This document shows positions 1 to 64,000 of a DNA stretch of 64,000 bases, one piece after another. Under the pieces are notes generated by a model. It was not told the DNA's origin and searched no databases. It saw only the letters and a program-made list of their open reading frames with translations. Position numbers and translations under genes: made by a program. The stretch covers positions 1,594,129 through 1,658,128 of the forward strand of contig OZ241907.1 in NCBI GenBank assembly GCA_965203515.1. The letters are read 5' to 3'. Source of the stretch: Spirochaetia bacterium (lineage in GTDB: Bacteria > Spirochaetota > Spirochaetia > SZUA-6 > Bin103). Each line of letters begins with the position of its first letter. Within the stretch, counting starts at the first letter, position 1.

Positions 1-123
1 CAAGGCATCGGCGATGACGACCTCGTCGAGCGGGCCGGCCACCGCGCCGACCGCCGCCGACTTGCCGACCGCGGTCGGTCCGAAGATCACCGGGATCGCC
101 CGGCGGCGACAGGGCACGCCCAC
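1..123 (-). CDS. miaA: tRNA dimethylallyltransferase, 5' part (runs off window start)
   Basis: Manual translation of minus strand: ...AIPVIFGPTAVGKSAAVGAVAGPLDEVVIADAL, matching the MiaA P-loop GPTAxGK and the following 'EIISADS'-like motif; lies downstream of rpoZ. Start codon uncertain. Confidence 0.8.
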   Translation of the reverse strand, partial: MGVPCRRRAIPVIFGPTAVGKSAAVGAVAGPLDEVVIADAL

Positions 124-154
124 CGGCGGCTGCGCGGCGGCTTCTTCGGGGCTG

Positions 155-379
155 CTACGGCCCCTGTTCCGACTCCTGGTCGATCTCCGTGCGCTCTATC
201 TCGTAGCGGACCTTCCGGGTCAGGATCTGCTTGACGGCGGTGGAGACGACCTTGCCGCCGTTGGCCTCCACGTCCTCATCGGCGGCAAGGCTGAGCTGAT
301 TGGCGCGGCGGATGGCGGCCGAGCAGAGCTCGTAACGGTTCGAGTCATCGGCTATCAGGAGATCGAGTGGCAGAACCAT
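155..379 (-). CDS. rpoZ: RNA polymerase omega subunit
   Basis: MVLPLDLLI..NRYELCSAAIRRANQL..GKVVSTAVKQILTRKVRY; RpoZ motif 'N/SRYxL....xRAxQL'. ATG at 379 preceded by TACGTT (-10-like) 7 nt upstream. Confidence 0.85.
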   Translation of the reverse strand: MVLPLDLLIADDSNRYELCSAAIRRANQLSLAADEDVEANGGKVVSTAVKQILTRKVRYEIERTEIDQESEQGP

Positions 380-455
380 AGTCGGTAACGTAGGGCATTC
401 GGCCGCAACGGGCAAACCGGCAGGCCACTGCCGGCAAGGCAGACGGGGACTCCGG

Positions 456-2699
456 TCACTCGTCCCCTCCTACCTGCACCCGAAGCTGCTGGCCGGCCAG
501 GGTCTGGCGCGCCCAGAACAGGTTCTGGCTCGCGTCGTTGCCGCCCGCCACCAGGTTCGCGGTGCCGGTCGCGGTGGTGCCGCCGCTCGGCGCCGCCGTA
601 AAGGTCACGGTTGGCGCGGTCACGTAGCCGCTCCCCCCGTTGGTAATCTCCACCGACCGGATGACGTATTCGAAGACCGCGGTGCCGACCGCCCTGGTGC
701 CGCCGGTCGGCGCCGCCGTAAAGGAGACGGTCGGGGCGGAGGTGTAGCCGCTGCCGGGGTTGGTGACCGTCGCCGACGGAACGGCGTAGACCACGCTGGC
801 GGTGGCGGTCGCCCCGCTGCCGCCACCGCCGGAAAAGGAGACGGTGGGCGCCGAGGTGTAGCCGCTCCCCGCGGTCCCGGCCGTCACCGAGCCGACCCCG
901 TAGTTCATCACCGCGGTGCCGGTCGCCGCGGTGCCGCCGGACGGCGCCGAAAAGGTCACGGTGGGCGCCGAGGTGTAGCCGCTCCCCCCGGCGGTGACCA
1001 TCACCTCATCCGCCTCGACGACCACGGTCGCGGTGGCGGCCGCCCCGCTGCCGCCGCCGCCGGAGAAGGAGACGGTGGGCGCCGAGGTGTAGCCGCTCCC
1101 CCCGCTGGTGACGTCAACCCCGGTGATGGTGCTGCCCATCACCGCGCGGTAGCCGGCGCCGCTGCCGCCGCCGCCGGTAAAGGTGATCGTGGGGGCGGAG
1201 GTGTAGCCGCTCCCCGCGTTGGTGACGTCGACCCCTCGAATGTTGGAGTACATTCTCACGTTGAACGCTGCCCCCGTGCCTACCGTAATGGAGACCGTGG
1301 GGGGCGAGGTGTAGCCGCGCCCCCGGTTGGTGAATACGAGGCGGTCCGCCCGCCCGTCTGAATGCCTGCTCAAGGTGGCGGTTGCCCTGGTGCCGCCGGA
1401 CGGCGGCGCCGAGAGGGTCACGACGGAGGCCGACGTGTAACCGCTGCCGTCGGCGGTTTTCGGCGCGCTCTGGACGGCGTCGGGCCCCCACGCGGTGCCG
1501 GTCGCGGTGGTGCCGCCGGCCCGTTGTGGGGCCGAGAAGGTCGCGGTCGGGACCGAGGTGTAGCCGCTCCCGTACTGATTGCCGATCCTCGTCACGGAAG
1601 CGACGCTGTCGGGCCCGGTCGCGGCGGCGGCAGCTCCGCTGCCGCCGCCGCCGGAGAAGGAGACGGTGGGGGGCGAGGTGTAGCCGCTGCCGGCGGTCCC
1701 GACGTTCACCGAAGTGACGGCCCCGCGCGTCGTCGCGGTGGCGGTCGCGCCGCTGCCGCCGCCGCCCGAAATGGTGACCGTGGGCGCCCCCGTATAGCCC
1801 GCTCCCCGGGTATCGAGCGTCACCGAAGCGACGCGGCCGCTGAGCGCCGCGGTGCCGGCCGCGTCGGTGCCGCCGGCCGGCGCCGCCGAGAAGGAGACGG
1901 TGGGCGCCGAGGTGTAGCCGCTGCCGGCGGTATCCATGTCCACCGAAACGACGCTGCCGCTGATATCCGCGGTGGCGGCCGCGCCACTGCCGCCGCCGCC
2001 GGAAAAGGAGATGGTGGGCGCCGAGTTGTAGCCGGCGCCGGCGGTCGTGACGTTCACCGAACCGACGCCGCCGCCGCCCGCTACGTCGGCGGTTGCCCGG
2101 GTGCCGCCGGCCGGCGGCGCCGCCAAGGTCACGCTGGGCGCCGAGGTGTAGCCGCTGCCCCGCTCGGTAATCGTGACCGACTCGACGGTGTCCGAGGCGC
2201 CCGACTGATCCGGGGCGGTGAGCACCAGCACGATCGAGCCCGCGCTCACTTCGGCGCCAACAGTCCACTGCGCGCCTGAGATGTCGTCGGCGAAGGCCGG
2301 CGCGGTCGCCATGCTCGTGAACGGCAGTTCGTTGCCGCCGATCGACACGGTCACCGTTTCGCCCTCGGCGCCGGTGATCCCGTCCCAGGCGAACGGCTCG
2401 GAGCGGATCGTCAAGGCGCTCGGGTCCGCTGCGTCAGGCAACGGCAGCGCCGATGACCAGGCATCATCCCCGATGTCCCAGCGCTGCTCGGCCGCCGGCG
2501 AAGTCGGGGCCGGCGTGGTCGGCGACCCGCCATTGCCGCCGGCGCCTCCGCTCCCTCCATTGCCGCCCGCGCCGCCCGCGCCGGCGCCGGTCGCGACCGG
2601 CGGGGCCGTCTGCTGGCACGCCAGCAGGGCGATGCCGGTGACTGCGGCCAGCGCCAGAAGCGCGGCCTTGCTGCTCATACCTTTGACCTTCCTTGCCAC
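456..2699 (-). CDS. Lipoprotein with 14 GSGYTSAPTV-type beta repeats (paralog 1)
   Basis: RBS AGGAGG before GTG 2699 (alternative ATG 2678); signal peptide ending LLA-C; Gly-rich linker; conserved N-domain; 14 ~40-aa repeats; C-terminal NLFWARQTLAG motif shared with two other genes in the window. Confidence 0.85.
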   Translation of the reverse strand: MARKVKGMSSKAALLALAAVTGIALLACQQTAPPVATGAGAGGAGGNGGSGGAGGNGGSPTTPAPTSPAAEQRWDIGDDAWSSALPLPDAADPSALTIRSEPFAWDGITGAEGETVTVSIGGNELPFTSMATAPAFADDISGAQWTVGAEVSAGSIVLVLTAPDQSGASDTVESVTITERGSGYTSAPSVTLAAPPAGGTRATADVAGGGGVGSVNVTTAGAGYNSAPTISFSGGGGSGAAATADISGSVVSVDMDTAGSGYTSAPTVSFSAAPAGGTDAAGTAALSGRVASVTLDTRGAGYTGAPTVTISGGGGSGATATATTRGAVTSVNVGTAGSGYTSPPTVSFSGGGGSGAAAAATGPDSVASVTRIGNQYGSGYTSVPTATFSAPQRAGGTTATGTAWGPDAVQSAPKTADGSGYTSASVVTLSAPPSGGTRATATLSRHSDGRADRLVFTNRGRGYTSPPTVSITVGTGAAFNVRMYSNIRGVDVTNAGSGYTSAPTITFTGGGGSGAGYRAVMGSTITGVDVTSGGSGYTSAPTVSFSGGGGSGAAATATVVVEADEVMVTAGGSGYTSAPTVTFSAPSGGTAATGTAVMNYGVGSVTAGTAGSGYTSAPTVSFSGGGGSGATATASVVYAVPSATVTNPGSGYTSAPTVSFTAAPTGGTRAVGTAVFEYVIRSVEITNGGSGYVTAPTVTFTAAPSGGTTATGTANLVAGGNDASQNLFWARQTLAGQQLRVQVGGDE

Positions 2700-2764
2700 T
2701 TGATTCCTTCCTCCTGAGTGCGCCGGGCCGGAGCTGCCGCGGCCGGCCAGAATCTTCGGTCTAT

Positions 2765-2787
2765 GGGGGGGGGGGGGGGGGGGGGGG
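2765..2787. repeat. G23 homopolymer (C23 on the sense strand) in the 5' leader of lipoprotein paralog 1
   Basis: Counted directly: 23 consecutive G. Confidence 0.9.
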
Positions 2788-2799
2788 AGCATGCGTTTC

Positions 2800-2828
2800 A
2801 GTATCGGCGTCGGTCGAATCGGTGTCAA
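2800..2828 (-). promoter_or_regulatory. Sigma70-type promoter for lipoprotein paralog 1
   Basis: TTGACA (2828-2823), 17-nt spacer, GATACT (2805-2800) on the minus strand; the C23 tract begins 12 nt past the -10. Confidence 0.7.
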
Positions 2829-2836
2829 CGCAGAGG

Positions 2837-3496
2837 TCAGTCGAGAAGATTGCGCGACCGCAGCGCCTCCAGTATCTTGCCGACGACCGCGTGCTGGTCG
2901 AGGTCTTCGGTGTCGACGACGCAGTCGGCTTGCGCGGCGTCGTCGATGTCGATGTCGTACAGCCGCAGATAGCGGCGGCGGTCGCGGCGGTCGCGCACGC
3001 CGGTGGCAGCGAGCGCGGCGCGATACGATATCGCCTCCCGCGACGCGATGCGCGCCGCCCGCGTCTGCTGAGACGCCTCCAGGTAGACCGACAGATCCTG
3101 CTCGTCGAGTAGCCAGATCGCCAGCCGCGTGCCGACCACGCACCCGCCTTCGGCGGCAAGCTCCACCAGCCGGTGGTCCAGATCGTGATCGACCGATTGA
3201 TCGTACTCGGCCAGTTCCCAGAGCTGCTCGAAGGTCAATCCGCGCTCGCGCGCCAAGTCGCGCAGGGTGAAGTTGATCAGCCGCAAGCCGAGCCGTTCGG
3301 CGACCAGGCGCGACACGGTGGAGTTGCCGCAGCCCGACTTGCCGGAGATCGTGATCACCAGCCGGCCGGCGCGGCCGCTCATCCGGCCATCTTCGCCCCG
3401 CGGCGCCGCCGAGGAGCGGGTCGCCGCGCGATCGCTCGACGCCGGCCGATCGCTCGACGCCGGCCGGTCGCTCGACGCCGGCCGGTCACTCGACAT
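2837..3496 (-). CDS. cmk: Cytidylate kinase (archaeal-type/Cmk2-like)
   Basis: ITISGKSGCGNSTVS P-loop variant, 'VVGTRLAIW', 'RDRRDRRRYLRLYDID'. Start may be ATG 3496 or the later 'MSGR' ATG. Confidence 0.8.
   Translation of the reverse strand: MSSDRPASSDRPASSDRPASSDRAATRSSAAPRGEDGRMSGRAGRLVITISGKSGCGNSTVSRLVAERLGLRLINFTLRDLARERGLTFEQLWELAEYDQSVDHDLDHRLVELAAEGGCVVGTRLAIWLLDEQDLSVYLEASQQTRAARIASREAISYRAALAATGVRDRRDRRRYLRLYDIDIDDAAQADCVVDTEDLDQHAVVGKILEALRSRNLLD
3429..3493. repeat. 18-bp tandem repeat (~3.5 copies, SSDRPA) at the cmk 5' end
   Basis: cgatcgctcgacgccggc unit repeated with minor changes. Confidence 0.8.
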
Positions 3497-3501
3497 GACG
3501 G

Positions 3502-4386
3502 TCACTCCACATTGCGTAGCTGCTCGCGCATGCGCTCGACGTTCTCCTTGACCGCCAGCACGTGGCCGTCGACGTCGGCCGACGCCGCCTTGGCGACGAT
3601 CGTATTGGCCTCGCGGAGCACCTCCTGACAATAGAACTCGAGCTTCTTGCCGTGCGGGCCCTCGACGCCGGCCATGCCGTCGCGCATGCCGTTCAGGTGC
3701 GCGCGCAGTCGCTGCAGCTCCTCGTTGACGTCGGACCGCGCCAACAGCAGGGCGACCGCGGGCACGACCCGGTCGGCGGCGGCCTCGGAGGCCAGCAGCC
3801 GGTCGATCCGTGCCTTCACGTCGCCCTCCAACCGTTCCTGCCACGCCGCCGCCAGGCTGGAGAGCCGGCCCGCCTCCGCCTCCACCCGTTGCAGACAGGC
3901 CGACAGATCGGCGGCCAGCTCCGCCCCTTCCCGCTCGCGCTCGGCGTCCAGCCGCTGCAGAGCCTGCTCGGCCGCCTCCAGCGCGCCGGCTCGGACCGCG
4001 GCGCCCGCGTGGTCCTCGCTCGGTTCCGCCTCGATCACGCCCAGGCCAAGCTGCCGGTCGGCGGCCAGCAGGTCCCGTACCGTGAGCTCCCCGCTCAGGC
4101 CTGCCGCGCGGGCGATCCCGCGCAGCAGGTCGGCGGCGGCCGCCGCCCGCGCCGCGCTTACGCGCGGCCGCGCCGCCGCGCCGGTCACCCGGATCTGCAG
4201 CTCCACGCGCCCGCGCGTCATCCGCCCGGCGATCAGCGCCCGCAGCGCCGGTTCCAGGGCGGCGAGCCCCTGCGGTACCGAGACGCCGGCATCCAGGAAG
4301 CGGTTGTTGTAGCTGCGGACTTCGGCGGTGATGTCGATCCCGTCGACGTGGCGTTCGGCACGGCCGAAACCGGTCATGCTCTTCAT
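3502..4386 (-). CDS. yicC: YicC/YloC family endoribonuclease
   Basis: MKSMTGFGR..EVRSYNNRFLD..GKKLEFYCQEVLREANTI..MREQLRNVE, the typical YicC termini. Confidence 0.95.
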   Translation of the reverse strand: MKSMTGFGRAERHVDGIDITAEVRSYNNRFLDAGVSVPQGLAALEPALRALIAGRMTRGRVELQIRVTGAAARPRVSAARAAAAADLLRGIARAAGLSGELTVRDLLAADRQLGLGVIEAEPSEDHAGAAVRAGALEAAEQALQRLDAEREREGAELAADLSACLQRVEAEAGRLSSLAAAWQERLEGDVKARIDRLLASEAAADRVVPAVALLLARSDVNEELQRLRAHLNGMRDGMAGVEGPHGKKLEFYCQEVLREANTIVAKAASADVDGHVLAVKENVERMREQLRNVE

Positions 4387-4405
4387 CGGGCGGGGCCTGC
4401 CTCAG

Positions 4406-5899
4406 CTACCGCTCTGCAGGCGCGCCCTGCAGGCGTTCGCGCAGTCGTTCGCCCAGCTTCCAGTTATCCCCGGCGCCCATGGTCACGAAGACGTCGCCCG
4501 GCCGTACCGAACGCCGCGCGATCTCCAGGGACTCCGGGTCGTCGACGCCCGGCGCATAGCGGACCGCCGGATGCCGGCGTTCGACGGCGCGGTACAGGTC
4601 GCGCCCCGATATACCGTGGTCGTTGCGCTCGCGGGCCGACGCATAGATGTCGTGCAGTATGACCCGCTCGGCATCGCCGAAGACAGTGGCGAAGTCGTCC
4701 AGCAGCCGTTCGGTACGGGAAAAGGTGTGCGGCATGAAGTCGACGACCAGCGGCCGGCCGGCAAAGAAGCGCCGCAGCCCGCTCAGGGTGACGCGTATCT
4801 CGGTGGGGTGGTGTCCGTAGTCTTCGACGAACGTGACGCCGCCCGCATCGCCGACCACCTCGCTGCGGCGCCGCGTGCCGGCGAACCGGGACAGCCCCCG
4901 TGATACGGCGTCGAAGGCGGGCGCGCCGCCGCGCAGGCGTCGGTACGCGGCGGACCCGGCCGCGACCGCCAGCGCCGCGTCCTTGGCGGAGTGGAGCCCC
5001 GGCACCCGCAGGGAGAAATCGCCGGGATACGCCGCCAGCCGGAAGCCGGTCCGGCCGGCGGCCAGCGTGACGCCGGCCAGCCGATAGGGGCCGGCGGCGG
5101 CGCGCCCGACCGGCGTGCGCACCACGTCGGTCCGCTCGGCGCCGACCGTCGCGGCGACGTCGACGGCGCCCGCATCGTCGGCGTCGTAGATCAGCTCGCC
5201 GCCGTGCGGCAGCCGCCGGCAGAACTCCACGAAGGCGGCCGCGGTGTCGCGGTAGTCGGCGAAGTAATCGACGTGCTCCCACTCCACGCCGGAAAGCACG
5301 ATGCGGTCCGGGTGGTAGTGGAGGAAGTGGCGCCGGTACTCGCAGGTCTCGGCGGCGAGCAATTCGGCGCCGCGGTTCAGGGTGCTGCGGTCGCCGAGGC
5401 TGCGGGCCGGGCTGCCGGCCAGCACCGTGGCCGGCAGCTCGAACGCATCGAGCAGGGTGCCGAGCATGGCGGTGATGGTGGTCTTGCCGTGGGTGCCGCA
5501 TACCGCGATCGCTTCGCACTGCGCGGACAGCGCTCCCAACGCCTGCGGGTAGTTGAGCAGCGGCAGACCCGCTTCCCGCGCCGCGCGCAGCTCCGGGTGG
5601 CGCTCCGGGTCGTACGCCGCCGAGTGGACCACCAGATCGACGCCGCGCACGTTGCCGGGGTCGAACCGAAGCACCGGCACGCCGATCCGTCCCAGAACCG
5701 ACGTGGTGAAGAACGGCTCGTCGACGTCGGAGCCGGTGACGACCGCGCCGCGGGCCAGCAAGACCTCCGCGAACGCCGCCATACCCTGTCCGGCGATGCC
5801 GACCAGGTGCACGGCGCGCCCGCGGAGACGGCGGAACAGCGCCGTGATCGCATCGCCGGCGGCTGCGCCGTCCCACCGACCGGGCTCAGGCGGTTGCAA
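4406..5899 (-). CDS. murC: UDP-N-acetylmuramate--L-alanine ligase
   Basis: VHLVGIAGQGM, GTHGKTT, EDYGHHPTEI, FMPHTFSRT, TMGAGD. Start approximate. Confidence 0.93.
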   Translation of the reverse strand: MQPPEPGRWDGAAAGDAITALFRRLRGRAVHLVGIAGQGMAAFAEVLLARGAVVTGSDVDEPFFTTSVLGRIGVPVLRFDPGNVRGVDLVVHSAAYDPERHPELRAAREAGLPLLNYPQALGALSAQCEAIAVCGTHGKTTITAMLGTLLDAFELPATVLAGSPARSLGDRSTLNRGAELLAAETCEYRRHFLHYHPDRIVLSGVEWEHVDYFADYRDTAAAFVEFCRRLPHGGELIYDADDAGAVDVAATVGAERTDVVRTPVGRAAAGPYRLAGVTLAAGRTGFRLAAYPGDFSLRVPGLHSAKDAALAVAAGSAAYRRLRGGAPAFDAVSRGLSRFAGTRRRSEVVGDAGGVTFVEDYGHHPTEIRVTLSGLRRFFAGRPLVVDFMPHTFSRTERLLDDFATVFGDAERVILHDIYASARERNDHGISGRDLYRAVERRHPAVRYAPGVDDPESLEIARRSVRPGDVFVTMGAGDNWKLGERLRERLQGAPAER

Positions 5900-5902
5900 C
5901 GT

Positions 5903-5974
<72 letters not shown>

Positions 5975-6040
5975 AGAAAGGGGTACCACAGCGCGTTCGG
6001 CGCTCCGGCGCACGAACTATGGAACCGGCGCGCACGCATG

Positions 6041-6571
6041 TCAACCGCCGGCGCGACTCTGCGCGTTGAGCGCGTCATGCCGCCTGCGGATCGAATCCGG
6101 CCAGCGGCTCTTGATGTACGACATCGCGGCGATGATCTCCTCGTCGGACAGGACGCCGCGATAGGCCGGCATGGCGGAACGGTAATCGAGCCCGGCGAAC
6201 CGCTGCATGCCGTACTTGGTCAGGTCGAACAGCACCTGGTCGGTGTGATGCCACGTATGCCCGGTCTCGTCGTGCGGTGGAGCGGGGAGCAATCCGTCGG
6301 CTCCCCGCTGCCGCCAGTTCGCCTGTCCTTCCAGGTTGGCGCCGTGGCACTGCGCGCACGACAGGTCGTAGACGTAACGGCCCCGTTCGACGATGCGGCG
6401 ATCGTCCGGCCGGAAGAGGGCAGCCTGCCGCTCCGGCCGCTCCGGCGGCGTGGGCTGCCGGCCGGGATGCGGCCGGAAGACGATGACCGCAGCGATGCCG
6501 GCGGCCGCCAACGCGGCCAGCCCCGCGGCAAGAACGACCGGTCGCCTCATCGCCCGCATGTTATTCACCAC
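6041..6571 (-). CDS. Membrane-anchored monoheme cytochrome c (copper-cluster associated type)
   Basis: N-terminal TM helix, CAQCH heme motif, 'APPHDETGHTWHH', 'SAMPAY'. Confidence 0.88.
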   Translation of the reverse strand: MVNNMRAMRRPVVLAAGLAALAAAGIAAVIVFRPHPGRQPTPPERPERQAALFRPDDRRIVERGRYVYDLSCAQCHGANLEGQANWRQRGADGLLPAPPHDETGHTWHHTDQVLFDLTKYGMQRFAGLDYRSAMPAYRGVLSDEEIIAAMSYIKSRWPDSIRRRHDALNAQSRAGG

Positions 6572-6622
6572 CCGCCCGCCCTTTCAACCACCCGCCGGTT
6601 CCGGCATCTCCCGGCGTCGTAC

Positions 6623-6653
6623 TTGACCTTCCCGTTCCGGGACGGTTGACCAT
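6623..6653 (+). promoter_or_regulatory. CueR/MerR-type promoter of copA
   Basis: TTGACC (6623-6628), 19-nt spacer, GACCAT (6648-6653); dyad ACCTTCC-N7-GGACGGT (6626-6646) is one mismatch from the CueR box ACCTTCC-N7-GGAAGGT. Confidence 0.8.
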
Positions 6654-6660
6654 GGCGCCC

Positions 6661-8963
<2,303 letters not shown>

Positions 8964-8967
<4 letters not shown>

Positions 8968-10010
8968 CGCGGCCGGCGGCGCGCGGATCGGTCCGGCTCG
9001 CGCTGGCGCTCCTGTGTGCCGGCGCCCTGACCGCTTGGGCGGACCAACACGTGGCGGCGACGATCGGCGACCGGCCGGTGCACCGCGCCGATCTGCTGGC
9101 GGCGGCGGCGCTCGCCCTGGAAGAGACCGAACTGGAACGCCTGCGCTGTCAGGCCGCGGCCGACCGGCGCCACGCTGACGTCCTGCGGAGCTTTCTCCGG
9201 GACATCGTGCACCGGCGACTGCTCGACCTGGAGGCCGACCGCACCGGGACGACTGCGGACACGATGCTGGCGGCGGTCCGCGCGTCGGCGCCGCCGGTCG
9301 AGACGGAGGCGGTCGAAACGTTCTACCTGCGGAACCGGGACCGCATTCCGTACTCGCTGGCGGCGGTCGCCGATCAGATCCGCGCGTTGCTGCAGCAGCA
9401 GGCGGAGCAGCGCGCCGAGGAGGAGTTTCTCGACGGCCTGGAACGGCGGTTTGCGGTCGATTACCGGCTCGAGCCGTTTCGGATCGACGTGGACGCCGAC
9501 GGCTTCGCCGCCCGCGGGCCGGCCGGCGCGCCGGTGACGATCGTCGAGTTCTCGGACTTCGAGTGCCCGTACTGCGCCTCGATCCAGCCCGCCCTGGAGC
9601 GGGCCGGCCGGGAGTACGCCGGCCGCCTGCGGATCGTCTACCGCCACCTCCCGTTGACCGAAATCCACGCGCACGCGCAGAAAGCGGCCGAGGCGGCGCT
9701 CTGCGCGGGCGAGCAAGGCCGGTTCTGGGAGCTGCACGACCTCATGTTCGCCGAGCAGGGCGCCTTGTCCGTGCCCGATCTCAAGGACAAGGCCGGACGG
9801 ATCGGTCTTGACCGAACGGCGTTCGACGCGTGCCTCGATTCGGGCCGGCACTACGAAACGGTGCGCGCCGACGTCCGCGCCGCGGCGGCCGCCGGGGTGT
9901 CGAGCACGCCGGCCCTGCTCGTCAACGGCCGGCCGCTGCCGTCGGGCGCCGTTCCGTTCGAGACGATCGCCGCGGCCATCGACGACGAGCTCGACCGCCT
10001 GGGCCGATGA
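8964..10010 (+). CDS. DsbA-family thioredoxin-domain protein with N-terminal helical (SurA-like) region
   Basis: GTG overlaps the copA stop; signal peptide; 'VTIVEFSDFECPYC', 'GVSSTPALLVNG'. Confidence 0.88.
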
Positions 10011-10045
10011 CTTGGCAGGTCTCGCTCAAGACGCATACAGAGCGG

Positions 10046-11143
10046 TCAGCTCCGCGACGACCGCTCAACGCCCGATCGAACGTACTCCTGAAGGTGACAT
10101 GCGGCGCCGAACATCTCGACTCGCCACTGCTCGTCCGATCGAAGCCGCCGCCGCAGTCGAACGGTGCCCGGCGCCGGCGTCCGCCGCAGCCGGATGCCCG
10201 ACTCCCTGATCGTTCGGTCGACCGCATGTGCCCGGCGAGCCGGGCGGCTCGAATCGGCCCTCGCCGTGGCATACGCGCGTGAAGTCCTGGCAAGAATTCG
10301 CTGCGCATCGCGGTCGCTCGGCAGCGTACGGCCACCTCGCCGCCACGGAGCGAGCAGCGCGACGGGATCAGGAGCCAGCAACCGCTTCCACACGCGGGGT
10401 TCGTCGGCGGTCTCGGCGCCGTGGTGCGGCACCTTGAACGCGGATGCCGTGTCGGGAGGACGCGTCCTGTCCTGCAGAATCTTCAACCAGCCGCCCTTCT
10501 CCAGGTCGGAACCGAGCAGTACCGCAACGTCGCCGACCTCCACCCGAAGCACCACGGAAGCGTCGTTTGGAGAGAGGCTGGAGATTCTGGTCTCGGCTTG
10601 CCCGGTCTTTGGCATCAAACGGCCTAGATCGCTCATGAACTGGAGGAACGCTTCGTCGTCAGGTGAGAGCGCCCGGATGCGACACGTCCCCTTCTCAAGA
10701 ATATAACGGTTGGCTACTGCCAAGATGGGCGTGGATGACGCTTCCCGAAGTAGGGAAAATACCCGGTGTAGCTCGCGCACGCCGGAGCCGAAAGAAGCAT
10801 GGTGACGGTCTTCAAGAGCGTCGATCATGGCCAAAAACTCCTCGTTACACAGGACAATTGCACAGCAAAAGGATGCCTTCGCACAGACCTGCACCATCCG
10901 TGCAAGGCCTCGTATGTGGTCGTCGTGCCAGTGGGTGGCCACGATCATCGCCACTGCCTGGGACGGATCGACGCCGATGGCCCGCAGATAGTCCAGCGCG
11001 GCCGGGGCGTCGGAACGTCCACAGGAATCGACCAGAATCCAGGCGCCGTCGCCGACGTGCATGACCACGCTTTCGCCATATCCGGGACCGATGAGGGTCA
11101 GTTCGACTTCATCGGCCCTTGGGGGTTGCCCGCCGTACGTCAC
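10046..11143 (-). CDS. Metallo-beta-lactamase-fold hydrolase (ComEC/Rec2-like, putative nuclease)
   Basis: GPGYGES, VDS, THWHDDH, 'NDASVVL', 'LLGSD', 'KVPHHG'. GTG 11143 overlaps the upstream TGA. Confidence 0.85.
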   Translation of the reverse strand: MTYGGQPPRADEVELTLIGPGYGESVVMHVGDGAWILVDSCGRSDAPAALDYLRAIGVDPSQAVAMIVATHWHDDHIRGLARMVQVCAKASFCCAIVLCNEEFLAMIDALEDRHHASFGSGVRELHRVFSLLREASSTPILAVANRYILEKGTCRIRALSPDDEAFLQFMSDLGRLMPKTGQAETRISSLSPNDASVVLRVEVGDVAVLLGSDLEKGGWLKILQDRTRPPDTASAFKVPHHGAETADEPRVWKRLLAPDPVALLAPWRRGGRTLPSDRDAQRILARTSRAYATARADSSRPARRAHAVDRTIRESGIRLRRTPAPGTVRLRRRLRSDEQWRVEMFGAACHLQEYVRSGVERSSRS

Positions 11144-11730
11144 CGATCGATATCTTGTATCTTGAGCGCCTGCATCGTCTTGCGAGCCCACTCCCCGCCT
11201 TGTTGGAAATCGCGTTCGGTGAGCCGGGGAAGATCGCGGAACACGATCTGGGACACGCGTTTCTTCGTTCCGGAAGGATCACGTTGATAGCCGATGACCC
11301 AACGGAAGATACCGCCTTCCCGCAACGTTGCGGCATCTCCGTCGGAGATTTCGGCCAATGGAATGGTCGCCTCTTCCTCCTCATGCGATGACCCGGCGGT
11401 CAAATCGACCAGCCTCGCCACGAACTCGCCGCCATGTATCTCCAATACATATCCCTCCCATTCCTGCAGAGCGTGAAATGAGGATCGCGGGACATTGGCG
11501 CCGTATTGCTCAGGAAAGGAAAGCGTCGAAGGTTCGACGGCCGGTGATCTCACCGTTCTGGTGCCAAAAACGTCGTCCTGCGCAGGAGATGTCCCTGTCA
11601 GCGCCGATTGTATCGCCTCCTCGGGCACGCGGGGAACGAGAGGCGGTACTCCGCTGACCGTCTCCTCAACGGCGCCGCCCGCATCCTCTGCGAAACTGTC
11701 AGCGGTCACCGACTGGCCGGAATGCGCCAT
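11140..11730 (-). CDS. Hypothetical protein: low-complexity N-terminus plus beta-rich C-terminal domain
   Basis: Acidic/Pro/Ser-rich first ~85 aa, then LQEWEGYVLEI..FVARLVDLT..GGIFRWVIGY..RVSQIVFRDLP; tightly coupled to both neighbours. Confidence 0.75.
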   Translation of the reverse strand: MAHSGQSVTADSFAEDAGGAVEETVSGVPPLVPRVPEEAIQSALTGTSPAQDDVFGTRTVRSPAVEPSTLSFPEQYGANVPRSSFHALQEWEGYVLEIHGGEFVARLVDLTAGSSHEEEEATIPLAEISDGDAATLREGGIFRWVIGYQRDPSGTKKRVSQIVFRDLPRLTERDFQQGGEWARKTMQALKIQDIDR

Positions 11731-11735
11731 GCGCG

Positions 11736-12428
11736 CTAACCCTCCTTCGCCAACGACATGATATGATCGATGATATCATCGCTGCGCCGCAATGAAGTGT
11801 CGAAGTTGTCACAGAGGAAGCCCATCAATTGGGCGCGGCCGCGTGCGTCGTCACGGTCGATCCGGTAGTGATCATTGACGCCGACGTAGACGCCCGACCC
11901 GTGGCCGATTCGATTGGACGGTTCGACGGTAACGTTGATCTGCCCGCCCGGCGGCCTGCCTTCGGGCCGGAGCTGAGACATCCTGAGCGACGTCATGCCA
12001 CCGTGCTCGCTGTCCAACCCGAGTTTCTGACCGCAGCGGCCCCAGGGCGCAACCGGCGCCAACGTTCTGCCGATCCGGTCCCGCTCAGCCGAACTACCGG
12101 TCCGAAAGTGAACATTGCGGTTGATGCCTATCACCCTGAGCGGCGTGTGGTCGAGGAGCTCCCCGAACACGCGCGCGACGATGTCGCGCACTCGGACATG
12201 CGGCGCCTGCGCCGTGTCGGCCGAGAACCGGTCAGTCGTGACATGCAGGTGAAGCCAATCCGTCGAAAACTCGGTCACCTGCGGATGAGCGATCTCCAGC
12301 TTCGCGCTGTCCGCGGCGCTTTCCGGCAGGAGACCGTGCAGGGCAAACCACGCCGGCGTGAAGATCGCCGGGTTGAAGTCACCGCGGACGACGACAGCCA
12401 CCTCGTCGATCTCCGGCTGGATCCTCAC
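11736..12428 (-). CDS. Hypothetical protein, TIGR04255-like
   Basis: VVVRGDFNPAIFTPAWF, HTPLRVIGIN..HF, VYVGVNDH; family assignment from recalled motifs, not a search. TATACT upstream (12454-12449). Confidence 0.6.
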   Translation of the reverse strand: MRIQPEIDEVAVVVRGDFNPAIFTPAWFALHGLLPESAADSAKLEIAHPQVTEFSTDWLHLHVTTDRFSADTAQAPHVRVRDIVARVFGELLDHTPLRVIGINRNVHFRTGSSAERDRIGRTLAPVAPWGRCGQKLGLDSEHGGMTSLRMSQLRPEGRPPGGQINVTVEPSNRIGHGSGVYVGVNDHYRIDRDDARGRAQLMGFLCDNFDTSLRRSDDIIDHIMSLAKEG

Positions 12429-12469
12429 GCTACCGCCATCGGGGTCGGAGTATAGCGCCTCACCCTTCC

Positions 12470-13456
12470 CTAGTATCCGCGCTCGCCGGCCGCCAGCCGG
12501 TCATCCGGGCCCAGGCCGGCGGCGGTCAGTACCCGGTCCATGCGCCGCCAGGCGAAGATCGGCATCATGTGGACGCCGGCGACCCCGGGGGTAGCGCGCA
12601 GCCGTTGCAGCAGCTCGACCGTGTAGCGCATCCCCTCCTCGGCCGCCTCGCCGCGCGCCTCCGCCCGCCGCAGGCGCGCGAGCAGGGCGTCGGTCTCCGG
12701 ATGTGAGCCGGTGAAGCCGACCAGGAACAGCCAGGTGCGCAGCGACAGCGGCGACGTGACGATCGGCACGCCGCAGATGATCGGCGCCGTCACGCCGAGC
12801 CGCTCGACTTCGGCAAGCCAGCGGGTGAACCGGCGCCACAGGAACGGCGGCTGCGTCAGGATCGCCTCCGCGCCGGCGGCGACCTTGCGCTGCATGCGGC
12901 GCGCGCGCGCGGCCGGCCCCGGCAGGATCGGGTTCTCGACCGCCCAGAGCGGCTGATCGGGAAACGCGCGCCGCACCGCGCGCAGGATGCGGAACGAGTT
13001 CTGCGGCAGCAGCCACCCCAGCTTGACGATGCCGAACAGCCGGCGCACCAGCCCGCCGCCGGACAGCACCAGCAGGGCCGCCGCGCCGCCGGCGCGCGCC
13101 GCCGCCACCCGCCGCGCCACCATGCCGGCGGTCCGCAGGCTGGCCGACACGGTGAACACCGGCTCGGCGCTCTTCGACAGCGCGCCGGCGATACGCCGCT
13201 CCAGCCGCTCGCGCGGCGCGCGCCTGGCCGGGCGCCGCCGCGCCAGCAGGTCGCGGAAGCGTCCGACCAGCGGCAGGTCCGGCAGCGTCACCGCGTCGAT
13301 CAAGCCGCGGTCGACCATCCGCCGGTAGGCGCGCGCCTGGCCGGCCTGCGCCTGCTCCGCGGTGATCACGAACCGGCCGGATGCGAGCCGCTCGCGCGCG
13401 GTGCCGAGGCGCGCGCGGATGTCGCCGGCGGCTCCGCCGTCCTTCGCCTTCGCCAT
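12470..13456 (-). CDS. Methylenetetrahydrofolate reductase-like protein (divergent)
   Basis: GRFVITAE, 'KVAAGAEAILTQP', 'PIICGVP', 'GVAGVHMMP'. Confidence 0.7.
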   Translation of the reverse strand: MAKAKDGGAAGDIRARLGTARERLASGRFVITAEQAQAGQARAYRRMVDRGLIDAVTLPDLPLVGRFRDLLARRRPARRAPRERLERRIAGALSKSAEPVFTVSASLRTAGMVARRVAAARAGGAAALLVLSGGGLVRRLFGIVKLGWLLPQNSFRILRAVRRAFPDQPLWAVENPILPGPAARARRMQRKVAAGAEAILTQPPFLWRRFTRWLAEVERLGVTAPIICGVPIVTSPLSLRTWLFLVGFTGSHPETDALLARLRRAEARGEAAEEGMRYTVELLQRLRATPGVAGVHMMPIFAWRRMDRVLTAAGLGPDDRLAAGERGY

Positions 13457-13461
13457 GCGGC

Positions 13462-14910
13462 TCAGAGATAGGGATACATGCGGGCCGGGTCGTAGCCGGG
13501 GATGAACAGCTCGTGCGGCCGCCCGGTCACCAACGCGCCGTCGCGGACGAATCCCTCGGGCCGGTCGCGCAGCACCTCGACCAGGCGCGCGCGCCACCGC
13601 GCCAGTTCCGCGCCGCCGGCCGGCGCCAGATCGCGCAGCTCCTGCGGGTCGGCGTCCAGATCGAAGAGGTGCTCGCGGCCGGTCTGCGAGTACCAGACGT
13701 ACTTGCGGCGGCCGTCGGTCAGGTAGTGGTTGCCCAGCGCGTAATCGTACTGGCCGGCGTGCTCGCCGTGCAGGTACTCGCGCACCTCCTGCGCCTCGCC
13801 GCGCAGGATCGGCAGCAGGCTCCTGCCGGTCACCGAGTCCGGGACCGGCGCGCCGGCGATGTCCAGAATGGTCGGCATCAGGTCCTGCAGACCGACCGCC
13901 GCCGGCGACACCACGCCGGAGCCGAGCGGAGCGCGCCCGGGACCGCTGACGATGAACGGCACGCGCGCCGACCCTTCGTACGGCCACGTCTTGCGGAACA
14001 GGTGATGGTCGCCGAGCATCTCGCCGTGGTCGGCGGTGAACACGAACACCGTGTCGGGCAGCAGCGCCTGCATCACCTGCAGCAGCCGGCCGATCTGATC
14101 GTCGATGAAGTTGATCATCCCGAAGTAGGCCGCCTGGCTGCAGCGCCGGTCGTGCTCGTCCAGATCGATGTACCAGGCGTTGGGACTGACGCCCTTGCGC
14201 GGCACCGGCCGGCCCGGCAGGTCCCGCGCCCAGTCGCCGACCGGCGGCGCCGGCAGGTCGCGGCCGACGTAGCGGTCGTAGTAGTGGCGCGGCGGCGTGA
14301 ACGGCGGGTGCGGGTCGATGAACGACAGATTGAGGAAGAACGGCTGCGAGTCGTCGCGGTGCTCCAGGAAGTGGATGGCGCGGTCGACGACCCAGAAGGT
14401 GTGCAGCAGTTCCTCCGGCAGGTGGTGGGGCCGGCCCACCCAGGCATTGGAGGAGACGCCGTGCGCGTAGCCGGCGTGCCGGTCGCGCACGCCGCGGTCG
14501 GCCAGCCACTCGGCGTAGTCGCCCGAGTTGCTGGTGTCGGCGATCTGCACGTGCTCGAACCCGTACCGCCAGCGGCTCGACCCGCGCCCGCGCACGTGGC
14601 TCTTGCCGATCATCTCGGTCTGATAGCCGGCCGCGGTCAGCTCGCCGGCCAGCAGGTGCGGCGGCGCCCAGTCGAAGTCCCGGCCCATGCCGACCGCACC
14701 GTTGGCCGCCGGCGCCGTCCCGCTCATCATGGTGCGCCGCGCCGGCACGCAGCTCGGGCACTCGGCGTACGCGTGCGTGAAGCGCGCGCCCGAGGCGGCC
14801 AGCCAATCCAGGTTCGGCGTCTGCAGCACCGGGTGGCCCTCGATGCCGAGCGCGTCGCCGCGCTGCTGGTCGGTCAGGATCAGGACGACGTTGGGCCGGT
14901 CGCTCGCCAT
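13462..14910 (-). CDS. Formylglycine-dependent sulfatase
   Basis: RPNVVLILTDQQRGD, CVPARRTMMSG (CxPxR), GKSH, DPHPPF, TADHGEMLGDH. Confidence 0.95.
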   Translation of the reverse strand: MASDRPNVVLILTDQQRGDALGIEGHPVLQTPNLDWLAASGARFTHAYAECPSCVPARRTMMSGTAPAANGAVGMGRDFDWAPPHLLAGELTAAGYQTEMIGKSHVRGRGSSRWRYGFEHVQIADTSNSGDYAEWLADRGVRDRHAGYAHGVSSNAWVGRPHHLPEELLHTFWVVDRAIHFLEHRDDSQPFFLNLSFIDPHPPFTPPRHYYDRYVGRDLPAPPVGDWARDLPGRPVPRKGVSPNAWYIDLDEHDRRCSQAAYFGMINFIDDQIGRLLQVMQALLPDTVFVFTADHGEMLGDHHLFRKTWPYEGSARVPFIVSGPGRAPLGSGVVSPAAVGLQDLMPTILDIAGAPVPDSVTGRSLLPILRGEAQEVREYLHGEHAGQYDYALGNHYLTDGRRKYVWYSQTGREHLFDLDADPQELRDLAPAGGAELARWRARLVEVLRDRPEGFVRDGALVTGRPHELFIPGYDPARMYPYL

Positions 14911-15127
14911 GGCGTCGTACTGTAGCACTCGCACAGCTTCAGGCCATAATACGTCATGGACGTACGAAACCTGTTGCAAGGCGGGGCGCCGGCGGCGTGC
15001 TTGGCCTTCCCCGGTGCCTTCAAGCCGGAAGCTGACTACCTCAGCAGGATCAAGTCTGCCCCGCCGGCGGTCGTCTGAGCCGGGGACGTACACACCGGCG
15101 CGGCGCTCCATCCGGACGGCCATCGGC

Positions 15128-15831
15128 ATGCAGCTCGAACACATCGACGCCATCGAACGGCGCCTCTGGAGCGCGGCCGACACGCTGCGCGCCAACTCCA
15201 ACTACGCCAGCAACGAATACTTCCTGCCGGTGATGGGCCTGGTCTTCCTGCGCCACGCCTACCGCCGCTACCTGGCGGTGGCGGAGGAAGCCGCCGCCGG
15301 CCGGCCCACCCGCGGCGGCCGGGCGCGGCCGCTTGCCAAGCAGGACTTCTCGCAGCGGGGCGCCATCTTCCTGCGCCCGGAGGCGCAGTTCGACCACCTG
15401 GTCGCGCTGCCCGACGGCGCCGACCGCGCCGCGGCGATCATCGCCGCCATGGAGTCGATCGAAGCCGACTACGAGAGCCTGCGCGGCATGTTGCCGAAGA
15501 GCGAGTATCACGAGCTGGATAACGAGGTCCTCGGCCAGCTCCTGCGCACCCTCGACCCCGACGAGCTGAAGCGGGTATCGGGCGATGTCTTCGGGCGCAT
15601 CTACGAGTACTTCCTCACCCAGTTCGCCGATCAGAAGGCGCATGACGGCGGCGAGTTCTTCACGCCCTCCTCACCGGCCGCTACGTCGGCATCGCTCCTG
15701 ACGAGGAGGACTTCGACTTCGCGCAGACGCTGCGGAACATCCACGCGGAGCTCGACGACCTCGACGCCGAATCGGTGACGCTGGCGGCGAAGATTCGCCA
15801 GAACTTCAAAGCGTTGCGCGTCTTCTCTTGA
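15128..15831 (+). pseudogene. hsdM: Type I R-M methyltransferase remnant (HsdM_N to GEFFTP, joined out of frame to the C-terminal tail)
   Basis: RLWSAADTLRANS..GRIYEYFL..GGEFFTP, then in another frame GRYVGIAPDEEDFDF..KIRQNF; the catalytic SAM-binding/NPPF region is missing. Confidence 0.88.
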
Positions 15832-15867
15832 TTGCCGCTCGCCGGATCATACTGCTACGATGCGGTA

Positions 15868-17031
15868 ATGAGCCCCGGACGCGAGTCCCGTCCCCGATAC
15901 GACGAGCGGTACAAGATGCTGTTCGCCTTCCCGCGCATGGTCGAGGACCTCGTGCGCGCCTTCTTCAGCGGCGAGCAGCTCGCTACCGTAGACTTCTCGA
16001 CGCTGCAGAAGCTGTCGGCCGAGTACGTCAGCGACGAGTTGCTGAAGCGCCACGGGGACGCCGTATGGCGGCTGCGGGTGGGAGACGAGTGGACCTGTCT
16101 GCTGGTGCTGCTGGAGTTCCAGTCGCGCGATGACTACTACATGGCGCTGCGCATCCTTGTCTACGTCAGCCTGATGTACCAGGAGTGGCTGCGCAACGAG
16201 AGTCGGAAGAGGCGGGAAGGGCAGGAAGCGCGCCGCTTGCCGGCGGTGCTGCCGGTAGTGCTCTACAACGGCACGGACCCGTGGGGGGCGCCGCAGGAGG
16301 TGGGCGAGTTGATCGCGCCGGTGGGGCAGTGGCTGGCGGCGTACCAACCGGCGCAGCGTTACTTCGTAGTGGACGAGCAGCGGGTCGGGGCGGACTCGGT
16401 GCCGCGCGGGAATTTGATGCGGGCGGTGGTGGGGCTGGAGCAGAGTCGGTCGCCGGAGGACTTGTTGCGGGTAGCGAACGCGCTGGCGGAGTGGCTGGCG
16501 GGGTCGGAGCACGATGAGTTGCGACGGGTGTTCGAGGACTGGCTGCGGAGTTCGATCGAGCAGATCAAGCGGGAGGGGGAGGAGCTGCCGGAGATGAAGA
16601 ACCTGGAGGAGGTACGGATGACGCTGGAAGAGCGAGTGAAGGAGTGGCCGGCGCAGTGGATGCGGGAAGGCCGCGAGCAAGGACTTGCGCAGGGACTTGA
16701 GAAGGGCCGTGAGGAAGGCCGTGAGGAAGGCCGTGAGGAAGGCCGTGAGGAAGGCCGTGAGGAAGGCCGTGAGGAAGGCCGTGAGGAGGGCCGTGAGGAG
16801 GGTCTTGAGCAGGGCCGCGAGCAGGGCCGCGAGCAGGGACTTGAACACGAACGAACTCTGTTGCGCCGTATGGCAGCGCTGCGGTTCGGCGCCGAGACCG
16901 GCGAGCGCGCGGCGGCTCTGATGGCGGACATCGGGGAAGCGGATCAACTGGCCGACATCGGCGACTGGCTGGTGCAGTCCGGCGACGGCGACAAATTTCT
17001 GGCACGAATAGCGTCGATCGCGCGGTCGTGA
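15868..17031 (+). CDS. Rpn/YhgA-like PD-(D/E)XK nuclease (transposase_31 family)
   Basis: YDERYKMLF, 'RHGDAVWRL', LLEFQS, 'LPVVLYNG..W', C-terminal EGREEG repeats. Confidence 0.92.
   Translation: MSPGRESRPRYDERYKMLFAFPRMVEDLVRAFFSGEQLATVDFSTLQKLSAEYVSDELLKRHGDAVWRLRVGDEWTCLLVLLEFQSRDDYYMALRILVYVSLMYQEWLRNESRKRREGQEARRLPAVLPVVLYNGTDPWGAPQEVGELIAPVGQWLAAYQPAQRYFVVDEQRVGADSVPRGNLMRAVVGLEQSRSPEDLLRVANALAEWLAGSEHDELRRVFEDWLRSSIEQIKREGEELPEMKNLEEVRMTLEERVKEWPAQWMREGREQGLAQGLEKGREEGREEGREEGREEGREEGREEGREEGREEGLEQGREQGREQGLEHERTLLRRMAALRFGAETGERAAALMADIGEADQLADIGDWLVQSGDGDKFLARIASIARS
16705..16800 (+). repeat. 12-bp tandem repeat x8 (GREE) within rpn
   Basis: ggccgtgagga(a/g) repeated. Confidence 0.9.
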
Positions 17032-17130
17032 CGGCGCTCGCGCACATGCGGCGCCACCCCGGTCGAACTCTCCTGCGCGGTACCAGGCACTCCTCTTCCT
17101 CGGGCGCGATGCCGACGTAGCGGGCTAGCG

Positions 17131-17332
17131 ACCGAGGGCTTTCAGTGACGAGTTGCTGAACGCCGCGGCGACGCCGTTTGGCGGCAGCCTGGAAAGAGGA
17201 GCTGCCGGAGATGAAAACCTGGGGGAGGTACGGATGACGCTGGAAGATCGAGTGAAGGAGTGGCCGGCGCAGTGGATGCGGGAAGGCCGCGAGCAAGGAC
17301 TTGAGCAAGGCCGTGAGCAGGGACGTCAGTAG
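17131..17332 (+). pseudogene. Internally deleted second rpn copy retaining the internal RBS/ATG (32-aa ORF 17234-17332)
   Basis: Matches ~16021-16076 and then ~16572-16720 of the intact rpn; ORF MTLEDRVKEWPAQWMREGREQGLEQGREQGRQ. Confidence 0.8.
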
Positions 17333-17343
17333 GATATTTCGCC

Positions 17344-17673
17344 TTGATGGACCGCGAAGTCTGTACGAACCAGGGATTTATCAATATCATCCCGCGGGAC
17401 GCGGGAATGACGATGTATCTCCTCTTCAATCTCATGAGTCGAGTAAACGAAATTCGCAGCAATGCGAAGGGTACGACGTACCCGGAGATCAGCAAGGGGC
17501 GCTTTCGCGCGATGGACATAGTGGTTCCGGAGTATCCGGTCGTCGCGAAATTTGCCAACTTCTCGTCGGAGGTGATTCGACAGATTCGCCTCTTGAAGCG
17601 TTCCACTCTCCACCTCACTCAAGCACGTGATTTGCTTCTGCCTCACCTGATGAGTGGCCGGATATCGGTGTGA
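17344..17673 (+). pseudogene. hsdS: Type I R-M specificity subunit, C-terminal fragment
   Basis: TNQGF, GTTYPEISKGRFRAMDIVVP, LTQARDLLLPHLMSGRISV (TRD end plus conserved region). Confidence 0.88.
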
Positions 17674-17769
17674 TTCGGAAGACCGCGGTTATCATGTCTG
17701 AATGTACGTCGACCTTCCGGCGGGCGGGACCGGGACGGCGCGGCCGGGATCTCAGCCGACCGGGATCCG

Positions 17770-18016
17770 CGAAGGCACCAAGTCGGCACCAAGTCCATAT
17801 CTTACGTAATTGCCTTGCAAGTAAGTCGATACGGGAAATCATGGCGCTTGCCGGCAGACGCGACCGCACCAAGTTCCGGCACCAAGTCATGCAACCCTTG
17901 CTCGCCGCCGGATGGCTGGGATGACCATTCCCGACAAGCCCACCAGCAGCCGCCAGCGGTACCGGCTGACCGCCGCCGGGCGGCAGCTCCTGGACGAGAT
18001 GCGGGCCGTGGAATGA
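17770..18016 (+). pseudogene. C-terminal winged-HTH fragment (Fic-like/RecG-like C-terminal domain), frameshifted
   Basis: EIMALAGRRDRTKFRHQVMQPLLAAGWL / frameshift / MTIPDKPTSSRQRYRLT. Confidence 0.7.
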
Positions 18017-18217
18017 GCGCCGCGCGCTACACCGAGGAGACGCTCGTCCAGCAGACCGCCGCCGACTACCTGGAGCGCCGGCTCGGGTGGGAGTCGGTCT
18101 ACGCGCACCACGCCGAGGACTTCGGTCCCGGCAGCCTGCTCGGTCGGGCGTCGGACCGGGAAGTAGTGTTGGAACGGCCATTGCGCGAAGCGCTGGCGGC
18201 GCTGAATCCCGGTCTGC
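18013..18217 (+). pseudogene. hsdR: Type I R-M restriction subunit, N-terminal fragment
   Basis: YTEETLVQQTAADYLERRLGWESVYA..LLGRASDREVVLERPLREALAALNPGL; breaks off at the 3' end of the convergent TrmH-family gene. Confidence 0.85.
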
Positions 18218-19039
18218 TCAACGGTTCGCCGCCTGACGCCGCTGGCGCAGCGCCTCGAACAACAGCGCCGCTCCGGCCATGGCCACGTTGATCGAGTCGG
18301 CGCGGCCCAGCATCGGGATCGACACGGCGGCGTGATCGCCGCTCAGCCACGCGCCGTCCAACCCGAACTGCTCGTTGCCCAGCACCACGGCCGCGGCGCC
18401 GGTGAGGTCGTGGTCGGTGTAGCAGCGGCCGGAGGCCGGGGTCGTGACCACGGTGCGCACGCCGCGCTCGGCCAGCCAGCGGCGCGTGGCCGCGGCCCCG
18501 GCCTGCGCCGCCGGCACCGTGAACAGCGTGCCGACGCTGGCGCGCACGACGTTGGGATTGAACAGGTCGGTCACCGGATCGCAGACGATCACGGCGGCGG
18601 CGCCCACCGCGTCGGCGGTGCGCAGCAGCGTGCCCAGGTTGCCCGGCTTCTCGATCGCGGCGGCGATCACGTACAGCGGATCGTCCGGCGGCGCCGGCAG
18701 GCGGTCGATCGTCCAGTCCGGCTGCGGCGCCACCGCCAGCAGGCCGTCCGGCCGGTCGCGGTAGGAGAGCTTGGCGAACACGGCGCGGTCGGCCGGGATC
18801 AGCTCGGCGCCGCACGCCTGCCGCGCCCGGTCGAGCAGCGCCGGCTCATTGCTGCCCAGATAGAACGCCGGGCAGTGGTAGACCGCCTCCAGCGGCAGCC
18901 CGGCCTCCACCGCGCGCAGCAGCTCCCGGTAGCCCTCGATCAGGAAGGCCCGCTCGCGGTCGCGCGCCCGCCTGCGCCGCAACCGCACCACGCGCTTCAC
19001 CCCGGCGTTCCGCAGGCTGGCCACCGCCGGTCGCTCCAT
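18218..19039 (-). CDS. TrmH/SpoU family RNA methyltransferase
   Basis: IEKPGNLGTLLRTAD, VVRASVG, VLGNEQFGL, IPMLGRADSINVA. Confidence 0.95.
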   Translation of the reverse strand: MERPAVASLRNAGVKRVVRLRRRRARDRERAFLIEGYRELLRAVEAGLPLEAVYHCPAFYLGSNEPALLDRARQACGAELIPADRAVFAKLSYRDRPDGLLAVAPQPDWTIDRLPAPPDDPLYVIAAAIEKPGNLGTLLRTADAVGAAAVIVCDPVTDLFNPNVVRASVGTLFTVPAAQAGAAATRRWLAERGVRTVVTTPASGRCYTDHDLTGAAAVVLGNEQFGLDGAWLSGDHAAVSIPMLGRADSINVAMAGAALLFEALRQRRQAANR

Positions 19040-19127
19040 CGCCGTCGAGTATGGACCCCGAGGCCCACCGCGTTCACCGTCCGCGCCGTCACCGTCCGCG
19101 TTGCCGGCGCGCTATGCTGCGCCGGCC

Positions 19128-20765
19128 ATGGCACCGATACGCATCCATCCCGACAACCCCAAGCTGTTCGAATACCGCGGCCGCCCGCTCGTGCTGCTGA
19201 CCGCCACCGAGCACTACGGCGCCGTGCTCAACCGACCGTTCCGGTTCGAGCGCTATCTGCGCGGCGCCGCGGCCAACGGCATGACGCTGACCCGGCTCTT
19301 CACGCTGTTCCGCGAGCTGCAGACCCCGATCAACCCGGCCTCCACCTGCAAGCCGGCCAGCCCCGATTACGTGGCCCCGTACGCGCGCACCGGTCCCGGC
19401 TTCGCGCTCGACGGCGAACCGCGCTTCGACCTGGACCGCGACGACCCGGATTTCTACGAGCGCCTGCACCGCTTCATCGGCACGGCGGACGACCTGGGCG
19501 TGGTGGTCGAGGTGGTGCTGCTCAGCAACACCTACCGCGATTCGGTATGGCGGCTGAACCCCCTGCACGCCGACAACAACGTCAACGGGCTGCCATCGTG
19601 CCCGGCCCCCGACTACCTGAGCATGCGCCGCCCGGCGCTGTTCGAGCGCCAGCGCGCGTACGTGCGCCGCATCGTCGCGGAGACCCGCCGGTACGACAAC
19701 GTGATCTACGAGATCTGCAACGAACCGGGCGGTCGAGCGCCGGCCGCCGATCGAGCGCCGGCTGCCGATCGAGCGCCGGCTGCCGGCAGCCCGGCCGCCG
19801 ACGGCCCGGCGGCGAGCGGCCCGACGGTGAGCGAGGTGAACGACTGGCTGGACGCGCTGCTTCGGGAGGTGCGCGACGCCGACCACCCAGGCGCCCGGCG
19901 CCACCTGATCGCCGGCCAGGAGGCGTTCGCGGACGAGCCGTTCCGGCAGACGCTCGACCGCAGCTACGACGCGATCGACTACGACGTGGTCAACCTCCAT
20001 CCGCTGCCGGCCACGCGGCTGCGCGGCGCCGAGTACGACCTGGGCGACTTCATGAGCAAGCAGCTCCGCCTGCCGGCGTTCCGGGACCTGACCCTGGCCG
20101 CCGGCCGCGAGTCCAAGCCGCTCAATCACGACGAGGACAACGTCGCCAGCCAGTACCGCGACCCGGACGGCTGGACCGTCCATCGCAAGCGCGCCTGGGT
20201 CGCCCTGCTGTGCGGCGCCCACTACGACGTGATCGACTTCTCGATCCAGCCGTTCCTGGAGGAAGGCACGCCCGACGCTCAGGCGCACCTGCGATCCTGG
20301 TTCCGGCATCTCTCCACCTACGTGCACGGCCTCGACCTGGTCCGCAGCCGCCCCCTGCCGGAGGCGCTGCGCTCCTGGCCGCCGGGCACGGTCGCCGCGG
20401 CGTTCGGGGCGCCGGGCGCGGACTACTCGGTCTACGTGGCCGACGCGCGCGAGTACCGCGGCGTGCGCGGCGTCCCCGATCCGGGCGAGGGCACGCCTCC
20501 CGGCGAAGCAGGGACGCCCGGCGAGACGGGGACGCCCGGCGAAGCGGGGGCGCCGATCGGCGGCGCGCTGGTGCTGGACCTGCCCGAGGCTCCGCTTGCC
20601 GCCAGCGCGTTCGATCCGACCAGCGGCGCCACCGTCGCGCTCGACCGCCTCCGGGGCGGCCCGGCCACGCGTATCGAACTGGCCCCCTTCCGGCACGACG
20701 TCGTCATCCGCCTGAAGGTCATCGGCGTCACGGCGGCGGACGCCGGCAACCGGTCCGGTTCGTAA
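19128..20765 (+). CDS. Putative glycoside hydrolase (clan-A/cellulase-like TIM barrel)
   Basis: IHPDNPKLFEYRGRP, 'YDNVIYEICNEP', 'KPLNHDED'; two short in-frame 18-bp repeat insertions. Confidence 0.7.
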   Translation: MAPIRIHPDNPKLFEYRGRPLVLLTATEHYGAVLNRPFRFERYLRGAAANGMTLTRLFTLFRELQTPINPASTCKPASPDYVAPYARTGPGFALDGEPRFDLDRDDPDFYERLHRFIGTADDLGVVVEVVLLSNTYRDSVWRLNPLHADNNVNGLPSCPAPDYLSMRRPALFERQRAYVRRIVAETRRYDNVIYEICNEPGGRAPAADRAPAADRAPAAGSPAADGPAASGPTVSEVNDWLDALLREVRDADHPGARRHLIAGQEAFADEPFRQTLDRSYDAIDYDVVNLHPLPATRLRGAEYDLGDFMSKQLRLPAFRDLTLAAGRESKPLNHDEDNVASQYRDPDGWTVHRKRAWVALLCGAHYDVIDFSIQPFLEEGTPDAQAHLRSWFRHLSTYVHGLDLVRSRPLPEALRSWPPGTVAAAFGAPGADYSVYVADAREYRGVRGVPDPGEGTPPGEAGTPGETGTPGEAGAPIGGALVLDLPEAPLAASAFDPTSGATVALDRLRGGPATRIELAPFRHDVVIRLKVIGVTAADAGNRSGS

Positions 20766-20847
20766 CGCCCTCCAAGACGATGCGCGTGCGGCGACAAGCG
20801 GCTATGCTGCTGCGCCAATCATGCATGACGAACCACGGCCGGGCGCA

Positions 20848-22743
20848 ATGAACAGCGCTCCGCTCGCTCCGATGATCGCCGGCGCCGCCGCGCCCGAGCT
20901 GGGCAACCGCCTCACGTACGGGTACGTGGCCCGCCACGCCCCGCGCCTGGAGCTGCCGGCCGCGGCGGCCGAGTGGGAGTCCCGCGCCGCCGGGCTGCGC
21001 GCCCGCTACCTCGACCTCTATCTGCGCGGCCATCCCGCCGATCTGCTGCAGGAGCCGCCGCGCGTGGTGTGGGGCGATACGCTCGATCCCGCGCCGGAGT
21101 ACCGCATCCGCAAGCTCCGCTTCGAAGGGTATCCCGGCGTCTGGGTGCCGGCGCTGCTCTATGAGCCGACCTCGCCGTTGGGCGGCGACCGCTCGACCCC
21201 GGCCGTACTCGACGTCAACGGCCACGAGCCGCGCGGCATCGCCGTCGAGCACAAGCAGGCGCGGTGCAGCAACCTGGCCAAGCGCGGCCTGCCGGCGCTG
21301 AGTCTGGAGCTGCTCGGCCGCGGCGAGATGACCAACCTGGCCCCGCACAACCACCAGCAGCTACTCGACCTGCTCGGCCGCGCCGGCGCCGGGGTCTTCT
21401 ACCTCACCATGAAGCGCGCGCTCGACATCGTGCTCGATCACGAGCTGACCGACCCCGCGCGCGTGGCGATGACCGGGCTGTCCGGCGGCGGCTGGCAGAC
21501 GATCGTGCTGTCCGCGCTCGACGAGCGGGTCGCCCTGAGCGTGCCGGTCGCCGGGCACATGCCGGCGGCCGACCGGCGCGATCCGGCCGACGTGGGCGAT
21601 GCCGAGCAGTTGCCGGCCGACCTGTGCGCGATCGGCGACTACGACGTGCTGTCCGCGCTGGTGGCGCCGCGCCCGGTGCTGTTCATCTTCAACCGGTACG
21701 ACGACTGCTGCTTCCAGCCGCACAAGGCGGCGGCCGGCACCTACGGAGCGGCGCGCGGCGTCTACGAGCTGCTGGGCGCGGCCGACCGCTGCGGACTGCA
21801 CGTCGGCACCGAACCCGGCCACAACTACGGCCAGGGCAATCGCTGCCGGTTCTACGCCTGGCTCAACCGCCACTTCGGCCTGGACACGCCGGACCGTGAG
21901 CTGCCGTGGCGGGACGAGGTGTACCGCGAGCGCGACCTGTGGGTCGGTCTGCCCGCGCACCGGACGACGTTCGGCGCCCTGGCCGCCGACCGCCTGCAGG
22001 AGCTCCGCCAGCGGGAGGCGGACCGCCCGCGCCGGCCCACCCGCGCCGACGTCGACACGCTGCTGCGGTACCGCCGCAGCTCCGTGACCGCCGTCACCAC
22101 GCAGGCGAGCTGGATTTGGGTCCGGGACGATCGGGGCGTGCGGGTCGAAGAGATCACCCTGCAGGTCGACGGCTACTGGCCGCTGCCCGGCCGCTTGGCC
22201 GTACCCGACGACGCCGCCGGCGCGACCGTGGTCATCGGCGACGCCGGCGGAGCGACCGCCTCCTGCGCGACCGCCGCCGCCGAGGCCGAGGCTCGCGCCC
22301 GCGACACCGGGCAGGCGTTCCTGCACGTCGACCTGATCGGCGTCGGCGCGCTGGCCGCTTCGCACGGGTACGGGCTGCTGCTGCGGACGATCGGCCGGCC
22401 GATCCTGGGGCTGCAGACCGCCCAGCTCGCCGCCGCGGCGGCCTGGGCCGGCGAGCGCTTCGCCGGAACGGTCTCCGTGGAGGCCGGCGGCCGGGTCGCC
22501 TCCCTGGCGGCGCTGCTCGCCGCCGCGCGCGATCCGGCCGCGTTCGCCCGCGTCGCCACCGACGGGCTGCCCTACTCGCTGGACGACCTGATCGAGTCGC
22601 ACGTGCCCCCGGACGGCCCGGAATACCCGCTGTTCTGCTTCGGGATGCGCGAGCTGCTCGACGTGCCGGACCTGCTCGAGCTGGCCGGATCGCTGCCGAT
22701 CGTCGATCGCAGCCGCGGCCCCCTCACGTCGAGCGCCGCGTGA
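20848..22743 (+). CDS. Two-domain alpha/beta hydrolase (acetylxylan esterase-like)
   Basis: PALLYEP, VNGH, MTGLSGGGWQT nucleophile elbow, DDCCF, GHNY. Confidence 0.8.
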   Translation: MNSAPLAPMIAGAAAPELGNRLTYGYVARHAPRLELPAAAAEWESRAAGLRARYLDLYLRGHPADLLQEPPRVVWGDTLDPAPEYRIRKLRFEGYPGVWVPALLYEPTSPLGGDRSTPAVLDVNGHEPRGIAVEHKQARCSNLAKRGLPALSLELLGRGEMTNLAPHNHQQLLDLLGRAGAGVFYLTMKRALDIVLDHELTDPARVAMTGLSGGGWQTIVLSALDERVALSVPVAGHMPAADRRDPADVGDAEQLPADLCAIGDYDVLSALVAPRPVLFIFNRYDDCCFQPHKAAAGTYGAARGVYELLGAADRCGLHVGTEPGHNYGQGNRCRFYAWLNRHFGLDTPDRELPWRDEVYRERDLWVGLPAHRTTFGALAADRLQELRQREADRPRRPTRADVDTLLRYRRSSVTAVTTQASWIWVRDDRGVRVEEITLQVDGYWPLPGRLAVPDDAAGATVVIGDAGGATASCATAAAEAEARARDTGQAFLHVDLIGVGALAASHGYGLLLRTIGRPILGLQTAQLAAAAAWAGERFAGTVSVEAGGRVASLAALLAAARDPAAFARVATDGLPYSLDDLIESHVPPDGPEYPLFCFGMRELLDVPDLLELAGSLPIVDRSRGPLTSSAA

Positions 22744-23657
22744 CCCGCTACCTGATCACCGGCGCCGCCGGCAACCTGGCGCGCCTGCTGGTGGAGCGCC
22801 TGCAGGCCGCCGGCAAGCAGGTCACCGGGCTCGACCGGGAACCGGCGGCGGTCCCCGGCGTCCGCTTCGAGCGGGCCGACGTCACCGATGCGGCGCGCCT
22901 GGCGGCGATCGTCGACGAGGTGCGGCCCGAGTGCATCCTGCACATGGCGTCGCTGCTGACCCTCTCGTCGGAGGCCGACCCCGCCGCCGCCTGGCGGGTG
23001 AACGCCACCGCCTCGATCGACCTGCTGCGCGCCGCCGCCGAGCGCGGCGTGCGCCGGTTCTTCTTTCCCAGCACCATCGCCACCTACGCGGGAGCGCTTC
23101 CCGACCCGCTGCCGGAGGACTACCCGCAGTGGCCGGCTACCGTCTACGGGGTGACCAAGGTCGCGGTCGAGCGGATGGGCGCCTACCTGTGGCGGACCGC
23201 CGGACTCGACTTCCGCGCGGTGCGGCTGCCGGTGGTCGTGTCGCCGTACGCGCCGCCGGGGGCGGTGAGCGCCTACCCCTCGCACGGCTTCGCCGCCGCC
23301 CGCCGCGGCGCGCCGTTCGCCTACCCCGCCCCCCCGGACCTGCGCGTGTCGTCGATCTACGTGATGGACGTGATCGAAGGCATCCTGCGGCTGGTCGACG
23401 CCGACCCGGCGCGCCTGTCCCGGCGGGTATACAACCTGCACGCCTTCGCGCCTTCCACGCAAGACATCGCCGGCGCCGTCTGCCGGCTCGCGCCCGGCTT
23501 CCGCTACCGGTTCGAGCCGCGCGCGGACGTCATCGCCATGCTCGGCTCCCTGCCGTCGGTGCTGGTCGACGCCAGCGCGCGACGCGACTGGGGCTGGAAC
23601 CCGCGGTTCGACCTGGCCGCCGCCGCCGCCGACATGGCGCGTCTCCCGGAGCGCTGA
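22740..23657 (+). CDS. NAD-dependent epimerase/dehydratase (L-threonine 3-dehydrogenase-like SDR)
   Basis: YLITGAAGNL, HMASLL, FPSTIA, YGVTK. Confidence 0.85.
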   Translation: MTRYLITGAAGNLARLLVERLQAAGKQVTGLDREPAAVPGVRFERADVTDAARLAAIVDEVRPECILHMASLLTLSSEADPAAAWRVNATASIDLLRAAAERGVRRFFFPSTIATYAGALPDPLPEDYPQWPATVYGVTKVAVERMGAYLWRTAGLDFRAVRLPVVVSPYAPPGAVSAYPSHGFAAARRGAPFAYPAPPDLRVSSIYVMDVIEGILRLVDADPARLSRRVYNLHAFAPSTQDIAGAVCRLAPGFRYRFEPRADVIAMLGSLPSVLVDASARRDWGWNPRFDLAAAAADMARLPER

Positions 23658-23751
23658 CCGCGACGTCTGCGAGCCACCTGCGGTATCCTGACCCCATGAG
23701 CAGCGTTGCGACGATGGAGGCCCAGCCGACGGAGGCCCGGCCGTTCGACCG

Positions 23752-24555
23752 ATGGTGCGCGTCGAAGGACTGACCAAGCGGTACGGGGCGGTCCGGGCGC
23801 TGCGCGGCGTCTCCTTTACGGTCGACCGCGGTGAGGTGGTCGGGCTGCTCGGCCCGAACGGCGCCGGCAAGACCACCACGATGCGCATCCTCACCGGGTA
23901 CGTGGCGGCCACCTCCGGCCGCGCCCTGGTCGGCGGCGTGGACGTCGCCGTCGATCCGTTGGCCGTCAAGCGCATGGTCGGGTACCTGCCGGAGTTCGCG
24001 CCGCTCTACGCGGAGATGCTGGTGCACGACTACCTGCAGTACGCCGGCGCCGTGCACGGCATGCGCAAGCGGGAACGGCAGCGCAGAATCGGCGACCTGG
24101 TGCCGCTCTGCGGCCTCGCCGACGTGATCCACCGGCCGTTCCGGGAGCTGTCGCGCGGCTACAAGCAGCGGGTGGGCCTGGCGCACGCGCTGATCGCGGA
24201 CCCCGACCTGCTCGTGCTCGACGAGCCGACCGCCGGCCTCGATCCCAATCAGATCGTCGAGATTCGGTCGATCATCCGCGCCGCCGGCGAGCGCAAGGCG
24301 ATCGTCTTCTCCACCCACATCCTGAGCGAGGCGGAGAGCACCTGCCAGCGCATCGTGATCATCGACCGCGGCGCCGTGGTCGCCGACGGCACCGCCGCCG
24401 AGCTGACCCGCGGCCGGTCGCTGGAAGAGCGCTTTCGCGAGCTGACCGCGGCCGGCGGCGCGGCCACGGACGACGGCGCGGCCGGGGACGGCGCCGGGCC
24501 GCCCTCCGGCTCGGCCGGCGCCCGGCGGCGGGCCCGCCGCAAGCTGCGCCCGTGA
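23752..24555 (+). CDS. ABC transporter ATP-binding protein (GldA-like)
   Basis: GPNGAGKTT, LSRGYKQRVG, LDEPT, STH. Confidence 0.95.
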   Translation: MVRVEGLTKRYGAVRALRGVSFTVDRGEVVGLLGPNGAGKTTTMRILTGYVAATSGRALVGGVDVAVDPLAVKRMVGYLPEFAPLYAEMLVHDYLQYAGAVHGMRKRERQRRIGDLVPLCGLADVIHRPFRELSRGYKQRVGLAHALIADPDLLVLDEPTAGLDPNQIVEIRSIIRAAGERKAIVFSTHILSEAESTCQRIVIIDRGAVVADGTAAELTRGRSLEERFRELTAAGGAATDDGAAGDGAGPPSGSAGARRRARRKLRP

Positions 24556-25259
24556 GCCGCGCCGTTCTGCCGATCATCGCCCGCGAGCTGCGCGCCGTGT
24601 TCCTGGCGCCGGTCGGCTACCTCGTGGCGATCGTCTTCCTGGTGATGACCGGCTGGCTCTTCATGCAGCCGTTCTTCCTCAACGGCCGCGCCGACCTGCG
24701 CCAGTTCTTCGAGCTGCTGCCGCTCACCCTGGCGCTGCTCGTGCCGGCGGTCACCATGCGGGCGTTCGCCGAGGAGTTCTCGACCGGCTCCTTCGAGGCG
24801 CTGGTCACCCTGCCGGTGACCCGCCTCGACGTGCTGATCGGCAAGTTCACGGGGGCGGTCGGCTTCGCGGCGCTGGCGCTGGCGCCGACCGTCCTGTACC
24901 CGATCGTGATCGCGCGCCTGGGCGATCTCGACTGGGGGCCGGTGGTCGCCGGGTACGCGGGAGCCGTGCTGCTCATCGGCCTGTACTGCGCGGTCGGCCT
25001 GCTCGCCTCCGCCCTGACCCGCAACCAGATCGTGGCGTTCGTGATCGGCCTGGCGATCGCGCTGAGCCTGGCCCTGATCGACGACCTGCTGATCTACGTG
25101 CCGGGCCGGATCACGGCCGCGGTGCAGTACCTGGGCGCCGACTACCACTTCCGCAGCATCGCGCGCGGCGTGCTCGACTCGCGCGACCTGATCTACTTCC
25201 TGTCCGGCATCGCCGTCTTCCTGACCGGCACCGGCCTCGCGCTCCGGCGGCGCTCATGA
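24552..25259 (+). CDS. ABC-2 permease (GldF-like)
   Basis: Multi-TM; 'PAVTMRAFAEE..G..E.L.TLP', 'RNQIVAF', 'HFRSIARGVLD'. Confidence 0.9.
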   Translation: MSRAVLPIIARELRAVFLAPVGYLVAIVFLVMTGWLFMQPFFLNGRADLRQFFELLPLTLALLVPAVTMRAFAEEFSTGSFEALVTLPVTRLDVLIGKFTGAVGFAALALAPTVLYPIVIARLGDLDWGPVVAGYAGAVLLIGLYCAVGLLASALTRNQIVAFVIGLAIALSLALIDDLLIYVPGRITAAVQYLGADYHFRSIARGVLDSRDLIYFLSGIAVFLTGTGLALRRRS

Positions 25260-27433
25260 CGGCCGGCTCCGGCGCCCGCGACGGCGCCGGCTCGACGCGG
25301 CGGATCGCCCGGCTCGCCGACCGGCTGATCCCGCCGCTGCTCTACCTGGGCGCGGTGGTGATGGTCAACGTCGCCTCCTCCTCCCTCTTCGTGCAGGTCG
25401 ATCTCACAGAGGGCAGGGTCCACTCCCTGGCGCCGGAGAGCGTGGCGGCGGTGAGCCGTCTGCGCGAACCGCTGACGATCCGCGCCTTCTTCTCCGCCGA
25501 CCTGCAGGCGCCGTTCAACAACATCGAGCGCGCGGTGCGCGATCTGTTCGATTTCTACGCCATGCACGGCGGCGAGTTCTTCAACACCACCTTCCATTCG
25601 ATCGGCGACGGCGCCGAAGGGCAGGAGACCGAACGGCTGGCGCGCGACTATCTGATCTACCCGATACAGGTCGAGCAGGTCGACCGCACGGAGGTGGTGG
25701 TGCGGTCGGTCTACGCCGGCCTCGCCCTGGTGCACGGCGACCTGGTGGAGACGATCGGCGCGCTGACCACCACCGACGGCCTGGAGCTGCGGATCACGGA
25801 GGCGATCGGCCGCCTCACCGGGCGCGTCAGCGCGCTGCTGGCGCTCGAGGAGGACATCGCGGTGCGGCTCTACTTCTCGGGCGAGATCGCCTCGCTGAGT
25901 CCCGGCCTGGAGACCCTGCCGGCCGCGGTGGCCGGGATCGTGGAGGAGTTGAACGGCGCCTGGTTCGACCGGCTCGACTTCAGCGCCGTCGACCCGTCTG
26001 CGACCCCGCTCGATCCGATCGACGCGCTGCGGCTGCAGCTCACGCCGCTGGCGTTGCGCGCCGCCGACGGCGCGGAACGCTTCGCCTACGCCGGCATCGT
26101 CCTGGCTTCCGGCGGCAAGACGCTGACGCTCAACCTGATCGAAACGACGCCGCAGGGCGCGCGCGTCGCCGATCCGGAGACGATCCGACGATCGGTCGAC
26201 GGCACGCTCAAGGGGCTGCTCGGCAGCCAGCCGGAGATCGGCTACCTGGCGGACTTCGGCACGCCGCCCTATCGGGGCAACCTCACCGAGGGCCGTCAGC
26301 CGGTGATGGTCGATCTGGCGGACCTGTACGAGCTGCTGTCGGGCGACTACCGCTACCGCGGCCTGTTGCTCGAAGACCGGGAGATACCGCCGGATCTGCG
26401 CGCGCTGCTGATCGTATCGCCCCAGGAGCCGCTCACGGAGTGGGCGCTCTTTCAGATCGATCAGCACCTGATGCGCGGCGGCGCGGTGCTGGCCTTTCTC
26501 GACACGCACTCGATCTTCACCACCGCCTCCTTCGGCGGCGGCAGCTCGCTGCCGGTACCGCGGCAGACCGGGCTGGAGGAGCTCTTCTCCCACTACGGCG
26601 TGCGCGTACTGCCCCGCTACGTACTCGACGACGAGCAAGCGTTCGTGCAGCGGCAGCCCGACGAGCGCGGCGGCGTCTTCGAGACCCGCATCTCCTTCGT
26701 GCCGGTGCTGCGCCGGCCGGACATCGACACCTCGTGGCTGCCGCTGCGGAGACTCGACGACCTCCTGGTGATGAACGCGTCGCCGCTGGAGCTGACCGGC
26801 GCGCAGCCCGACGCGCGGTTCGTCGAAGCGCTGCGCAGCTCGGCCACCGCCTGGGAGGTGCCCGGCGGCACCGACCTGATCGACGCCCGCGCCACCGCGC
26901 CGCCGCCGGACGACCGCCGCGGCTCCAGTCTGCTCGCCGCCTATGCCGAAGGGCGGTTCACCAGCTACTTCGCCGATCGCACCCCGCCGGCGCGGCCCGC
27001 CGGTGACGGCGGCGAGGAGGGAGGGACGCTGATCGGCGACGCGGTGCAGGCCGCGCTCCCGGTGGTGCCGGAGAGTGCGCCGGGCGCCCGATTGTTCGTG
27101 ATCGGCACCTCCACGATCCTTGGCAACAGCTTCATCGACGCCCGCCGGCCGGGGCCCAACACCATCCTGATCCACAACCTGATCGACTACCTGACCGGGC
27201 AGGAGCAGCGGGCGGCGCTGCGCGGCCGAGGCGCTCCGGTGCGCCGGCTCGGCGCCTTCTCCTCGGCGACCGAGAGCGCGGTCAAGACCTTCCTGATCGC
27301 GGGACCGCCCGCCCTGGCGGCGCTGGCCGGCGCCGCGCTCTGGCTGTGGTGGCGGCTGCGCCAGCGCGGCATCCAGGCGCGCTTCGGCCCGGGCGCAGCG
27401 GACACCGGCGCGGCGCGGGCCGCCGTCCCGTGA
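25256..27433 (+). CDS. GldG-like ABC auxiliary protein
   Basis: DLTEGRVHSLA, 'FQIDQHLMRGG', N- and C-terminal TM helices; position in the GldAF-like operon. Confidence 0.85.
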   Translation: MTAGSGARDGAGSTRRIARLADRLIPPLLYLGAVVMVNVASSSLFVQVDLTEGRVHSLAPESVAAVSRLREPLTIRAFFSADLQAPFNNIERAVRDLFDFYAMHGGEFFNTTFHSIGDGAEGQETERLARDYLIYPIQVEQVDRTEVVVRSVYAGLALVHGDLVETIGALTTTDGLELRITEAIGRLTGRVSALLALEEDIAVRLYFSGEIASLSPGLETLPAAVAGIVEELNGAWFDRLDFSAVDPSATPLDPIDALRLQLTPLALRAADGAERFAYAGIVLASGGKTLTLNLIETTPQGARVADPETIRRSVDGTLKGLLGSQPEIGYLADFGTPPYRGNLTEGRQPVMVDLADLYELLSGDYRYRGLLLEDREIPPDLRALLIVSPQEPLTEWALFQIDQHLMRGGAVLAFLDTHSIFTTASFGGGSSLPVPRQTGLEELFSHYGVRVLPRYVLDDEQAFVQRQPDERGGVFETRISFVPVLRRPDIDTSWLPLRRLDDLLVMNASPLELTGAQPDARFVEALRSSATAWEVPGGTDLIDARATAPPPDDRRGSSLLAAYAEGRFTSYFADRTPPARPAGDGGEEGGTLIGDAVQAALPVVPESAPGARLFVIGTSTILGNSFIDARRPGPNTILIHNLIDYLTGQEQRAALRGRGAPVRRLGAFSSATESAVKTFLIAGPPALAALAGAALWLWWRLRQRGIQARFGPGAADTGAARAAVP

Positions 27434-28347
27434 GGCCGGTCGTGCGGGCGCTGCTGCGCTACGCGCTGCCGCTGGCGGTGATCGCCGCCCTGTCGGTCTA
27501 TCTGGCCGCGCGGCGCGACGACCGGCTGCACTACGAGCTGCCGGTCCTGCCGCCGCTGGCGGCGGCCGCCGTCGACCGGGTCGAGGTCGAGCGCGGCGAT
27601 GCGCGGGTGGCGCTCGAGCGCACCGACGGGGGCTGGCTGATCGACGGTCCCGGCTTCGCCGCCGAGCCGTCGATCGTCGCCGGCATGGTGAGCGCCGCGG
27701 CCACCCTCAGGCTGACCGACCTGATCGCCGGCGAGCCGACCTACGGGCGCTATGGACTGGGCGAGGCGGAGGCGATCACCGCCGCCTTCCTGGAAGGCGC
27801 GAGCCGCCTGCGGGTGCTCCGGATCGGCAAGCGGGCGCCGACCTACAGCCACACCTACGTGCTGATCGACGACGACCCGCGCGTATACCAGGCGGCCGGC
27901 GACCTGACCCGCGCCTTCTCCGCGCAGGTCTCGGTGCTCCGCGACCGGACGATCCTGCGCTTCGAGCCGAGCGAGGTCACGACGATCGCGGTGCAGGGTG
28001 CCGGCGCTGGCGCCGCCGTCGAGTTGCTGCGCGGCGTGCCGCCCACGCCGGAGGCGTCGCCCACCTGGAACGCGGCCGGCGGCGGCGAGCGCGACGCGGC
28101 AGCGATCGGCCGGGCGATGGAGCTGCTCGCCAGGATGCGGGCCAGCCGCTTCGTCGACGCCCTTCCCGACGCGCCGCCGCTGCTGGAGCTGGAGTTGCGC
28201 GGCGCGGATGCCACGCATCGGCTGACGATCTACCCGGAGTCGGAGAACGCCCATACGGCGACCTCCTCCGACGTCGACGGACCGTTCGTGCTGCTGCCGG
28301 CGCTGCTGACCGAGGTGTTCGCGGCGTTTCAGGTCGACCCGGCCTGA
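27430..28347 (+). CDS. DUF4340-like exported protein
   Basis: GTG overlaps the previous stop; N-terminal TM; 'YGL', 'LRIGK..YV', 'LRDRTIL'; usual fourth gene of GldAFG-like operons. Confidence 0.75.
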   Translation: MRPVVRALLRYALPLAVIAALSVYLAARRDDRLHYELPVLPPLAAAAVDRVEVERGDARVALERTDGGWLIDGPGFAAEPSIVAGMVSAAATLRLTDLIAGEPTYGRYGLGEAEAITAAFLEGASRLRVLRIGKRAPTYSHTYVLIDDDPRVYQAAGDLTRAFSAQVSVLRDRTILRFEPSEVTTIAVQGAGAGAAVELLRGVPPTPEASPTWNAAGGGERDAAAIGRAMELLARMRASRFVDALPDAPPLLELELRGADATHRLTIYPESENAHTATSSDVDGPFVLLPALLTEVFAAFQVDPA

Positions 28348-28368
28348 CCGACGCGCACGGTCGAAGCC

Positions 28369-29892
28369 TCACTCGCCGGCGGCCAGCGCCTCCTCCTCGG
28401 CCTTGAGCGTCTTGGCGGCGTCTTCCCGGCGGAGCTGGTCGACGCTCCGCACCGGCAGCCGCGCGGCCCCCTGCCAATCGCGGGTCGGCAGTCGCGGTGC
28501 CGAGCGCGCCCGCTCGCGGGCGGCGGCGATCGCCGCGCCGTACTGGGGCAGCCACTCGGCCTGCGCGATCAGCAGGTCGTCGACCATCTGCGCGATCTCC
28601 GGGGGCGTGCAGACGGCGCCGACCAGCGGGTCCATCATCATCGCCTGCACCAGCAACCGGTCGTCGCCGCCGACCGCCGCCTCCACCGCCAGCCGTTGCA
28701 CGGAGATGCTGGCGTTGCAGACGGCGGCGCAGCCGAGCGGCAGCTCGCCGACCAGCGGGATATGGAGGCCGGTGCGGTCGACGTAGCCCGGCGCCTCCAC
28801 GCAGGCGTCGGCCGGCAGGTTGGCGATGCAGCCCCGGTTCTCCACGTTGAAGTGCCCGCGGTAGACGCGGCCGGTCTCCAGCCCCTCCAGGATGTAGGAG
28901 CCGTGCTCGGTGGAGCGGGTCTCCGGCGTATACCGCTCGGGCGGCTCGGCCATCCAGCGGGGGAAGTCCTCCTCGAACCAGTCGCGCCGCTCGGTGCTGA
29001 GACGCAGATAGCCGCCGGTCTCGCCATCGATCCAGGAGCCGAGGTCGATCCAGTCGCGGATCTCCTCCGGGCGCTTGCGGAACCAGGGCACGTACTCGCT
29101 CAGGTGACCGTTGGACTCGGTCGAGTAGCAGCCGAAGCGGCGCAGCATCTCGATCCGCACCTTCTCCGTGCGGCGGTAGACGGGATGGCGCTCGTACGCC
29201 TCCAGCAGCTCGCCCGAGACGTCGCGGCCCCGGTGCAGAAGCTGGACGTACCAAGTCTGATGGTTGATGCCGGCGGCGCGGTAGTCGAGCTCGCCGGCCG
29301 GAATCCCCAGCGCGTCGGCGATCTGCGCATGGCCGCCCTGCACGCCGTGGCACAGGCCGACCGTCGGCACGCGCCCGTAGCGGTTGGCCGCCCAGGTGAG
29401 CATCGCCATCGGGTTGGAGTAGTTGAAGAAGCGGCAGCCCGGCTCGGCGACCTCGCGGATATCCTTGCAGAGCGCCAGGATCACGGGGATGCCGCGCTGG
29501 CCGTACATGATGCCGCCGGCGCACAGGGTGTCGCCAACGCACTGGTCGATGCCGTAGCGCAGCGGCACCTCGATGTCGGTCGCGAACGCCGGCAGCCCGC
29601 CGATGCGGGCCGTGCAGAAGACGTAGCGCGCCCCGCTCACCGCCTCCCGCCGGTCCAGGGTCGCGGCAAGGCGCACCCCGTCCCGTCCGTTCGCTTCGAT
29701 GTCGCGCCGCACCAGCCGCTCCACCATCGACAGATTCCGCTCGCTGATGTCCATGCAGGCGATTTCGATGCCGCCGAACTCGGGAACGGTGAGGATGTCC
29801 CCGACCAACTTGCGCGTGAAGCCGATGCTGCCGGCGCCGATGAACGCCACCTTGAACGAGCGGGAGCCGGCGGGACCGTGAGCGGAGGCCAT
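28369..29892 (-). CDS. melA: GH4 alpha-galactosidase/alpha-glucosidase
   Basis: KVAFIGAGS, NYSNPM, GLCHG, GINHQ, TESNGHLSEY. Confidence 0.92.
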   Translation of the reverse strand: MASAHGPAGSRSFKVAFIGAGSIGFTRKLVGDILTVPEFGGIEIACMDISERNLSMVERLVRRDIEANGRDGVRLAATLDRREAVSGARYVFCTARIGGLPAFATDIEVPLRYGIDQCVGDTLCAGGIMYGQRGIPVILALCKDIREVAEPGCRFFNYSNPMAMLTWAANRYGRVPTVGLCHGVQGGHAQIADALGIPAGELDYRAAGINHQTWYVQLLHRGRDVSGELLEAYERHPVYRRTEKVRIEMLRRFGCYSTESNGHLSEYVPWFRKRPEEIRDWIDLGSWIDGETGGYLRLSTERRDWFEEDFPRWMAEPPERYTPETRSTEHGSYILEGLETGRVYRGHFNVENRGCIANLPADACVEAPGYVDRTGLHIPLVGELPLGCAAVCNASISVQRLAVEAAVGGDDRLLVQAMMMDPLVGAVCTPPEIAQMVDDLLIAQAEWLPQYGAAIAAARERARSAPRLPTRDWQGAARLPVRSVDQLRREDAAKTLKAEEEALAAGE

Positions 29893-30002
29893 GGCGGTAT
29901 CCTGGGCCGCTCGGCCCCGGTAGTAAAGCCTCGGTCGTAACGGCTCGGCCGTAACGGCCGGGGCGCCGGCGGCCGGCCGGGCCGCAGCGTTTCGGACCGG
30001 GC

Positions 30003-30941
30003 TCAGGCGAGAGGTTCGCCGCCCGCGCGCCGTATCTCCCGGTCTGACGGCATGGCGCTCTGCGCTCCCTCACGCGTGACGCACAGGGCCGCCGCCACGA
30101 CCGCGCGCCGCAGCGCGGCGCGGGGATCGCGGCCGGCTGCGATCCCGGCCGCGAATACGCCGGCGAAGCAGTCCCCGGCCCCCACCGTGTCGATCGCCCG
30201 CACCGGATGCGCGGCCTGGCGGTGCGCTCCGTGCGCGTCGGCCAGCACCGCGCCCTCCGCGCCGAGGGTCACCAGCACCCGCGAACAGCCGAGCCCGGCT
30301 GCTGCGCGGCGCGCCGCCTCGGCAGCCGACTCCCCGGACCGCCGGGGAGTGAGCGCATCGAGCTCGCCCGCATTGACGATCAGGTAGTCGACGCCCGCGA
30401 TCGCCGCCCGCTCGGCCGCTCCGACCGCCGTCAGCGCGGGAGCGGCGTTCCACATCACCGCCGCGCCGCGTTCGCGCGCCAGCGCGGCCGCCGCCATCGT
30501 GACGCTCACGTCGATCTCGTTCTGCAGCAGCACGACGTCACCCGGCCCCAGGTCGGCGCGGAAGGCGTTGGCATCGAGTCGAAAGGCGCCGTTGGCGCCG
30601 GGCGCCACGGCGATCTGGTTCTCGCCGCGGGCGTCGACGCAGATCAGCGCCACCCCCGACCGGTGGTCGGGCAGCGCCGCCACGTGATCGGTCACCACTC
30701 CGGCGGCGGTCAGGTCGGCGGTGCGCGCTCTGCCGTACGGGTCGTCGCCGACCGCGCCGTGCAACGCGCACGGCGCACCGGCGCGCGCCGCCGCGACCGC
30801 CTGATTCGCCCCCTTGCCGCCGGCGGTCTCCGCGAACCGGGCGCCGCCCACCGTCTCACCCGGCGCCGGCAGCCGCTCGACGTAGGCGACCAGGTCGGTA
30901 TTGACGCTCCCGACCACGACGACCGAACCGGTCAGCGGCAC
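30003..30941 (-). CDS. rbsK: Ribokinase
   Basis: VVVGSVNTD, GGKGANQAVAAAR, LLQNE, DTVGAGDCF. GTG 30941 lies 7 nt below TATACT. Confidence 0.92.
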   Translation of the reverse strand: MPLTGSVVVVGSVNTDLVAYVERLPAPGETVGGARFAETAGGKGANQAVAAARAGAPCALHGAVGDDPYGRARTADLTAAGVVTDHVAALPDHRSGVALICVDARGENQIAVAPGANGAFRLDANAFRADLGPGDVVLLQNEIDVSVTMAAAALARERGAAVMWNAAPALTAVGAAERAAIAGVDYLIVNAGELDALTPRRSGESAAEAARRAAAGLGCSRVLVTLGAEGAVLADAHGAHRQAAHPVRAIDTVGAGDCFAGVFAAGIAAGRDPRAALRRAVVAAALCVTREGAQSAMPSDREIRRAGGEPLA

Positions 30942-30970
30942 GGCGGCGAGTATAGTACGGCGGCGCGGCG

Positions 30971-32257
30971 ATGACGGCACGAAGCGGGCGGTTCTACTAC
31001 GGATGGGTGATCGTCGCCGCGTTCTTCGTGCTCAATGCCGCCGGCCAGGCCAGCGGCACGCTCAACTTCGGCCTGTTCGTCATCCCGATGGCGGAGGAAC
31101 TCGGCCTCTCCCGACAGGCGATCGGCTGGGCGCAGACCATGCGCCTGTGGGCGAGCGGCGCGAGCGGCGTCCTGATCGGCCGCTGGCTCGACCGCCGCGG
31201 GCCGCGCGGTCCGATGCTGCTGGCGATCGTAGTGGCGACCGCCGGGCTTCTGCTGATGGCCCGCGCGCAGTCGGCGGCGGTGCTGTTTGGCGTGTTGCTG
31301 GCGTTGGGCGTCACCGGCTGGACCGCGCCGGCGGGCGGCGCGCTGATCGCCACGGTGCCGGTCTCCAAGTGGTTCATCCGGCTGCGCGGCCGCGCCACGG
31401 GGATCGTGCAGCTCGGCCTGGGGATCGGCGGCGCGATCTTCGTGCCGGTGACCCAGGCGCTCATCAGCGACGGCGGCTGGCGATCGGCCTGGGTGACGCT
31501 GGCGTGGTTGACGGCCGCCACCCTGCCGCTGGTGCTGCTGCTCCGCCGCCAGCCGAGCGACCTGGGGCTCGAAGCTGACGGCGGCCCGCCGGCGCGGACC
31601 CGGAACGGCGGCGCGGCTCGATCCGCCGTTTCGGACGCGAACGATTCGCCGGAGTCCGGGCACCACTGGACCCTGAGCGAGGCGATGCGCACGGCCGGCA
31701 CGTGGAAGCTGAGCGCCGCGTTCGCGATCCTGGGGTTCCTGCTGGGCGCGGCCAGCGTGCACCGCATTCCGCACTGGATCGAGCTCGGCTTTCACCCGGC
31801 GACCGTGTCGCTGGCGTTCAGCCTGGATGCCGGCACGGCCACCGTCATGGCGCTGGCCGCGGGCTTCGCGGTGGAGCGCCTGGACGCCCGGATCGTGGGG
31901 TTCGTCTCATGCGCGTCGTTCAGCGCGTCGGTAGCGCTGATGGCAGCGGCGCCGGCCTGGACGCCGCTGCTGTTCGTCTCCACGCTGCTGTTTGGCTGCG
32001 GGGTCGGTCTCTACATGGTCGTCCAGGGCGTGATCTGGGCCCAGTACTACGGCTGGCGGTTCGTGGGCGCCATCCGCGGCGTAGTGCTGCCGTTCATCTT
32101 CCTGGCCAGCGGCCTCGGCGCACCGATCGCCGGCGCCCTGCGCGACGCCTCCGGCGACTACCGCAGCTCGTGGCTGCTGGTGACCGCACTCGCGATCGCG
32201 GCGGCGGCGCTGCTGCTGACCACTCGGCCGCCGCGCGCTCCGCGCGCCCGGCCGTGA
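30971..32257 (+). CDS. MFS transporter
   Basis: FYYGWVIV, GRWLDRRGPR motif A, ~12 TM. Confidence 0.92.
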   Translation: MTARSGRFYYGWVIVAAFFVLNAAGQASGTLNFGLFVIPMAEELGLSRQAIGWAQTMRLWASGASGVLIGRWLDRRGPRGPMLLAIVVATAGLLLMARAQSAAVLFGVLLALGVTGWTAPAGGALIATVPVSKWFIRLRGRATGIVQLGLGIGGAIFVPVTQALISDGGWRSAWVTLAWLTAATLPLVLLLRRQPSDLGLEADGGPPARTRNGGAARSAVSDANDSPESGHHWTLSEAMRTAGTWKLSAAFAILGFLLGAASVHRIPHWIELGFHPATVSLAFSLDAGTATVMALAAGFAVERLDARIVGFVSCASFSASVALMAAAPAWTPLLFVSTLLFGCGVGLYMVVQGVIWAQYYGWRFVGAIRGVVLPFIFLASGLGAPIAGALRDASGDYRSSWLLVTALAIAAAALLLTTRPPRAPRARP

Positions 32258-32291
32258 CCGGACCGACCCGGATGGGGATGTTCGCCACAGC

Positions 32292-33571
32292 CTAATCCGC
32301 TGTCTGCGCCGGAATTCTCACCAGAAGCCGCTTGCCCGCCAGCGTCTGGCGCGCCCAGAACAGGTTGTGGTATTGATCGTTGCCCTCCTCCGCCAGTATT
32401 GCCCTGGCGGTCGCGCCGCTGCCCCCTCCGCCCGTAATCGTAACGGCGGGCGGTGACGGGTAACCGCTCCCCCCGTTCGTGACCGTCACCGACGTGACCT
32501 GGGTTTGCAGCACCGCGCTGCCGGTTGCCGTCCGGGGAGAACCACCGCCCGTCGAGGTCTGAAAGGTCACGGTCGGGGCGGACGTGTAGCCGCTCCCGGG
32601 GTTCGTGATCGTCACTCCGGTTACTTTTCGGTGCGCCACCTCCATGCGGGCGGCCGCACCGCTGCCCCCTCCGCCCGAGAACGTAATGGCAGGGGGAGAC
32701 GTGAGGCTGTAGCCGCTCCCCCGGTCCCCCATGTCATAGGCGTAAACTCGACCGTTCTGTATAAGGATCGTTACGGTTGCCTGGGTGCCGCCTGAGCCGG
32801 CCGGCGGAGGGTCGATCGTCGCGGTTGGGGGAGAAGTGTAACCGCTCCCCAGGTTCGAGAAAATCGGTCTGACTACTTCGACTGTCATCGTCGTCGTTCC
32901 GGTCGCCGTGGTGCCGCCGGACGGCGCCGCCCCGAACGTCACGGATGGGCAACACCCGGAGTAATAATAGCCGCGTTCCGACCCCATCTGCACTCGCGCC
33001 ACGCCGCCGGGCCCCACCGCGGCGCCTGTTGCCGCGGTGCCGCCTGCCGGCGGCGCCGCGATCGTCACGGTGGGAACCGAGGTGTAGCCGCTCCCCCCGT
33101 TCGTGAGCCTCACCGACTCCACGAAGCCCAGGTTTTCGGTCTGATCCGGAGCGGTGAGCACCAGCGTCACCGCGCCCGCCCGAACCTCGGCGGCAACCGA
33201 CCACTCCGCGCCGGAGATGTCGGACGCGAAGACCGGCTCCGTACTCGTGCTCGTGAACGGCAGATCGTGTCCGTCGATCGAAACGTTCACTTCGGCGCCG
33301 GCGGTGATCGGCTCCCAGGCATACGTGGAACGGTTGGACACTTCGCCCACCAGATTCAGTTCATCATTACCAAAGTCCGCCGCGCTGATCGTCCAGCTCC
33401 TCTCTGCCGGTTGCGGAGTTGGCGTCGGCTCACTCGGTGGCTGCCCCCCCCCCCCCCCCCCCCTTGGGCCGGGTCGGTGGTTGTGGCGGGCGTGCGCGCC
33501 GCCGGCGCGCACGCCATCAGGGAGGCGACAGCGACGGCCAGCAACAGCGACAACCTCAAGTCTCTACCCAC
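32292..33571 (-). CDS. Lipoprotein with 6 GSGYTS-type repeats (paralog 2), frameshifted at a poly-G tract
   Basis: RBS GGAGGAGG, GTG 33571, signal peptide ending LMA-C in one frame (ORF 33356-33640); the body is in another frame (ORF 32292-33512). The span of 1280 nt is 1 nt short of in-frame, with the shift at G20. Confidence 0.82.
33444..33463. repeat. C20 (sense G20) homopolymer in the coding linker of paralog 2; out of frame
   Basis: CAA-G20-CAG; G21 or G18 would restore the frame. Confidence 0.9.
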
Positions 33572-33612
33572 GATCTCCTCCTCCCCGGTCGGCTCCGACG
33601 CCGAGCGGAGCC

Positions 33613-33640
33613 ATGGTAGCACGCGATCCCAAGCTGACAA
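33613..33640 (-). promoter_or_regulatory. Putative promoter of paralog 2
   Basis: TTGTCA, 16-nt spacer, TG-c-TACCAT (extended -10). Confidence 0.5.
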
Positions 33641-33789
33641 CCCCGGCGGCGGTCAAGCGTTAAGGTCTGACGGCGCAACGGCAGCGCCGCATCGACATCC
33701 GGACCGCCCGGGCCGCTGGTGCCGAGCGGACTTCGGCGGCGAAGACGCAGGCGGACTCGTCGCGGCGCACTTCGGCAGCGAAGGCGGCA

Positions 33790-34578
33790 CTACGCGCCGG
33801 ACGCCGGCGGATGCCGGAGCGCGCCGACGACGTAGTCCTTGGGGGAGAGCTCCTCGAACGGCTCCTTCTGGTTGGGCGCCTGGCCGATGCTCACCATCCG
33901 GTCGTTGCCGCCGAACGCGCACCAGCGCACGCCGTTGGCCAGCACGCGCAGCACCTGCGGATGGTGAAAGATCGGATAGGTCTCGTGACCCGGCCGGAAG
34001 TAGAAGACGCGGCCCCGGCCGCGGTGCCACACCGCGCCGCTGCGGAACACCTCGCCTCCCTCGAACCAGCTCACGAACAACAGCTCGTCCGGGTCGGGGA
34101 TGTCGAAGAACTCGCCGTACATCTCCGCGTTGGGGATCTCGATGAAGCGCCCGCAGCCCTGCGTGATCGGGTGGTTCGGGCTCACCACCCACAGCCGCTC
34201 GCGCTCGGCCGCCTCGCGCCACGTCAGGCCGCAGCTCGTGCCCATCAGGCGCTTGAATATCTTCGAGAAGTGGCCGGAGTGGAGCACCACCAGCCCCATG
34301 CCGTGCAGGACGCGATCCTGCACGCGGTCGACGATGTCGTCGCGCACCTTGTCGTGGGCGGCGTGGCCCCACCACATGAGCACGTCGGTGGCGTCGAGCA
34401 CCTCCGCGGTCAGTCCGTGATCGGGCTGGTCGAGCGTGGCGGTGCGAACCTCCAGCCCTTCCTGCGCGCGCAGGTGACCGGCGATCTGCTCGTGAATGCC
34501 TTCGGGGTAGATGCCGCGGACGAACTCGTTGCTCCGTTCGTGGACGAACTCGTTCCAGACGGTGACGCGTAGGGGCAT
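33790..34578 (-). CDS. ThuA-like (trehalose utilisation) protein
   Basis: [45 protein letters not shown]. Confidence 0.93.
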
Positions 34579-34654
34579 GACTCGGATTCCTCCTGGTACG
34601 GCTGCCCGCAGACCGGCGGCCATGCGGGGCAGAACCCGTGCCGACTCTACCCGA

Positions 34655-36151
34655 TCATCCGGCCGCCTGCCGTTCCCACTTGGGCGCCTCGTCCGGAGTC
34701 GGCGAGTTGGCGAAGGTGCCGCGGGCGATCACCGCCTCGCGGCCGCCGAAGTCCGCGACCTTGCGCCGCTGGTCGGCATGGGCGCGCGCGTCGGCCTGGT
34801 CCGGATCGACGATGGCGCGCAGGCGCCGCTCGAACCCGCGCACGGTCGCGGCGTGCTCGGGTCGCCCGGCCAGATCCTCGACCTCGCCCGGGTCGGCGGC
34901 CAAGTCGAAGAGCTGCGGCCTCATACCGACGTAGTGGACGTACTTGTAGCGCGCGTCGCGCAGCAGGTAGACGGCGCGGCGAAAGCCGACCGCGTGGTGC
35001 TCGCCGAACACGGTGCGGTCGCGGTCGCCGGCTGCGGCCAGGGCGAGCAGGTCGTCGCCCGGCACCGGCGCGGCCGACTCGTCCGGGAGCGGGCAGCCGG
35101 TCGCGCGCAGCACCGTGGGAAAGCAGTCGACCAGGCTCACCGGGGTGGCGACGGTACGGCCGGCCGGCACGCCGGGGCCGGCCATGATCAGCGGCACGGC
35201 GGCCGACTCGTCGTACATGGTCAGCTTGCCGGCGAGGCCGCGCGCGCCCATCGACTCGCCGTGATCGGAGGTATAGATGACGCGCGTGCGGTCGCGGAGC
35301 CGGCAGGCGTCGAGCGCGGCGAGCACGCGGCCGATCTGCTCGTCCAGATGGGTGCAGGCCGCCAGGTACGCCCGCCGGTAGATCGAAAGCCGCTCGGCGG
35401 AGAGCGGCTCGCTTAGGTTGAGCAGGTCGCGCAGCTCCGCCAGCGCGGGATGGTCGGGCCGGTCGGCCGGCCGCTCCTGCGGCATCGCCCGGATCGCGCC
35501 CGGGTCATAGCGTTCGAAGTGGCGCGGCGGACCGATATACGGCGGATGCGGGCAGACGAACCCCACGAACAGCGCCCACGGCCGCCGGTCGCCGGCGTGG
35601 GCGCGCAGCCATTCGACGGCGTGGTCGGCGTTGCGGACGTCGTAGGCCAAGTAGCTCGAATCCCCGCAGCCGGCCTCCAGGACGCCGGCGCGCACGTCGC
35701 GGGCGGGCGGGTCCGAGCGCAGGCAGCCGAGCAGGTCGCCCACCCCGTCGACCACGTGCAGCGGCTCGATCTCCTGCGCGAAGCCGTTGTCGTCGCCGCC
35801 CCGGAAGTGGAGCTTGCCGATCGAGTCGCAGATCAGGCCGTGCCGGCGCAGGTGGTGGCCCCAGCTCGGCACGCGGCCGTCATACGGATGGGCGTTGTCC
35901 CAGTAGCCGACGTCGTGCACGTAGCGGCCGGTGGCGAGCGAGGCGCGCGCCGGTACGCACAGCGGGCAGTTGGTGTAGGCGGCGGAGAAGCGGGCGCCGC
36001 CGGCGGCCAGGCGGTCCAGGTTGGGCGTGATGCCGTCGCCGCCGTAGCAGCCGAGGCCGCGCCGGTTGTGCTGATCGGAGAGGATGAACAGCAGGTTGGC
36101 GGGCGGGAGGGAGTGGGATTCCGACACCGAGGATGACGCTGAGAAGGACAC
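34655..36151 (-). CDS. Sulfatase (choline-sulfatase-like)
   Basis: [34 protein letters not shown]. Start approximate. Confidence 0.93.
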
Positions 36152-36188
36152 TGAGAAGATCGCGCTCAGCCGTTACTATACCGCCTCG

Positions 36189-38078
36189 ATGGCCTCCACG
36201 AACCGAACCGTGCAGATCCGCGGTGATCTGGCGCGGCGATACGACGACGTCTATACCGCCGCGGCGCTCGACGCGATCACGGCGCTGGCGGAACTCAACG
36301 AACCACGCCTCGACCTGATGCGCCGGCGCATCGACCGCCGCGCCGAACGGGCGCGCGAGCGGCGCCGCATCGACTTCCTCCCCCCGGACGCGACGATCGC
36401 CGGCACGGGGCTCACCGCGGCCGACGCCCGCGCCGGGCGGTTCACCGGCAGCGCGATTCCCGGCGACCTGCAGCGGCAGTGGATCCAGGGGACCGGGCCG
36501 GGCGCCAAGCCCGACGCGCCGTTGCCGCGCAGCATCCGCAACGTCGCCTACGCCCTGCTGTCCGGCGCCGACGGCTGGATGTTCGACGGCGAGGACGCCC
36601 TGGGGCAGGTGACGACGATGTCGCTCGACAACCAGCGCAACCTCCGCCTGGGCATCGCGCGCGCGCCCCAGTTCCTGGCCGCCGCCGAGGGGGTCGCCGT
36701 GGAGATGAACGCCTGGGCGCGCGCCTTCCTGAAGCGGCCGATCATCGACGACTGGCGCGCGCAGCTCGACCGCACCACGACGATCTTCCGCGCGCGCGGC
36801 CTGCACCTCGACGACCGCCACGTGCGCATGGCGGACGGCGCCGGCCTGTCCGCCTCGATCGTCGACGCCGCCCTGTACGTGACGGCCAACCAGGCGGCGT
36901 TGCGCGCGCGCGGCGCCTCGGTCGTGCTCTACCTGCCCAAGATCCAGACCGCGGCGGAGGCGGCCTTCTGGCACCGGCTGCTCGCCGCGCTGGAGGGCCA
37001 TCTGGGGCTGGCGGCCGGCACGGTGAAGACCTACGTCCTGGTCGAGCAGCTCGAAGCCTCGTTTCAGCTCATGGAGATCCGCGCCGCGCTCGGCGCCCGC
37101 TTCGTGGGCTTCAACACCGGCCGCTGGGACTACATCAACAGCGTCGCCGACGCGATGGCGTGGGACGACCGGTTCGTGAACCCCAACATCGACGCGATCA
37201 CCATGACCTACGGCTACATGCACGCCTACGAGGACCGCGTGCGGCGCGCCGTGAACACCCCCGACGCGGCGGGCCGCTGCGCCCTCTGGCAAGGGGGCAT
37301 GGAGCCGAACATCCCGGTCGGCTCGGCAGCCGGCGTCGCGGCGTCGATGGCCAAGGCGGTGGCCGGCGCGGAACGGGAGCAGCAGGCGGGCGCCAGCGGC
37401 AAGTGGGTCGCCCACTGGAAGATGGTGCACGTCGTGCGACCGGTCTGGGAGCGTGTCGGGGAGGTCAATCAGCTCGGCCGGCGGTTCCCGCCGCTCACCC
37501 ATTCCGCCGCGGACGCGGACCGGCTGCTGGAGCTGGAGCCGGCGCCGCGCACGATCCGCGGCGCGCGCGACCTGCTGAGCGTCGCCCTGCAGTACGGCAA
37601 CGCCTTCGGCCAGGGCATGCAGGCGGCGGCGCTCAAGCCGGCCGATCACTTCGGCGATGACGACGTGCTGTACCTGATGGAGGACATGGCCACCGGCGAG
37701 ATCCGTTTGAGCATCCTGTGGGAGTGGCTGCACAAGGAGGCGGCGCTGACCGACGCCGACCCGGAACTGGGCGTCGCCGCCGGCGCGCGCTTCGACGCGG
37801 GGCTGTTCGCGCGGCTGCTGGACGAGGAGTACGCGAAGCTGCTGGTGGCGGCCGACCGCGACGTGCATGAGGACTCGAAGACGACCACGCTGCCGATCGC
37901 GCGGGAGATCGCCGGCGTCTACGTCGCCAGTCCGGTCAAGGCGCCGTGGTACATCGACCTGCTCAACCTGAACCTGAACAACCACGATCTCGACGAGGCG
38001 CGCAAGCGCATCCGGCGCTACGTCGAGGAGTTCTCGCGCGACGGCACCCGTATCACCGAGAACCTCGACTTCTCCTGA
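36189..38078 (+). CDS. aceB: Malate synthase
   Basis: WMFDGEDA, YLPK, GFNTGRWDYI, GGM, GKWVAH, LMEDMATGEI. Confidence 0.9.
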   Translation: MASTNRTVQIRGDLARRYDDVYTAAALDAITALAELNEPRLDLMRRRIDRRAERARERRRIDFLPPDATIAGTGLTAADARAGRFTGSAIPGDLQRQWIQGTGPGAKPDAPLPRSIRNVAYALLSGADGWMFDGEDALGQVTTMSLDNQRNLRLGIARAPQFLAAAEGVAVEMNAWARAFLKRPIIDDWRAQLDRTTTIFRARGLHLDDRHVRMADGAGLSASIVDAALYVTANQAALRARGASVVLYLPKIQTAAEAAFWHRLLAALEGHLGLAAGTVKTYVLVEQLEASFQLMEIRAALGARFVGFNTGRWDYINSVADAMAWDDRFVNPNIDAITMTYGYMHAYEDRVRRAVNTPDAAGRCALWQGGMEPNIPVGSAAGVAASMAKAVAGAEREQQAGASGKWVAHWKMVHVVRPVWERVGEVNQLGRRFPPLTHSAADADRLLELEPAPRTIRGARDLLSVALQYGNAFGQGMQAAALKPADHFGDDDVLYLMEDMATGEIRLSILWEWLHKEAALTDADPELGVAAGARFDAGLFARLLDEEYAKLLVAADRDVHEDSKTTTLPIAREIAGVYVASPVKAPWYIDLLNLNLNNHDLDEARKRIRRYVEEFSRDGTRITENLDFS

Positions 38079-38137
38079 TCGGTCGCGGTCATGGGGCCGC
38101 GTGAAGCGCTGCGGACGCGCAGCCGGTATTAGTGTAG

Positions 38138-38884
38138 ATGGAACGTCACGATGACTTCGACGGCGTCACCGGCGCCGCCGGCCCGACCCTCACGATACGC
38201 GACCTGCCGGTGCAGGAACGGCCGCGGGAGCGGCTGCGTCTGGCCGGCGCCGGTCAGCTCTCCAACCCCGAGCTGCTCGCCATCCTGCTGCGCACCGGCG
38301 TCACGGGACAGAACGTCATGCAGCTCTCCGCGCGCATGCTTTCCGAATTCGACGGTCTGGCCGGCCTTGCCCGAGCGTCGTTCGCGGAGCTCTGCAGGCT
38401 GGACGGGGTGAGCCAGGCGAAGGCGTGCCAGGTGCTGGCGGCGCTGGAGATGGGCCGGCGCGCGGCCGGCCCCACGACCGCCGACCGGCCGGCGATCAGG
38501 GAGCCGGATGACGTCTATCATCTGCTCCGGCCGCAGATGGCGCATCTGGAACAGGAGCAGCTCCGCATCCTGCTGCTGAACACGAAGCATGAAGTGCTGC
38601 TCGTTCGCGAGCTCTACCGGGGGACGGTGTGCGCGGCGTCCGTCCGCGTCGCGGAGGTGCTGCGGCCCGCCATCAGGGAGAACAGCCCCAACTTCATCAT
38701 GGTCCACAATCATCCGTCCGGCGACCCTACCCCCAGCCCGGAAGACATCTCCGTCACCCGCCGCATCCGCAAGAGCGCGGAGCTGCTCGATATCGAGCTC
38801 CTGGACCACGTCGTGATCGGTACGCGCGGCTTCGTCAGCATGAAGCAGCGCGGGATGGGCTTCGACGGCGCCGGCACCTTGTGA
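38138..38884 (+). CDS. radC: RadC (JAB domain) protein
   Basis: ERPRERL, ELLAILLRTG, HNHPSGDPTPSPED, LLDHVVI. Confidence 0.95.
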   Translation: MERHDDFDGVTGAAGPTLTIRDLPVQERPRERLRLAGAGQLSNPELLAILLRTGVTGQNVMQLSARMLSEFDGLAGLARASFAELCRLDGVSQAKACQVLAALEMGRRAAGPTTADRPAIREPDDVYHLLRPQMAHLEQEQLRILLLNTKHEVLLVRELYRGTVCAASVRVAEVLRPAIRENSPNFIMVHNHPSGDPTPSPEDISVTRRIRKSAELLDIELLDHVVIGTRGFVSMKQRGMGFDGAGTL

Positions 38885-39396
38885 CGCCGCTGCTGCGGGG
38901 GCTGGTGCCGATCCTGCCCGGCGGCCCGCTGCTCGCTCTGGTGCTCGGTTCCTTTCCGAGCGCCGCCTCCCTGGCGTCAGGGCAGTACTACGCGCACCCG
39001 CAGAACCGGTTCTGGCGGGTGCTGGCGCACTGCGGCGTGGTCGACGACCCGGATGCCCCGTACGCGAAGCGGGTCGCCGCGGTGCGTTGCGGCGGCCTGG
39101 CGATCTGGGACCTGTACGCGCGCGTGCGGCGGCAGGGCTCCGGCGACGACCGCATCCGGGATGCGGAGCCCAACGCGCTGGGACCGCTGCTGGCCGGGCG
39201 GGGTCCGTTCCCGATCCTGCTCAACGGCCGCCGCTCGCGGGAATGGCGGCGGCACTTCGGCGCTCTGCATGCCGAAGTGACCGAGCTGCCGTCGACCAGC
39301 CCCCGGCCGCTCCACTGGAACACGCCGGCATCGCGTCGGGCGGCCCTTGGCGAATGGTGCGCCGCGCTTCGATCGGCCGGGATCCCGAGCCGTTAG
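38881..39396 (+). CDS. Uracil-DNA glycosylase superfamily protein (hypoxanthine-DNA glycosylase-like)
   Basis: LVLGSFPS..S...QYYAHPQNRFW, IWD, LPSTSP. Confidence 0.88.
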   Translation: MTPLLRGLVPILPGGPLLALVLGSFPSAASLASGQYYAHPQNRFWRVLAHCGVVDDPDAPYAKRVAAVRCGGLAIWDLYARVRRQGSGDDRIRDAEPNALGPLLAGRGPFPILLNGRRSREWRRHFGALHAEVTELPSTSPRPLHWNTPASRRAALGEWCAALRSAGIPSR

Positions 39397-39420
39397 CCCG
39401 ACCGATCTCCGGGCGTGTCG

Positions 39421-39800
39421 TCAGGTTCCGTCTCCCTCTGCCGCCGCCTCGCCGTTGGGTTGGCTCTTGATCTGCCGGTACTCCTGCTCGCCGATCCCGA
39501 TCGCCCGCTCGATCACCGACCAGTCGACGCCAGTCCGCAGGAGACCGTCGATCGTCTCCAACCGCCCCTCGCGCTGACCTTCCAGCCGGCCTTCGCTCCG
39601 GCCCTCGCGGTGCCGCTGTTCGGCAATTGCGCGCATCTCGTTACGCATCTGGTCGCGCATCTGGTCGCGCCCTTCCTGGCGCAGCCGCTCGCCGCTCGTC
39701 ATCAACTCCCCTCCTGCCGCCGTGCGGCTCAGTAGCTCGCCCATCTCCTCGGGCGTGTCATCAGGTCCCGTCTCCAGGATATACCGCACGAACCGCGGTG
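39421..39800 (-). pseudogene. C-terminal remnant of an rpn gene; intact small ORF 39421-39702
   Basis: RYILE..GGELMTSGERLRQEGR..EGRSEGRLEGQREGR..GVDWSVIERAIG; RBS GGAGGGGAG before ATG 39702. Confidence 0.75.
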
Positions 39801-39839
39801 ACGATGTGCGCCTCGACGACGTGGCCGCGTCGCGGCCCG

Positions 39840-40277
39840 TCACGCGGAGCCGCCGGCCGCCGGGAGCTTTCCCGCTCGCTCCAGCAGCTCGCTCAGCACG
39901 TCCAGATCGACGTCGGCGAGCTTGCGAAAGCTGATGCTGCTCTTGCCGACCTTGGCCTTGCCCAGCCGGCCGGCGTACGCCTCCGCTAGGTAGCGCCGGC
40001 CGTCGGCCGCGTTGACGTAGACGCTGTAGTAGTTCTTCTGGCGCGCCAGGCCGACCAGGAACCAGCGCACTTCCTGCTTGTCGGAGCGCACGTACGACAG
40101 GTCGCCGTAGCCGATGATCCGCTGCTCGCTGCCGCCCCAGAAGACGCCCTCCCACAGAGAGCGAGCATGCCCCGGCAGCGCCGCCGTGATCCGTTCGTCG
40201 AGCGCCGCCATGTCGGCGCCCACCGCCGCCGGCAGCGAAGCGATGTACCGGTCCGGCGACGTCGATGTCCGTTCCAT
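39840..40277 (-). CDS. DUF1801-like protein
   Basis: IIGYGD..Y, WFLVGLARQKNYYSVY, GKSSISFRKL. Confidence 0.85.
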   Translation of the reverse strand: MERTSTSPDRYIASLPAAVGADMAALDERITAALPGHARSLWEGVFWGGSEQRIIGYGDLSYVRSDKQEVRWFLVGLARQKNYYSVYVNAADGRRYLAEAYAGRLGKAKVGKSSISFRKLADVDLDVLSELLERAGKLPAAGGSA

Positions 40278-40354
40278 GGCGTCCAGTCTACCCCGCCGCC
40301 GGCGCCCGCACCGGGGCGGTTCCGTCACCTGCCGTTTTCGGGCACGGTATCCCG

Positions 40355-41254
40355 ATGAGCGAAGACAGACTGCGCATCGCCCCGCGGGGGTTCACCGACG
40401 GCCAGTGGCGGGAGTTCCGGGAGCGGGGCCTGATCAGGATCGAGAACGCGCTGTCCCCGGAGGAGATCGACCAGTACCTGGCGGCCGTCGATCGGGTGGC
40501 GGCGGCGGAACCGAGCTACCGGCCGGGGCGATCGCTGCGGCTCGACAACGCGGTCGAGCTCGACCCCGCGATCGCCGGGCTGATCGACCACGACCGGCAC
40601 GTCGGGTACGTGTACGACGTCTTCGGCGAGATGCTGAAGCTGCTCCGCAGCGACGTGCGCATCCGCGCGCGCGGCACCGATCGCAATGCCTGGCACCCGG
40701 ACAGCCCGCGCGCGCTCCCCTATCAGGTCTTCTCGCCCGAGCTGCCGTTGCGCATGAGCGTCGGCTATTGGCTCACCGACCTGCCCGCTCCGCGCATGGG
40801 CAACTTCGTGTACGTGCCGGGCAGCCACCGCTGGCAGCGCCTGGAGCAGTACCACACCCACGACAGCGCGCCGGGCGAGGAGATCCTGTGCGTCAAGGCC
40901 GGCACGCTGACCGTCTACGACGGCAACCTGTGGCATCGGGTCGAGCCGAACGAGACCGACGTGGAGCGCAAGAACTTCTTCCTTTCGTATTGCCCGAGCT
41001 GGGTGACCGCCGGCGATCACTACTTCTCCGACGACGACTGGCTGGCTACGCTCGACCGCGAGCAGCGCATCATCATGCGCAGCTATCGCCACCCGCACGG
41101 CCTGACCAACCCGGACGCGACCGATTTTCCGCTGTTCCTGGACCGCGAAAGCGGCGCCGACAGCGATCCCGACGCGCAACCGCACGTGCCGCTCCGCATC
41201 CGCAAGCGGACCACCGCGGCCGAGAAGCGGCTCGCCGCCGCCGGCCGCGCCTGA
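40355..41254 (+). CDS. Phytanoyl-CoA dioxygenase (PhyH) family protein
   Basis: WHPD, YWLTD, YVPGSH, LWH. Confidence 0.9.
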   Translation: MSEDRLRIAPRGFTDGQWREFRERGLIRIENALSPEEIDQYLAAVDRVAAAEPSYRPGRSLRLDNAVELDPAIAGLIDHDRHVGYVYDVFGEMLKLLRSDVRIRARGTDRNAWHPDSPRALPYQVFSPELPLRMSVGYWLTDLPAPRMGNFVYVPGSHRWQRLEQYHTHDSAPGEEILCVKAGTLTVYDGNLWHRVEPNETDVERKNFFLSYCPSWVTAGDHYFSDDDWLATLDREQRIIMRSYRHPHGLTNPDATDFPLFLDRESGADSDPDAQPHVPLRIRKRTTAAEKRLAAAGRA

Positions 41255-41273
41255 CCGCCGGCGCGCAGGGCGT

Positions 41274-41996
41274 TCAGTCGGTTGCCGGCAGCAGGGTGCG
41301 GACGCCGTTGCGGTAGACGACCCGCTGCTTGCCGCCGGGGACCGGCAGGGCGCGCAACGCCAGCTCGCCAAAGGTGACCAGCGGCTCGGATGCGAGCAGG
41401 AGCTCGTCGAGGGACTCCGCCGGCGTGCGGCCGGTGGTGTCGAGGTCGACGACCCGGCCCACCTTGCGGAACAGGGAGTGCTCCACTTCCTCGGCGAAGC
41501 GCTCCTTGACGCGGCCGATGTCGGCCTCGCGGATCACCTGGTGCTCGTGCGGGGCGGCGCGCATGCGCCGGCGGATCTCGCCGTCGTCGGCGGTGAGGTG
41601 GAACAGCACCACGTCCGGCAGGCGGCGCTCGAAGATCTGCGCCTCGTAGACCCGCTGCTTGACGTGCCGGTAGCGGCGGTAGTACGGGCTGTCGGGGTCT
41701 GCGCCGTAGATGTCGCAATAGACCGCCTCTTCGATGAACCAACCGCCGAACAGCGGGTTCTGGATGAACTCGATCAACTCGACGTGGAACTGGATCTGCA
41801 TGCGCTGATAGCGCTCCTTCATGTCGTCGGGAGCGTCGAGCAGCAGCTTCCGCGACTCCTCGCCGAGCGTGCGGTCGGGCAGGCTGAAGTGATCGTCATA
41901 GTGCGCGGGCAGGCCGCGCGCCTCGTAATAGCTGCCGAGCAGATCGATCAGGGTCGTCTTGCCGGCGTACTCGATGCCGGTGAAGATGGCGCGCAT
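41274..41996 (-). CDS. P-loop nucleoside/nucleotide kinase-like protein
   Basis: IFTGIEYAGKTT, 'VVLFHLTA..EIRRRM'. Confidence 0.7.
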   Translation of the reverse strand: MRAIFTGIEYAGKTTLIDLLGSYYEARGLPAHYDDHFSLPDRTLGEESRKLLLDAPDDMKERYQRMQIQFHVELIEFIQNPLFGGWFIEEAVYCDIYGADPDSPYYRRYRHVKQRVYEAQIFERRLPDVVLFHLTADDGEIRRRMRAAPHEHQVIREADIGRVKERFAEEVEHSLFRKVGRVVDLDTTGRTPAESLDELLLASEPLVTFGELALRALPVPGGKQRVVYRNGVRTLLPATD

Positions 41997-42038
41997 ATCA
42001 GGTCCTCCTGCGAACTCGATCGTCCGTGTCGTCCGACG

Positions 42039-42428
42039 CTACCGGGCACGCGACGGCTCGGAGTAGAGGACGAGGCCGGTGCGCAGCGCCGTGACGGCCA
42101 CGGGGATGCTTTCCGAGCGAATCTCCGGTTCGGTATAGACGAACAGGTCGACGCCGACGCCGATCTCGCCGAAATAGCCATGAAACGCGGGCGCGCGATC
42201 GATGATGCGCTCCGTGGAATCGCGGACCACGATCAGGACGTCGGCGTCACTCGACGGGACGGCTCGATCGGCGGCCACGGAGCCGAACAGGACGACCTGC
42301 GTTACCTTCTCATGCTCCGTCCCCAGCTTCTGCGCCGCTGCCGCCAGCCGGCGCTTGAGCAGGTCCCGGTCGAGCCAGAATACCGTGACAGAACCGAACG
42401 ATCTTCTGCGCATGACAGATGGCGCCAT
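42039..42428 (-). CDS. Minimal nucleotidyltransferase (MNT antitoxin-like)
   Basis: VLFGSVA....SDADVLIV, VDLFVYTEPE; overlaps the HEPN gene. Confidence 0.88.
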   Translation of the reverse strand: MAPSVMRRRSFGSVTVFWLDRDLLKRRLAAAAQKLGTEHEKVTQVVLFGSVAADRAVPSSDADVLIVVRDSTERIIDRAPAFHGYFGEIGVGVDLFVYTEPEIRSESIPVAVTALRTGLVLYSEPSRAR

Positions 42429-42759
42429 CAGCGTCCTCTTTCGCAAAGTAGTCGGCCGGGCTGCCCGACGCCCAGCCGTTCGGATACCGCGCCGGAATGT
42501 AGTAGCGGTCGAGCTCGACGGCCGATCGATGCAGATCGCCGGGAACCTCGACCCGTTCCTGCAGGGCGCTGAGCAGATCGACGATCGAGTGACCCCAGGC
42601 ATCGCCGCCGAGTTTCCCGAAGGCCGCTTTCACCGCCTTCTCGCTCGACTGTTGCGAGATGAAGCACGCCCACTCATGGAACCCGGCGTCACGCTGAGCT
42701 CGCGCGCTGTCGAGATCGCGGCGCGCCTGGTTGAACCAGTCCGCGCTCCGGTCAGCCAT
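42310..42759 (-). CDS. HEPN domain protein
   Basis: WFNQARRDL, ACFISQQSSEKAVKA, GHS, YIPARYP. Confidence 0.9.
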   Translation of the reverse strand: MADRSADWFNQARRDLDSARAQRDAGFHEWACFISQQSSEKAVKAAFGKLGGDAWGHSIVDLLSALQERVEVPGDLHRSAVELDRYYIPARYPNGWASGSPADYFAKEDADGAICHAQKIVRFCHGILARPGPAQAPAGGSGAEAGDGA

Positions 42760-42770
42760 GGCTCAGCACG

Positions 42771-43736
42771 CTACAGCCAGCGCCGGAACCATTCCACGGC
42801 CCACTCGAAGTACTGCATGGCGAACACGTGGTGGCCGGGCGGCCGGTGGACCAGGAACCGCTCCGGCACGCCGGCCCGGGCGTACGCCCGGCTCACGTAA
42901 TCGACGAACACGTCGACCCCGTCGCCGGGCATGTCCTCGTCGGCCAGCGGCGCGACCATCATGAACGGCCGCGGGGCGATCGTCGCCGCGATCAGCTGCG
43001 GGTGGTCGAAGTAGCGCAACATGTGCGGCACGAAGGCGAACGAGGAGTGACGCCACACCAGACCGTGGTCGATGTTGGCGCGCATCGTTCCCAGGCCGCC
43101 GGCGATCGGCGCGGCCGTCTTCACCCACCGGGCGGCCGCCATGCCCAGCCACGACGTCCAGCCGCCCAGCGACATGCCGGTCAACCCGATGCGGTACGGA
43201 TCGACGCCGTCCAGAGCGCCGAGCACCCACGCGGCGCGCACCGCCTCGTCGGCGACCACCGCCAGCTGCGACCGCCCGAACGGCAGCAGCAGCTTCTGTT
43301 CCTCCTCCCACGCTTCCTGGGTCCCGCGCCGCGCCGAAGCCCCCTTGGGCGTGAAGGTGAGCACCGCGAACCCGCGCCGCGCCATCTCCCGCCCCCACCC
43401 ATACAGCGGCCCGTGGTGCGGGGCCTTGCGGTGGTACAGCGGATGCGCCACGTCCTCGGCCGTGCTGGAGGTGCCGTTCGTGCAGACGACCCCGGGCAGC
43501 GTCCCGGCCGGCTCGGCCGGCAGGATGGCGATGGCGTGAATCGATTCGCCCATGCAGTTGCGGTAGCGCAGCCGGGTCAGCGCCAGACCGTCCTCCACCA
43601 CGGTGCCGGCGGCGGCGAAGTCTACCCGGTCCGGGATCGCGTCCAGGCCGATCAGCTCGCGGAACTTGGCCGGCACCGCCGCCAACGGCAGCGGACACGG
43701 AAACGCCGGCTCGATCCCGGCCATGCGCGACGCCAT
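42771..43736 (-). CDS. Alpha/beta hydrolase (dienelactone hydrolase-like)
   Basis: ARRGFAVL, IGLTGMSLGG, IAPRP, GHH. Confidence 0.85.
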   Translation of the reverse strand: MASRMAGIEPAFPCPLPLAAVPAKFRELIGLDAIPDRVDFAAAGTVVEDGLALTRLRYRNCMGESIHAIAILPAEPAGTLPGVVCTNGTSSTAEDVAHPLYHRKAPHHGPLYGWGREMARRGFAVLTFTPKGASARRGTQEAWEEEQKLLLPFGRSQLAVVADEAVRAAWVLGALDGVDPYRIGLTGMSLGGWTSWLGMAAARWVKTAAPIAGGLGTMRANIDHGLVWRHSSFAFVPHMLRYFDHPQLIAATIAPRPFMMVAPLADEDMPGDGVDVFVDYVSRAYARAGVPERFLVHRPPGHHVFAMQYFEWAVEWFRRWL

Positions 43737-43841
43737 CCCCCGCAGTATACCCGCACGACGCCGCGGATCACGGCGGCGCAGGGAGCAGGTCGGCCGGCTC
43801 GCACGCTCAAGTCGCTGCCGAAGTCTGCCGTATACGGAGAT

Positions 43842-44027
43842 ATGCAGATGAGCGCTCGCCGAGAGGATGCGACGGCGCGGTGGCGGAAACGCGTAGCGGC
43901 CATCGTGACGGCGTTCGTGGTGGCACTGGCCCTGGCGCTTGGCGCCATGTCCTTGCAATCCGGTGAACCGATCACCGGGGGCGCGGCGGGGACCGTGACC
44001 ACGACGGACCGGCCGGCCGGCGGCTGA
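43842..44027 (+). CDS. Small single-pass membrane protein (61 aa)
   Basis: RBS GGAGA, basic N-region, TM segment VAAIVTAFVVALALALGAM; fills an intergenic gap. Confidence 0.55.
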   Translation: MQMSARREDATARWRKRVAAIVTAFVVALALALGAMSLQSGEPITGGAAGTVTTTDRPAGG

Positions 44028-44101
44028 CGCGCGCGCAGACCGCTCCGTAGCCCACCGCGCGTGCTGCGCCGCGCGCCGCGATGTGGCACGCTTGCGCGTC
44101 G

Positions 44102-45022
44102 ATGGACCGCGCAGCGCTGCCGGCACGCTTGGCCGGCCCGATCGCCTACCCGCCCACCCCGTTCACTGACGACCGTCCCGGCGCGCCGGTCGACCTCGAC
44201 AGCTTCCGCCGCCTGATACGCCGCCTGCTACAGCACGGCGTGCCGGCCATCACCCCGTGCGGCGGGACCGGCGAGTGCTTCTCGCTGTCGATGGACGAGT
44301 GGCGCGCCGTGACCGAGGCGGCCGTGCAGGAGGCGGACGGCCGCGCCCTGGTGCTGGCCTCCGTGAGCGGGTCGATCGGCCGCGCGACCGCCCAGGCGCG
44401 CGCCGCGCAGCGGCTCGGCTGCCCGGCGGCGCAGATCACCATGGTCGACCCGATGTTCGGCATGACCGACGCCGGCGCCGAGCGCTACAGCCGCGCGGTC
44501 GCCGAGTCGGCCGACATCGGCTTCATGCTGTACCGGACGCAGGCCGCGCCCCTGAGCGTGCAGGCCGCCTGCCGGCTGGCCGAGACCGGCAACGTCTTCG
44601 CCGTGAAAGAGGAATCGGGCGACCTGCAGTGGTTCCGCGCGTTCATGGCCGCGCAGCGCAGGGCGTCCCCGGACCGCCGCATGGTGGGCGTCTGCGGCGG
44701 CGAGGGGCTGTTCCCGTACTACGCGATGGAGGGGGCGGCCGCCTTCTCGACCGGGGCCGTCAACCTGGCGCCGGCGCTGTCGATGGAGCTGTGGCAGGCG
44801 GCCGGCGCCGGCGACCGCGACCGCAGCGGCGCGATCCGGGAGCAGCTCGCGCCGCTCGCCGCGCTGCGCGCCAAGCCGGGGCGGTCGATCCCGGCGATCA
44901 AGGAGGGGCTGCGCCTGCTCGGCGTCTTCTCGTCCGGCGCGTGCCGCCCGCCGCTGGCCGAGCTGTCCGGCGAGGAGCGCGCGCAGGTGGAAGCGATGCT
45001 CGGCGCGTGGAAGGTACGGTGA
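44102..45022 (+). CDS. Dihydrodipicolinate synthase family lyase (KdgD-like)
   Basis: TPF, GGTGE, MLY, AVKEESGD. Confidence 0.88.
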   Translation: MDRAALPARLAGPIAYPPTPFTDDRPGAPVDLDSFRRLIRRLLQHGVPAITPCGGTGECFSLSMDEWRAVTEAAVQEADGRALVLASVSGSIGRATAQARAAQRLGCPAAQITMVDPMFGMTDAGAERYSRAVAESADIGFMLYRTQAAPLSVQAACRLAETGNVFAVKEESGDLQWFRAFMAAQRRASPDRRMVGVCGGEGLFPYYAMEGAAAFSTGAVNLAPALSMELWQAAGAGDRDRSGAIREQLAPLAALRAKPGRSIPAIKEGLRLLGVFSSGACRPPLAELSGEERAQVEAMLGAWKVR

Positions 45023-45038
45023 CCGGCCGCGCCGCCTG

Positions 45039-46055
45039 ATGGCATCCCCGCATCGCCGCTTCGCGACCGCGATCGCGCTCCTGTTGGCGGTCACCCTCGC
45101 CGGCACGCTCGGCTTCGCCCTGATCGAGGGGTGGCCGCTCAACGACAGCCTGTTCATGGCGGTGATCACCATCTCCACGGTCGGCTACGGCGAGGTGCGG
45201 GAGCTCTCCCCGGGCGGGCGGTTGTTCACCGCCGGCTTGATCGTGGTCGCCATCATGGTGATCTGGTACTCGGCCACGTCGCTGGTCGCCTATCTGTTCG
45301 AAGGAGCTTTTCTGCCGGTATGGAGGAGGAGACGCATGGAACGAACGATCGGCCGGCTCACCGGGCACTACATCGTGTGCGGCGCCGGCAAGTTCGGGCG
45401 CGAGGTCGCCGCCGAGCTCACCGGAGAGCACGTGCCGTTCGTGATGATCGACAAGGACCCCGAGGGTTGCGACTGCGCGGGCGACGAATCGCTGCTGTTC
45501 GTGCCGGGCAACGCCGAGGAGGATGAGACGTTGCTGGCCGCAGGCGTGCAGCGCGCCACCGGGCTGGTCTCCGTGCTGCCCAGCGACGACGCCAACGTGT
45601 TCGTGGTGCTGTCCGCCCGGCAGCTCAATCCCGACATGAAGATCGTCACGCAGGCGACCGAGCAGCAGACCGTCCGCAAGCTTCAGAAAGTCGGCGCCGA
45701 CAGCGTGGTGTCCCCGTACCGCAGCACCGGCAACCGCCTGGTCGCATCCCTGCTGCGCCCGTCGCTGACCCGGTTCCTGGACGAGATGATGGATCGGGAC
45801 GACCCCGCCCTGCAGATCGACGAGGTGACCGTACCCGCCCACTCGCCGCTGGCCGGCGCCCGGCTGCCCGACGCGCAGGCGGGCGACCGCACCGGCGCCG
45901 TCGTGGTCGCCATCACCGGCCCGGACGGCATCCGGCTCGACGCGGACGGCACCAACGCGATCGCCGGCATCACGGTGCGTCCGGGCGACGCGCTGGTGGC
46001 GGTCGGCACCGCCGCGCAGCTCACCCGGCTGCGCGCGTCGGTTACCGGAGGCTGA
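45039..46055 (+). CDS. Potassium channel with TrkA-N/TrkA-C domains
   Basis: TISTVGYG selectivity filter, IVCGAGKFG. Confidence 0.93.
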   Translation: MASPHRRFATAIALLLAVTLAGTLGFALIEGWPLNDSLFMAVITISTVGYGEVRELSPGGRLFTAGLIVVAIMVIWYSATSLVAYLFEGAFLPVWRRRRMERTIGRLTGHYIVCGAGKFGREVAAELTGEHVPFVMIDKDPEGCDCAGDESLLFVPGNAEEDETLLAAGVQRATGLVSVLPSDDANVFVVLSARQLNPDMKIVTQATEQQTVRKLQKVGADSVVSPYRSTGNRLVASLLRPSLTRFLDEMMDRDDPALQIDEVTVPAHSPLAGARLPDAQAGDRTGAVVVAITGPDGIRLDADGTNAIAGITVRPGDALVAVGTAAQLTRLRASVTGG

Positions 46056-46082
46056 CCGGCGGCCGGCGGCCGGCCGGAGCGC

Positions 46083-46116
46083 TCAGTCCAGACCGAGCAT
46101 CAGTCCAGACCGAGCA
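46083..46116. repeat. 17-bp direct duplication of the amidohydrolase 3' end
   Basis: tcagtccagaccgagca x2. Confidence 0.8.
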
Positions 46117-47260
46117 GCTCGCGCGCGTTGCCGCCGAACACCGCCTCGCGCAGCTCCTTGGGGAACTGTCCGGCCGTGGGCGTCGGCTCGTCCCAGTCCC
46201 AGTGCGGGAAGTCGCTCGCGTAGACCAGCACCTCCCCGGCGTGCATCCACCGCAGGAACGCCGCGGCGTTCTGCTTGCCGGCCGGCAGTTGCAGCGGCTG
46301 GGTGCCGACGCGGATATGCTCGCGGAAGTACTCGCTGGGCAGACGCTTCACCCACGGGGTGTACTCGCGCACCGCCTTCCAGTCGGCGTCGAAGTGCCAC
46401 AGCAGCCCGGGGATCCACCACGTATCGACCTCCACGAACAGCCATCGCAGGGCGGGATAGCGCTCGAACACCCCTTCGCAGATCAGGCTGGCCGAGTGCG
46501 CCTGCGCGATCTGCGGCCGCGCCATGCGCATCTCCAGGTAATAGGAGGGGAACCCCGCCGCGGTCGGCGCGTTGGTCGGCCCCTGCCCCTCGCCCCCGAA
46601 GTGGGTCACGATCGGCAGCCCCTGATCGGCGGCGGCAGCGTGGATGCGGTCGTAGAACCGGTTGCCGAACGGCGAACGCGCGCCGGCCGGCATCATCACC
46701 GCGGCCGCCGCCGGGTGCGGTCCGATCCGCTCGATCTCCGCCGCCGCCTCCTCCGGGGCGTGCACCGGTACGGCGATCGTCATGAGCAGCCGCGGGTCCT
46801 TGGCGACCCAGTGCTCCAGGGTGTAGTCGTTGAACGCTCGGCACAGCGCCGCGGCGTAGTCGAGGTCGGGCAGCCCCGCCGCCGAGTAGACGGACGAGCC
46901 GGTCAGCAGCGCGGCGTCGAACCCATATGGATCGAGGTGGTGCTCGACCGTGAACTCCGCCAGATCCGTATCGGGCTCGATCGGATGGTCGACCCGATAG
47001 GCAAGGCCGCCGCCGCTGTTGCGCACGTTCGTGTACGGATACTTGGGCAGCATCGGCCCGAAGTCCCTGATGCTCTCTACGTAGCGCCGCGGCAGATAGG
47101 GAAAGATGTCCTCGACCTGCCGCCACTGGTGGTGGCAGTCGCAGTCGACCAGGTACGGGGCGACCTTGCGCTTGCGCGCCGGTTCGGCCGACGACGCCGG
47201 CTCGACCGACGGCACAGGTTCGGCCGCCGGCGCGGCGGCAACGGTCGCGCTCGGTGTCAT
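46100..47260 (-). CDS. Amidohydrolase_2 family protein
   Basis: VDCDCH, AFND, LICEGVFERYP, ASDFPHWD, NAREL. Confidence 0.92.
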   Translation of the reverse strand: MTPSATVAAAPAAEPVPSVEPASSAEPARKRKVAPYLVDCDCHHQWRQVEDIFPYLPRRYVESIRDFGPMLPKYPYTNVRNSGGGLAYRVDHPIEPDTDLAEFTVEHHLDPYGFDAALLTGSSVYSAAGLPDLDYAAALCRAFNDYTLEHWVAKDPRLLMTIAVPVHAPEEAAAEIERIGPHPAAAAVMMPAGARSPFGNRFYDRIHAAAADQGLPIVTHFGGEGQGPTNAPTAAGFPSYYLEMRMARPQIAQAHSASLICEGVFERYPALRWLFVEVDTWWIPGLLWHFDADWKAVREYTPWVKRLPSEYFREHIRVGTQPLQLPAGKQNAAAFLRWMHAGEVLVYASDFPHWDWDEPTPTAGQFPKELREAVFGGNARELLGLD

Positions 47261-47694
47261 CGCCGTGAACCTCCCTCGTGTTCCTCGTGCACGTGCAGTA
47301 TGACCTGATCGCCGCGCACGCTCACGCGGTAGGTCTTCGCACACAGACGCGGCTCGTGCAACGCGCACCCGGTCTTCAGGTCGAACTCCCACTGGTGCGT
47401 GGGGCAGTGCAGGATTTCGCCTTCCCGTTCGTAGCGGAACCGGCCGGGCGCCGCGGCGGTGACCAGCGGCCCGACGAAGCCGCGCGTCAGCGCGCCGCCG
47501 CGATGCGGGCAGAGGTTGCGGAGCGCGATCAGCTCGCCCGCGACGTTGAACACGCAGACCGCGTGCCGGCCGCCTGTATCGACCTCGCGCCGCTCGCCCG
47601 GCGGCAGATCGCGGAGCTTGCAGACCGCTATCTCGCCGGGCTTCGTATCTTCGGCTACGTCCTCACATGCGGAGATTGGCGCTGACGACCGCAC
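47257..47694 (-). CDS. Rieske (2Fe-2S) ferredoxin
   Basis: CPHRG..CPTHQWEFD. Start unclear: the codon after the RBS-like GAGGA is GTA. Confidence 0.85.
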   Translation of the reverse strand: MRSSAPISACEDVAEDTKPGEIAVCKLRDLPPGERREVDTGGRHAVCVFNVAGELIALRNLCPHRGGALTRGFVGPLVTAAAPGRFRYEREGEILHCPTHQWEFDLKTGCALHEPRLCAKTYRVSVRGDQVILHVHEEHEGGSRR

Positions 47695-49141
47695 GATGCG
47701 TGGTCGCCGAGGCGATGTTGGCCCTTTCGTGCTGCGCCTCCAGGTTCAGGTCGAGATCGTCCGTGAGCGCCAGACGGCTGCCCCATCGGTAGCTCGATGC
47801 GCCACCGTCGCCCAGCGTAACGGCGCCGTAGGGGGTCAGCAACCCCGGAACGCCGTCGACCTGCAGGCCGCTGTAGCCCATTTCCGCGTTCAGCCGCCCA
47901 CCGTCGTGCGCGACCAGCGCCGCCGCCGGCGGCGCCGACGCGATCGTCTCGTCCACCGCGCCGTAGCTTGGGGATACGTTCAGGAACGGCCCGTAACCGT
48001 CCCGATCGGAGGAGATGCGCACCAGTGCGCCGGCGCCCCATTCCTGCGAGGAGTCGTCCAGCGGCACCAACGCGCGCCCGCGCGCCTCCAGCGTCACGCC
48101 CACCGCATGATCGTCGTAGCGCAGGCTGCCGCCGATCTCCACGCCGGCGCCGCTGGCCGCCTCGCCGCCATCGTAGCGGACGCCCGTTTCCAGCGTCGGC
48201 GTTATGGAGACGCTGTCGTTGACCGGCAGCAGGTAGGTCCCCTGCAGCAGGACTCGACCGCGCCACGTATTCATGTGCAGGTTCGGCATCGAGCCGCGCG
48301 TCCGCGTCACCTGGAACTCGTTCAGGCTCCCTTCCCCCTTGACCGCCAGGCCCAGGCGGGAGGCGGGATCGTATCCGGGGCCGTCGACCACGGTGACGTG
48401 CCAGCCCAACGCGCCGCTCAGCAGCGTGGCGTCCCCGGCGTTCGGGGCTTCGCCGACCGACAGGCGTCCGTCGCGGATGGTCGCTTCTCCCCGCCCGTAC
48501 GTGGCGGTCGCCCACCACCATATGCCGGGGGACAGCACCCAACTGAAGTACGGCGAACCGGTGACCATGAGCACGTCGAGCAGGCCAGCCTCGCCGTCTG
48601 CCTCATAGGTGGTGTTCGTCATCGAGACCCCCGCCGATATGCCGGCCAGCATCTCCCGGATCGGCCGGATGTCGAATCCCAGATGACCGCTGATCGAATC
48701 ACCTTCCCAGGCGACGCGGGCATCCGCGCCGCTGCCCAGGCGGCGGTAGTCTCCGCCCCCCGTGAAGCCGAAGCCCCAGAGCGTGCCGTGCGCGCCGTTG
48801 ACCTCGATCTCGCCCTCGGCCGGCGGCGCTACGCCGTGGCTGGAGATCGGCCGACTGGTCAGCTTCGGCAGGCCGTAGCGCACCACGCCCGCCTCTTCCA
48901 GCCGCTCCATCGTCGCCTGCATGGAGCCCACGGTCTCCGCCCGTGCGGTCACCGCACCCACGATTCCCCAGGTGATCGACTGCGCAACCTTGGGTGCGAT
49001 CGCCTTGCCGGCGAGCGTGTACCGGTCGTTGGGGTCGATGTTCTGGGCGCCGACCCCCGCCGCTGCCAGCATCAGCAGCGCCGCCGAGATCGGCAGCAGC
49101 GCCCGCCGCGCGCGATGTCCTTGCGTATCGTCACGTCTCAT
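47663..49141 (-). CDS. Autotransporter-like beta-barrel protein with little or no passenger
   Basis: Signal peptide (AGVGA-Q), helical linker, amphipathic beta strands, 'TPTLETGVRYDGG..GAGVEIGG', 'RLNAEMGY', 'LTPYG', C-terminal ANLRM. Confidence 0.8.
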   Translation of the reverse strand: MRRDDTQGHRARRALLPISAALLMLAAAGVGAQNIDPNDRYTLAGKAIAPKVAQSITWGIVGAVTARAETVGSMQATMERLEEAGVVRYGLPKLTSRPISSHGVAPPAEGEIEVNGAHGTLWGFGFTGGGDYRRLGSGADARVAWEGDSISGHLGFDIRPIREMLAGISAGVSMTNTTYEADGEAGLLDVLMVTGSPYFSWVLSPGIWWWATATYGRGEATIRDGRLSVGEAPNAGDATLLSGALGWHVTVVDGPGYDPASRLGLAVKGEGSLNEFQVTRTRGSMPNLHMNTWRGRVLLQGTYLLPVNDSVSITPTLETGVRYDGGEAASGAGVEIGGSLRYDDHAVGVTLEARGRALVPLDDSSQEWGAGALVRISSDRDGYGPFLNVSPSYGAVDETIASAPPAAALVAHDGGRLNAEMGYSGLQVDGVPGLLTPYGAVTLGDGGASSYRWGSRLALTDDLDLNLEAQHERANIASATTHRAVVSANLRM

Positions 49142-49308
49142 CGATATGCCCCCTTCCGGTGCCGAAGGTCTGCTAGCCATGCCGTGATTGTCGGCAGCCG
49201 CGGTCCGGCTGTTTACCGGGCATGGCGCGGAACGGGCACTGCGCGCCGTGCCGGAGCGCGCTCCACCGGCCGCAAAACGGCGCCGCCGGCGGCGCGATCG
49301 GCGTCAGC

Positions 49309-50274
49309 TCAGGGGATCAGGAGCAGCTTGCCGCTGGTGGCGCGGGACTGGATGTCGCGGTGCGCCCGGGCGGCGTCGCGCAGCGGATACCGCTTGTGGA
49401 TGCGCACGTCCAGCTCGCCCGCCGCCATCCAGCCGAACAGGTCGCCGGCGCGCGCCTGCAGCTCGCCTTCATCCCGGATGTAGTGGGCGAGCGTGGGCCG
49501 CGTAAGGAACAGCGACCCCTCGTTCAGCAGGCGCGGGTCGAACGAAGTCACCGGGCCGCTGGAGTTGCCGTACAGCGCCAGACAGCCGCGCGGCGCCAGG
49601 CAGGCCAGGCTCTGCCGGTAGGTGGCCGCCGCCACCGAGTCGTAGGCGACCTGCACGCCGCGGCCGCCGGTCAGCCGCATCACCTCGTCCTCGAAGTCGA
49701 CCCGGTCGTAGCGGATCACCTCGTCGCAGCCGGCTTTGCGGGCCAGCTCCGCCTTGGCGTCGGTCGACACGCAGCCGATCACGCGGGCGCCGCGGCGCCG
49801 GGCGATCTGCGCCAGCAGGAGCCCCACGCCGCCGGCGGCGGCCAGCACCAGACAGGTCGACGCCGACGACAGCGGATAGGTGGAGCAGGCCAGGTAATGG
49901 GCGGTCAGCCCCTGCAGGAACGCCGCGCCGGCCAGCTCGGTGTCGATCCCGTCGGGGATCGGCGCCGCCTTGTCGGCCGGCACCAGCGCCTGCTCGGCGT
50001 AGGCGCCGGGAGTCATGGCGTAGACCACCCGATCCCCGACCGCCAACCGGTCGACCCCGTCGCCGACCGCGTCGACCACGCCGGCGCCCTCCACGCCCGG
50101 CGTGAACGGCATCTCCATCGGGTAGAGGCCGCTGCGGTGATAGGTGTCGATGTAGTTGACGCCCGCCGCCTCGATCCGCACCCGTACCTGGCCGGCGGCC
50201 GGCTCGCCCAGGTCGGCGTCCCGACAGACGAGCACCTCCGGCCCGCCGCTCTGCTCGATCACGATCGCTTTCAT
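49309..50274 (-). CDS. qor: NADPH:quinone oxidoreductase
   Basis: GGPEVL, GVNYID, AAAGGVG, SLFLTRP, GKLLL. Confidence 0.93.
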   Translation of the reverse strand: MKAIVIEQSGGPEVLVCRDADLGEPAAGQVRVRIEAAGVNYIDTYHRSGLYPMEMPFTPGVEGAGVVDAVGDGVDRLAVGDRVVYAMTPGAYAEQALVPADKAAPIPDGIDTELAGAAFLQGLTAHYLACSTYPLSSASTCLVLAAAGGVGLLLAQIARRRGARVIGCVSTDAKAELARKAGCDEVIRYDRVDFEDEVMRLTGGRGVQVAYDSVAAATYRQSLACLAPRGCLALYGNSSGPVTSFDPRLLNEGSLFLTRPTLAHYIRDEGELQARAGDLFGWMAAGELDVRIHKRYPLRDAARAHRDIQSRATSGKLLLIP

Positions 50275-50283
50275 GGCGCGATT

Positions 50284-51168
50284 CTATCGCGCGGCGCCGA
50301 ACGACAGATCGATGCCGGTGTAGCCGTCCACGTAGCGCTTGTGGCGCTCGGGCAGCGCCTCCACGAACGCGCGCGCCGGCGCCGGCAGCTCCCACGGCGC
50401 GTCGATCACGTCGCTCTGCTTGCGGAAGCCGACGCCGCAGGAGAGCCGCGTGCGCTCCTCCCGATTGGGGAACGCGCCGTGGAAGGTGCGGTCGGCGAAC
50501 AGGATGCAGTCGCCCGGATCGGTGAACAGCGGCACCAGGCCGGGGATGTCGAAGCCGTCGTAGCGTTCCTCGTCGGCCGTGCCTTCCGGAACGAACGAAT
50601 ACCGGTCGGCGGTGAGCCGGAACCCCTCGGGGCCGGTCCAGTCGGCGCGGTTGGAGTCCTCGATCACGCACAGGCCGCCGTGCGTGGGGCGCGAACCGGT
50701 GAGGTAGAACCAGATGCCCGACGGCCAGGAGCCGCGGTTGAGGACCTCGCCCGCGTTGCGCGGCGCATCGTCGGTCTGCCCGCGCCAGTCGGTATGCCAC
50801 CCCACCGGCGCCGAACCGGGGCGGCGGATGATCGCCGCCGAGCGGTTGATGCAGATCGCGCCGGTGCCGAGCAGCGCGCGCGGCAGGTCCATGAAGCGCT
50901 GATGGTCGAGCAACTGCCACGCCTCCGTCGCCTCGTCGAACCAGGCGTGACGGGTGCGGCTTTCGCCCGGTCCGAGCGCGCGGTCGGGGTCCGTCACCCG
51001 CCAGACTTCGCTGCGCAGCACCTCGACCATGGCGGGGGACAACACCTCCTTGGCGACGCAGAACCCGTGCTCGGCGGTGCAGGCGACGATGCGGTCCAGC
51101 CGCTCGGCGTCGAACTCGTAATCGTAGCCCAGCCTGGGCTTGCGGATATCGGCAGCCTCGGTCGTCAT
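50284..51168 (-). CDS. PhyH family dioxygenase
   Basis: WHTD, WFYL, PGDCILF..TFHG. Confidence 0.88.
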   Translation of the reverse strand: MTTEAADIRKPRLGYDYEFDAERLDRIVACTAEHGFCVAKEVLSPAMVEVLRSEVWRVTDPDRALGPGESRTRHAWFDEATEAWQLLDHQRFMDLPRALLGTGAICINRSAAIIRRPGSAPVGWHTDWRGQTDDAPRNAGEVLNRGSWPSGIWFYLTGSRPTHGGLCVIEDSNRADWTGPEGFRLTADRYSFVPEGTADEERYDGFDIPGLVPLFTDPGDCILFADRTFHGAFPNREERTRLSCGVGFRKQSDVIDAPWELPAPARAFVEALPERHKRYVDGYTGIDLSFGAAR

Positions 51169-51184
51169 CGGTCCATCATAGAGC

Positions 51185-52096
51185 TTATGCGGTCAACGCG
51201 GCGCGCGGTACGGCGGCGACCACCGAATAGTTGGGGTCGCACACGTTGCCGACCCGCAGCTCCAGGGTCTGCGTAATCCAGATCAGGGCGTCGGTGGCGT
51301 CCATGCCGTAGTCGGCGGCCACCCACTCGACCAGCTCGGTCGCGGCGATGCGGGTAGCGTCCTCCAGCGGGCGGGCGCTGCCGATCACCATCAGGTGCGT
51401 GTCGTTGGTGACGCGCGGCCAGCCGATCGCCTGCCGCTTGACGACCTCGAACCGGCAGATCAGGTTGACCGGCACCTCGCAGGCGACGCCGCCGATCTCG
51501 CCATGGCCCTGCGTGGCGTGGCCGTCGCCGCAGAAGAACAGGGCGCCGTCGTTGCGCACCGGCAGGTGCAGGGTGTTGCCCGCGCAGGTCTCCGGGCAGT
51601 CCATGTTGCCGCCGTAGCTCGACGGGGTCAGGGCGTTGATCGCCTCCAGCTTCGGGGCGGTGCCGATGGTGCCCATGAACGGCGACAGCGGCCGGCTGAG
51701 CCGGCCGAACCAGACGCGGCCGTCGCGGATCGGGACCTTGCGGACCACCTCCGGCAGGGCGTCGGTGAGCATGGCGGTGGCGGCGGTGCCGGTGAGCAGG
51801 CCGAAGCGCGGCACCAGACCGGTCACCGCCCAGTCGCGGGTGATCTCGATGTCGTCGATGTGGACCAGCAGGGTATCGCCCTCCTCGGCGCCTTCGACGT
51901 AGACGGGGCCGGTCTGCGGATTGAGATACGGGTACTGGCAGACGTCGGCGTAGCGCTGGGACTCGTCGACCAGACGGTTCTCGAAGCAGTCGACGCAGTG
52001 GATGCGCACCTGCCGGCCCGGCGGTACGCGGGCGACGGCCGCGTGGTCGGCGGAATAGGTGTAGCGGTACGGGCCCGGCTGGCGGACTTCGATCAC
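51185..52096 (-). CDS. Acetamidase/formamidase family protein
   Basis: NPQTGPVYVEGA, PFMGTIGTAP, GGNMD, GDGHATQGHGE. Confidence 0.93.
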   Translation of the reverse strand: MIEVRQPGPYRYTYSADHAAVARVPPGRQVRIHCVDCFENRLVDESQRYADVCQYPYLNPQTGPVYVEGAEEGDTLLVHIDDIEITRDWAVTGLVPRFGLLTGTAATAMLTDALPEVVRKVPIRDGRVWFGRLSRPLSPFMGTIGTAPKLEAINALTPSSYGGNMDCPETCAGNTLHLPVRNDGALFFCGDGHATQGHGEIGGVACEVPVNLICRFEVVKRQAIGWPRVTNDTHLMVIGSARPLEDATRIAATELVEWVAADYGMDATDALIWITQTLELRVGNVCDPNYSVVAAVPRAALTA

Positions 52097-52142
52097 GGCG
52101 CCACGATAGCACGCCGGCGCGTCCCCGGCGGCGGCCGATCGT

Positions 52143-53027
52143 TCAGACGCGCAGCAGCGGTTGCAGGTCGGCGAGGACCTGGTCGAGCTCGCGGCGGTCC
52201 TCGGCGTCGAGCCGGACGCCCGGAACGCGGGTCGCCGTGGAGCCGAACACGCCGCGGCGCGCCAGCACCTCCTTGCAGACGGCGAGGCCGAGCAGGCAGG
52301 CCAGGTTGATCAGCGGCAGCAGCCGGTTGAACAGCTCGCGCGCCCGCGCTTCGTCGCCGGCGCGCCACGCATCCCAGACCTGCACGTGCACGTCGGTCAT
52401 CTCCGTGGCCGGCATGAAGCCGGCCGCCCCGCGGCGCAGCTCCGACAGCATCCAGCGCCCGTGCGCGCCGCCGAACACACCGCCGCACGCGGCCCCGCAC
52501 CGCGCGACCAGCGCGCCGACCCGGTGAGCGCTCGGATCGCTCTCCTCCTTGACGTACGCCACGTGCGGTATCCCCAGCAGCCGCTCCAGGAACGCGGCGT
52601 CCATGCCGCCGTCCGAGTGCTGGATGAAGACCGGCCGGCCGGCCGCCTCCGCGATCGCGCGATAGTAGCCCTCCAGCTCGTCCGCGCCGGGCCGGTCGGG
52701 ATACGGCGGCAGCGCGATCACGGCGTCCGCCCCGCAACCGGCCGCGTGCCGGGCATGCTCGGCCGCCGCCCGCGGCGTCGGCGCGGCGACGCCCGCCACC
52801 ACCGGCGCGCGGCCGCCGGCCTGCCGCACGACCACCTCCACCGCGGCGCGCCGCTCGGCGTCCGACAGGTACTGGAACTCGCTGGCCAGCACCGGGAACA
52901 CCAACCCATGAGCGCCGGCCGCCACGCCGAAGTCCACCTCCCGCCGCAACGCATCCGCATCGATCGAACCGTCGTCGGCGAACGGCGTCAGCACCACCGG
53001 AAAGATGCCGCGCAACGGCCCGCTCAC
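52143..53027 (-). CDS. Dihydrodipicolinate synthase family protein
   Basis: GIFPVVLTPF, ASE, YVKEE. Confidence 0.88.
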   Translation of the reverse strand: MSGPLRGIFPVVLTPFADDGSIDADALRREVDFGVAAGAHGLVFPVLASEFQYLSDAERRAAVEVVVRQAGGRAPVVAGVAAPTPRAAAEHARHAAGCGADAVIALPPYPDRPGADELEGYYRAIAEAAGRPVFIQHSDGGMDAAFLERLLGIPHVAYVKEESDPSAHRVGALVARCGAACGGVFGGAHGRWMLSELRRGAAGFMPATEMTDVHVQVWDAWRAGDEARARELFNRLLPLINLACLLGLAVCKEVLARRGVFGSTATRVPGVRLDAEDRRELDQVLADLQPLLRV

Positions 53028-54196
53028 GCCGATCCTCCGTCACCGCCGCGGCGGTGCTCCCGTATGTAGTCCCAGTCGATCCGGTATCCCATGCCCGGCT
53101 GCATCGGCACGCGCACGCAGCCGTCGGCGTCGAGCGGGTCGCACAGTTCCTGCAGGTACGGCTCCGGCGTCTCGTAATCGATGCCCGGCGCCAGCAGACC
53201 GCGCTCGTAGTAGCGGCAGGTATCCTCGCTGGTGGCGCCCAGCACCTGCAGGTTGCCGAAGCCGGCCATGTGGATCTCCAGGCGCACGCCGAACGCCTCG
53301 CAGACCGCGGCGGTCTTCAGGCAACCGGTCACGCCGCCGCGCAGCACGTCGATGCGGCTCATGTCGGCGGCCCCGCGCCGTATCCATTCGGCCCGCGTGT
53401 AGAGGCTGCCGGCCGCGATCTCCGGCGCCAGAATCGGGATCGCCAGCTCCGCCGACAGCTTCTCATACGCCGCCACCTGATACTCGTTCAGCGGGTGCTC
53501 GTACCAGACGAACCCCAACTCCTCCAGCCGCCGCCCGACCCAGACCGCCTCTTCGTACGTCCGGTACGTGCCCCACACGTCGAAGCTCAGTTCCATTTCC
53601 GGCCCTACCGCGTCGCGGACCGCCCGGCACGCGGCTACGTCATGCTCGACGTGCGACGGGCGGCCGGGATCGGGCCGGCCGGTCGCCGGGTCCCAGAAGT
53701 AGTAGGGGTGTATCTTGTAGTGGCGGTAGCCCTGCCGCTTGCAGGCGGCCGCGTGCTGCGCGTACACCTCCGGCGGCCCCAGGTTCGGGAAGGTGCTGGC
53801 GTAGGCGCGGACGCGGTCCCGGCAGCCGCCGGCCAGCTTGCAGACCGGGACGCCGAGCGTCCGCCCCTGCAGGTCCCAGAGCGCGTTGTCCAGCACGCTG
53901 ATCAGGTGCTCGGGCAAATTGGCCACCCACAGCCAGCGCCAGAACTTCTCCCGATCGAACGGGTCGTGGCCGACCACCAGATCGCGGATGCGACCGGTCA
54001 GCAGTTGGCGGTCGGCGGCGTTCAGGCCGATCTGGTCGCCATGGCCGCCGCCGCCGAAGTAGCAGCCTTCGGCTCCCTGGTCGGTGACCACGCGGGTCAC
54101 CGTCTGCAGCGTATCGGCCGGCGGGCGCACCTCCGCGTCGTGGAACCCCCGCCGCCGAACGGTGAAGGGAATCACCTGCACGTCGCTGATCTTCAT
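53024..54196 (-). CDS. Mandelate racemase/enolase superfamily protein
   Basis: DNALWDL, YKIH, WYEHP, GGVTG, LEIH, YYERG. Confidence 0.9.
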   Translation of the reverse strand: MKISDVQVIPFTVRRRGFHDAEVRPPADTLQTVTRVVTDQGAEGCYFGGGGHGDQIGLNAADRQLLTGRIRDLVVGHDPFDREKFWRWLWVANLPEHLISVLDNALWDLQGRTLGVPVCKLAGGCRDRVRAYASTFPNLGPPEVYAQHAAACKRQGYRHYKIHPYYFWDPATGRPDPGRPSHVEHDVAACRAVRDAVGPEMELSFDVWGTYRTYEEAVWVGRRLEELGFVWYEHPLNEYQVAAYEKLSAELAIPILAPEIAAGSLYTRAEWIRRGAADMSRIDVLRGGVTGCLKTAAVCEAFGVRLEIHMAGFGNLQVLGATSEDTCRYYERGLLAPGIDYETPEPYLQELCDPLDADGCVRVPMQPGMGYRIDWDYIREHRRGGDGGSA

Positions 54197-54218
54197 CCGA
54201 TACGCTCGGCCCGGCGTA

Positions 54219-54292
54219 TGGGCGATACTGGACTCGAACCAGTGACCCCTAGCATGTCAAGCTAGTACTCTAGCCATCTGAGCTAATCGCCC
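54219..54292 (-). tRNA. tRNA-Val(GAC)
   Basis: GGGCGATTAGCTCAGATGGCTAGAGTACTAGCTTGACATGCTAGGGGTCACTGGTTCGAGTCCAGTATCGCCCA. Confidence 0.95.
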
Positions 54293-54326
54293 CAGGATGG
54301 AACCTTCCGCGTGCGGCGCGGCGCTG

Positions 54327-54617
54327 TCAAGCGCCCCACGCGATCGCGTCGATCGCCGACGCCAAGTCCACGTCCAGCCGCGTGATGCGATCCCCGACGT
54401 CGTGCGTGCTGAGGCGGATGCGGACCGTGCCGTACACGTTCCATATCTCGGGGTGGTGGTTGGCCGCTTCGGCGGCGAAGGCGATGCGGACGATGAAGGA
54501 GACCGCCTCACGGAAGCTCCCGAACCGGAACTCCCGCTGCAGGGCGTCCCCGTCCCGGCTCCAGCCGTCCAGGCTCGCTACGGCCTCCCGGATCTGATCG
54601 TCGGAGAGGGCTGCCAT
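54327..54617 (-). CDS. Pterin-4a-carbinolamine dehydratase
   Basis: AEAANHHPE, LSTHD, ITRLDVDLA. Confidence 0.93.
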   Translation of the reverse strand: MAALSDDQIREAVASLDGWSRDGDALQREFRFGSFREAVSFIVRIAFAAEAANHHPEIWNVYGTVRIRLSTHDVGDRITRLDVDLASAIDAIAWGA

Positions 54618-54678
54618 CGGCACAGCCTACCCGCCGCCCGCCCCGCCCGTCCACCGGCCCTGGCCCTCCGGGACCGAC

Positions 54679-54707
54679 TTGACCCGCGTGCCGGGATGTG
54701 GTACAAG
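54679..54707 (+). promoter_or_regulatory. Putative promoter of tRNA-Asn
   Basis: TTGACC, 17-nt spacer ending TGTGG, TACAAG. Confidence 0.6.
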
Positions 54708-54745
54708 TGGATCGGCGTTGGGCGGCGCGCCGCCCAACGCCCCGA

Positions 54746-54818
54746 TCCCCTGTAGCTCAGTTGGTAGAGCGGATGGCTGTTAACCATCATGTCGCATGTT
54801 CGAGTCATGCCGGGGGAG
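54746..54818 (+). tRNA. tRNA-Asn(GUU)
   Basis: TCCCCTGTAGCTCAGTTGGTAGAGCGGATGGCTGTTAACCATCATGTCGCATGTTCGAGTCATGCCGGGGGAG. Confidence 0.95.
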
Positions 54819-55205
54819 CTACCACCGGAGGCGCAACCTGACGCGCGTTACGGCAATGCACCTGCTCCCCATCGACCGCACCGTTCGGAGGCCATGGCAT
54901 GGATCGGATTCCCACGACGATCTGGGGTGCGGGCTACCCTGTGAAGATAGGGCATGAGAAGAGGAGAGAATGACCTGCTGTATGTCGACAAGGACGGACT
55001 GGTGCACTTTCCGCCGTCTTGGACCGAGCAGGCGAAAGAGAACTGGTTCGCTAACCTGCGGGACAAGAATGAAGATGAGACGCCGCCAGGTATGCCGACC
55101 GTCTACATCACCGGCATCTATGGCGCCTCGGGGAACGTCCCACGGGTCGACTCCGAATGGGATGGTTCACTTCCCGCCGGACTGGACAGAGGAAGCCAAG
55201 GCAGC

Positions 55206-55670
55206 ATGGCTCACATAAACCGCCGTCCGGTCTGGTTCGTCGGGGCCAAGTGGCACGACCACGAGCCGCCGGATCAGACCGAACGTTTCCTGGCGGAAGG
55301 AGTATGGGAAGGATACGCCGATCAGCACCTCGATGACGTCAAGTCGGTCCAGCGCGGCGACAGGATCGTCATCAAATCGACGTACACCCGGAAGCACGGG
55401 TTGCCGTTCGACAATCGTGGAAAACCGGTCTCGACAATGATGATCAAGGCCGTCGGCGAAGTCACGGAGAACCCCCGCGATGGCCGTCGATTGAAGGTGA
55501 CCTGGAAGCCGGTGCTCCCCCCGCGGGAGTGGTACTTCTACACCTATCGCAGGACGGTCTGGAAAGTGCAGCGCTCGTCGGAAGCATCGTCGAAAGCAGA
55601 CGCGCTGATCCGGTTCGCGCTCGACGGAGAGGAGCAGGACTTCGAGACCTTCCTGAAAGCGCCATGCTAG
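55206..55670 (+). CDS. Detached N-terminal (putative DNA-recognition) domain of McrB
   Basis: VWFVGA..DQTERFLAEGVW..GDRIVIKSTYTRKHGLPFDNRG..REWYFYT; I recall this domain fused to McrB-type AAA+ proteins. The ORF is open upstream to 54954. Confidence 0.65.
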   Translation: MAHINRRPVWFVGAKWHDHEPPDQTERFLAEGVWEGYADQHLDDVKSVQRGDRIVIKSTYTRKHGLPFDNRGKPVSTMMIKAVGEVTENPRDGRRLKVTWKPVLPPREWYFYTYRRTVWKVQRSSEASSKADALIRFALDGEEQDFETFLKAPC

Positions 55671-57346
55671 GGGTACAGGCATCGGTTGAATGGGCCGCGT
55701 TCTTCTCCGATATGGCTGACAATCTGCTGCAATACCGGGACCACCGCGAGGCGTTAATCACTAAGGTGATCGCCATTTCCCGGAGTCTGGGAATGGCGTC
55801 TAGTGACAAGTTCGCGGGTGACACTGAGGGAGACATCCAGGATATCTGCCCGTTTTCTACATTCGGATGCTTCAACAGATCCAATCAGGCGGATCCCAAA
55901 CGGATGACCTTCGCCGAAGAGCTTGCGAGCTTTCTGCAAGTGCGAAGGCCGGTGCCAACGTTGAACTCGAACGAAGATGGTATCCCGTCACTCGATCCGA
56001 AAAGGCTCTGGGTCTTCCCTTTCGAAAAGGATCGGAACCGAGACGACATCGACTCTTTATGGGCACTCTTCGTGGACGCCATCAAACTCGCCGATGCGGG
56101 TGATGGAGATGATGACAACGTCCGCTCGGCATTCGTACGGTCTTACGACAAGATATGTCCACGAAAGGGCAAAGGTGTCATCAAGGGCGTCGGCACCACT
56201 ACACTTACCATCGGACTCTACTGGATACGTCCATATATATTTCCGCCTTTGGATAAGCACTCGATCAAGTACATAAAAGAGACCCTCGGGGAACATGTAC
56301 CGGAGGAGCCGAAGGCCCAAGACTACCTAGGACTCAGGGACAGACTACTGGAACGGTTCGATAATCCGGATGCTCCGGTCCACTCGTTCCCGGAGTTGAC
56401 GCGGTCAGCGTATAACCGAAGCGACTCCAACGGTGACGACCCCGGTCCAGAGCCGCCGCCCGCCGGGTACACCATCGACCATATTCTCGCCGATGGCTGC
56501 TTCCTTTCACGGGAGTCGCTCGAGAAAGTGATTGGCCGGCTGCGGACTCGGAAGAACCTGATTCTGCAGGGACCGCCGGGGACGGGCAAGACCTGGTTGG
56601 CCAAGAGATTGGCGTTCGCCTTGCTCGGCCGCAAGGATGAGGGCCGAATCCGCCATCTCCAATTTCACCCCAACCTGTCATACGAGGACTTCGTGCGCGG
56701 CCATCGTCCCGTCGAAGGACGACTGGAGCTGACCGACGGGCCGTTCCTGAAGATCACGCAGGAAGCGCGGAACGATCCCGACCACGCCTACGTTGTCGTC
56801 ATCGAGGAGATCAATCGCGGGAACCCGGCGCAGATCTTCGGAGAGGTGCTCACGTTGTTGGAGGCCGACAAGCGGACGCCGGACGAGGCGCTGGCGCTCG
56901 CCTTTCCCCGTGCTGAGGACGAGCGGGTCCACGTTCCGCCAAACGTCTATCTGATCGGCACCATGAACGTCGCCGACCGGTCGCTGGCCCTGGTCGATCT
57001 GGCGCTGCGCCGCCGGTTCGCGTTCGTCGATCTGGAGCCGGTCTTCGGCGTGTCGTGGCGCCGGTGGATGCGGGATCATGGAGGACTTGCCGACGCCTTC
57101 CTGCGGAGGATCGAGCAACGCATGATCGCTCTGAACGAGGAGATATCCGCCGATCACGGTCTCGGCAGGCAGTTCCGGGTGGGCCACAGCTATCTTACGG
57201 TGCCGCCGGAGACCCGCATCGCCAACCGGGAAGCGTGGTACCGCGAGGTGGTCGAAACGGAGATCGGGCCGCTGCTCCGCGAATACTGGTTCGACCAGCC
57301 CGACAAGGCCGATGCTCAGGAGAAGCACCTGCTCACGGACTTCTGA
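55664..57346 (+). CDS. mcrB: McrB-family AAA+ GTPase
   Basis: NLILQGPPGTGKT, QFHPNLSYEDFV, IEEINRG, GTMNVADRS, ALRRRF, GHSY. Confidence 0.92.
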   Translation: MLGVQASVEWAAFFSDMADNLLQYRDHREALITKVIAISRSLGMASSDKFAGDTEGDIQDICPFSTFGCFNRSNQADPKRMTFAEELASFLQVRRPVPTLNSNEDGIPSLDPKRLWVFPFEKDRNRDDIDSLWALFVDAIKLADAGDGDDDNVRSAFVRSYDKICPRKGKGVIKGVGTTTLTIGLYWIRPYIFPPLDKHSIKYIKETLGEHVPEEPKAQDYLGLRDRLLERFDNPDAPVHSFPELTRSAYNRSDSNGDDPGPEPPPAGYTIDHILADGCFLSRESLEKVIGRLRTRKNLILQGPPGTGKTWLAKRLAFALLGRKDEGRIRHLQFHPNLSYEDFVRGHRPVEGRLELTDGPFLKITQEARNDPDHAYVVVIEEINRGNPAQIFGEVLTLLEADKRTPDEALALAFPRAEDERVHVPPNVYLIGTMNVADRSLALVDLALRRRFAFVDLEPVFGVSWRRWMRDHGGLADAFLRRIEQRMIALNEEISADHGLGRQFRVGHSYLTVPPETRIANREAWYREVVETEIGPLLREYWFDQPDKADAQEKHLLTDF

Positions 57347-58503
57347 TGGCGCCCGACGGTACGGCGGCGGCGCGGCCCGCCGCGAGTGAGCCGGCGGTCG
57401 CCGCTGGCCGCGGCAACGTCGGCCGGATTCCGGTCCGCAACATCTGGCTGCTGATGCTGTACGCCTCCCGTCTCTACCGGGAGCTGCCGCCGGCGCGGCG
57501 GGTCGCCATTGAGGATAACCCGGATGAGCTCCCCGACTTGGTAGCGCAGCTCCTTACCCGTGCCGTCGAGCGGCGGCTGCGGCGCAACCTGAGCTTCGCG
57601 TTCCAGGAAACCAGCGCGGACCTGCGGCGGGTGCGCGGCCGCATCGACCTGCTGCGCACCGAACGGCGTCACCTGCTGCGGCGGGGCCGAGTCGCTTGCC
57701 GGTACGAGGAACTGACGGTCGACACGCCGCGCAACCGGTACGTACGGGCCGCGGCGCAGAAGTTGGTCACGGTCGTCGGCGCGGCGCACCTCGTTTCCCG
57801 GTGCCGCGCCGCGGACGCCCGCCTGGAGGCCGCCGGCGTGAGCTCAGACCCGGCCCTGGCCAGCCCGCGGGGGCGGAGCGCCGCCGCCGAGTTGCGGGGA
57901 CGCATGGACCCGGAGGACCGGACCATGATGGCCGCCGCCGAACTCGCCTTCAGCCTTGCGCTGCCAACCGAGACCGCCGGCGGAACCTATCTGCGTTCGC
58001 CCGACCGCGATGAGGTCTGGGCGCGGCGGTTGTTCGAGGCGGCGGTGGGCGGCTTCTACCAGGTAGTGTTGGCGCCAAAGTGGAGCACGCAGACGGGGAG
58101 GCTGATGCGTTGGCAAGTGGACGGCAGCACCTCTCGACTGCGCGAGCTGCTGCCGTCGATGACGGCCGACATAGTGCTCGAATCCCGCGACCGGCGAATC
58201 ATCATCGACACCAAGTTCACGTCGATTGTGACCGCGGGTCACTACCGGCAGGCGACGCTCAGCAGCGAACACCTCTACCAGCTCTACTCCTACGTGCGGT
58301 CTCAGGAGCGACCGGACGATCCGCGGTCGCTCGGCGCGACCGGAATGTTGCTGCACCCGTCAGTCCGGGAAGACGTCTACGAAGCCGCGGTCATTCAGGG
58401 CCACGAAGTGCGCTTCGCCACCGTCGATCTCGCGGCCTGCAGCCGAACGATACGGGAACGGCTGCTGCAGGTGGTGGCCGGAAGCCTGTTCGACCGTGAG
58501 TGA
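57346..58503 (+). CDS. mcrC: McrC restriction endonuclease subunit
   Basis: IPVRNIWLLMLYA, DTPRNR, LFEAAV, ADIVL..IIDTK, LYQLYSY; start overlaps the mcrB stop. Confidence 0.92.
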   Translation: MAPDGTAAARPAASEPAVAAGRGNVGRIPVRNIWLLMLYASRLYRELPPARRVAIEDNPDELPDLVAQLLTRAVERRLRRNLSFAFQETSADLRRVRGRIDLLRTERRHLLRRGRVACRYEELTVDTPRNRYVRAAAQKLVTVVGAAHLVSRCRAADARLEAAGVSSDPALASPRGRSAAAELRGRMDPEDRTMMAAAELAFSLALPTETAGGTYLRSPDRDEVWARRLFEAAVGGFYQVVLAPKWSTQTGRLMRWQVDGSTSRLRELLPSMTADIVLESRDRRIIIDTKFTSIVTAGHYRQATLSSEHLYQLYSYVRSQERPDDPRSLGATGMLLHPSVREDVYEAAVIQGHEVRFATVDLAACSRTIRERLLQVVAGSLFDRE

Positions 58504-58509
58504 CCTGAC

Positions 58510-60270
58510 TCACCCTTCCACTACCTGAACCCGAAGCTGCTTGCCGTACAGCGTTTGGCGCGCCCAATACAGGTTCTGGTACCGATCGTAGCCGCCCTCT
58601 GCCAGTGTTGCCGTGGCTGTCGCGGTGGTGCCGCCTGGCGGCGCGGCCTGAAAGGTAACGGTCGGGGCCAGCAGGTAACCGCTTCCCGGGTTCGTAATCG
58701 TCACTGACGCTACCTCGTATTGCATAGCCGCGGTGGCGGTTGCGGTGGTGCCGCCGGACGGCGCGGCCGTAAAGGAAACGGTGGGGGCGGAGGTGTAGCC
58801 GCTCCCCGCGTTCGTGACCGTCACTGACGCTACCTCGTATTGCATAGCCGCGGTGGCGGCCGCGGTGGTGCCGCCGGACGGCGCGGCCGTGAAGGAAACG
58901 GTGGGGGCGGAGGTGTAGCCGCTCCCCGCGTTCGTGACCGTCACTGACGCTACCTCGTATTGCATAGCCGCGGTGGCGGCTGCGGTGGTGCCGCCGGACG
59001 GCGCGGCCGCAAAGGAAACGGTGGGGGCGGAGGTGTAGCCGTTCCCACCGTTCGTGACCGTCACTGACGTTACGCCGGTTTGCAGCACCGCGGTGGCGGT
59101 CGGGGTGATGCCGATGCCGAGGGGCGCCGAAAAGGTAACGGTCGGGGCCGACGTGTAGCCGCTCCCGGCGTTCGTGATCGTCACGGAAGTGATCTGACCC
59201 GCGGAGTTCCTGGACGCGGTGCCGGTTGCGGTGGTGCCGCCGGACGGCGCGGCCGTAAAGGTCACGGACGGGATATTCAAAATGTAGCCGCTCCCGCCGG
59301 TGTTTATCGTCACCGACGCGACGCTGCCGGGACCTGCCGCGGTGCCGGTTGCGGCAGTGCCGCCGGACGGCGCGGCCGTAAAGGTGACGGACGGGACCGA
59401 GGTGTAGCCGCTCCCGGCAGTCGTTATCGTCACGGCATCGACGCTACCGGACCCCGCCGCGGTACCGGTTGCGGCAGTGCCGCCGGACGGCGCGGCCGTA
59501 AAGGTGACGGACGGGACCGAGGTGTAGCCGCTCCCGGCAGTCGTTATCGTCACGGCATCGACGCTACCGGACCCCGCCGCGGTACCGGTTGCGGCAGTGC
59601 CGCCGGACGGCGCGGCCGAAAAGGTGACGGCGGGGACCGAAGTGTAGCCGCTCCCCGCGTTCGTGATCGTCACGGCATCGACGCTGCCGGACCCCGCCGC
59701 GGTACCGGTTGCGGCAGTGCCGCCGGACGGCGCGGCCGAAAAGGTGACGGCGGGGACCGAGGTGTAGCCGCTCCCCGCGTTGGTGACCGTGACGGACTCG
59801 ACGAAGCCTGCGCTTTCCGTCTGATCCTCGGCGGTGAGCACGAGCACCACTGTGCCCGCCCGGACCTCCGGGGTGACCGTCCACTCCGCACCGGAGATAT
59901 CGGACGCGAAGACCGGCTTCGCACTCGTACTCGTGAACGGCAGCGCATGCCCGCCGATCGAAACGCGCACGTCGTCGCCGCCGGTGATCCGGTCCCAGGC
60001 ATACGGCGCCGAACGGTTGACCGTCTGGCTCAGCAGGTTGGCGTCATCACCAAAGTGCGCCGCGCTGATCGTCCAGCGCTTCTCGGCCGGCTGCGAGGTC
60101 GGCGGCGGCTCGCTCGGTGGCTTACCCCCCCCCCCCCCCCCCCCAGAGCCGGCGTCGGCGGGAGCAGCAGCGGCCGGCCGCGCCGCCTCGCCGCAGGCCA
60201 GCATGGCGATGCCGGCAGCCGCCACGAGCGCGAGCAACGCTGCCTTACGAGCCGGGTGGGCGGGGTTCAT
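58510..60270 (-). CDS. Lipoprotein with 10 GSGYTS-type repeats (paralog 3), in frame
   Basis: RBS GGAGG, ATG 60270, signal peptide ending MLA-C, G20-encoded Gly7 linker, conserved N-domain, 10 repeats, NLYWARQTLYG motif. Confidence 0.88.
   Translation of the reverse strand: MNPAHPARKAALLALVAAAGIAMLACGEAARPAAAAPADAGSGGGGGGGKPPSEPPPTSQPAEKRWTISAAHFGDDANLLSQTVNRSAPYAWDRITGGDDVRVSIGGHALPFTSTSAKPVFASDISGAEWTVTPEVRAGTVVLVLTAEDQTESAGFVESVTVTNAGSGYTSVPAVTFSAAPSGGTAATGTAAGSGSVDAVTITNAGSGYTSVPAVTFSAAPSGGTAATGTAAGSGSVDAVTITTAGSGYTSVPSVTFTAAPSGGTAATGTAAGSGSVDAVTITTAGSGYTSVPSVTFTAAPSGGTAATGTAAGPGSVASVTINTGGSGYILNIPSVTFTAAPSGGTTATGTASRNSAGQITSVTITNAGSGYTSAPTVTFSAPLGIGITPTATAVLQTGVTSVTVTNGGNGYTSAPTVSFAAAPSGGTTAAATAAMQYEVASVTVTNAGSGYTSAPTVSFTAAPSGGTTAAATAAMQYEVASVTVTNAGSGYTSAPTVSFTAAPSGGTTATATAAMQYEVASVTITNPGSGYLLAPTVTFQAAPPGGTTATATATLAEGGYDRYQNLYWARQTLYGKQLRVQVVEG
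58681..59070. repeat. 120-bp near-identical tandem repeat, C-terminal arm of paralog 3
   Basis: Sequence lines recur every 120 bp (e.g. tcactgacgctacctcgtattgcatagccg at 58701, 58821, 58941). Confidence 0.9.
59320..59790. repeat. 120-bp near-identical tandem repeat, N-terminal arm of paralog 3
   Basis: gcggcagtgccgccggacgg at 59351, 59471, 59591, 59711. Confidence 0.9.
60125..60144. repeat. C20 (sense G20) homopolymer in the coding linker of paralog 3; in frame
   Basis: TCT-G20-T-AAG encodes seven Gly codons. Confidence 0.9.
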
Positions 60271-60367
60271 GCTTCGTCCTGCCTCCTGCAGAGACATCGT
60301 GCGGATGAATGGGCGATGCGCAAGGGAATCGACGCACGACGGTGATGGCCGCGGCTTAGCAGGCCTT

Positions 60368-60384
60368 GGGGGGGGGGGGGGGGG
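60368..60384. repeat. G17 (sense C17) homopolymer upstream of paralog 3
   Basis: Counted directly. Confidence 0.9.
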
Positions 60385-60519
60385 AGGATTTGGTTGTCGG
60401 GGCTCATGCTTTGATCTGCCTCCATGCCTGCAGGACATCCTGCCGGATGAAATGGGCGACGCGCAAGCGGTCGGCTTGATCCTCGCCTCGCCTGACCTGA
60501 CCGGAACCGGCGCGACCGC

Positions 60520-62259
60520 CTACGACGGCCGCAGGACGGCGCCGAACACGGTCAGGCCGTCCTCGGTACCGGGGATGATGGCGGCGGCCCGCAACGTGAA
60601 GGTGCGGACGCCCGCCTCGACCACGGAGATGCGGCCGATCGGCGTGCCGAACTCCGGGAAATAGTGCGAGCGGGGGCTGGCGATGCGCAGGGTGTCGCCC
60701 AGGGCGCCTGCGGCGCCGCGGCCGGCGCCGGCGGACACCTCGACGCGGTGCGGCGTGACCTGCTCGGTGCCGTGCACGGGCGCCGCGATGACCGTCACGG
60801 CGAACGAACCGGGCTGACAGATCCGCACCCGCCACGACAGCGCGCTTTCGGTATCGATCCAGCCGGCGGTCAGGCCGTTGGAGAGGATCTCCAGCGTGGA
60901 CCCCGGCCCGCGCGCCGCCTCGGCCAGGTGCGCGTGCAGGTGGATGGAGCCGTCCGGCTGCTGGACGGTCAACTCGTCGGCTTCGGCAGCGCCGTCGATG
61001 CCCAGCGCCACCACCGGCACGTGCGCGACCGCGCCGAGGTCGGGAAGGGTCAACGTGAGCCGGTCGACGCCGCCGGCATCGGTGCGGTCCTGCGCGACCT
61101 CCACCGGCGCTTCGAGCCCCAGCACCTCGGCGCCGGTCACGCGCGAGCGCAGCCCGTGCACGACCAGCCGGCCGGCCTGCGGCTGCAGCAGGTGGATGAA
61201 CAGCCGGCCCGGCTTGCAGGTCATGCGCAGGGAGTCGTGCTCGTAGGGGAACGGACTGCCGCCGGTGCCATGGATCGCCTCGCCGTTGACCGCCATCCAG
61301 GCGCCGATCGCGCGCAGCCGCTCGGCGCTGGGTTCGGGGATCACCCCGGCCGCGGTCGGTCCGACGTTGAGCAGATAGTTCACCCCCTTGCTGGCCAGGT
61401 CGATCAGCAGCAGGAGCAGCGTGGAGACCGATTTCCAGTGGTGATCGGTGCTCTTGTAACCCCAGGTGTCGTTGAGGGTGGCCGGCGTCTCGTAGTCGGC
61501 GCGCACGCGCCCGGCCGGAATCTGGTTGTCGCCCAGGCTGCCGTAGTCGCCCACGTCATTGCCGATGCGGCCGCTGACCAGACACTCCGGCTGCAGGCGG
61601 TGCACGAAGTCGCGCAGCTCGATGCTGTGCTCGCGGCTGATGGTGTACGGGGTATCGAACCAGATCAGGCCGATCGGCCCGTATTGGGTCAGCAGTTCGC
61701 GAAGCTGCGGCTTGACCTTGCGCTCCAGATAGGCGGCGAAGTCCTTGCCGCCCTCGTCGAAGTCCCAGTCGTTGCGCGACCCGTCCGGGTCGTGCCAGTC
61801 CTGATCCTGCGAGTAATAGAGGCCGAGCTTGATGCCGGCGGCAGCGCATTCCTGCGCCAGTTCCGCCAGCGGGTCGCGGCCGAAGGGGGTGGCGTCGACG
61901 ACGTTGTAGGGACAGCACGGCGAACGGAACAGCGCAAACCCGTCGTGGTGCTTGGTGGTGATCACCAGGTAGCGCATGCCGGCCTGCACCGCCAGCTCCA
62001 CCCAGGCGCGGGCGTCGAAGCGCACCGGGTCGAAGCTCCGTGCCAGCTCCGCGTAGCGCTGCCGGGGAATGCGCTTGCGAAACATGATCCACTCGCCGAT
62101 CCCCGGCACCTCCTCGCCCTCCCACACGCCGGCGGGGATGGCGTACAGACCCCAGTGGATGAACATGCCGAAGCGCGCTTCGCGCCACCACCCCAGCCCC
62201 GGATGGTCGACCGCCGCGGCCGCGTTACGGCCGCGCATCCGCTCGCGCCAGCTCATCAT
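60520..62259 (-). CDS. GH29 alpha-L-fucosidase
   Basis: WWREARFGMFIHWGLY, TTKHHDGF, IWFD, LLNVGP. Start approximate. Confidence 0.93.
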   Translation of the reverse strand: MMSWRERMRGRNAAAAVDHPGLGWWREARFGMFIHWGLYAIPAGVWEGEEVPGIGEWIMFRKRIPRQRYAELARSFDPVRFDARAWVELAVQAGMRYLVITTKHHDGFALFRSPCCPYNVVDATPFGRDPLAELAQECAAAGIKLGLYYSQDQDWHDPDGSRNDWDFDEGGKDFAAYLERKVKPQLRELLTQYGPIGLIWFDTPYTISREHSIELRDFVHRLQPECLVSGRIGNDVGDYGSLGDNQIPAGRVRADYETPATLNDTWGYKSTDHHWKSVSTLLLLLIDLASKGVNYLLNVGPTAAGVIPEPSAERLRAIGAWMAVNGEAIHGTGGSPFPYEHDSLRMTCKPGRLFIHLLQPQAGRLVVHGLRSRVTGAEVLGLEAPVEVAQDRTDAGGVDRLTLTLPDLGAVAHVPVVALGIDGAAEADELTVQQPDGSIHLHAHLAEAARGPGSTLEILSNGLTAGWIDTESALSWRVRICQPGSFAVTVIAAPVHGTEQVTPHRVEVSAGAGRGAAGALGDTLRIASPRSHYFPEFGTPIGRISVVEAGVRTFTLRAAAIIPGTEDGLTVFGAVLRPS

Positions 62260-62288
62260 CTCTGCGATGGATGGGTCATACTCCTTCC

Positions 62289-64000
62289 GTGCCATCGACC
62301 GCAAGCGCCGCGGCCGCCATCCGGGTGGGACAGATTCTGAGCGGCCCGCTGTTCAGCGAGCCGATGCTGGTGGAGACGGTGCGTTCGAACGGGCCGGACA
62401 CCTGGATCGCGGGTCTGGTCGGCCGGCAGTCGGAGCGGTTTCGGCGGGTCACGCTGACCGCGGCCGACCTCGCCGCGCTGACCATCGCCGACGCCGCCCG
62501 CTCCTATGACGGCGACGGCCGGCTGCTGCGCCTCGCCCTGCAGGCCTACGCGCTCGGCATCGCCTACGAGTTCGAGCCCTACTTCGGGCTGTCGATCTCA
62601 CGGGTGGACCCGTTGCCGCATCAGCTCGAAGCGGTCTACGAACACCTCCTCAAGCTGCCGCGCGTGCGCTTCCTGCTGGCCGACGACGCCGGCGCCGGCA
62701 AGACGATCATGGCCGGCCTCTTGATCCGCGAGCTCAAGCTGCGCGGTCTGATCGAACGCATCCTGGTGGTCGGCCCCGCGAACCTGGCGTTCCAGTGGCA
62801 GCGCGAGCTCAACGAGAAGTTCGAGGAGCGGTTCGTCGTGCTGAAGGGCGCCGACCTGCGCGGCCAGTTCGGCGTCAACCAGTGGCTGGAGCAGCGGCAG
62901 GTCATCACCTCGCTCGACCTGGCCAAGCGCGCCGACATCCTGCCCGGACTGGCGCAGGTGCGCTGGGACCTGGTGATCGTCGACGAGGCGCACCGCATGT
63001 CGGCGCGGGACGAGACCCACAAGAGCCAGCGCTACCGGCTGGGCGAGCTGCTGCGCGACCGCGCCGATCACGTGCTGCTGCTGACCGCCACCCCGCACAA
63101 GGGCGACGCCGGCAACTTCACGCTGTTCCTGCAGCTCCTCGACCGGGACGCCTACGCCGACGTGACCTCGATCCGCCGGGCGATGGAGCAGCGGCGCGCC
63201 CCGTTCTACCTGCGCCGCACCAAGGAGGCGATGGTCTACTTCCCGGAGCGGCAGGAGAACGGCGCCTGGACCGCCCGGCCGGTATTCACCAAGCGCATCG
63301 CGCGTACCGCCGGCTTCGCCATCGACAGCGCCGAGCACGAGCTCTACCGCACGGTCACGCGCTTCGTGAAACGGCAGAGCGCCCGCGCCGCGGCGCAGGA
63401 CGACGACCCGCGGGCGCGCGCCGTGGGATTCCTGATGGCGCTGTACCAGCGGCGCCTGGCGTCGAGCACCCATGCCCTGCGGCGGTCGCTCGAAAACCGG
63501 GCGCGGCGCCTGGAGGAGGGACTGAGCCGCGCCCGCGAGCTGCTGCGCACGGCGCCGCCGCAGCTTCCCGATCAGGAGGAGCTCGACGAGCTCGAAGACG
63601 CCGAGCGCGAACGGCTGGAGCGCATCCTGGAGGCGGTCACGCTGGCCGGCAACGCCGCGCAGGTGCGGGAGGAAGCCGCCGAGCTGCGCGGCCTGGCGCG
63701 GCAGGCGCAGGCGGTCGAAGCCGCGGGCAGCGAGGCGAAGCTGCGCCGCTTGCGGTCGATCATGCGGGATGAGGGGTTCTTCGACCGGCCCGGCCAGCGG
63801 TTGCTGATCTTCACCGAGTTCCGGGACACGCTCGACTACCTGCTGGAGCGGCTCACGGCGTGGGGCTTCGCGGCGGGCTGCATCCACGGCGGCATGAAGC
63901 CGGGCGCGCGCGACGAACCGGGGACGCGGCTGCACGCCGAGCAGCGGTTCCGCGACGGCGAGATCCAGGTGCTGGTCGCCACCGAGGCGGCCGGCGAAGG
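62289..64000 (+). CDS. SNF2-like helicase, partial (runs off window end)
   Basis: Manual translation (absent from the ORF track): VDPLPHQLEAVY, FLLADDAGAGKT, IVDEAH, LLTATPH, LRRTKE, LLIFTEFRDT, VLVATEAAGE. GTG 62289 lies 6 nt below CATACT. Confidence 0.92.
   Translation, partial: MPSTASAAAAIRVGQILSGPLFSEPMLVETVRSNGPDTWIAGLVGRQSERFRRVTLTAADLAALTIADAARSYDGDGRLLRLALQAYALGIAYEFEPYFGLSISRVDPLPHQLEAVYEHLLKLPRVRFLLADDAGAGKTIMAGLLIRELKLRGLIERILVVGPANLAFQWQRELNEKFEERFVVLKGADLRGQFGVNQWLEQRQVITSLDLAKRADILPGLAQVRWDLVIVDEAHRMSARDETHKSQRYRLGELLRDRADHVLLLTATPHKGDAGNFTLFLQLLDRDAYADVTSIRRAMEQRRAPFYLRRTKEAMVYFPERQENGAWTARPVFTKRIARTAGFAIDSAEHELYRTVTRFVKRQSARAAAQDDDPRARAVGFLMALYQRRLASSTHALRRSLENRARRLEEGLSRARELLRTAPPQLPDQEELDELEDAERERLERILEAVTLAGNAAQVREEAAELRGLARQAQAVEAAGSEAKLRRLRSIMRDEGFFDRPGQRLLIFTEFRDTLDYLLERLTAWGFAAGCIHGGMKPGARDEPGTRLHAEQRFRDGEIQVLVATEAAGE

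What the first reader, a model, noticed from the sequence alone, without database searches (positions are those of the whole stretch)
456..60270. Dispersed three-member lipoprotein family with a mirror-symmetric, nested repeat stalk of variable length
Seen: three genes (456-2699, 32292-33571, 58510-60270) share a lipobox Cys, a Gly/Pro linker, a ~85-aa N-domain (W.I..AW..IT..V.VSI.G..LPFTS...P.FA.DISGA.W.V..EV.AG...LVLTA.DQ) and a C-terminal NL(F/Y)WARQTL.G..L.V motif. Between these lie ~40-aa V.SV.vT.xGSGYTSxPtVtf..(GGGGSG/AAPSGGT).ATA repeats, 14, 6 and 10 of them. The count is always even, and a distinctive turn-like junction falls exactly in the middle (SRHSDGR ~1350-1372; IQNGRV ~32745-32765; SRNSAGQ ~59193-59215). 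First-half junctions mostly end in G-x-G/D; second-half junctions are hydrophobic or aromatic (MQY, VVY, FEY, MNY, LQT). The central repeats are the most divergent. Inference: repeat i pairs with repeat n+1-i, so the chain runs out and back as an antiparallel stalk of nested domains. It would be anchored by a split base domain and end in a variable tip, with repeat number setting the reach. I recall similar GSGY repeats from phage virion proteins but know of no description of this lipoprotein architecture.
Basis: partly seen in the sequence, partly recalled or inferred. Interest (0 to 1): 0.92.

Follow-up and report, generated by a model that had tools for sequence, protein, structure and literature searches.

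The report
Phase-variable hairpin-stalk lipoprotein family
A sponge-associated spirochaete carries about thirty copies of a lipoprotein gene whose phage-like repeats are predicted to run out and back as a hairpin stalk, and most copies sit next to long runs of G or C that probably switch them on and off at random.

Summary
All three genes lie on the minus strand. Repeat counts are 14, 6 and 10, and the central turns sit at the stated coordinates.

The family has 30 loci in this 4.14-Mb, 69.5% GC genome, not three. Three relatives carry 22-32 N-domain matches each and a fourth carries 5. Their records are titled Spirochaetia MAGs, and runs holding the locus are labelled sponge or marine metagenome.

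The window's only four homopolymers of 8 nt or more (17-23 nt) all lie at these genes. Genome-wide, 20 of 30 G/C tracts of 12 nt or more lie at family loci. They sit in the Gly-linker codons or just upstream of the start. Tract lengths and reading frames differ between assemblies.

The hairpin idea survived every test I could run. Of 95 complete members, 85 have an even repeat number. Central repeats are the least conserved. Co-folding the two outer thirds of B scored 0.68 against 0.00 for the best control, with antiparallel contacts (i+j about 461) and the C-terminal strand in the N-domain.

No Pfam, NCBIfam or PDB match was found. The repeats match marine phage virion proteins.

Best reading: a phase-variable, length-variable surface lipoprotein family with a new all-beta hairpin-stalk architecture.

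The parts
456..2678 (-). Gene A (F17): lipoprotein with 14 repeats. ATG at 2678 follows an AAGGAAGG ribosome-binding site; an in-frame GTG at 2699 is an alternative start.
2616..2630 (-). Gene A lipobox ALLAC (Cys codon at 2616-2618)
2765..2787 (-). 23-nt homopolymer (poly-C on the sense strand), 87-109 nt upstream of the gene A ATG
2800..2828 (-). Sigma-70-like site TTGACA-17-GATACT (10 of 12 matches), ending 12 nt before the tract
   Evidence: 1 found; shuffles mean 0.1
2199..2489 (-). Gene A N-domain
525..2198 (-). Gene A repeat array: 14 GSGY repeats, 7+7
1350..1370 (-). Gene A central junction SRHSDGR
477..524 (-). Gene A C-terminal NLFWARQTL...V tail
33464..33571 (-). Gene B (F18) 5' part: GTG start, signal peptide and lipobox SLMAC, in a different frame from the body
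33444..33463 (-). 20-nt poly-G (sense strand) in the gene B Gly linker. At this length the body is out of frame; 18 or 21 would be in frame.
32292..33443 (-). Gene B body: linker, N-domain (33135-33404), 6 repeats and C-tail (32319-32366)
32745..32762 (-). Gene B central junction IQNGRV, modelled as a beta-hairpin turn (E224-229, QN, E232-238)
58510..60270 (-). Gene C (F19): lipoprotein with 10 repeats, in frame as assembled
60125..60144 (-). 20-nt poly-G (sense strand) in the gene C Gly linker, in frame as assembled. A contig of run X1 has 5 fewer letters here.
60368..60384 (-). 17-nt homopolymer (poly-C on the sense strand), 98-114 nt upstream of the gene C ATG
59815..60084 (-). Gene C N-domain
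58576..59814 (-). Gene C repeat array: 10 repeats with a 120-nt period (9.8 copies, 85% matches). R2-R4 are near-identical to each other, and so are R7-R9.
59194..59214 (-). Gene C central junction SRNSAGQ
58528..58575 (-). Gene C C-terminal NLYWARQTL...V tail

Best explanation
These are three of about 30 paralogous lipoprotein genes in an uncultured, high-GC Spirochaetia genome found in sponge metagenomes.

Architecture. Each protein has a lipobox signal peptide, a disordered Gly/Pro tether and a roughly 95-aa N-domain. Then comes an even number of 36-40-aa three-strand 'GSGY' repeats (4 to 14; at least 28 in one relative), of the kind found in marine phage virion proteins. A C-terminal helix plus strand ends the chain.

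Predicted fold (inferred). The chain runs out and back. Repeat i packs antiparallel against repeat n+1-i. The C-terminal strand completes the N-domain, giving a base next to the lipid anchor. The central repeats and turn form a variable tip. Stalk length would then be n/2 rungs.

Expression (inferred from sequence). Copies are switched stochastically by slipped-strand mispairing at 10-31-nt G/C homopolymers. Some tracts lie in the Gly-linker codons just after the lipobox, where length sets the reading frame. Others lie just downstream of a promoter-like site and would act on transcription or the 5' leader.

Function. The likely role is a combinatorially variable, length-variable surface coat or adhesin layer. 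It would change what phages, the sponge's phagocytic cells or surfaces see. This last step is the most speculative.
For: Family and tracts (shown directly):
- 30 N-domain loci in the genome.
- G/C homopolymer lengths are bimodal: 66 of 7 nt, 7 of 8 nt, then 30 of 12-31 nt.
- 20 of those 30 long tracts lie within 600 nt of 19 family loci.
- The window's only 4 homopolymers of 8 nt or more are at the three genes.

Tract position:
- 8 members have sense poly-G in the linker codons: 1 in frame (gene C) and 7 out of frame, including gene B.
- 11 members have sense poly-C of 12 nt or more upstream, plus a 20-nt tract before F24; gene C has one of each.

Tract variability:
- B-type homologues P0006, P0012 and P0013 are in frame with short Gly runs. 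P0003 and P0011 start out of frame.
- In G014, 3 of 9 coding tracts are in frame, with lengths of 10-16 nt against 12-22 nt here.
- A 715-nt contig of run X1 bridges both gene C tracts with 5 and 3 fewer letters.

Co-occurrence of tracts and family:
- Family-rich genomes have 24-30 tracts of 12 nt or more.
- Six family-less relatives have 0-6, and G006, with 5 N-domain matches, has 3.
- 19 of 25 G003 loci and 15 of 22 G019 loci have an upstream poly-C of 9 nt or more.

Hairpin:
- 85 of 95 complete members have an even repeat number.
- Gene C is R1,[R2-4],R5 | R6,[R7-9],R10, with separate near-identical triplets in each arm.
- Central repeats are the least conserved.
- The arm classifier places the switch at the midpoint in 27 of 57 proteins and within one repeat in 49 of 57.
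- Co-fold: score 0.68 against a best of three controls of 0.00. In calibration that mark was reached by 58 of 80 solved complexes and 2 of 110 mismatched pairs; these counts hold only roughly because my own alignment was used. The runs agree in at least 96% of contacts, and partner pLDDT is at least 87.
- The lowest-error contact pairs have i+j of about 461, plus 17:373 and 56:373.
- AF2 monomers: pLDDT 80.7 for B and 82.7 for C, each with a short hairpin at the central junction.

Habitat and taxon:
- Relatives' records are titled 'MAG: Spirochaetia bacterium'.
- Runs holding the locus are labelled sponge or marine metagenome, in 6 studies.
Against: - No expression, localisation or switching data exist. 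No RNA run held the locus.
- ON/OFF states rest on homopolymer lengths in single-contig MAGs. Such lengths are error-prone if long reads were used, and I could not learn the platform.
- Only 4 of 17 coding tracts are in frame. That fits random length or decay as well as it fits regulated switching.
- The upstream tracts (10-31 nt) are far longer than the 7-11 nt characterised in T. pallidum (PMC7864442, passages). Their effect on transcription is unknown. No promoter-like site was found by the scan upstream of gene C.
- The hairpin rests on predictors. I never saw coordinates or a contact map of the monomer models. pTM is only 0.51 and 0.47. Four of the five AF2 models of C scored 70 or less.
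- The co-fold controls were unrelated proteins. They do not exclude generic side-by-side pairing of homologous beta-repeats.
- Three members here look unbalanced (F13 4|6, F20 6|3, F05 6|5, placed by eye), and 10 of 95 have odd counts.
- Paralogues and orthologues are not independent, so parity counts overstate the evidence.
Confidence: 0.6

Rival explanations
1. The repeats form a linear rod or solenoid with only neighbour-to-neighbour packing. Even numbers arise because the structural or duplication unit is two consecutive repeats. The predicted hairpin is an artefact of similar beta-repeats being laid side by side.
For: - TRF finds 231-234-nt (two-repeat) periods in gene A besides the 114-120-nt period.
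- F11 has an alternating two-repeat unit in its second half.
- F13 lost two adjacent repeats relative to L015 and stayed even while becoming 4|6 (by eye).
- F30 appears to have gained two tandem central repeats.
- The co-fold controls do not test for repeat stickiness.
- pTM is about 0.5.
Against: - Gene C's array has a one-repeat period (120 nt), yet has matched triplets in the two halves.
- The two halves are distinct sequence classes that switch at or near the midpoint.
- A unique turn-like junction sits in the middle, and conservation is V-shaped.
- Predicted contacts are strictly antiparallel in one register, and they include N-domain to C-tail contacts that a linear rod cannot make.
Confidence: 0.2
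2. The homopolymers have no switching role. They are assembly artefacts or mutational hot spots in a decaying family, and many copies are pseudogenes.
For: - 7 of 8 coding tracts here and 6 of 9 in G014 are out of frame.
- Fragments and truncated copies exist: F06, F07, F08, F12, F21.
- Long homopolymers are hard to sequence.
Against: - Tracts occur at the same gene positions in four separately assembled genomes and in contigs of other runs.
- The genome-wide length distribution is bimodal, with nothing at 11 nt and 30 tracts at 12-31 nt.
- Two thirds of the long tracts sit at one gene family, at two defined positions.
- Bodies downstream of out-of-frame tracts remain open for 400-730 codons, which argues against old pseudogenes.
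- Family-less relatives have 0-6 such tracts.
Confidence: 0.12
3. The genes are phage-derived: prophage virion or receptor-binding proteins, or prophage-encoded exclusion lipoproteins, rather than a cellular surface family.
For: - The repeats hit 15-17 PHROG families of virion proteins per protein, with E-values down to 4e-76.
- BFVD gives 48 matches at E <= 0.001, mostly marine phage and cyanophage structural, baseplate and fibre proteins.
Against: - The matches cover only the repeats.
- The N-domain is found in just 60 clusters among 1.84 billion representatives.
- The three window genes sit singly among a fucosidase, McrBC, an MFS transporter, ThuA and a cytidylate-kinase-like gene, not among phage genes.
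- All have lipobox signal peptides.
- tblastn against 50,697 phage records gave only 2 short hits.
Confidence: 0.06

Closest known systems
Treponema pallidum poly-G-controlled tpr and tp0126 outer-membrane protein genes
   Same: - It is a spirochaete, and several paralogous envelope-protein genes each carry a G homopolymer of variable length next to the promoter or TSS.
- Tract length varies within and between isolates and sets transcription (PMC7864442, passages read).
   Different: - The T. pallidum tracts are 7-11 nt; here they are 10-31 nt.
- Tpr proteins are putative porins, not lipoproteins, and no sequence or Pfam relation was found.
- Here a second class of tract lies inside the coding linker and acts on the reading frame.
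- The organism is a 70% GC sponge-associated lineage, not a pathogen.
Mycoplasma hyorhinis Vlp variable lipoproteins
   Same: - It is a family of surface lipoprotein genes, each switched by insertions or deletions in a promoter homopolymer.
- Each also varies in size through gain and loss of in-frame tandem repeats (review PMC10502178, passages read).
   Different: - The Vlp tract is poly-A and lies in the promoter only.
- I know of no parity constraint or folded-back architecture for Vlp repeats (recalled, not tested).
- No sequence comparison was made here.
Streptococcal antigen I/II adhesins (SpaP, SspB, BspA)
   Same: - The chain goes out and back. The A and P repeat regions intertwine into a stalk with a variable domain at the tip.
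- An N-terminal to C-terminal interaction locks the base (review PMC7732690, passages read).
   Different: - The AgI/II stalk is an alpha-helix wound with a polyproline helix, carries a globular V domain and has an LPXTG anchor.
- Here both arms are the same kind of beta-repeat, the tip is simply the central repeats, and the anchor is an N-terminal lipid.
- No Pfam hit to AgI/II families.
GSGY-type repeats of marine phage virion proteins (PHROGs 19630, 701, 5342, 460, 708 and others)
   Same: The roughly 38-aa repeat is homologous by sequence (E-values down to 4e-76) and matches predicted phage structures locally.
   Different: - The phage proteins are large virion components annotated as baseplate wedge, tail fibre or head closure.
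- They lack the N-domain, the C-tail and the lipobox.
- Whether their repeats also fold back was not examined.
- No solved structure contains the repeat, by phmmer or by profile search.
Poly-G/C contingency loci of Campylobacter, Neisseria and Bordetella
   Same: Intragenic and intergenic G/C homopolymers drive ON/OFF switching of surface determinants (abstracts seen in the listing: PMC8355987, PMC1891110, PMC5320596).
   Different: - Those tracts are usually shorter (recalled).
- They are spread over many unrelated genes, whereas here two thirds sit at one lipoprotein family.
- Those hosts are vertebrate pathogens.

Membership tests
Bacterial lipoprotein (Lgt/LspA substrate) | N-terminal signal peptide ending in a lipobox [LVI][ASTVI][GAS]C | tested here: met
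   ALLAC (A), SLMAC (B, in the upstream frame) and AMLAC (C) each follow a hydrophobic stretch. This was checked by pattern and inspection only; no dedicated predictor was available.
Bacterial lipoprotein (Lgt/LspA substrate) | Lipid modification, and surface or periplasmic location | not testable with these tools
   Needs biochemistry on an uncultured organism or heterologous expression.
Slipped-strand (simple-sequence-repeat) phase-variable gene | Homopolymer or short repeat inside the ORF or promoter region, far longer than the genome's background | tested here: met
   Tracts of 17-23 nt at all three window genes. Background G/C runs fall to 7 at 8 nt, followed by 30 tracts of 12-31 nt.
Slipped-strand (simple-sequence-repeat) phase-variable gene | Tract length differs between strains or within a population while the flanks are conserved | tested here: met
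   - Relatives differ in tract length and frame.
- The X1 contig has 5 and 3 fewer letters at the two gene C tracts.
- Within-sample variation is only hinted at: X14 has one contig with the 5-letter loss, and paralogues may confound this.
Slipped-strand (simple-sequence-repeat) phase-variable gene | Length change switches expression reversibly at high frequency | not testable with these tools
   For coding tracts the frame consequence follows from the sequence. No expression data exist, and no RNA run held the locus.
PHROG virion-protein families (e.g. phrog_19630, phrog_460) | Full-length similarity and a phage structural-gene context | tested here: not met
   Hits cover repeat stretches only. 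The neighbours are cellular genes. The N-domain is confined to 60 clusters.
Any Pfam-A or NCBIfam family | Score above the curated cut-off | tested here: not met
   0 families for A and B. For C there are 2 sub-threshold hits at E 0.25-0.26. NCBIfam gave 0.
Antigen I/II adhesins | Alanine-rich and proline-rich repeat regions, V domain and LPXTG anchor | tested here: not met
   None of these is present in the sequences and Pfam gave no hit. The resemblance is architectural only.
   Predicted only. Co-fold score 0.68 against a best control of 0.00. Contact pairs have i+j of about 461, plus 17:373 and 56:373.
   - 85 of 95 complete members are even.
- Arm balance by eye: 23 of 26 in this genome.
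- The classifier puts the split at the exact midpoint in 27 of 57 and within one repeat in 49 of 57.
- Exceptions exist, and relatives are not independent.

The most novel reading that the evidence does not exclude
This would be a new all-beta protein architecture: a length-tunable surface spike built from nested pairs of one repeat type. The two arms must gain and lose repeats in matched numbers, which would be a previously undescribed constraint on tandem-repeat evolution.

The spike would be deployed as about 30 independently switching copies. The 19 tract-bearing loci alone allow on the order of half a million ON/OFF combinations. The bacterium lives inside an animal that feeds by phagocytosing bacteria.

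Because the repeat module is shared with marine phage virion proteins, the family could be the cell-surface side of a module exchange between symbionts and their phages. It might act as a decoy, a shield or a shared glycan-binding module. It would also be the first contingency-locus system described in a sponge symbiont.
Probability: 0.3. Interest if true: 0.85.

Novelty: new variant of a known kind. Interest (0 to 1): 0.72.

Why it matters
Phase-variable lipoprotein families are textbook biology for pathogens such as Mycoplasma, Treponema and Neisseria. My two searches for such a system in sponge symbionts listed no paper describing one. If these loci switch, stochastic surface variation would also be a strategy of animal-associated environmental symbionts. 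It would point to a concrete selective agent, such as phages or sponge phagocytes.

The protein is also of structural interest.
- It has no Pfam, NCBIfam or PDB relative.
- Its repeat is widespread in marine phage virion proteins but has no solved structure found by sequence search.
- The parity rule with matched arm expansions gives a simple, testable prediction: stalk length scales as n/2.

A solved structure of the 383-residue member would also show what this repeat looks like in many unannotated phage structural proteins.

Tried and rejected
Searches that found nothing:
- Pfam and NCBIfam: nothing above threshold.
- PDB by phmmer with C: 0 hits. PDB by profile of A1: best E 0.68, a gyrase fragment.
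- ESM Atlas on the N-domain: no usable hit.
- tblastn of C against 50,697 phage records: 2 short hits only.

Results I do not use as evidence:
- The weak multi-stretch tail of the N-domain search (P0064, P0076-P0082) gave Pfam hits to Ig-like repeats (PKD, Big_9), mostly with 0 significant stretches. I do not use it to name the N-domain fold.
- DSSP strings of both AF2 models are mirror-symmetric. Any periodic repeat array would give that, so I reject it as evidence. Only the short hairpin at the central junction is informative.
- I looked for a correlation of loop type (GGGGSG versus AAPSGGT) between predicted rung partners in gene A by eye and saw none.
- Read laying used contigs only. Depth is inflated by paralogues, and parts of the stretch lacked cover in X5. 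I use only the bridging X1 contig.

Literature:
- 'GSGY' + repeat + phage gave 2 irrelevant papers.
- Sponge + spirochaete + lipoprotein/phase variation and 'sponge symbiont' + homopolymeric/phase-variable listed no paper on such a system.
- Sponge Spirochaetes MAG + GC content gave nothing relevant.
- Supplements were not consulted.

Full report
**1. Checking the observation**

The three genes are real and homologous, and all lie on the minus strand.
- Gene A is 456-2678.
- Gene C is 58510-60270.
- Each protein has a hydrophobic leader ending in a lipobox (ALLAC, SLMAC, AMLAC) and a Gly/Pro-rich linker. A roughly 95-aa N-domain, an array of 36-40-aa GSGY repeats and an NL(F/Y)WARQTL...V tail follow.
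- A repeat HMM built from gene C and iterated on the family finds 14, 6 and 10 repeats.

One correction concerns gene B. The signal-peptide part (33464-33571) and the body (32292-33443) are in different frames. The break is a run of 20 G on the sense strand at 33444-33463.

**2.

The window is 70.7% GC and contains only four homopolymers of 8 nt or more. All four belong to these genes:
- 23 nt upstream of A (2765-2787);
- 20 nt in the Gly linker of B;
- 20 nt in the Gly linker of C (60125-60144, in frame as assembled);
- 17 nt upstream of C (60368-60384).

The whole genome is a single 4,135,234-bp contig with 69.5% GC. Its G/C runs are bimodal in length: 66 of 7 nt, 7 of 8, 3 of 9, 2 of 10, none of 11, then 30 of 12-31 nt.

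A tblastn search with the three N-domains finds 30 loci (the same 30). Twenty of the 30 long tracts lie within 600 nt of 19 of these loci. They occupy two positions.
- Eight members carry sense-strand poly-G in the linker codons a few residues after the lipobox Cys. One of these (C) is in frame. Seven, including B, are out of frame, although their bodies stay open for 400-730 codons.
- Eleven members carry sense-strand poly-C of 12 nt or more upstream of the start, and a 20-nt tract lies before F24. Gene C has one of each type.

For gene A, the consensus scan finds TTGACA-17-GATACT ending 12 nt before the tract. The tract would therefore fall in the first transcribed bases. Similar hexamers precede the tracts of F01, F23 and F27 by my own reading. 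No such site was found for gene C.

**3. Relatives, taxon and habitat**

The N-domain was sought in 41 genomes of the same order and found in 5, all in one family:

| Genome | N-domain matches |
|---|---|
| G000 (this genome) | 30 |
| G014 | 32 |
| G003 | 25 |
| G019 | 22 |
| G006 | 5 |

- It was not found in the 17 genomes searched from other families.
- Records of three of these relatives are titled 'MAG: Spirochaetia bacterium'.
- A profile of 22 N-domains searched against 1.84 billion representative proteins found only 60 at E <= 0.001, of which 46 were at E <= 1e-10. The domain is therefore rare and confined to this clade.
- Nineteen public runs from six studies hold the locus. Their labels are sponge metagenome, marine metagenome, metagenome and two coded organisms.
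- Contigs at least 99% alike were laid from X14, X1 and X16.

Long tracts travel with the family.
- Tracts of 12 nt or more number 30, 27, 25 and 24 in the four family-rich genomes. G006 has 3, and six family-less relatives have 0-6, although most of those genomes are larger.
- In G003 and G019, 19 of 25 and 15 of 22 family loci have an upstream poly-C of 9-30 nt. In G014, 9 loci have linker poly-G and 11 have upstream poly-C.

**4. Evidence that the tracts vary**

- Similar members of G000 and G014, paired by repeat number and junction pattern, differ in tract length. Examples are A 23 versus L031 12, B 20 versus L016 16, F30 21 versus L014 12, and F14 22 versus L018 11.
- They also differ in frame. 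F30 and F14 are out of frame here, while L014 and L018 are in frame.
- Among metagenomic B-type homologues, P0006, P0012 and P0013 are in frame with 4-5 Gly. P0003 and P0011 begin in the shifted frame.
- A 715-nt contig of run X1 bridges both gene C tracts and has 5 fewer letters in the linker tract and 3 fewer in the upstream one. X14 has one contig with the same 5-letter loss.

Two caveats apply. Homopolymer lengths in assemblies are error-prone, and paralogue contigs may be laid on this stretch. So the existence and positions of the tracts are solid, their variability is likely, and individual ON/OFF calls are provisional.

**5. Testing the hairpin**

(a) Parity. I fetched 84 loci from the four relatives and counted repeats with the same HMM.
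- Of 95 members that have the C-tail, 85 have an even count.
- Classes 4, 6, 8, 10, 12 and 14 each occur several times.
- The odd counts are 1 (two recombinant mini-copies), 3 (four, in divergent G003/G019 members where the HMM is weak), 9 (three) and 11 (one).
- F25 and L027, scored as 9, look like 8 with one repeat carrying an insertion (by eye).
- Relatives are not independent, so no p-value is given.

(b) Arms.
- The junctions of the first half are G/S/P-rich and those of the second half hydrophobic or aromatic. The middle junction is longer and turn-like: SDGR, SGGQ, QNGR, NSAGQ.
- HMMs trained on the halves of one subfamily and applied to the others label 519 of 586 repeats in agreement with their half. 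The best split falls at the exact midpoint in 27 of 57 proteins and within one repeat in 49 of 57. Ties were broken toward the centre.
- By eye, 23 of 26 complete members here have the turn exactly central. The exceptions are F13 (4|6), F20 (6|3) and F05 (6|5). Similar members elsewhere have balanced arms: L015, L007 and L008 have 12 repeats, and F03 and L025 have 14.
- Gene C is telling. Its DNA repeat period is one repeat (120 nt, 9.8 copies). R2-R4 are near-identical to each other, and so are R7-R9. Separate expansions in the two halves therefore ended with equal numbers.

(c) Variable tip. Mean pairwise identity per repeat position is lowest at the centre in all four size classes. For n=14 it is 0.54/0.57 at R7/R8 against 0.69-0.88 elsewhere.

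(d) Prediction.
- AF2 on the B body with 22 homologues gave pLDDT 80.7 and pTM 0.51, with a hairpin (E224-229, turn QN, E232-238) at IQNGRV.
- AF2 on C gave pLDDT 82.7 and pTM 0.47 for the best model, but the other four models scored 70 or less.
I therefore co-folded B residues 1-189 (N-domain, R1, R2) with 272-383 (R5, R6, tail), leaving out the central pair.
- The verdict was 'supports binding; does not show it'. The score was 0.68 (runs 0.70, 0.68, 0.68) against a best of three controls of 0.00.
- In calibration, that mark was reached by 58 of 80 solved complexes and 2 of 110 mismatched pairs. Those counts hold only roughly here because my own alignment was used.
- The runs agree in at least 96% of contacts, and partner pLDDT is at least 87.
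- The lowest-error pairs are 128:334, 126:336, 108:349, 142:319, 115:345 and 180:281. All have i+j of about 461, which means antiparallel pairing about residue 230.5, inside IQNGRV.
- Pairs 17:373 and 56:373 place the C-terminal strand on N-domain strands.
- No like structure is in the PDB by my searches, so recall of a solved complex is unlikely.
- The controls used unrelated proteins, so generic pairing of similar beta-repeats is not excluded.

**6. What it is like, and what it is not**

No Pfam or NCBIfam family matches. The repeats alone match many PHROG virion-protein families, with E-values down to 4e-76. They also match 48 BFVD models at E <= 0.001, largely marine phage and cyanophage structural, baseplate-wedge and fibre proteins. 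But the genes sit singly among cellular genes, and phage records hold no full-length relative.

Functionally the nearest systems are these.
- T. pallidum poly-G-controlled tpr genes. Their tracts are 7-11 nt, variable in vivo, with the TSS just downstream (PMC7864442, passages).
- M. hyorhinis Vlp lipoproteins, which combine a promoter homopolymer with repeat-number size variation (PMC10502178, passages).
- Architecturally, streptococcal antigen I/II. Two repeat regions of one chain intertwine into a stalk with a variable tip and an N-to-C lock at the base (PMC7732690, passages).

The family is a member of none of these.

**7. Verdict**

- Shown: a roughly 30-member lipoprotein family with phage-type repeats. 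It is tied to most of the genome's extraordinary G/C tracts, in sponge-associated Spirochaetia. Repeat number shows strong even parity and the centre of the array is variable.
- Inferred with fair support: a folded-back stalk with a split base, and slipped-strand phase variation.
- Speculative: surface exposure, and a role in varying the cell surface against phages or host phagocytes.

I rate this as a new variant of a known kind of system (phase- and size-variable lipoproteins) carrying what may be a new protein architecture.

Noticed in passing
window 2765-2830 (minus strand); also G000:C1:120600-120700 (F01): In gene A and its paralogue F01, an ATG lies directly before the 23-nt poly-C. At this tract length it is in frame with the lipoprotein ORF, reading M-L/H-P7-HRPK... 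through to the signal peptide. F23 has a stop directly before its tract, so this is not general. It is unclear whether a poly-Pro leader is ever translated.
   Followed up: partly
G000:C1 tracts at 360525, 1728335, 1874342, 2001352, 2051142, 3054095, 3415727/3415757, 3605600, 3636389: Ten long G/C tracts are not at family genes.
- Three lie beside ORFs that share a similar C-terminal motif (...ATGI.EQ.Y/F..L...).
- Two lie just upstream of other ORFs with signal-peptide-like starts (360509 and 3605511).
- One site has a C24 and a G17 tract six bases apart.
These are possibly further contingency loci.
   Followed up: partly
G000:C1:628777-629265 (F06) and L043 (G006): These are mini-copies with the N-domain, a single chimeric repeat (first-repeat start, last-repeat end) and the C-tail. 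In F06 no signal peptide is visible. They look like products of recombination between the outermost repeats.
   Followed up: no
L066 (G003:C1:1883644-1888144): A family member has at least 28 repeats and still runs off the fetched stretch, twice the maximum seen in this genome. L089 in G019 is similar, with 14 or more repeats and no tail within the stretch.
   Followed up: no
window about 32940-32990 (gene B, repeat 2): Repeat 2 of the B-type subfamily replaces GSGY by G(Y)YY.SGCCP, with two adjacent cysteines. This is conserved in most 6-repeat homologues of alignment A1. The AF2 model has low confidence there (pLDDT 62-70).
   Followed up: no
window 2837-3844 (minus strand): The gene upstream of gene A is a cytidylate-kinase-like protein (PF13189, E 1.5e-19). 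In the longest ORF it carries an N-terminal extension with four tandem SDRPAS units.
   Followed up: no
all family genes, e.g. window 1114-2279 and 59080-60345: The repeat arrays are open in several frames on both strands. The public protein collection returned only 325-435-aa relatives for a 586-aa query. This suggests that gene callers often miscall or truncate this family.
   Followed up: partly

What the first reader, a model, noticed from the sequence alone, without database searches (positions are those of the whole stretch)
33444..33463. Poly-G ON/OFF switch: paralog 2 is frameshifted, paralog 3 is in frame at the equivalent G20 tract
Seen: both genes carry G20 just after the lipoprotein signal. 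In paralog 3 (60125-60144) it reads through as Gly7. In paralog 2 it separates an intact RBS and signal peptide from an otherwise intact 400-codon body, and needs +1 or -2 G. All four long homopolymers I found in 64 kb (2765, 33444, 60125, 60368) belong to these three genes. Established: slipped-strand mispairing at G tracts drives phase variation of surface proteins (Campylobacter, Neisseria, Helicobacter). Inference: stochastic switching among stalk variants of different length and tip.
Basis: partly seen in the sequence, partly recalled or inferred. Interest (0 to 1): 0.85.

Follow-up and report, generated by a model that had tools for sequence, protein, structure and literature searches.

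The report
Poly-G switches in symbiont lipoprotein family
A run of 20 G bases just after the export signal puts one surface-lipoprotein gene out of frame, and it is one of about 20 such slippery tracts attached to a roughly 29-copy gene family in a high-GC sponge-associated spirochaete, which looks like a known kind of random on/off switch in an organism where none has been described.

Summary
A C20 run on the + strand (G20 on the coding strand) at 33444-33463 separates a promoter-like site, RBS, GTG start and lipobox signal peptide from an open 383-codon body in another frame. It needs G18 or G21 to read through. The same G20 in paralog 3 is in frame.

- **Tracts:** the 4.1-Mb genome has 30 G/C runs of 11-31 nt, against almost none of 9-10 nt. 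Twenty of them sit at 5' ends of one lipoprotein family with about 29 copies.
- **Position:** 8 tracts are coding poly-G right after the lipobox, and 1 of those 8 is in frame. Twelve are poly-C in non-coding leaders, including 2765 and 60368.
- **Frame breaks:** reading frames break only at the tracts.
- **Relatives:** homologues in three other Spirochaetia MAGs carry tracts at the same two positions. Pairs with 95-99.5% identical flanks differ in tract length (G18 vs G10, C20 vs C14).
- **Alleles:** versions of paralog 2 in other assemblies are in frame with shorter Gly runs.

Read-level variation could not be tested, because short-read contigs stop at the tract. So the ON/OFF calls are consensus calls only.

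Best reading: these are real slipped-strand contingency loci, a new member of a known kind.

The parts
33444..33463 (-). G20 homopolymer (C20 on + strand) in the 5' coding region of paralog 2, 15 codons after the lipobox Cys. Out of frame as assembled; in frame at G18 or G21.
33509..33571 (-). GTG start (33571) and 21-codon lipoprotein signal peptide of paralog 2, ending in LMAC (Cys at 33511-33509).
   Evidence: the same signal peptide is in frame with the body in P0019, P0021 and P0023
33575..33586 (-). Shine-Dalgarno-like GGGGAGGAGGAG of paralog 2.
   Evidence: read directly
33613..33640 (-). Sigma-70-like site TTGTCA-16-TACCAT with TG extension, upstream of paralog 2 (consensus match only).
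33356..33571 (-). Product of the assembled (OFF) frame: a 71-codon truncated pre-lipoprotein ending at a stop at 33356-33358.
32292..33443 (-). Body of paralog 2: 383 codons plus stop. It has the N-terminal family domain, 5 GxGY beta-strand repeats and the conserved C-terminal module.
60125..60144 (-). G20 coding tract of paralog 3, read in frame as Gly7.
58510..60270 (-). Paralog 3 (P0001, 586 aa plus stop): an intact lipoprotein with 10 GxGY repeats.
60368..60384 (-). C17 on the coding strand (G17 on +), 98 nt upstream of the paralog 3 ATG. It lies in a non-coding leader, between two copies of a duplicated leader segment.
456..2678 (-). Paralog 1 (P0002, 740 aa plus stop): an intact lipoprotein with 15 GxGY repeats.
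2765..2787 (-). C23 on the coding strand (G23 on +), 87 nt upstream of the paralog 1 ATG, in a non-coding leader.
2800..2828 (-). Sigma-70-like site TTGACA-17-GATACT. It ends 12 nt before the C23 tract, which would put the tract in the first ~30 nt of the transcript (consensus match only).

Best explanation
The G20 tract is a real, hypermutable simple-sequence contingency locus.

**Mechanism for the coding tracts.** Replication slippage changes the number of Gs. Because the tract lies between the lipoprotein signal peptide and the mature protein, two of every three lengths give a 71-residue truncated product (OFF) and one gives the full surface lipoprotein (ON). Paralog 2 is ON at 3n and paralog 3 at 3n+2, so the same G20 gives opposite states.

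**The wider system.** This is one switch of a genome-wide set. About 29 paralogous lipoproteins share an N-terminal domain and a C-terminal module, with 0-15 beta-strand repeats between them. Eight of them carry a coding poly-G after the lipobox. Twelve carry a poly-C in the non-coding leader, which would tune transcription or translation by an unresolved route. Each cell lineage would therefore display a random, changing subset of family members.

**Shown:**
- the anatomy of the loci;
- the non-random placement of the tracts;
- conservation of tract position across species;
- length differences between genomes;
- frames that break only at tracts.

**Inferred:**
- slippage as the cause of the length changes;
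- switching within a population;
- loss of the protein in OFF cells;
- surface exposure of the protein;
- benefit to the bacterium, such as bet-hedging against phage or host recognition in the sponge.
For: 1. **Two separate length classes of run.** G/C runs in the genome fall from about 1,900 per base type at 5 nt to 3 at 9 nt and 2 at 10 nt. A separate set of 30 runs of 12-31 nt follows.
2. **Non-random placement.** Twenty of the 30 lie at 5' ends of one family, which gives 29 profile matches. Eight are coding and 12 are upstream.
3. **Frames break only at tracts.** One of 8 genes with a coding tract is in frame, against 18 of 18 family genes with a lipobox but no coding tract.
4. **Short runs do not break frames.** Of the 7-10-nt G/C runs with clear codon periodicity on both sides, 21 keep the frame and 1 marks a change of strand. 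The 6 that change frame on the same strand all coincide with a stop codon and the start of the next gene.
5. **Codon choice.** GGG makes up 18% of Gly codons and GGC 67%, so six or seven consecutive GGG codons are not what a Gly linker would use.
6. **Conservation in relatives.** Homologues in three other named Spirochaetia MAGs carry G7-G16 at -10 to -81 nt, or C8-C20 at -196 to -371 nt, from the N-domain.
7. **Tract counts follow family size.** Counts of tracts of 12 nt or more are 25, 27 and 24 in genomes with 26, 32 and 22 family copies, and 3 in one with 5 copies. Six genomes without the family have 0-6.
8. **Same flanks, different tract (G000 vs OZ241863).** C20 vs C14 (flanks 99.5% and 99.5% over 200 nt each), C15 vs C10 (98.9% and 99.5%), G18 vs G10 (97.5% and 95.5%), G12 vs G10 (99.5% and 96.4%).
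9. **In-frame alleles elsewhere.** Protein calls from other assemblies carry paralog 2's signal peptide (identical, apart from the conventional first Met) in frame with 5 Gly (P0019) or 4 Gly (P0021, P0023). A close relative has no tract (P0016). Others were called from the wrong frame, as in this assembly (P0013, P0022).
10. **In OZ241863,** 4 of 10 coding tracts are in frame. The out-of-frame ones include short tracts (one G8, three G10). The 4 loci with interrupted tracts (L034, L036, L039, L050) are all in frame.
11. **The body is not decaying.** It is open over 383 codons here and 384 in its 92%-identical counterpart, which is also out of frame. dN/dS is 0.50, from 24.3 synonymous and 33.7 non-synonymous changes.
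12. **Gene types at other tracts.** The non-family tracts sit at genes typical of such switches: another lipoprotein, an Ig-domain protein, an LRR/fn3 protein, a glycosyltransferase, a methyltransferase and a solute-binding protein.
Against: - **No read-level data.** The only runs served were short-read contigs, and in the 4 laid none bridges 33433-33475. Heterogeneity within a population is therefore unproven.
- **Consensus lengths are uncertain.** A 20-nt homopolymer is hard to size in any assembly. The sequencing technology of this genome is unknown to me.
- **A possible technical signal.** G000 tracts are longer than their OZ241863 counterparts in all six best-matched pairs, which could be technical.
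- **Open frames are weak evidence here.** At 70% GC, long open frames arise by chance (97 ORFs of 250 aa or more in 64 kb).
- **Weak constraint.** dN/dS of 0.50 is only moderate constraint.
- **Mismatch repair is present.** MutS1 and MutL are intact, unlike in Campylobacter or Helicobacter (recalled).
- **Tracts are unusually long.** At 12-31 nt they exceed the 7-11 nt reported for T. pallidum (PMC7864442, passages). At such lengths RNA polymerase slippage could blur ON and OFF.
- **No expression or localisation data.**
Confidence: 0.65

Rival explanations
1. Homopolymer-length error. The gene is really in frame and constitutively expressed, the tract is simply a poly-Gly linker after the lipid anchor, and the assembly mis-sized a 20-nt run by one base.
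For: Long homopolymers are the weakest point of every sequencing chemistry (established knowledge). All frame breaks sit exactly at tracts. G000 tracts are consistently longer than their OZ241863 counterparts. The tract could not be sized from reads.
Against: Out-of-frame states also occur at short tracts in OZ241863 (one G8 and three G10). No frame break was found at 7-10-nt runs in G000. A linker would use GGC (67%) rather than GGG (18%). Lengths differ by 2-11 nt between genomes with near-identical flanks, far more than a one-base error. Only 5 of 18 uninterrupted coding tracts in two genomes are in frame, close to the one-third expected if frame is not maintained.
Confidence: 0.12
2. Leaky rather than binary. 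RNA polymerase or ribosome slippage on a 20-nt G run yields a mix of frames from any DNA length, so all tract-bearing paralogs are expressed at reduced, graded levels and the DNA frame matters little.
For: Transcriptional slippage on long homopolymers is established for A/T runs (recalled). The tracts here are far longer than classical switches. The bodies of out-of-frame genes stay open, with dN/dS of 0.50.
Against: No RNA data could be examined. The reading is compatible with, and not exclusive of, DNA-level switching. It does not explain why interrupted tracts are always in frame (4 of 4).
Confidence: 0.13
3. Decay. Paralog 2 and the other out-of-frame copies are young pseudogenes of an over-expanded, horizontally spread family, and the tracts are mutational hot spots with no regulatory role.
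For: Seven of 8 coding-tract genes are out of frame. The family includes clear fragments (bodies of 34, 78 and 174 aa). Paralog 2 is absent from the syntenic site of the closest relative, G006. High GC keeps dead frames open.
Against: Promoter-like site, RBS, start codon and signal peptide are intact. There is no second lesion in 383 codons, here or in the 92%-identical counterpart. dN/dS is below 1. In-frame alleles exist elsewhere. Tract position is conserved across four genomes, which implies the tract is retained rather than lost by interruption.
Confidence: 0.07

Closest known systems
Poly-G tracts at tpr, tp0126 and other outer-membrane protein genes of Treponema pallidum (PMC7864442; passages read)
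   Same: It is also a spirochaete. G homopolymers are attached to a paralogous family of envelope protein genes, some upstream of the ORF and some within it. Tract length varies within and between isolates, and the authors interpret this as phase variation.
   Different: In that paper the tracts are 7-11 nt. The studied ones act in promoters, either through -35/-10 spacing or from just upstream of the transcription start. The organism is a low-to-mid-GC mammalian pathogen. Here the tracts are 12-31 nt in a 70% GC sponge associate. The protein family is unrelated and unnamed (no Pfam or NCBIfam hit). Eight tracts are translational switches placed right after a lipobox. The upstream tracts are poly-C on the coding strand, and their position relative to the promoter is unresolved.
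Intragenic poly-G/C contingency loci of Campylobacter, Neisseria and Haemophilus (PMC8355987, PMC5084427, PMC3025981; search listing and start of abstracts only)
   Same: Many hypermutable G/C tracts per genome, both intragenic and intergenic. They are enriched at surface-structure genes, glycosyltransferases and methyltransferases. The ON/OFF switch works by frameshift.
   Different: Those tracts are about 8-13 nt (recalled), in low-to-mid-GC pathogens, and some of those species lack MutS/MutL (recalled). Here mismatch repair genes are intact. Two thirds of the tracts (20 of 30) serve a single lipoprotein family.
Variable lipoprotein families of Mycoplasma, such as Vlp with promoter poly-A
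   Same: A multigene family of repeat-containing surface lipoproteins of variable length, each copy with its own homopolymer switch, giving combinatorial display.
   Different: Those use A tracts in promoters of AT-rich, wall-less bacteria. There is no sequence relationship. Here two tract positions are used.
Bordetella fim promoter poly-C and the Mycobacterium tuberculosis glpK 7C tract (recalled; not read)
   Same: Homopolymer-based reversible switching in high-GC bacteria.
   Different: Those are single genes with much shorter tracts. They are not a paralogous lipoprotein repertoire.

Membership tests
Simple-sequence contingency locus (phase variation by slipped-strand mispairing) | A homopolymer or short repeat far longer than composition predicts | tested here: met
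   44 G10 words in the window against 0.21 expected. Genome-wide, only 3 and 2 G/C runs have 9 and 10 nt, but 30 have 11-31 nt.
Simple-sequence contingency locus (phase variation by slipped-strand mispairing) | The tract is placed so that a length change alters the reading frame or promoter function of a gene | tested here: met
   For 33444 the tract lies between signal peptide and body, which are in different frames. The same layout occurs in 8 paralogs. For the upstream tracts an effect on expression is only inferred.
Simple-sequence contingency locus (phase variation by slipped-strand mispairing) | Tract length polymorphic between close relatives while the flanks are conserved | tested here: met
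   Six G000/OZ241863 pairs with flanks 93-99.5% identical differ by 2-11 nt. Protein alleles of paralog 2 carry 4 or 5 Gly, and a close relative has no tract.
Simple-sequence contingency locus (phase variation by slipped-strand mispairing) | Length heterogeneity within one population, with reversible high-frequency switching | not testable with these tools
   Only contigs were served. In the 4 runs laid they end at 33432 and restart at 33476.
Simple-sequence contingency locus (phase variation by slipped-strand mispairing) | Expression of the product follows tract length | not testable with these tools
   No RNA or protein data could be examined.
Bacterial lipoprotein (Lgt/LspA substrate) | Positively charged n-region, hydrophobic h-region and a lipobox ending in Cys; processing enzymes encoded in the genome | tested here: met
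   Pattern match L-M-A-C (paralogs 2, 3) or L-L-A-C (paralog 1) after a hydrophobic stretch, found in 27 of the 31 family loci listed. lgt and lspA match above their cut-offs. No dedicated signal-peptide predictor was run, and surface exposure is untested.
Promoter-spacer type homopolymer switch (Neisseria porA, T. pallidum tp0126) | Tract lies between the -35 and -10 hexamers, so that its length sets the spacing | tested here: inconclusive
   In 6 of 12 upstream-tract loci, a sigma-70-like pair scoring 9 or more of 12 lies wholly upstream of the tract and ends 12-27 nt before it. No transcription start sites are available.
Any named protein family for the lipoprotein itself | Significant match to a curated profile or a solved fold | tested here: inconclusive
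   Pfam: nothing below E 0.25. NCBIfam: none. Foldseek against PDB: no hit with E of 0.001 or less. VIA-align: best Z 7.4 over 62 residues to a phage tailspike N-terminal part, below the level the tool calls meaningful. Atlas: best score 0.82, within the noise range.

The most novel reading that the evidence does not exclude
Sponge-associated high-GC spirochaetes may run a large set of phase-variable genes built on the longest homopolymer switches yet seen (12-31 nt), with mismatch repair intact.

- About 20 independently switching members of a roughly 29-copy lipoprotein repertoire use two tiers of control: poly-G after the lipobox and poly-C in the leader.
- The repertoire itself is exchanged between co-occurring lineages. 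Family loci are 92-99.5% identical between genomes whose ordinary genes are 74-85% identical.

This would be the first contingency-locus system described in a sponge symbiont. It would imply that variable surface display, against phage or host phagocytes, is part of life inside an animal without adaptive immunity.
Probability: 0.45. Interest if true: 0.75.

Novelty: new member of a known kind. Interest (0 to 1): 0.6.

Why it matters
Homopolymer phase variation is textbook biology for mucosal pathogens facing adaptive immunity. Finding about 30 such tracts, two thirds of them on one unnamed lipoprotein family, in an uncultured sponge-associated spirochaete would extend the strategy to a symbiont of an animal without antibodies. 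It would point to phage pressure or host-cell recognition as the driver.

It also matters for annotation. Gene callers split or truncate these genes, as the wrong-frame and internal-start protein calls show. The family would then be scored as pseudogenes.

Four full-text searches found no paper that links sponge-associated bacteria with homopolymer phase variation.

Tried and rejected
- **Read-level tract lengths.** The look-up of sequencing runs listed 20 holders in 9 studies, all kept as contigs. Read laying on X1, X4, X7 and X9 gave no contig across 33433-33475, and the tool itself skipped the repeat. This is no evidence either way on length or heterogeneity.
- **JGI metagenomes.** An exact 36-nt flank pattern and the family profile found nothing.
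- **Upstream poly-C tracts as poly-Pro coding.** I tested whether they sit inside an N-terminally extended ORF. Start codons in frame with the main ORF do occur just before the tract in several loci. But the stretch between tract and signal peptide has no codon periodicity: GC by codon position is 0.62/0.66/0.64, against 0.63/0.61/0.90 in the body. Rejected; the leader is non-coding.
- **Poly-C pairing with the G-rich Shine-Dalgarno region.** The 120-nt leader of paralog 1 folds worse than all 200 shuffles (z +3.7). No support.
- **GC3-periodicity frame test across the long tracts.** Uninformative for them: 28 of 30 lacked a clear coding signal on both sides. It was useful only as a control for short runs.
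- **Fold and family assignment.** Pfam, NCBIfam, Foldseek against PDB, VIA-align wide and the ESM Atlas gave nothing significant.
- **Insertion signature of paralog 2.** I looked for target duplications or shared boundaries against the empty site in G006. Only a 14-nt match was found. Nothing can be concluded.
- **Chimeric join or two-colour poly-G artefact.** Rejected, because independent protein calls span signal peptide, Gly run and body, and homologues in three other assemblies carry tracts at the same place.
- **Supplementary files** of papers were not consulted.
Full report
**Observation.** The + strand carries C20 at 33444-33463. The window holds four long G/C runs, at 2765-2787, 33444-33463, 60125-60144 and 60368-60384. 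They give 44 overlapping G10 words against 0.21 expected from shuffles. The window is 63-75% GC.

On the minus strand paralog 2 has these parts:
- a sigma-70-like site at 33640-33613;
- the RBS GGGGAGGAGGAG;
- a GTG start at 33571;
- a 21-residue signal peptide ending in LMAC;
- 14 more codons, then G20.

The starting frame then runs into a stop after 71 codons. The 383-codon body (32295-33443) lies in another frame. Counting, the body is in frame only if the tract has 3n bases, that is G18 or G21.

Paralog 3 (58510-60270, P0001) has the same layout and the same G20. One extra base after its tract makes 3n+2 the in-frame class, so it reads Gly7 and is intact.

Paralog 1 (456-2678, P0002) has no coding tract. 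Its G23 at 2765-2787 is a C23 on the coding strand, 87 nt upstream of the ATG. The G17 at 60368-60384 is likewise a C17, 98 nt upstream of the paralog 3 ATG.

**The genome.** The window lies in a single 4,135,234-bp contig of 69.5% GC. G/C runs drop from about 1,900 per base type at 5 nt to 3 at 9 nt and 2 at 10 nt. A separate population of 30 runs of 12-31 nt follows.

A tblastn search and a profile of 23 N-terminal domains (A1; 29 matches) show that the three genes belong to a family of about 29 loci. The family has these features:
- an N-terminal domain of about 115 aa, with mean column identity 62%;
- 0-15 GxGY beta-strand repeats;
- a conserved C-terminal ...NL[FY]WARQTL.GK.L.V... module.

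One search lists 31 loci, fragments included, and sorts them by tract:

| Class | Loci | Tract lengths |
|---|---|---|
| Uninterrupted poly-G on the coding strand, between lipobox and N-domain | 8 | G12, G13, G18, G18, G20, G20, G21, G22 |
| Poly-C on the coding strand, 150-380 nt before the N-domain | 12 | C15-C31 |
| No tract of 8 nt or more | 11 | none |

Paralog 3 has both a coding and an upstream tract. One of the 12 upstream-tract loci is a family remnant. In all, 20 of the 30 long tracts belong to this family.

**Frames.** Among the 8 coding-tract genes only paralog 3 is in frame. All 18 family genes that have a recognisable lipobox but no coding tract are in frame.

As a control for general homopolymer error, I looked at G/C runs of 7-10 nt with clear codon periodicity on both sides. 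Twenty-one keep the frame and 1 marks a change of strand. The 6 that change frame on the same strand all coincide with a stop codon and the start of the next gene.

GGG is a minority Gly codon (18%, against 67% for GGC). A run of six or seven GGG codons is therefore a property of the DNA, not of a Gly linker.

**Relatives.** The family profile matches 4 of 40 related genomes besides G000: G003 (26 matches), G006 (5), G014 (32) and G019 (22). In the named species collection the matches are four records titled 'MAG: Spirochaetia bacterium'. None was found in the JGI metagenome collection.

Of the 39 loci fetched:
- 10 carry G7-G16 at -10 to -81 nt from the N-domain;
- 16 carry C8-C20 at -196 to -371 nt;
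- the three loci from the fourth record carry none.

Tracts of 12 nt or more per genome follow the size of the family:

| Genome(s) | Family matches | Tracts of 12 nt or more |
|---|---|---|
| G003 | 26 | 25 |
| G014 | 32 | 27 |
| G019 | 22 | 24 |
| G006 | 5 | 3 |
| Six genomes without the family | 0 | 0-6 |

In OZ241863, 4 of 10 coding tracts are in frame, and the out-of-frame ones include one G8 and three G10. The loci with interrupted tracts (L034, L036, L039, L050) are all in frame.

**Length changes on a constant background.** I blasted 200-nt flanks of every G000 tract against the foreign loci. Pairs with near-identical flanks have different tracts:

| G000 tract | OZ241863 tract | Left / right flank identity |
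|---|---|---|
| C20 | C14 | 99.5% / 99.5% |
| C15 | C10 | 98.9% / 99.5% |
| G18 | G10 | 97.5% / 95.5% |
| G12 | G10 | 99.5% / 96.4% |
| G22 | G11 | 95.1% / 93.2% |
| G21 | G12 | 93.5% / 96.5% |

At the protein level, representatives from other assemblies carry paralog 2's signal peptide (MGRDLRLSLLLAVAVASLMAC, identical apart from the conventional first Met) in frame with the body. P0019 does so through 5 Gly; P0021 and P0023 through 4 Gly. P0016, a close relative with a different signal peptide, lacks the tract. P0013 and P0022 were called from the wrong frame, exactly like the 406-aa ORF in this window.

So the tract is a real part of one gene, and its length differs between populations.

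**Is the OFF gene alive?** The closest DNA match of paralog 2 is in G014 (92%). That copy has G16 and is also out of frame. The two bodies are open over 383 and 384 codons. They differ by 24.3 synonymous and 33.7 non-synonymous changes, giving dN/dS of 0.50. My own rough binomial estimate puts the excess of synonymous changes over neutral expectation at about p = 0.01. This is an inference, not a tool result. The constraint is moderate, and in a 70% GC genome open frames are weak evidence.

**What could not be shown.** All runs that hold the locus are kept as contigs. Labels include sponge metagenome and marine metagenome, across 9 studies. In the four runs laid, contigs end at 33432 and resume at 33476. 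There is therefore no information on tract length within a population, and the ON/OFF states are consensus calls on 20-nt homopolymers from an assembly whose technology I do not know. G000 tracts are longer than their OZ241863 counterparts in all six best-matched pairs, which might be technical.

**The upstream tracts.** The leader between the tract and the signal peptide shows no codon periodicity (0.62/0.66/0.64, against 0.63/0.61/0.90 in the body). It is therefore non-coding, even though in-frame start codons occur before the tract in some loci.

In 6 of 12 loci a sigma-70-like pair scoring at least 9 of 12 lies wholly upstream of the tract and ends 12-27 nt before it. That would place the tract at the start of the transcript rather than in a promoter spacer. 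Without mapped transcription starts this remains unresolved.

The paralog 1 leader is not unusually structured. Upstream of paralog 3 the leader is partly duplicated around the C17 tract.

**The protein.** There is no Pfam or NCBIfam match. The repeat region has many distant relatives, some named 'beta strand repeat-containing protein'. The N-domain occurs only in MAG-derived proteins.

An AlphaFold2 model of the paralog 2 body, built from a 40-sequence alignment, is all-beta with one C-terminal helix and has mean pLDDT 85.4. It has no significant PDB match by Foldseek. Matches by VIA-align are only sub-threshold: best Z 7.4 over 62 residues, to phage tail proteins. lgt and lspA are present. 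Surface exposure is inferred.

**Context.** MutS1 and MutL are intact, so hypermutability would rest on tract length alone.

Ordinary genes of the window are 92-94% identical to G006, 88-93% to G003 and 74-85% to G014 and G019. Yet family loci are 92-99.5% identical to G014. Paralog 2 is missing from the otherwise syntenic MFS/ThuA-like interval of G006. This points to exchange of family genes between lineages.

**Comparison and verdict.** The mechanism proposed is the classical one. The nearest described case is the set of poly-G tracts of Treponema pallidum (PMC7864442, passages). Those are 7-11 nt long, act in promoters and belong to an unrelated family.

The differences here are:
- the host setting;
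- the 70% GC background;
- tract lengths of 12-31 nt;
- the concentration of tracts on one unnamed lipoprotein family;
- the use of two tract positions.

Searches of the paper library and a term search in a paper on sponge spirochaetes (PMC11656744: 0 occurrences of 'lipoprotein' or 'phase varia') found no description of this.

I rate it a new member of a known kind, real as a sequence feature, with switching itself still to be demonstrated.

Noticed in passing
G000:C1 outside the window (L072-L080): 360525, 1728335, 1874342, 2001352, 2051142, 3054095, 3415727/3415757, 3605600, 3636389: Ten long tracts are not attached to the family. One (G21) lies inside a frameshifted Methyltransf_23 gene. 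One (G18) lies mid-gene in a frameshifted SBP_bac_5 solute-binding protein. One (C18) comes right after the lipobox of a different, frameshifted Pro/Thr/Glu-rich lipoprotein. Others lie upstream of a He_PIG Ig-domain protein, an LRR+fn3 protein and a family-2 glycosyltransferase. Three were not assigned.
   Followed up: partly
window 32319-33582 versus G014:C1:1984287-1985551; G006:C2:1095640-1097919 (L085): Paralog 2 is 92% identical at DNA level to a gene of G014, whose ordinary genes are only 74-85% identical to this genome. It is absent from the syntenic MFS/ThuA-like interval (about 200 nt) of the much closer G006. Other family loci reach 97-99.5% identity to G014. This suggests horizontal exchange of the family between sponge-associated lineages.
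   Followed up: partly
window 33659-33773: There is a strain-level indel just upstream of the paralog 2 promoter-like site. Contigs of X1, X7 and X9 replace 33660-33768 with 17 other letters, and a contig of X4 skips 33679-33772 (tables 5 and 5c).
   Followed up: no
window 60255-60286 / 60392-60423 and 60308-60324 / 60451-60467: The 5' leader and start region of paralog 3 is partly duplicated (81% and 94% identity, spacing 137-143 nt). The C17 tract lies between the two copies.
   Followed up: partly
G000:C1:3415727-3415773 (L078 1528-1574): A C24 run and a G17 run on the same strand are separated by 6 nt. They form a potential long G:C hairpin or cruciform upstream of a glycosyltransferase gene.
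   Followed up: no
L073 (G000:C1:1726800-1729900): A YhgA-like transposase domain (Transposase_31, E 4e-39) lies in the same long open frame region as the tract-bearing methyltransferase.
   Followed up: no
G000:C1:3482886-3482915 (L015): In a tandem pair of family genes, the C20 leader tract of the second gene begins 8 nt after the stop codon of the first. The stop overlaps an ATG (TGATG), so read-through or coupling between the two may matter.
   Followed up: no
window 10001-12000, 16001-18000, 54001-58000: These segments have markedly lower GC (62-65%, against 70-75% around them). The last one directly adjoins paralog 3. Their content was not examined.
   Followed up: no

What the first reader, a model, noticed from the sequence alone, without database searches (positions are those of the whole stretch)
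58681..59790. Matched expansion of two separate 120-bp arrays in paralog 3
Seen: the N-arm has four closely related units (SVDAVTIT..GTAAGSG type) and the C-arm has four related units (EVASVTVT..AAMQY type). Units are near-identical within an arm, differ between arms, and flank one unique central pair. Inference: two recent, physically separate duplications ended in equal copy number, as expected if each N-arm unit needs a C-arm partner. This would be a length-tuning mechanism under a pairing constraint.
Basis: partly seen in the sequence, partly recalled or inferred. Interest (0 to 1): 0.75.

Follow-up and report, generated by a model that had tools for sequence, protein, structure and literature searches.

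The report
Fold-back repeat stalk in switchable lipoprotein
The two blocks of look-alike 120-bp repeats are real and sit in one gene of a large family of on/off-switchable spirochaete surface lipoproteins whose repeat number is almost always even, probably because the repeat chain folds back on itself so that the first half packs against the second half.

Summary
The array is real (TRF, period 120, 9.8 copies). It encodes ten ~40-aa units in a lipoprotein gene (window 58510-60270, minus strand). R1-R4 are 85-96% identical in DNA and R7-R9 92-98%. R10 is only 67-76% like R7-R9, so at one threshold the blocks are 4 and 3, not 4 and 4.

The pairing idea gains independent, indirect support:
- Parity: 25 of 27 paralogs in this genome have an even unit number. 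So do 41 of 42 complete database homologs and all 15 complete genes in two related genomes. On an N-domain tree the number changes at least 21 times but parity only 3 times.
- Structure: in two AlphaFold2 models the C-terminal strand aligns with the N-terminal domain, so the array ends meet.
- Centre: a distinctive unit pair sits at the array centre across sizes.
- Arm-against-arm prediction gave weak support only.

The main rival is that two adjacent units form one ~80-aa domain, as in phage homologues. That also explains parity.

Whether paralog 3 grew by matched duplications or was homogenised at fixed length is open. An earlier scan note (e1-774986) reported this family's poly-G switch in another genome.

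The parts
58510..60270 (-). Paralog 3 gene: lipoprotein with an N-terminal domain, ten ~40-aa units and a conserved C-terminal tail. An alternative start lies at 60297. The stop codon is 58510-58512.
   Evidence: ORF list; start and Cys positions; 100% self-match in the genome search
60193..60270 (-). Signal peptide ending in a lipobox. The Cys codon is 60193-60195.
   Evidence: Read from the translation. The same lipobox type is found in 17 of the 29 paralog ORFs listed.
60125..60144 (-). G20 tract on the coding strand (C20 on +), just after the signal peptide. Here it is in frame (gene ON).
   Evidence: The same tract type leaves the signal peptide out of frame in 8 of the 29 ORFs listed.
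60368..60384 (-). C17 tract on the coding strand (G17 on +), 71-98 nt upstream of the candidate start codons. Possibly a second, promoter-level slippage tract.
   Evidence: A promoter role is inferred, not tested.
59806..60093 (-). N-terminal beta domain (about 96 aa), the marker of the family. In both models the C-terminal strand aligns as part of it.
   Evidence: 30 matches in this genome, 25 and 5 in two relatives. No Pfam hit. VIA ranges 35..561 and about 10..380.
59326..59805 (-). N block: units R1-R4, 85-96% identical in DNA.
   Evidence: clade with SH-aLRT 94
59197..59325 (-). R5, a diverged N-type unit of 43 aa and the longest unit. Proposed outward side of the tip.
   Evidence: The longest unit is unit n/2 in 50 of 91 even-numbered members.
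59074..59196 (-). R6, a unique unit of 41 aa. Proposed return side of the tip.
   Evidence: In the 10-unit model the strands break at the R5|R6 boundary.
58717..59073 (-). C block: units R7-R9, 92-98% identical in DNA.
   Evidence: clade with SH-aLRT 93
58591..58716 (-). R10, the diverged terminal unit (67-76% to R7-R9).
58513..58590 (-). Conserved C-terminal tail: a predicted helix plus strand. The strand joins the N-terminal domain in the models.
   Evidence: Tail conserved in all paralogs; pLDDT 92-96; VIA ranges end at residues 558-561
456..2678 (-). Another family member in the window, with 14 units at 555-2189. A G23 tract on + (C23 on the coding strand) lies at 2765-2787, upstream of its start.
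32292..33563 (-). Another family member in the window, with 6 units. Its signal peptide is out of frame across a G20 tract (C20 on +, 33444-33463): OFF state.

Best explanation
Paralog 3 is one of about 27 genes in this genome for poly-G-switched lipoproteins. Each has a lipid anchor, a flexible linker, an N-terminal beta domain, an array of ~40-aa half-domain units and a conserved C-terminal helix plus strand.

Most likely the array folds back on itself. Units 1-5 run outward from the base and units 6-10 run back. The C-terminal strand re-enters the N-terminal domain. Unit i packs against unit n+1-i, so the pairs are R1/R10, R2/R9, R3/R8, R4/R7, with R5/R6 as the tip.

A viable protein then needs an even unit number with balanced arms. 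Unequal crossing-over or gene conversion between neighbouring 120-bp units homogenises each arm separately, and selection keeps only balanced arrays. This yields the two blocks, R1-R4 and R7-R9.

Shown:
- the blocks themselves;
- the parity rule across the family;
- the frame states of the homopolymer tracts.

Inferred from models:
- that the two ends meet;
- the mirror-symmetric strand pattern.

Not shown:
- physical arm-to-arm packing;
- surface exposure of the protein;
- that paralog 3 actually changed in length.
For: (1) Parity.
- 25 of 27 family genes in this genome have an even unit number, from 4 to 14.
- Of 42 complete database homologs, 39 are even as counted. The figure is 41 once two proteins with an 80-85-aa gap, a missed unit, are corrected.
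- In two related genomes all 15 complete genes with more than one unit are even: 4, 6, 8, 10, 12 and 30.
- On an N-domain tree of 44 genes the unit number changes at least 21 times and parity 3 times.

(2) The ends meet. In both AlphaFold2 models nearly all top VIA matches to the N-domain span the model from about residue 35 to 558-561 (10-unit model) or about 10 to 377-383 (6-unit model), with only 58-89 aligned residues. So the C-terminal strand is part of that domain. The models have pLDDT 81.0 and 83.7.

(3) Mirror-symmetric model features.
- Strands run continuously across boundaries 2|3, 3|4, 7|8 and 8|9.
- They break at 1|2, 5|6 and 9|10.
- The low-confidence stretches 279-317 and 361-400 mirror each other about the R5|R6 boundary.
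- The 6-unit model shows the same pattern.

(4) A distinctive 'e|g' unit junction lies at boundary n/2 in members with 6, 10, 12 and 14 units. It therefore falls at the centre both when n is a multiple of 4 and when it is not. A fixed adjacent-pair register does not predict this. The longest unit is unit n/2 in 50 of 91 even members, against 20.3 expected.

(5) Balanced differences between paralogs.
- The 12-unit o_566499 has one more N-arm unit and one more C-arm unit than the 10-unit o_1260710.
- The 14-unit o_4095306 has two more units on each side of the centre than the 10-unit o_1194236.

(6) Four near-identical units in a row all play one role under fold-back. Under adjacent pairing they would have to alternate between two roles.

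(7) Complex prediction, R2-R4 against R7-R9: weak support, score 0.32 against best control 0.00.
- The mark was reached by 116 of 157 solved complexes and 2 of 215 mismatched pairs.
- At 0.60 or under it was reached by only 18 of those 157 and by both mismatches that passed.
- The runs agree in at least 98% of contacts, and partner pLDDT is at least 84.
- Chain pLDDT fell from 83-85 to 51-52 and 68 with unrelated partners.
Against: - No coordinates or contact map could be read, so arm-to-arm contact is inferred from alignment ranges and strand patterns only. pTM is modest, 0.52 and 0.54.
- The complex result is a weak pass. It is also confounded: each fragment held three units, so under the adjacent-pair rival an orphan half-domain on each chain could pair in trans.
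- In phage homologues the two-unit module is contiguous. BFVD matches of 82 columns have rmsd 1.1-1.4 A, and PHROG best stretches are about 80 aa.
- Homologs lacking the tail motif also lean even: 47 of 66 after gap correction, 40 of 66 raw. Parity may therefore come from two-unit domains in general.
- Exceptions exist. There are odd members with 11, 9 and 7 units, and 1-unit remnants.
- The e|g junction is off-centre by one unit in o_1194236 and o_4095306.
- The e/g profile gave clear scores only for some size classes.
- The mirror correlation of adjacent-unit identity is 0.225, reached by 7 of 5000 shuffles. It is no sharper than with the axis shifted by one unit, which gives 0.333.
- In paralog 3 the near-identical blocks are 4 and 3.
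- Family members are kin, so counts are not independent.
Confidence: 0.5

Rival explanations
1. Adjacent-pair domains. Two neighbouring units form one ~80-aa domain, as in phage virion proteins, and the array is a string of such domains. Even numbers follow from that alone. The two near-identical blocks are ordinary local concerted evolution in a tandem array, in which neighbours homogenise while the ends and middle diverge. Their similar size is incidental.
For: - PHROG matches with E down to 3.7e-51, whose best stretches are often about 80 aa.
- BFVD matches of 82 columns at rmsd 1.1-1.4 A and 36-41% identity.
- In the 6-unit model the T4 gp18 domain I-like match is the contiguous pair U3+U4, residues 191-269, Z 5.9.
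- The strand pattern of the 6-unit model (broken at 1|2, 3|4, 5|6; continuous at 2|3, 4|5) fits this model too.
- Non-clamped homologs also lean even, 47 of 66 after gap correction.
- Local homogenisation occurs in one arm only in some paralogs: o_1194236 in the C block only, o_1778109 in the N block only. It occurs at the centre in o_4095306, where U7/U8 are 97% identical.
Against: - It does not explain why the C-terminal strand aligns with the N-domain in two models.
- It does not explain why the e|g junction is central in 12-unit as well as 6-, 10- and 14-unit members.
- It does not explain why o_1260710 and o_566499 differ by single, non-adjacent units, one per arm.
- In the 10-unit model boundaries 3|4 and 7|8 are continuous strands, not breaks.
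- Four near-identical units in a row would have to adopt two alternating roles.
Confidence: 0.3
2. No structural constraint. The array is a hypervariable size-variation region of a variable surface lipoprotein, and the roughly equal blocks in paralog 3 are coincidence.
For: - At one identity threshold the blocks are 4 and 3.
- Unit numbers range from 4 to 30 in the family.
- Arrays can collapse to one unit: G000:C1:628770-629265 is 93.6% identical to paralog 3 over the N-domain and carries an R1/R10 hybrid unit.
Against: The parity rule: 25 of 27, 41 of 42 and 15 of 15 members even. Parity changed only 3 times against at least 21 changes of number. The odd members are terminal branches. One of them (9 units) also has an out-of-frame signal peptide and an altered C-terminus.
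Confidence: 0.08
3. Assembly artefact. The number of near-identical 120-bp units in one or both blocks is mis-assembled.
For: Units are up to 98% identical. Short-read contigs of four public runs break up inside the array, and none spans it.
Against: - The genome is a single 4.14-Mb contig.
- Short contigs from other runs match block junctions without a difference: 59357-59494, 59233-59374, 59012-59155 and 58588-58728 in run X10. These runs may include the source sample.
- The frame is intact through the array.
- The even total fits the family rule.
Confidence: 0.05

Closest known systems
Phase- and size-variable surface lipoproteins of mycoplasmas (Vlp of M. hyorhinis, Vsa of M. pulmonis, Vaa of M. 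hominis). Recalled from own knowledge; also named in earlier scan note e1-774986.
   Same: A multigene family of lipoproteins. Homopolymer tracts switch genes on and off. In-frame tandem repeats differ in number between copies.
   Different: No sequence relationship was tested or is expected. Here the repeat is a folded beta unit related to phage virion proteins, and its number is restricted to even values. No such parity rule is known to me for Vlp or Vsa. The host is an uncultured high-GC spirochaete seen in sponge metagenome runs, not a pathogen.
The ~40-aa repeat of phage virion structural proteins (PHROG families phrog_19630, phrog_460, phrog_5342, phrog_701 and others, annotated as tail fibre, baseplate wedge, head closure or virion structural protein)
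   Same: Clear sequence homology of the units: E 3.7e-51 to 1e-12 over several stretches. Predicted-structure matches in BFVD: 45 with E at or below 0.001.
   Different: Here the units sit between a lipoprotein signal peptide plus N-domain and a C-terminal tail that the phage proteins were not shown to have. No phage genes flank the gene. The neighbours are an AAA_5 (McrB-like) gene, an McrC gene, an alpha-L-fucosidase and an SNF2-type helicase.
Antiparallel two-arm stalks whose arm lengths must match (SMC/Rad50 coiled-coil arms). Recalled; an analogy of principle only.
   Same: The N- and C-terminal parts form one head. The chain reverses at a distal tip. Length can change only if both arms change together.
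   Different: The arms here are beta-rich repeat units, not coiled coils. There is no ATPase head and no homology.
'Velcro' closure of beta-propellers. Recalled.
   Same: A C-terminal strand completes a domain begun by the N-terminus, closing a repeat array into a loop.
   Different: The array here has 4-30 units, which is not compatible with a single closed ring of fixed size. A hairpin is the more likely closure.
T4 tail sheath gp18 domain I (PDB 3foa, 3fo8)
   Same: A two-unit piece of both models superposes on residues 99-187. In the 10-unit model: Z 6.0, rmsd 2.6 A, 70 aligned, range 253..412. In the 6-unit model: Z 5.9, rmsd 3.0 A, 74 aligned, range 191..269.
   Different: Z is below the level the tool treats as more than a common arrangement. 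There is no sequence match to any PDB chain.

Membership tests
Phage-type ~40-aa virion-protein repeat (PHROG families) | Significant profile match of the units | tested here: met
   16 PHROG families at E of 0.01 or less for paralog 3, the best 3.7e-51. 17 families for the 6-unit paralog.
Phage-type ~40-aa virion-protein repeat (PHROG families) | Gene lies in a phage or prophage and encodes a virion part | tested here: not met
   The protein has a lipoprotein signal peptide. Neighbours are AAA_5/McrBC, an alpha-L-fucosidase and an SNF2 helicase. About 27 dispersed chromosomal copies exist.
Phase-variable, size-variable surface lipoprotein families (Vlp/Vsa type) | Signal peptide with a lipobox cysteine | tested here: met
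   Read from the translation of paralog 3. Found in 17 of the 29 ORFs listed.
Phase-variable, size-variable surface lipoprotein families (Vlp/Vsa type) | Slippage-prone homopolymer tract that sets the frame or promoter, with ON and OFF states | tested here: met
   G12-G22 tracts lie after the signal peptide. The peptide is out of frame in 8 of the 29 ORFs and in frame in paralog 3. C15-C31 tracts lie upstream in others. Tract-length variation between strains at this locus was not shown.
Phase-variable, size-variable surface lipoprotein families (Vlp/Vsa type) | Repeat number varies between alleles of one locus | not testable with these tools
   Only short Logan contigs could be laid, and none spans the array. 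Variation is shown between paralogs only.
Phase-variable, size-variable surface lipoprotein families (Vlp/Vsa type) | Surface exposure | not testable with these tools
   Needs experiment.
Fold-back (two-arm) repeat stalk, the proposed architecture | N- and C-termini form one domain | tested here: met
   Met in models only. VIA ranges are 35..561 and about 10..380 with 58-89 aligned residues.
Fold-back (two-arm) repeat stalk, the proposed architecture | Unit i contacts unit n+1-i | tested here: inconclusive
   No contact map was available. Complex prediction gave weak support, 0.32 against best control 0.00. The result is confounded by possible pairing of orphan half-domains.
Fold-back (two-arm) repeat stalk, the proposed architecture | Arm unit numbers co-vary, giving even totals and a central tip | tested here: met
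   Parity counts. Central e|g junction in 6-, 10-, 12- and 14-unit members, with two exceptions. Balanced differences between paralogs.
Pfam / NCBIfam families | Any curated family match | tested here: not met
   Pfam gave only two sub-threshold chance rows (E about 0.5) and NCBIfam none. The N-domain alone gave none.

The most novel reading that the evidence does not exclude
The family may be a nested ('Russian-doll') beta-repeat hairpin. Each rung of the stalk would be one small barrel built from one outward half-unit and one returning half-unit, with the C-terminus clamped back into the N-terminal domain. Evolution could then lengthen or shorten the stalk only by adding or removing a unit in both arms. 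The two young blocks in paralog 3 would be a record of such matched rung additions. This would be a beta-sheet counterpart of the matched-arm rule of SMC-type coiled coils, operating in a phase-variable surface protein family of a sponge-associated spirochaete.
Probability: 0.4. Interest if true: 0.78.

Novelty: new variant of a known kind. Interest (0 to 1): 0.6.

Why it matters
Tandem-repeat surface proteins are usually thought to change length freely, one unit at a time. Here about 21 independent changes of repeat number almost all kept the number even, in a family that also carries homopolymer on/off switches.

If the fold-back model is right, it gives a concrete, testable case of protein architecture dictating which repeat-number mutations survive. 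It would also describe a rigid stalk of tunable length built from a phage-derived module. The model predicts exactly which deletions should be tolerated: one unit from each arm, or the central pair.

The family is expanded in this lineage. The N-domain query gave 30, 25 and 5 matches in three genomes of one genus and none in the 18 other relatives searched. It is therefore a candidate interface between an uncultured spirochaete and its host or its phages.

Tried and rejected
- Pfam and NCBIfam on the whole protein gave no family.
- The PDB by sequence, with the protein and with a 30-unit profile, gave no match.
- Foldseek against the PDB with the 10-unit model gave nothing at E of 0.001 or less.
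- The ESM Atlas gave a best score of 0.84, below the level that counts, and holds no structure.
- Full-text searches found nothing relevant. The terms were a 10-residue unit motif; 'spirochaete, sponge, symbiont, lipoprotein'; and 'even number of repeats, tandem repeat, protein'. I saw listings and abstract starts only.
- Public reads: 15 runs hold part of the stretch. Four were laid. All are short Logan contigs that break up in the repeats and also pick up the paralogs. No piece spans the array, so copy number, alleles and mis-assembly could not be tested. The many 'joints' listed are uninterpretable in a 27-copy repeat family.
- An e/g unit-profile census gave 35 of 90 test proteins centred against 17.2 expected. 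Many assignments had scores near or below zero, so I use only the clear cases.
- Mirror correlation of adjacent-unit identity was positive but not specific to the exact axis.
- A second homolog search restricted to the N-domain returned only 25 proteins, all already seen.
- I considered a closed-ring architecture and set it aside, because unit numbers run from 4 to 30.
- I could not read model coordinates, so no contact map was made.
Full report
WHAT IS THERE

Tandem Repeats Finder reports one array at 58622-59803, with period 120, 9.8 copies and score 1072. It lies on the minus strand in an ORF at 58510..60438. The translation reads, in order:
- a signal peptide ending in a lipobox cysteine (Cys codon 60193-60195);
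- a Gly/Pro-rich linker;
- a ~96-aa N-terminal domain (59806-60093);
- ten units of 39-43 aa;
- a conserved 26-aa tail.

Cut by coordinates, R1-R4 (59805-59326) are 85-96% identical in DNA and R7-R9 (59073-58717) are 92-98% identical. The two blocks are 69-78% alike. R10 is only 67-76% like R7-R9. R5 is 73-79% like R1-R4. R6 is 64-75% like every other unit.

In a DNA tree of 108 units from 11 paralog ORFs, R1-R4 and R7-R9 are each a clade specific to this gene (SH-aLRT 94 and 93). Units of most other paralogs group by position across genes instead. Both blocks were thus homogenised or expanded within paralog 3.

THE GENE FAMILY

The window lies in a single-contig genome of 4.14 Mb and 69.5% G+C. 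Its nearest named relatives are uncultured Spirochaetia MAGs. Public runs holding the stretch are mostly labelled sponge metagenome.

The genome holds 27 genes with this N-domain and four or more units. Two others lie in the window: 456-2678 with 14 units, and 32292-33563 with 6 units. There is also a collapsed one-unit copy.

An N-domain query found matches in 3 of 21 genomes searched: 30, 25 and 5 matches, all in one genus.

Pfam and NCBIfam give nothing. The units do match 16 PHROG families of phage virion proteins, with E down to 3.7e-51. They also match predicted phage structures, 45 at E of 0.001 or less.

Most paralogs carry long homopolymer tracts:
- G12-G22 right after the signal peptide;
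- C15-C31 upstream in others.

In paralog 3 the G20 tract (60125-60144) is in frame. In 8 of the 29 ORFs listed, including the 6-unit copy in the window, the signal peptide is out of frame with the body. This agrees with earlier scan note e1-774986 on another genome. The family looks like a set of phase-variable lipoproteins.

TESTING THE PAIRING IDEA

Parity:
- 25 of the 27 genes here have an even unit number. The odd ones have 11 and 9 units.
- Among 42 complete database homologs, 39 are even as counted. That becomes 41 when two proteins with an 80-85-aa gap are corrected.
- In two related genomes the 15 complete genes with more than one unit have 4, 6, 8, 10, 12 or 30 units.
- On a tree of the non-repeat N-domain (44 genes; rows without a recognisable tail or with a short N-terminus were left out), unit number changes at least 21 times and parity 3 times, each on a terminal branch.

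Structure:
- AlphaFold2 models of paralog 3 (pLDDT 81.0, pTM 0.52) and of the 6-unit paralog (pLDDT 83.7, pTM 0.54) were compared with 48,161 PDB chains.
- In both, matches to the N-domain span from its start to the last residues of the protein, with only 58-89 aligned residues. The C-terminal strand is therefore modelled as part of the N-domain, and the array ends meet.
- Strand continuity and confidence are mirror-symmetric about the central boundary.
- The central two units resemble T4 gp18 domain I, but only at Z of about 6.

Centre:
- A distinctive junction between an 'e' and a 'g' unit type forms two well-supported clades.
- It lies at boundary n/2 in members of 6, 10, 12 and 14 units.
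- It is off by one unit in o_1194236 and o_4095306.
- The longest unit is unit n/2 in 50 of 91 even members, against 20.3 expected.

Balanced change:
- The 12-unit o_566499 differs from the 10-unit o_1260710 by one unit in each arm.
- The 14-unit o_4095306 differs from the 10-unit o_1194236 by two units on each side of the centre.

Direct test:
- R2-R4 against R7-R9 as separate chains gave weak support, score 0.32 against best control 0.00.
- The mark was reached by 116 of 157 solved complexes and 2 of 215 mismatches.
- At 0.60 or under it was reached by only 18 of the 157 and by both mismatches that passed.
- The runs agree in at least 98% of contacts, and partner pLDDT is at least 84.
- Each arm's own confidence dropped with an unrelated partner, from 83-85 to 51-52 and 68.

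WHAT SPEAKS AGAINST IT

- I could not read coordinates, so arm-to-arm contact is inferred.
- In phage homologues the two-unit module is contiguous.
- Homologs without the tail also lean even: 47 of 66 after gap correction, 40 of 66 raw.
- A string of adjacent-pair domains therefore explains parity as well.
- That rival could also explain the weak complex pass, through orphan half-domains pairing in trans.
- The rival does not explain the clamp of the two ends, the central junction in 12-unit members, the one-per-arm difference, or four identical units in a row.
- The mirror correlation of neighbour identity (0.225; reached by 7 of 5000 shuffles) is not specific to the exact axis.
- Local homogenisation is not always two-sided. 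It is C block only in o_1194236, N block only in o_1778109, and central in o_4095306.

PARALOG 3 ITSELF

Two related paralogs (68% and 64% identity) also have ten units. R1 keeps the family's usual first-unit start but is otherwise like R2. A collapsed copy elsewhere (G000:C1:628770-629265, 93.6% identical over the N-domain) carries an R1/R10 hybrid unit.

These facts fit repeated unequal exchange and conversion within each arm. They do not show a net gain of units. Short public contigs could test neither allele lengths nor the assembly.

VERDICT

The repeat blocks are real. An adjacent-pair domain model stands at about 0.3. The specific claim of two matched recent duplications in this gene remains open.

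Noticed in passing
window 60125-60144, 60368-60384, 33444-33463, 2765-2787: Long homopolymer tracts mark all three family genes in the window. Paralog 3 has a G20 tract (coding strand) after its signal peptide, in frame, and a C17 tract 71-98 nt upstream of its start. The 6-unit paralog has a G20 tract that leaves its signal peptide out of frame. The 14-unit paralog has a C23 tract upstream. Genome-wide, 19 of the 29 ORFs listed have a tract of 12 or more.
   Followed up: partly
G000:C1:628770-629265 (outside the window): A collapsed copy of paralog 3. Its N-domain is 93.6% identical. It has a single hybrid unit (first part like R1, last part like R10), the tail, and no signal peptide in frame. 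It shows that exchange between the first and last unit can delete the whole array.
   Followed up: partly
L044 (G003:C1:1882000-1888000), ORF of 1422 aa: A family member with 30 units in a related genome. Its longest units (14-18 of 30) are again near the middle.
   Followed up: partly
G000:C1:564120-571202 (outside the window): Three family genes lie in tandem, with 14, 12 and 11 units. The 11-unit gene is one of only two odd members, and its signal peptide is in frame.
   Followed up: no
G000:C1:1940445-1942425 (outside the window): A family gene is broken by a frame change inside a unit. Read across the break it has 12 units in all. Its signal peptide is also out of frame at a G13 tract.
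   Followed up: no
window 55529-58503 and 60520-63998: Flanking genes: an AAA_5 (McrB-like) ATPase and an McrC-family protein downstream; an alpha-L-fucosidase directly upstream on the same strand; and an SNF2/ResIII-type helicase.
   Followed up: partly
G000:C1:3369774-3371255 (outside the window): A lipoprotein-like ORF with 10 units of the same repeat but without the family's N-domain and tail. Two non-adjacent units (U5 and U9) are 95% identical.
   Followed up: no
window 16665-16833: A 12-bp tandem repeat with 14 copies, unrelated to the finding.
   Followed up: no
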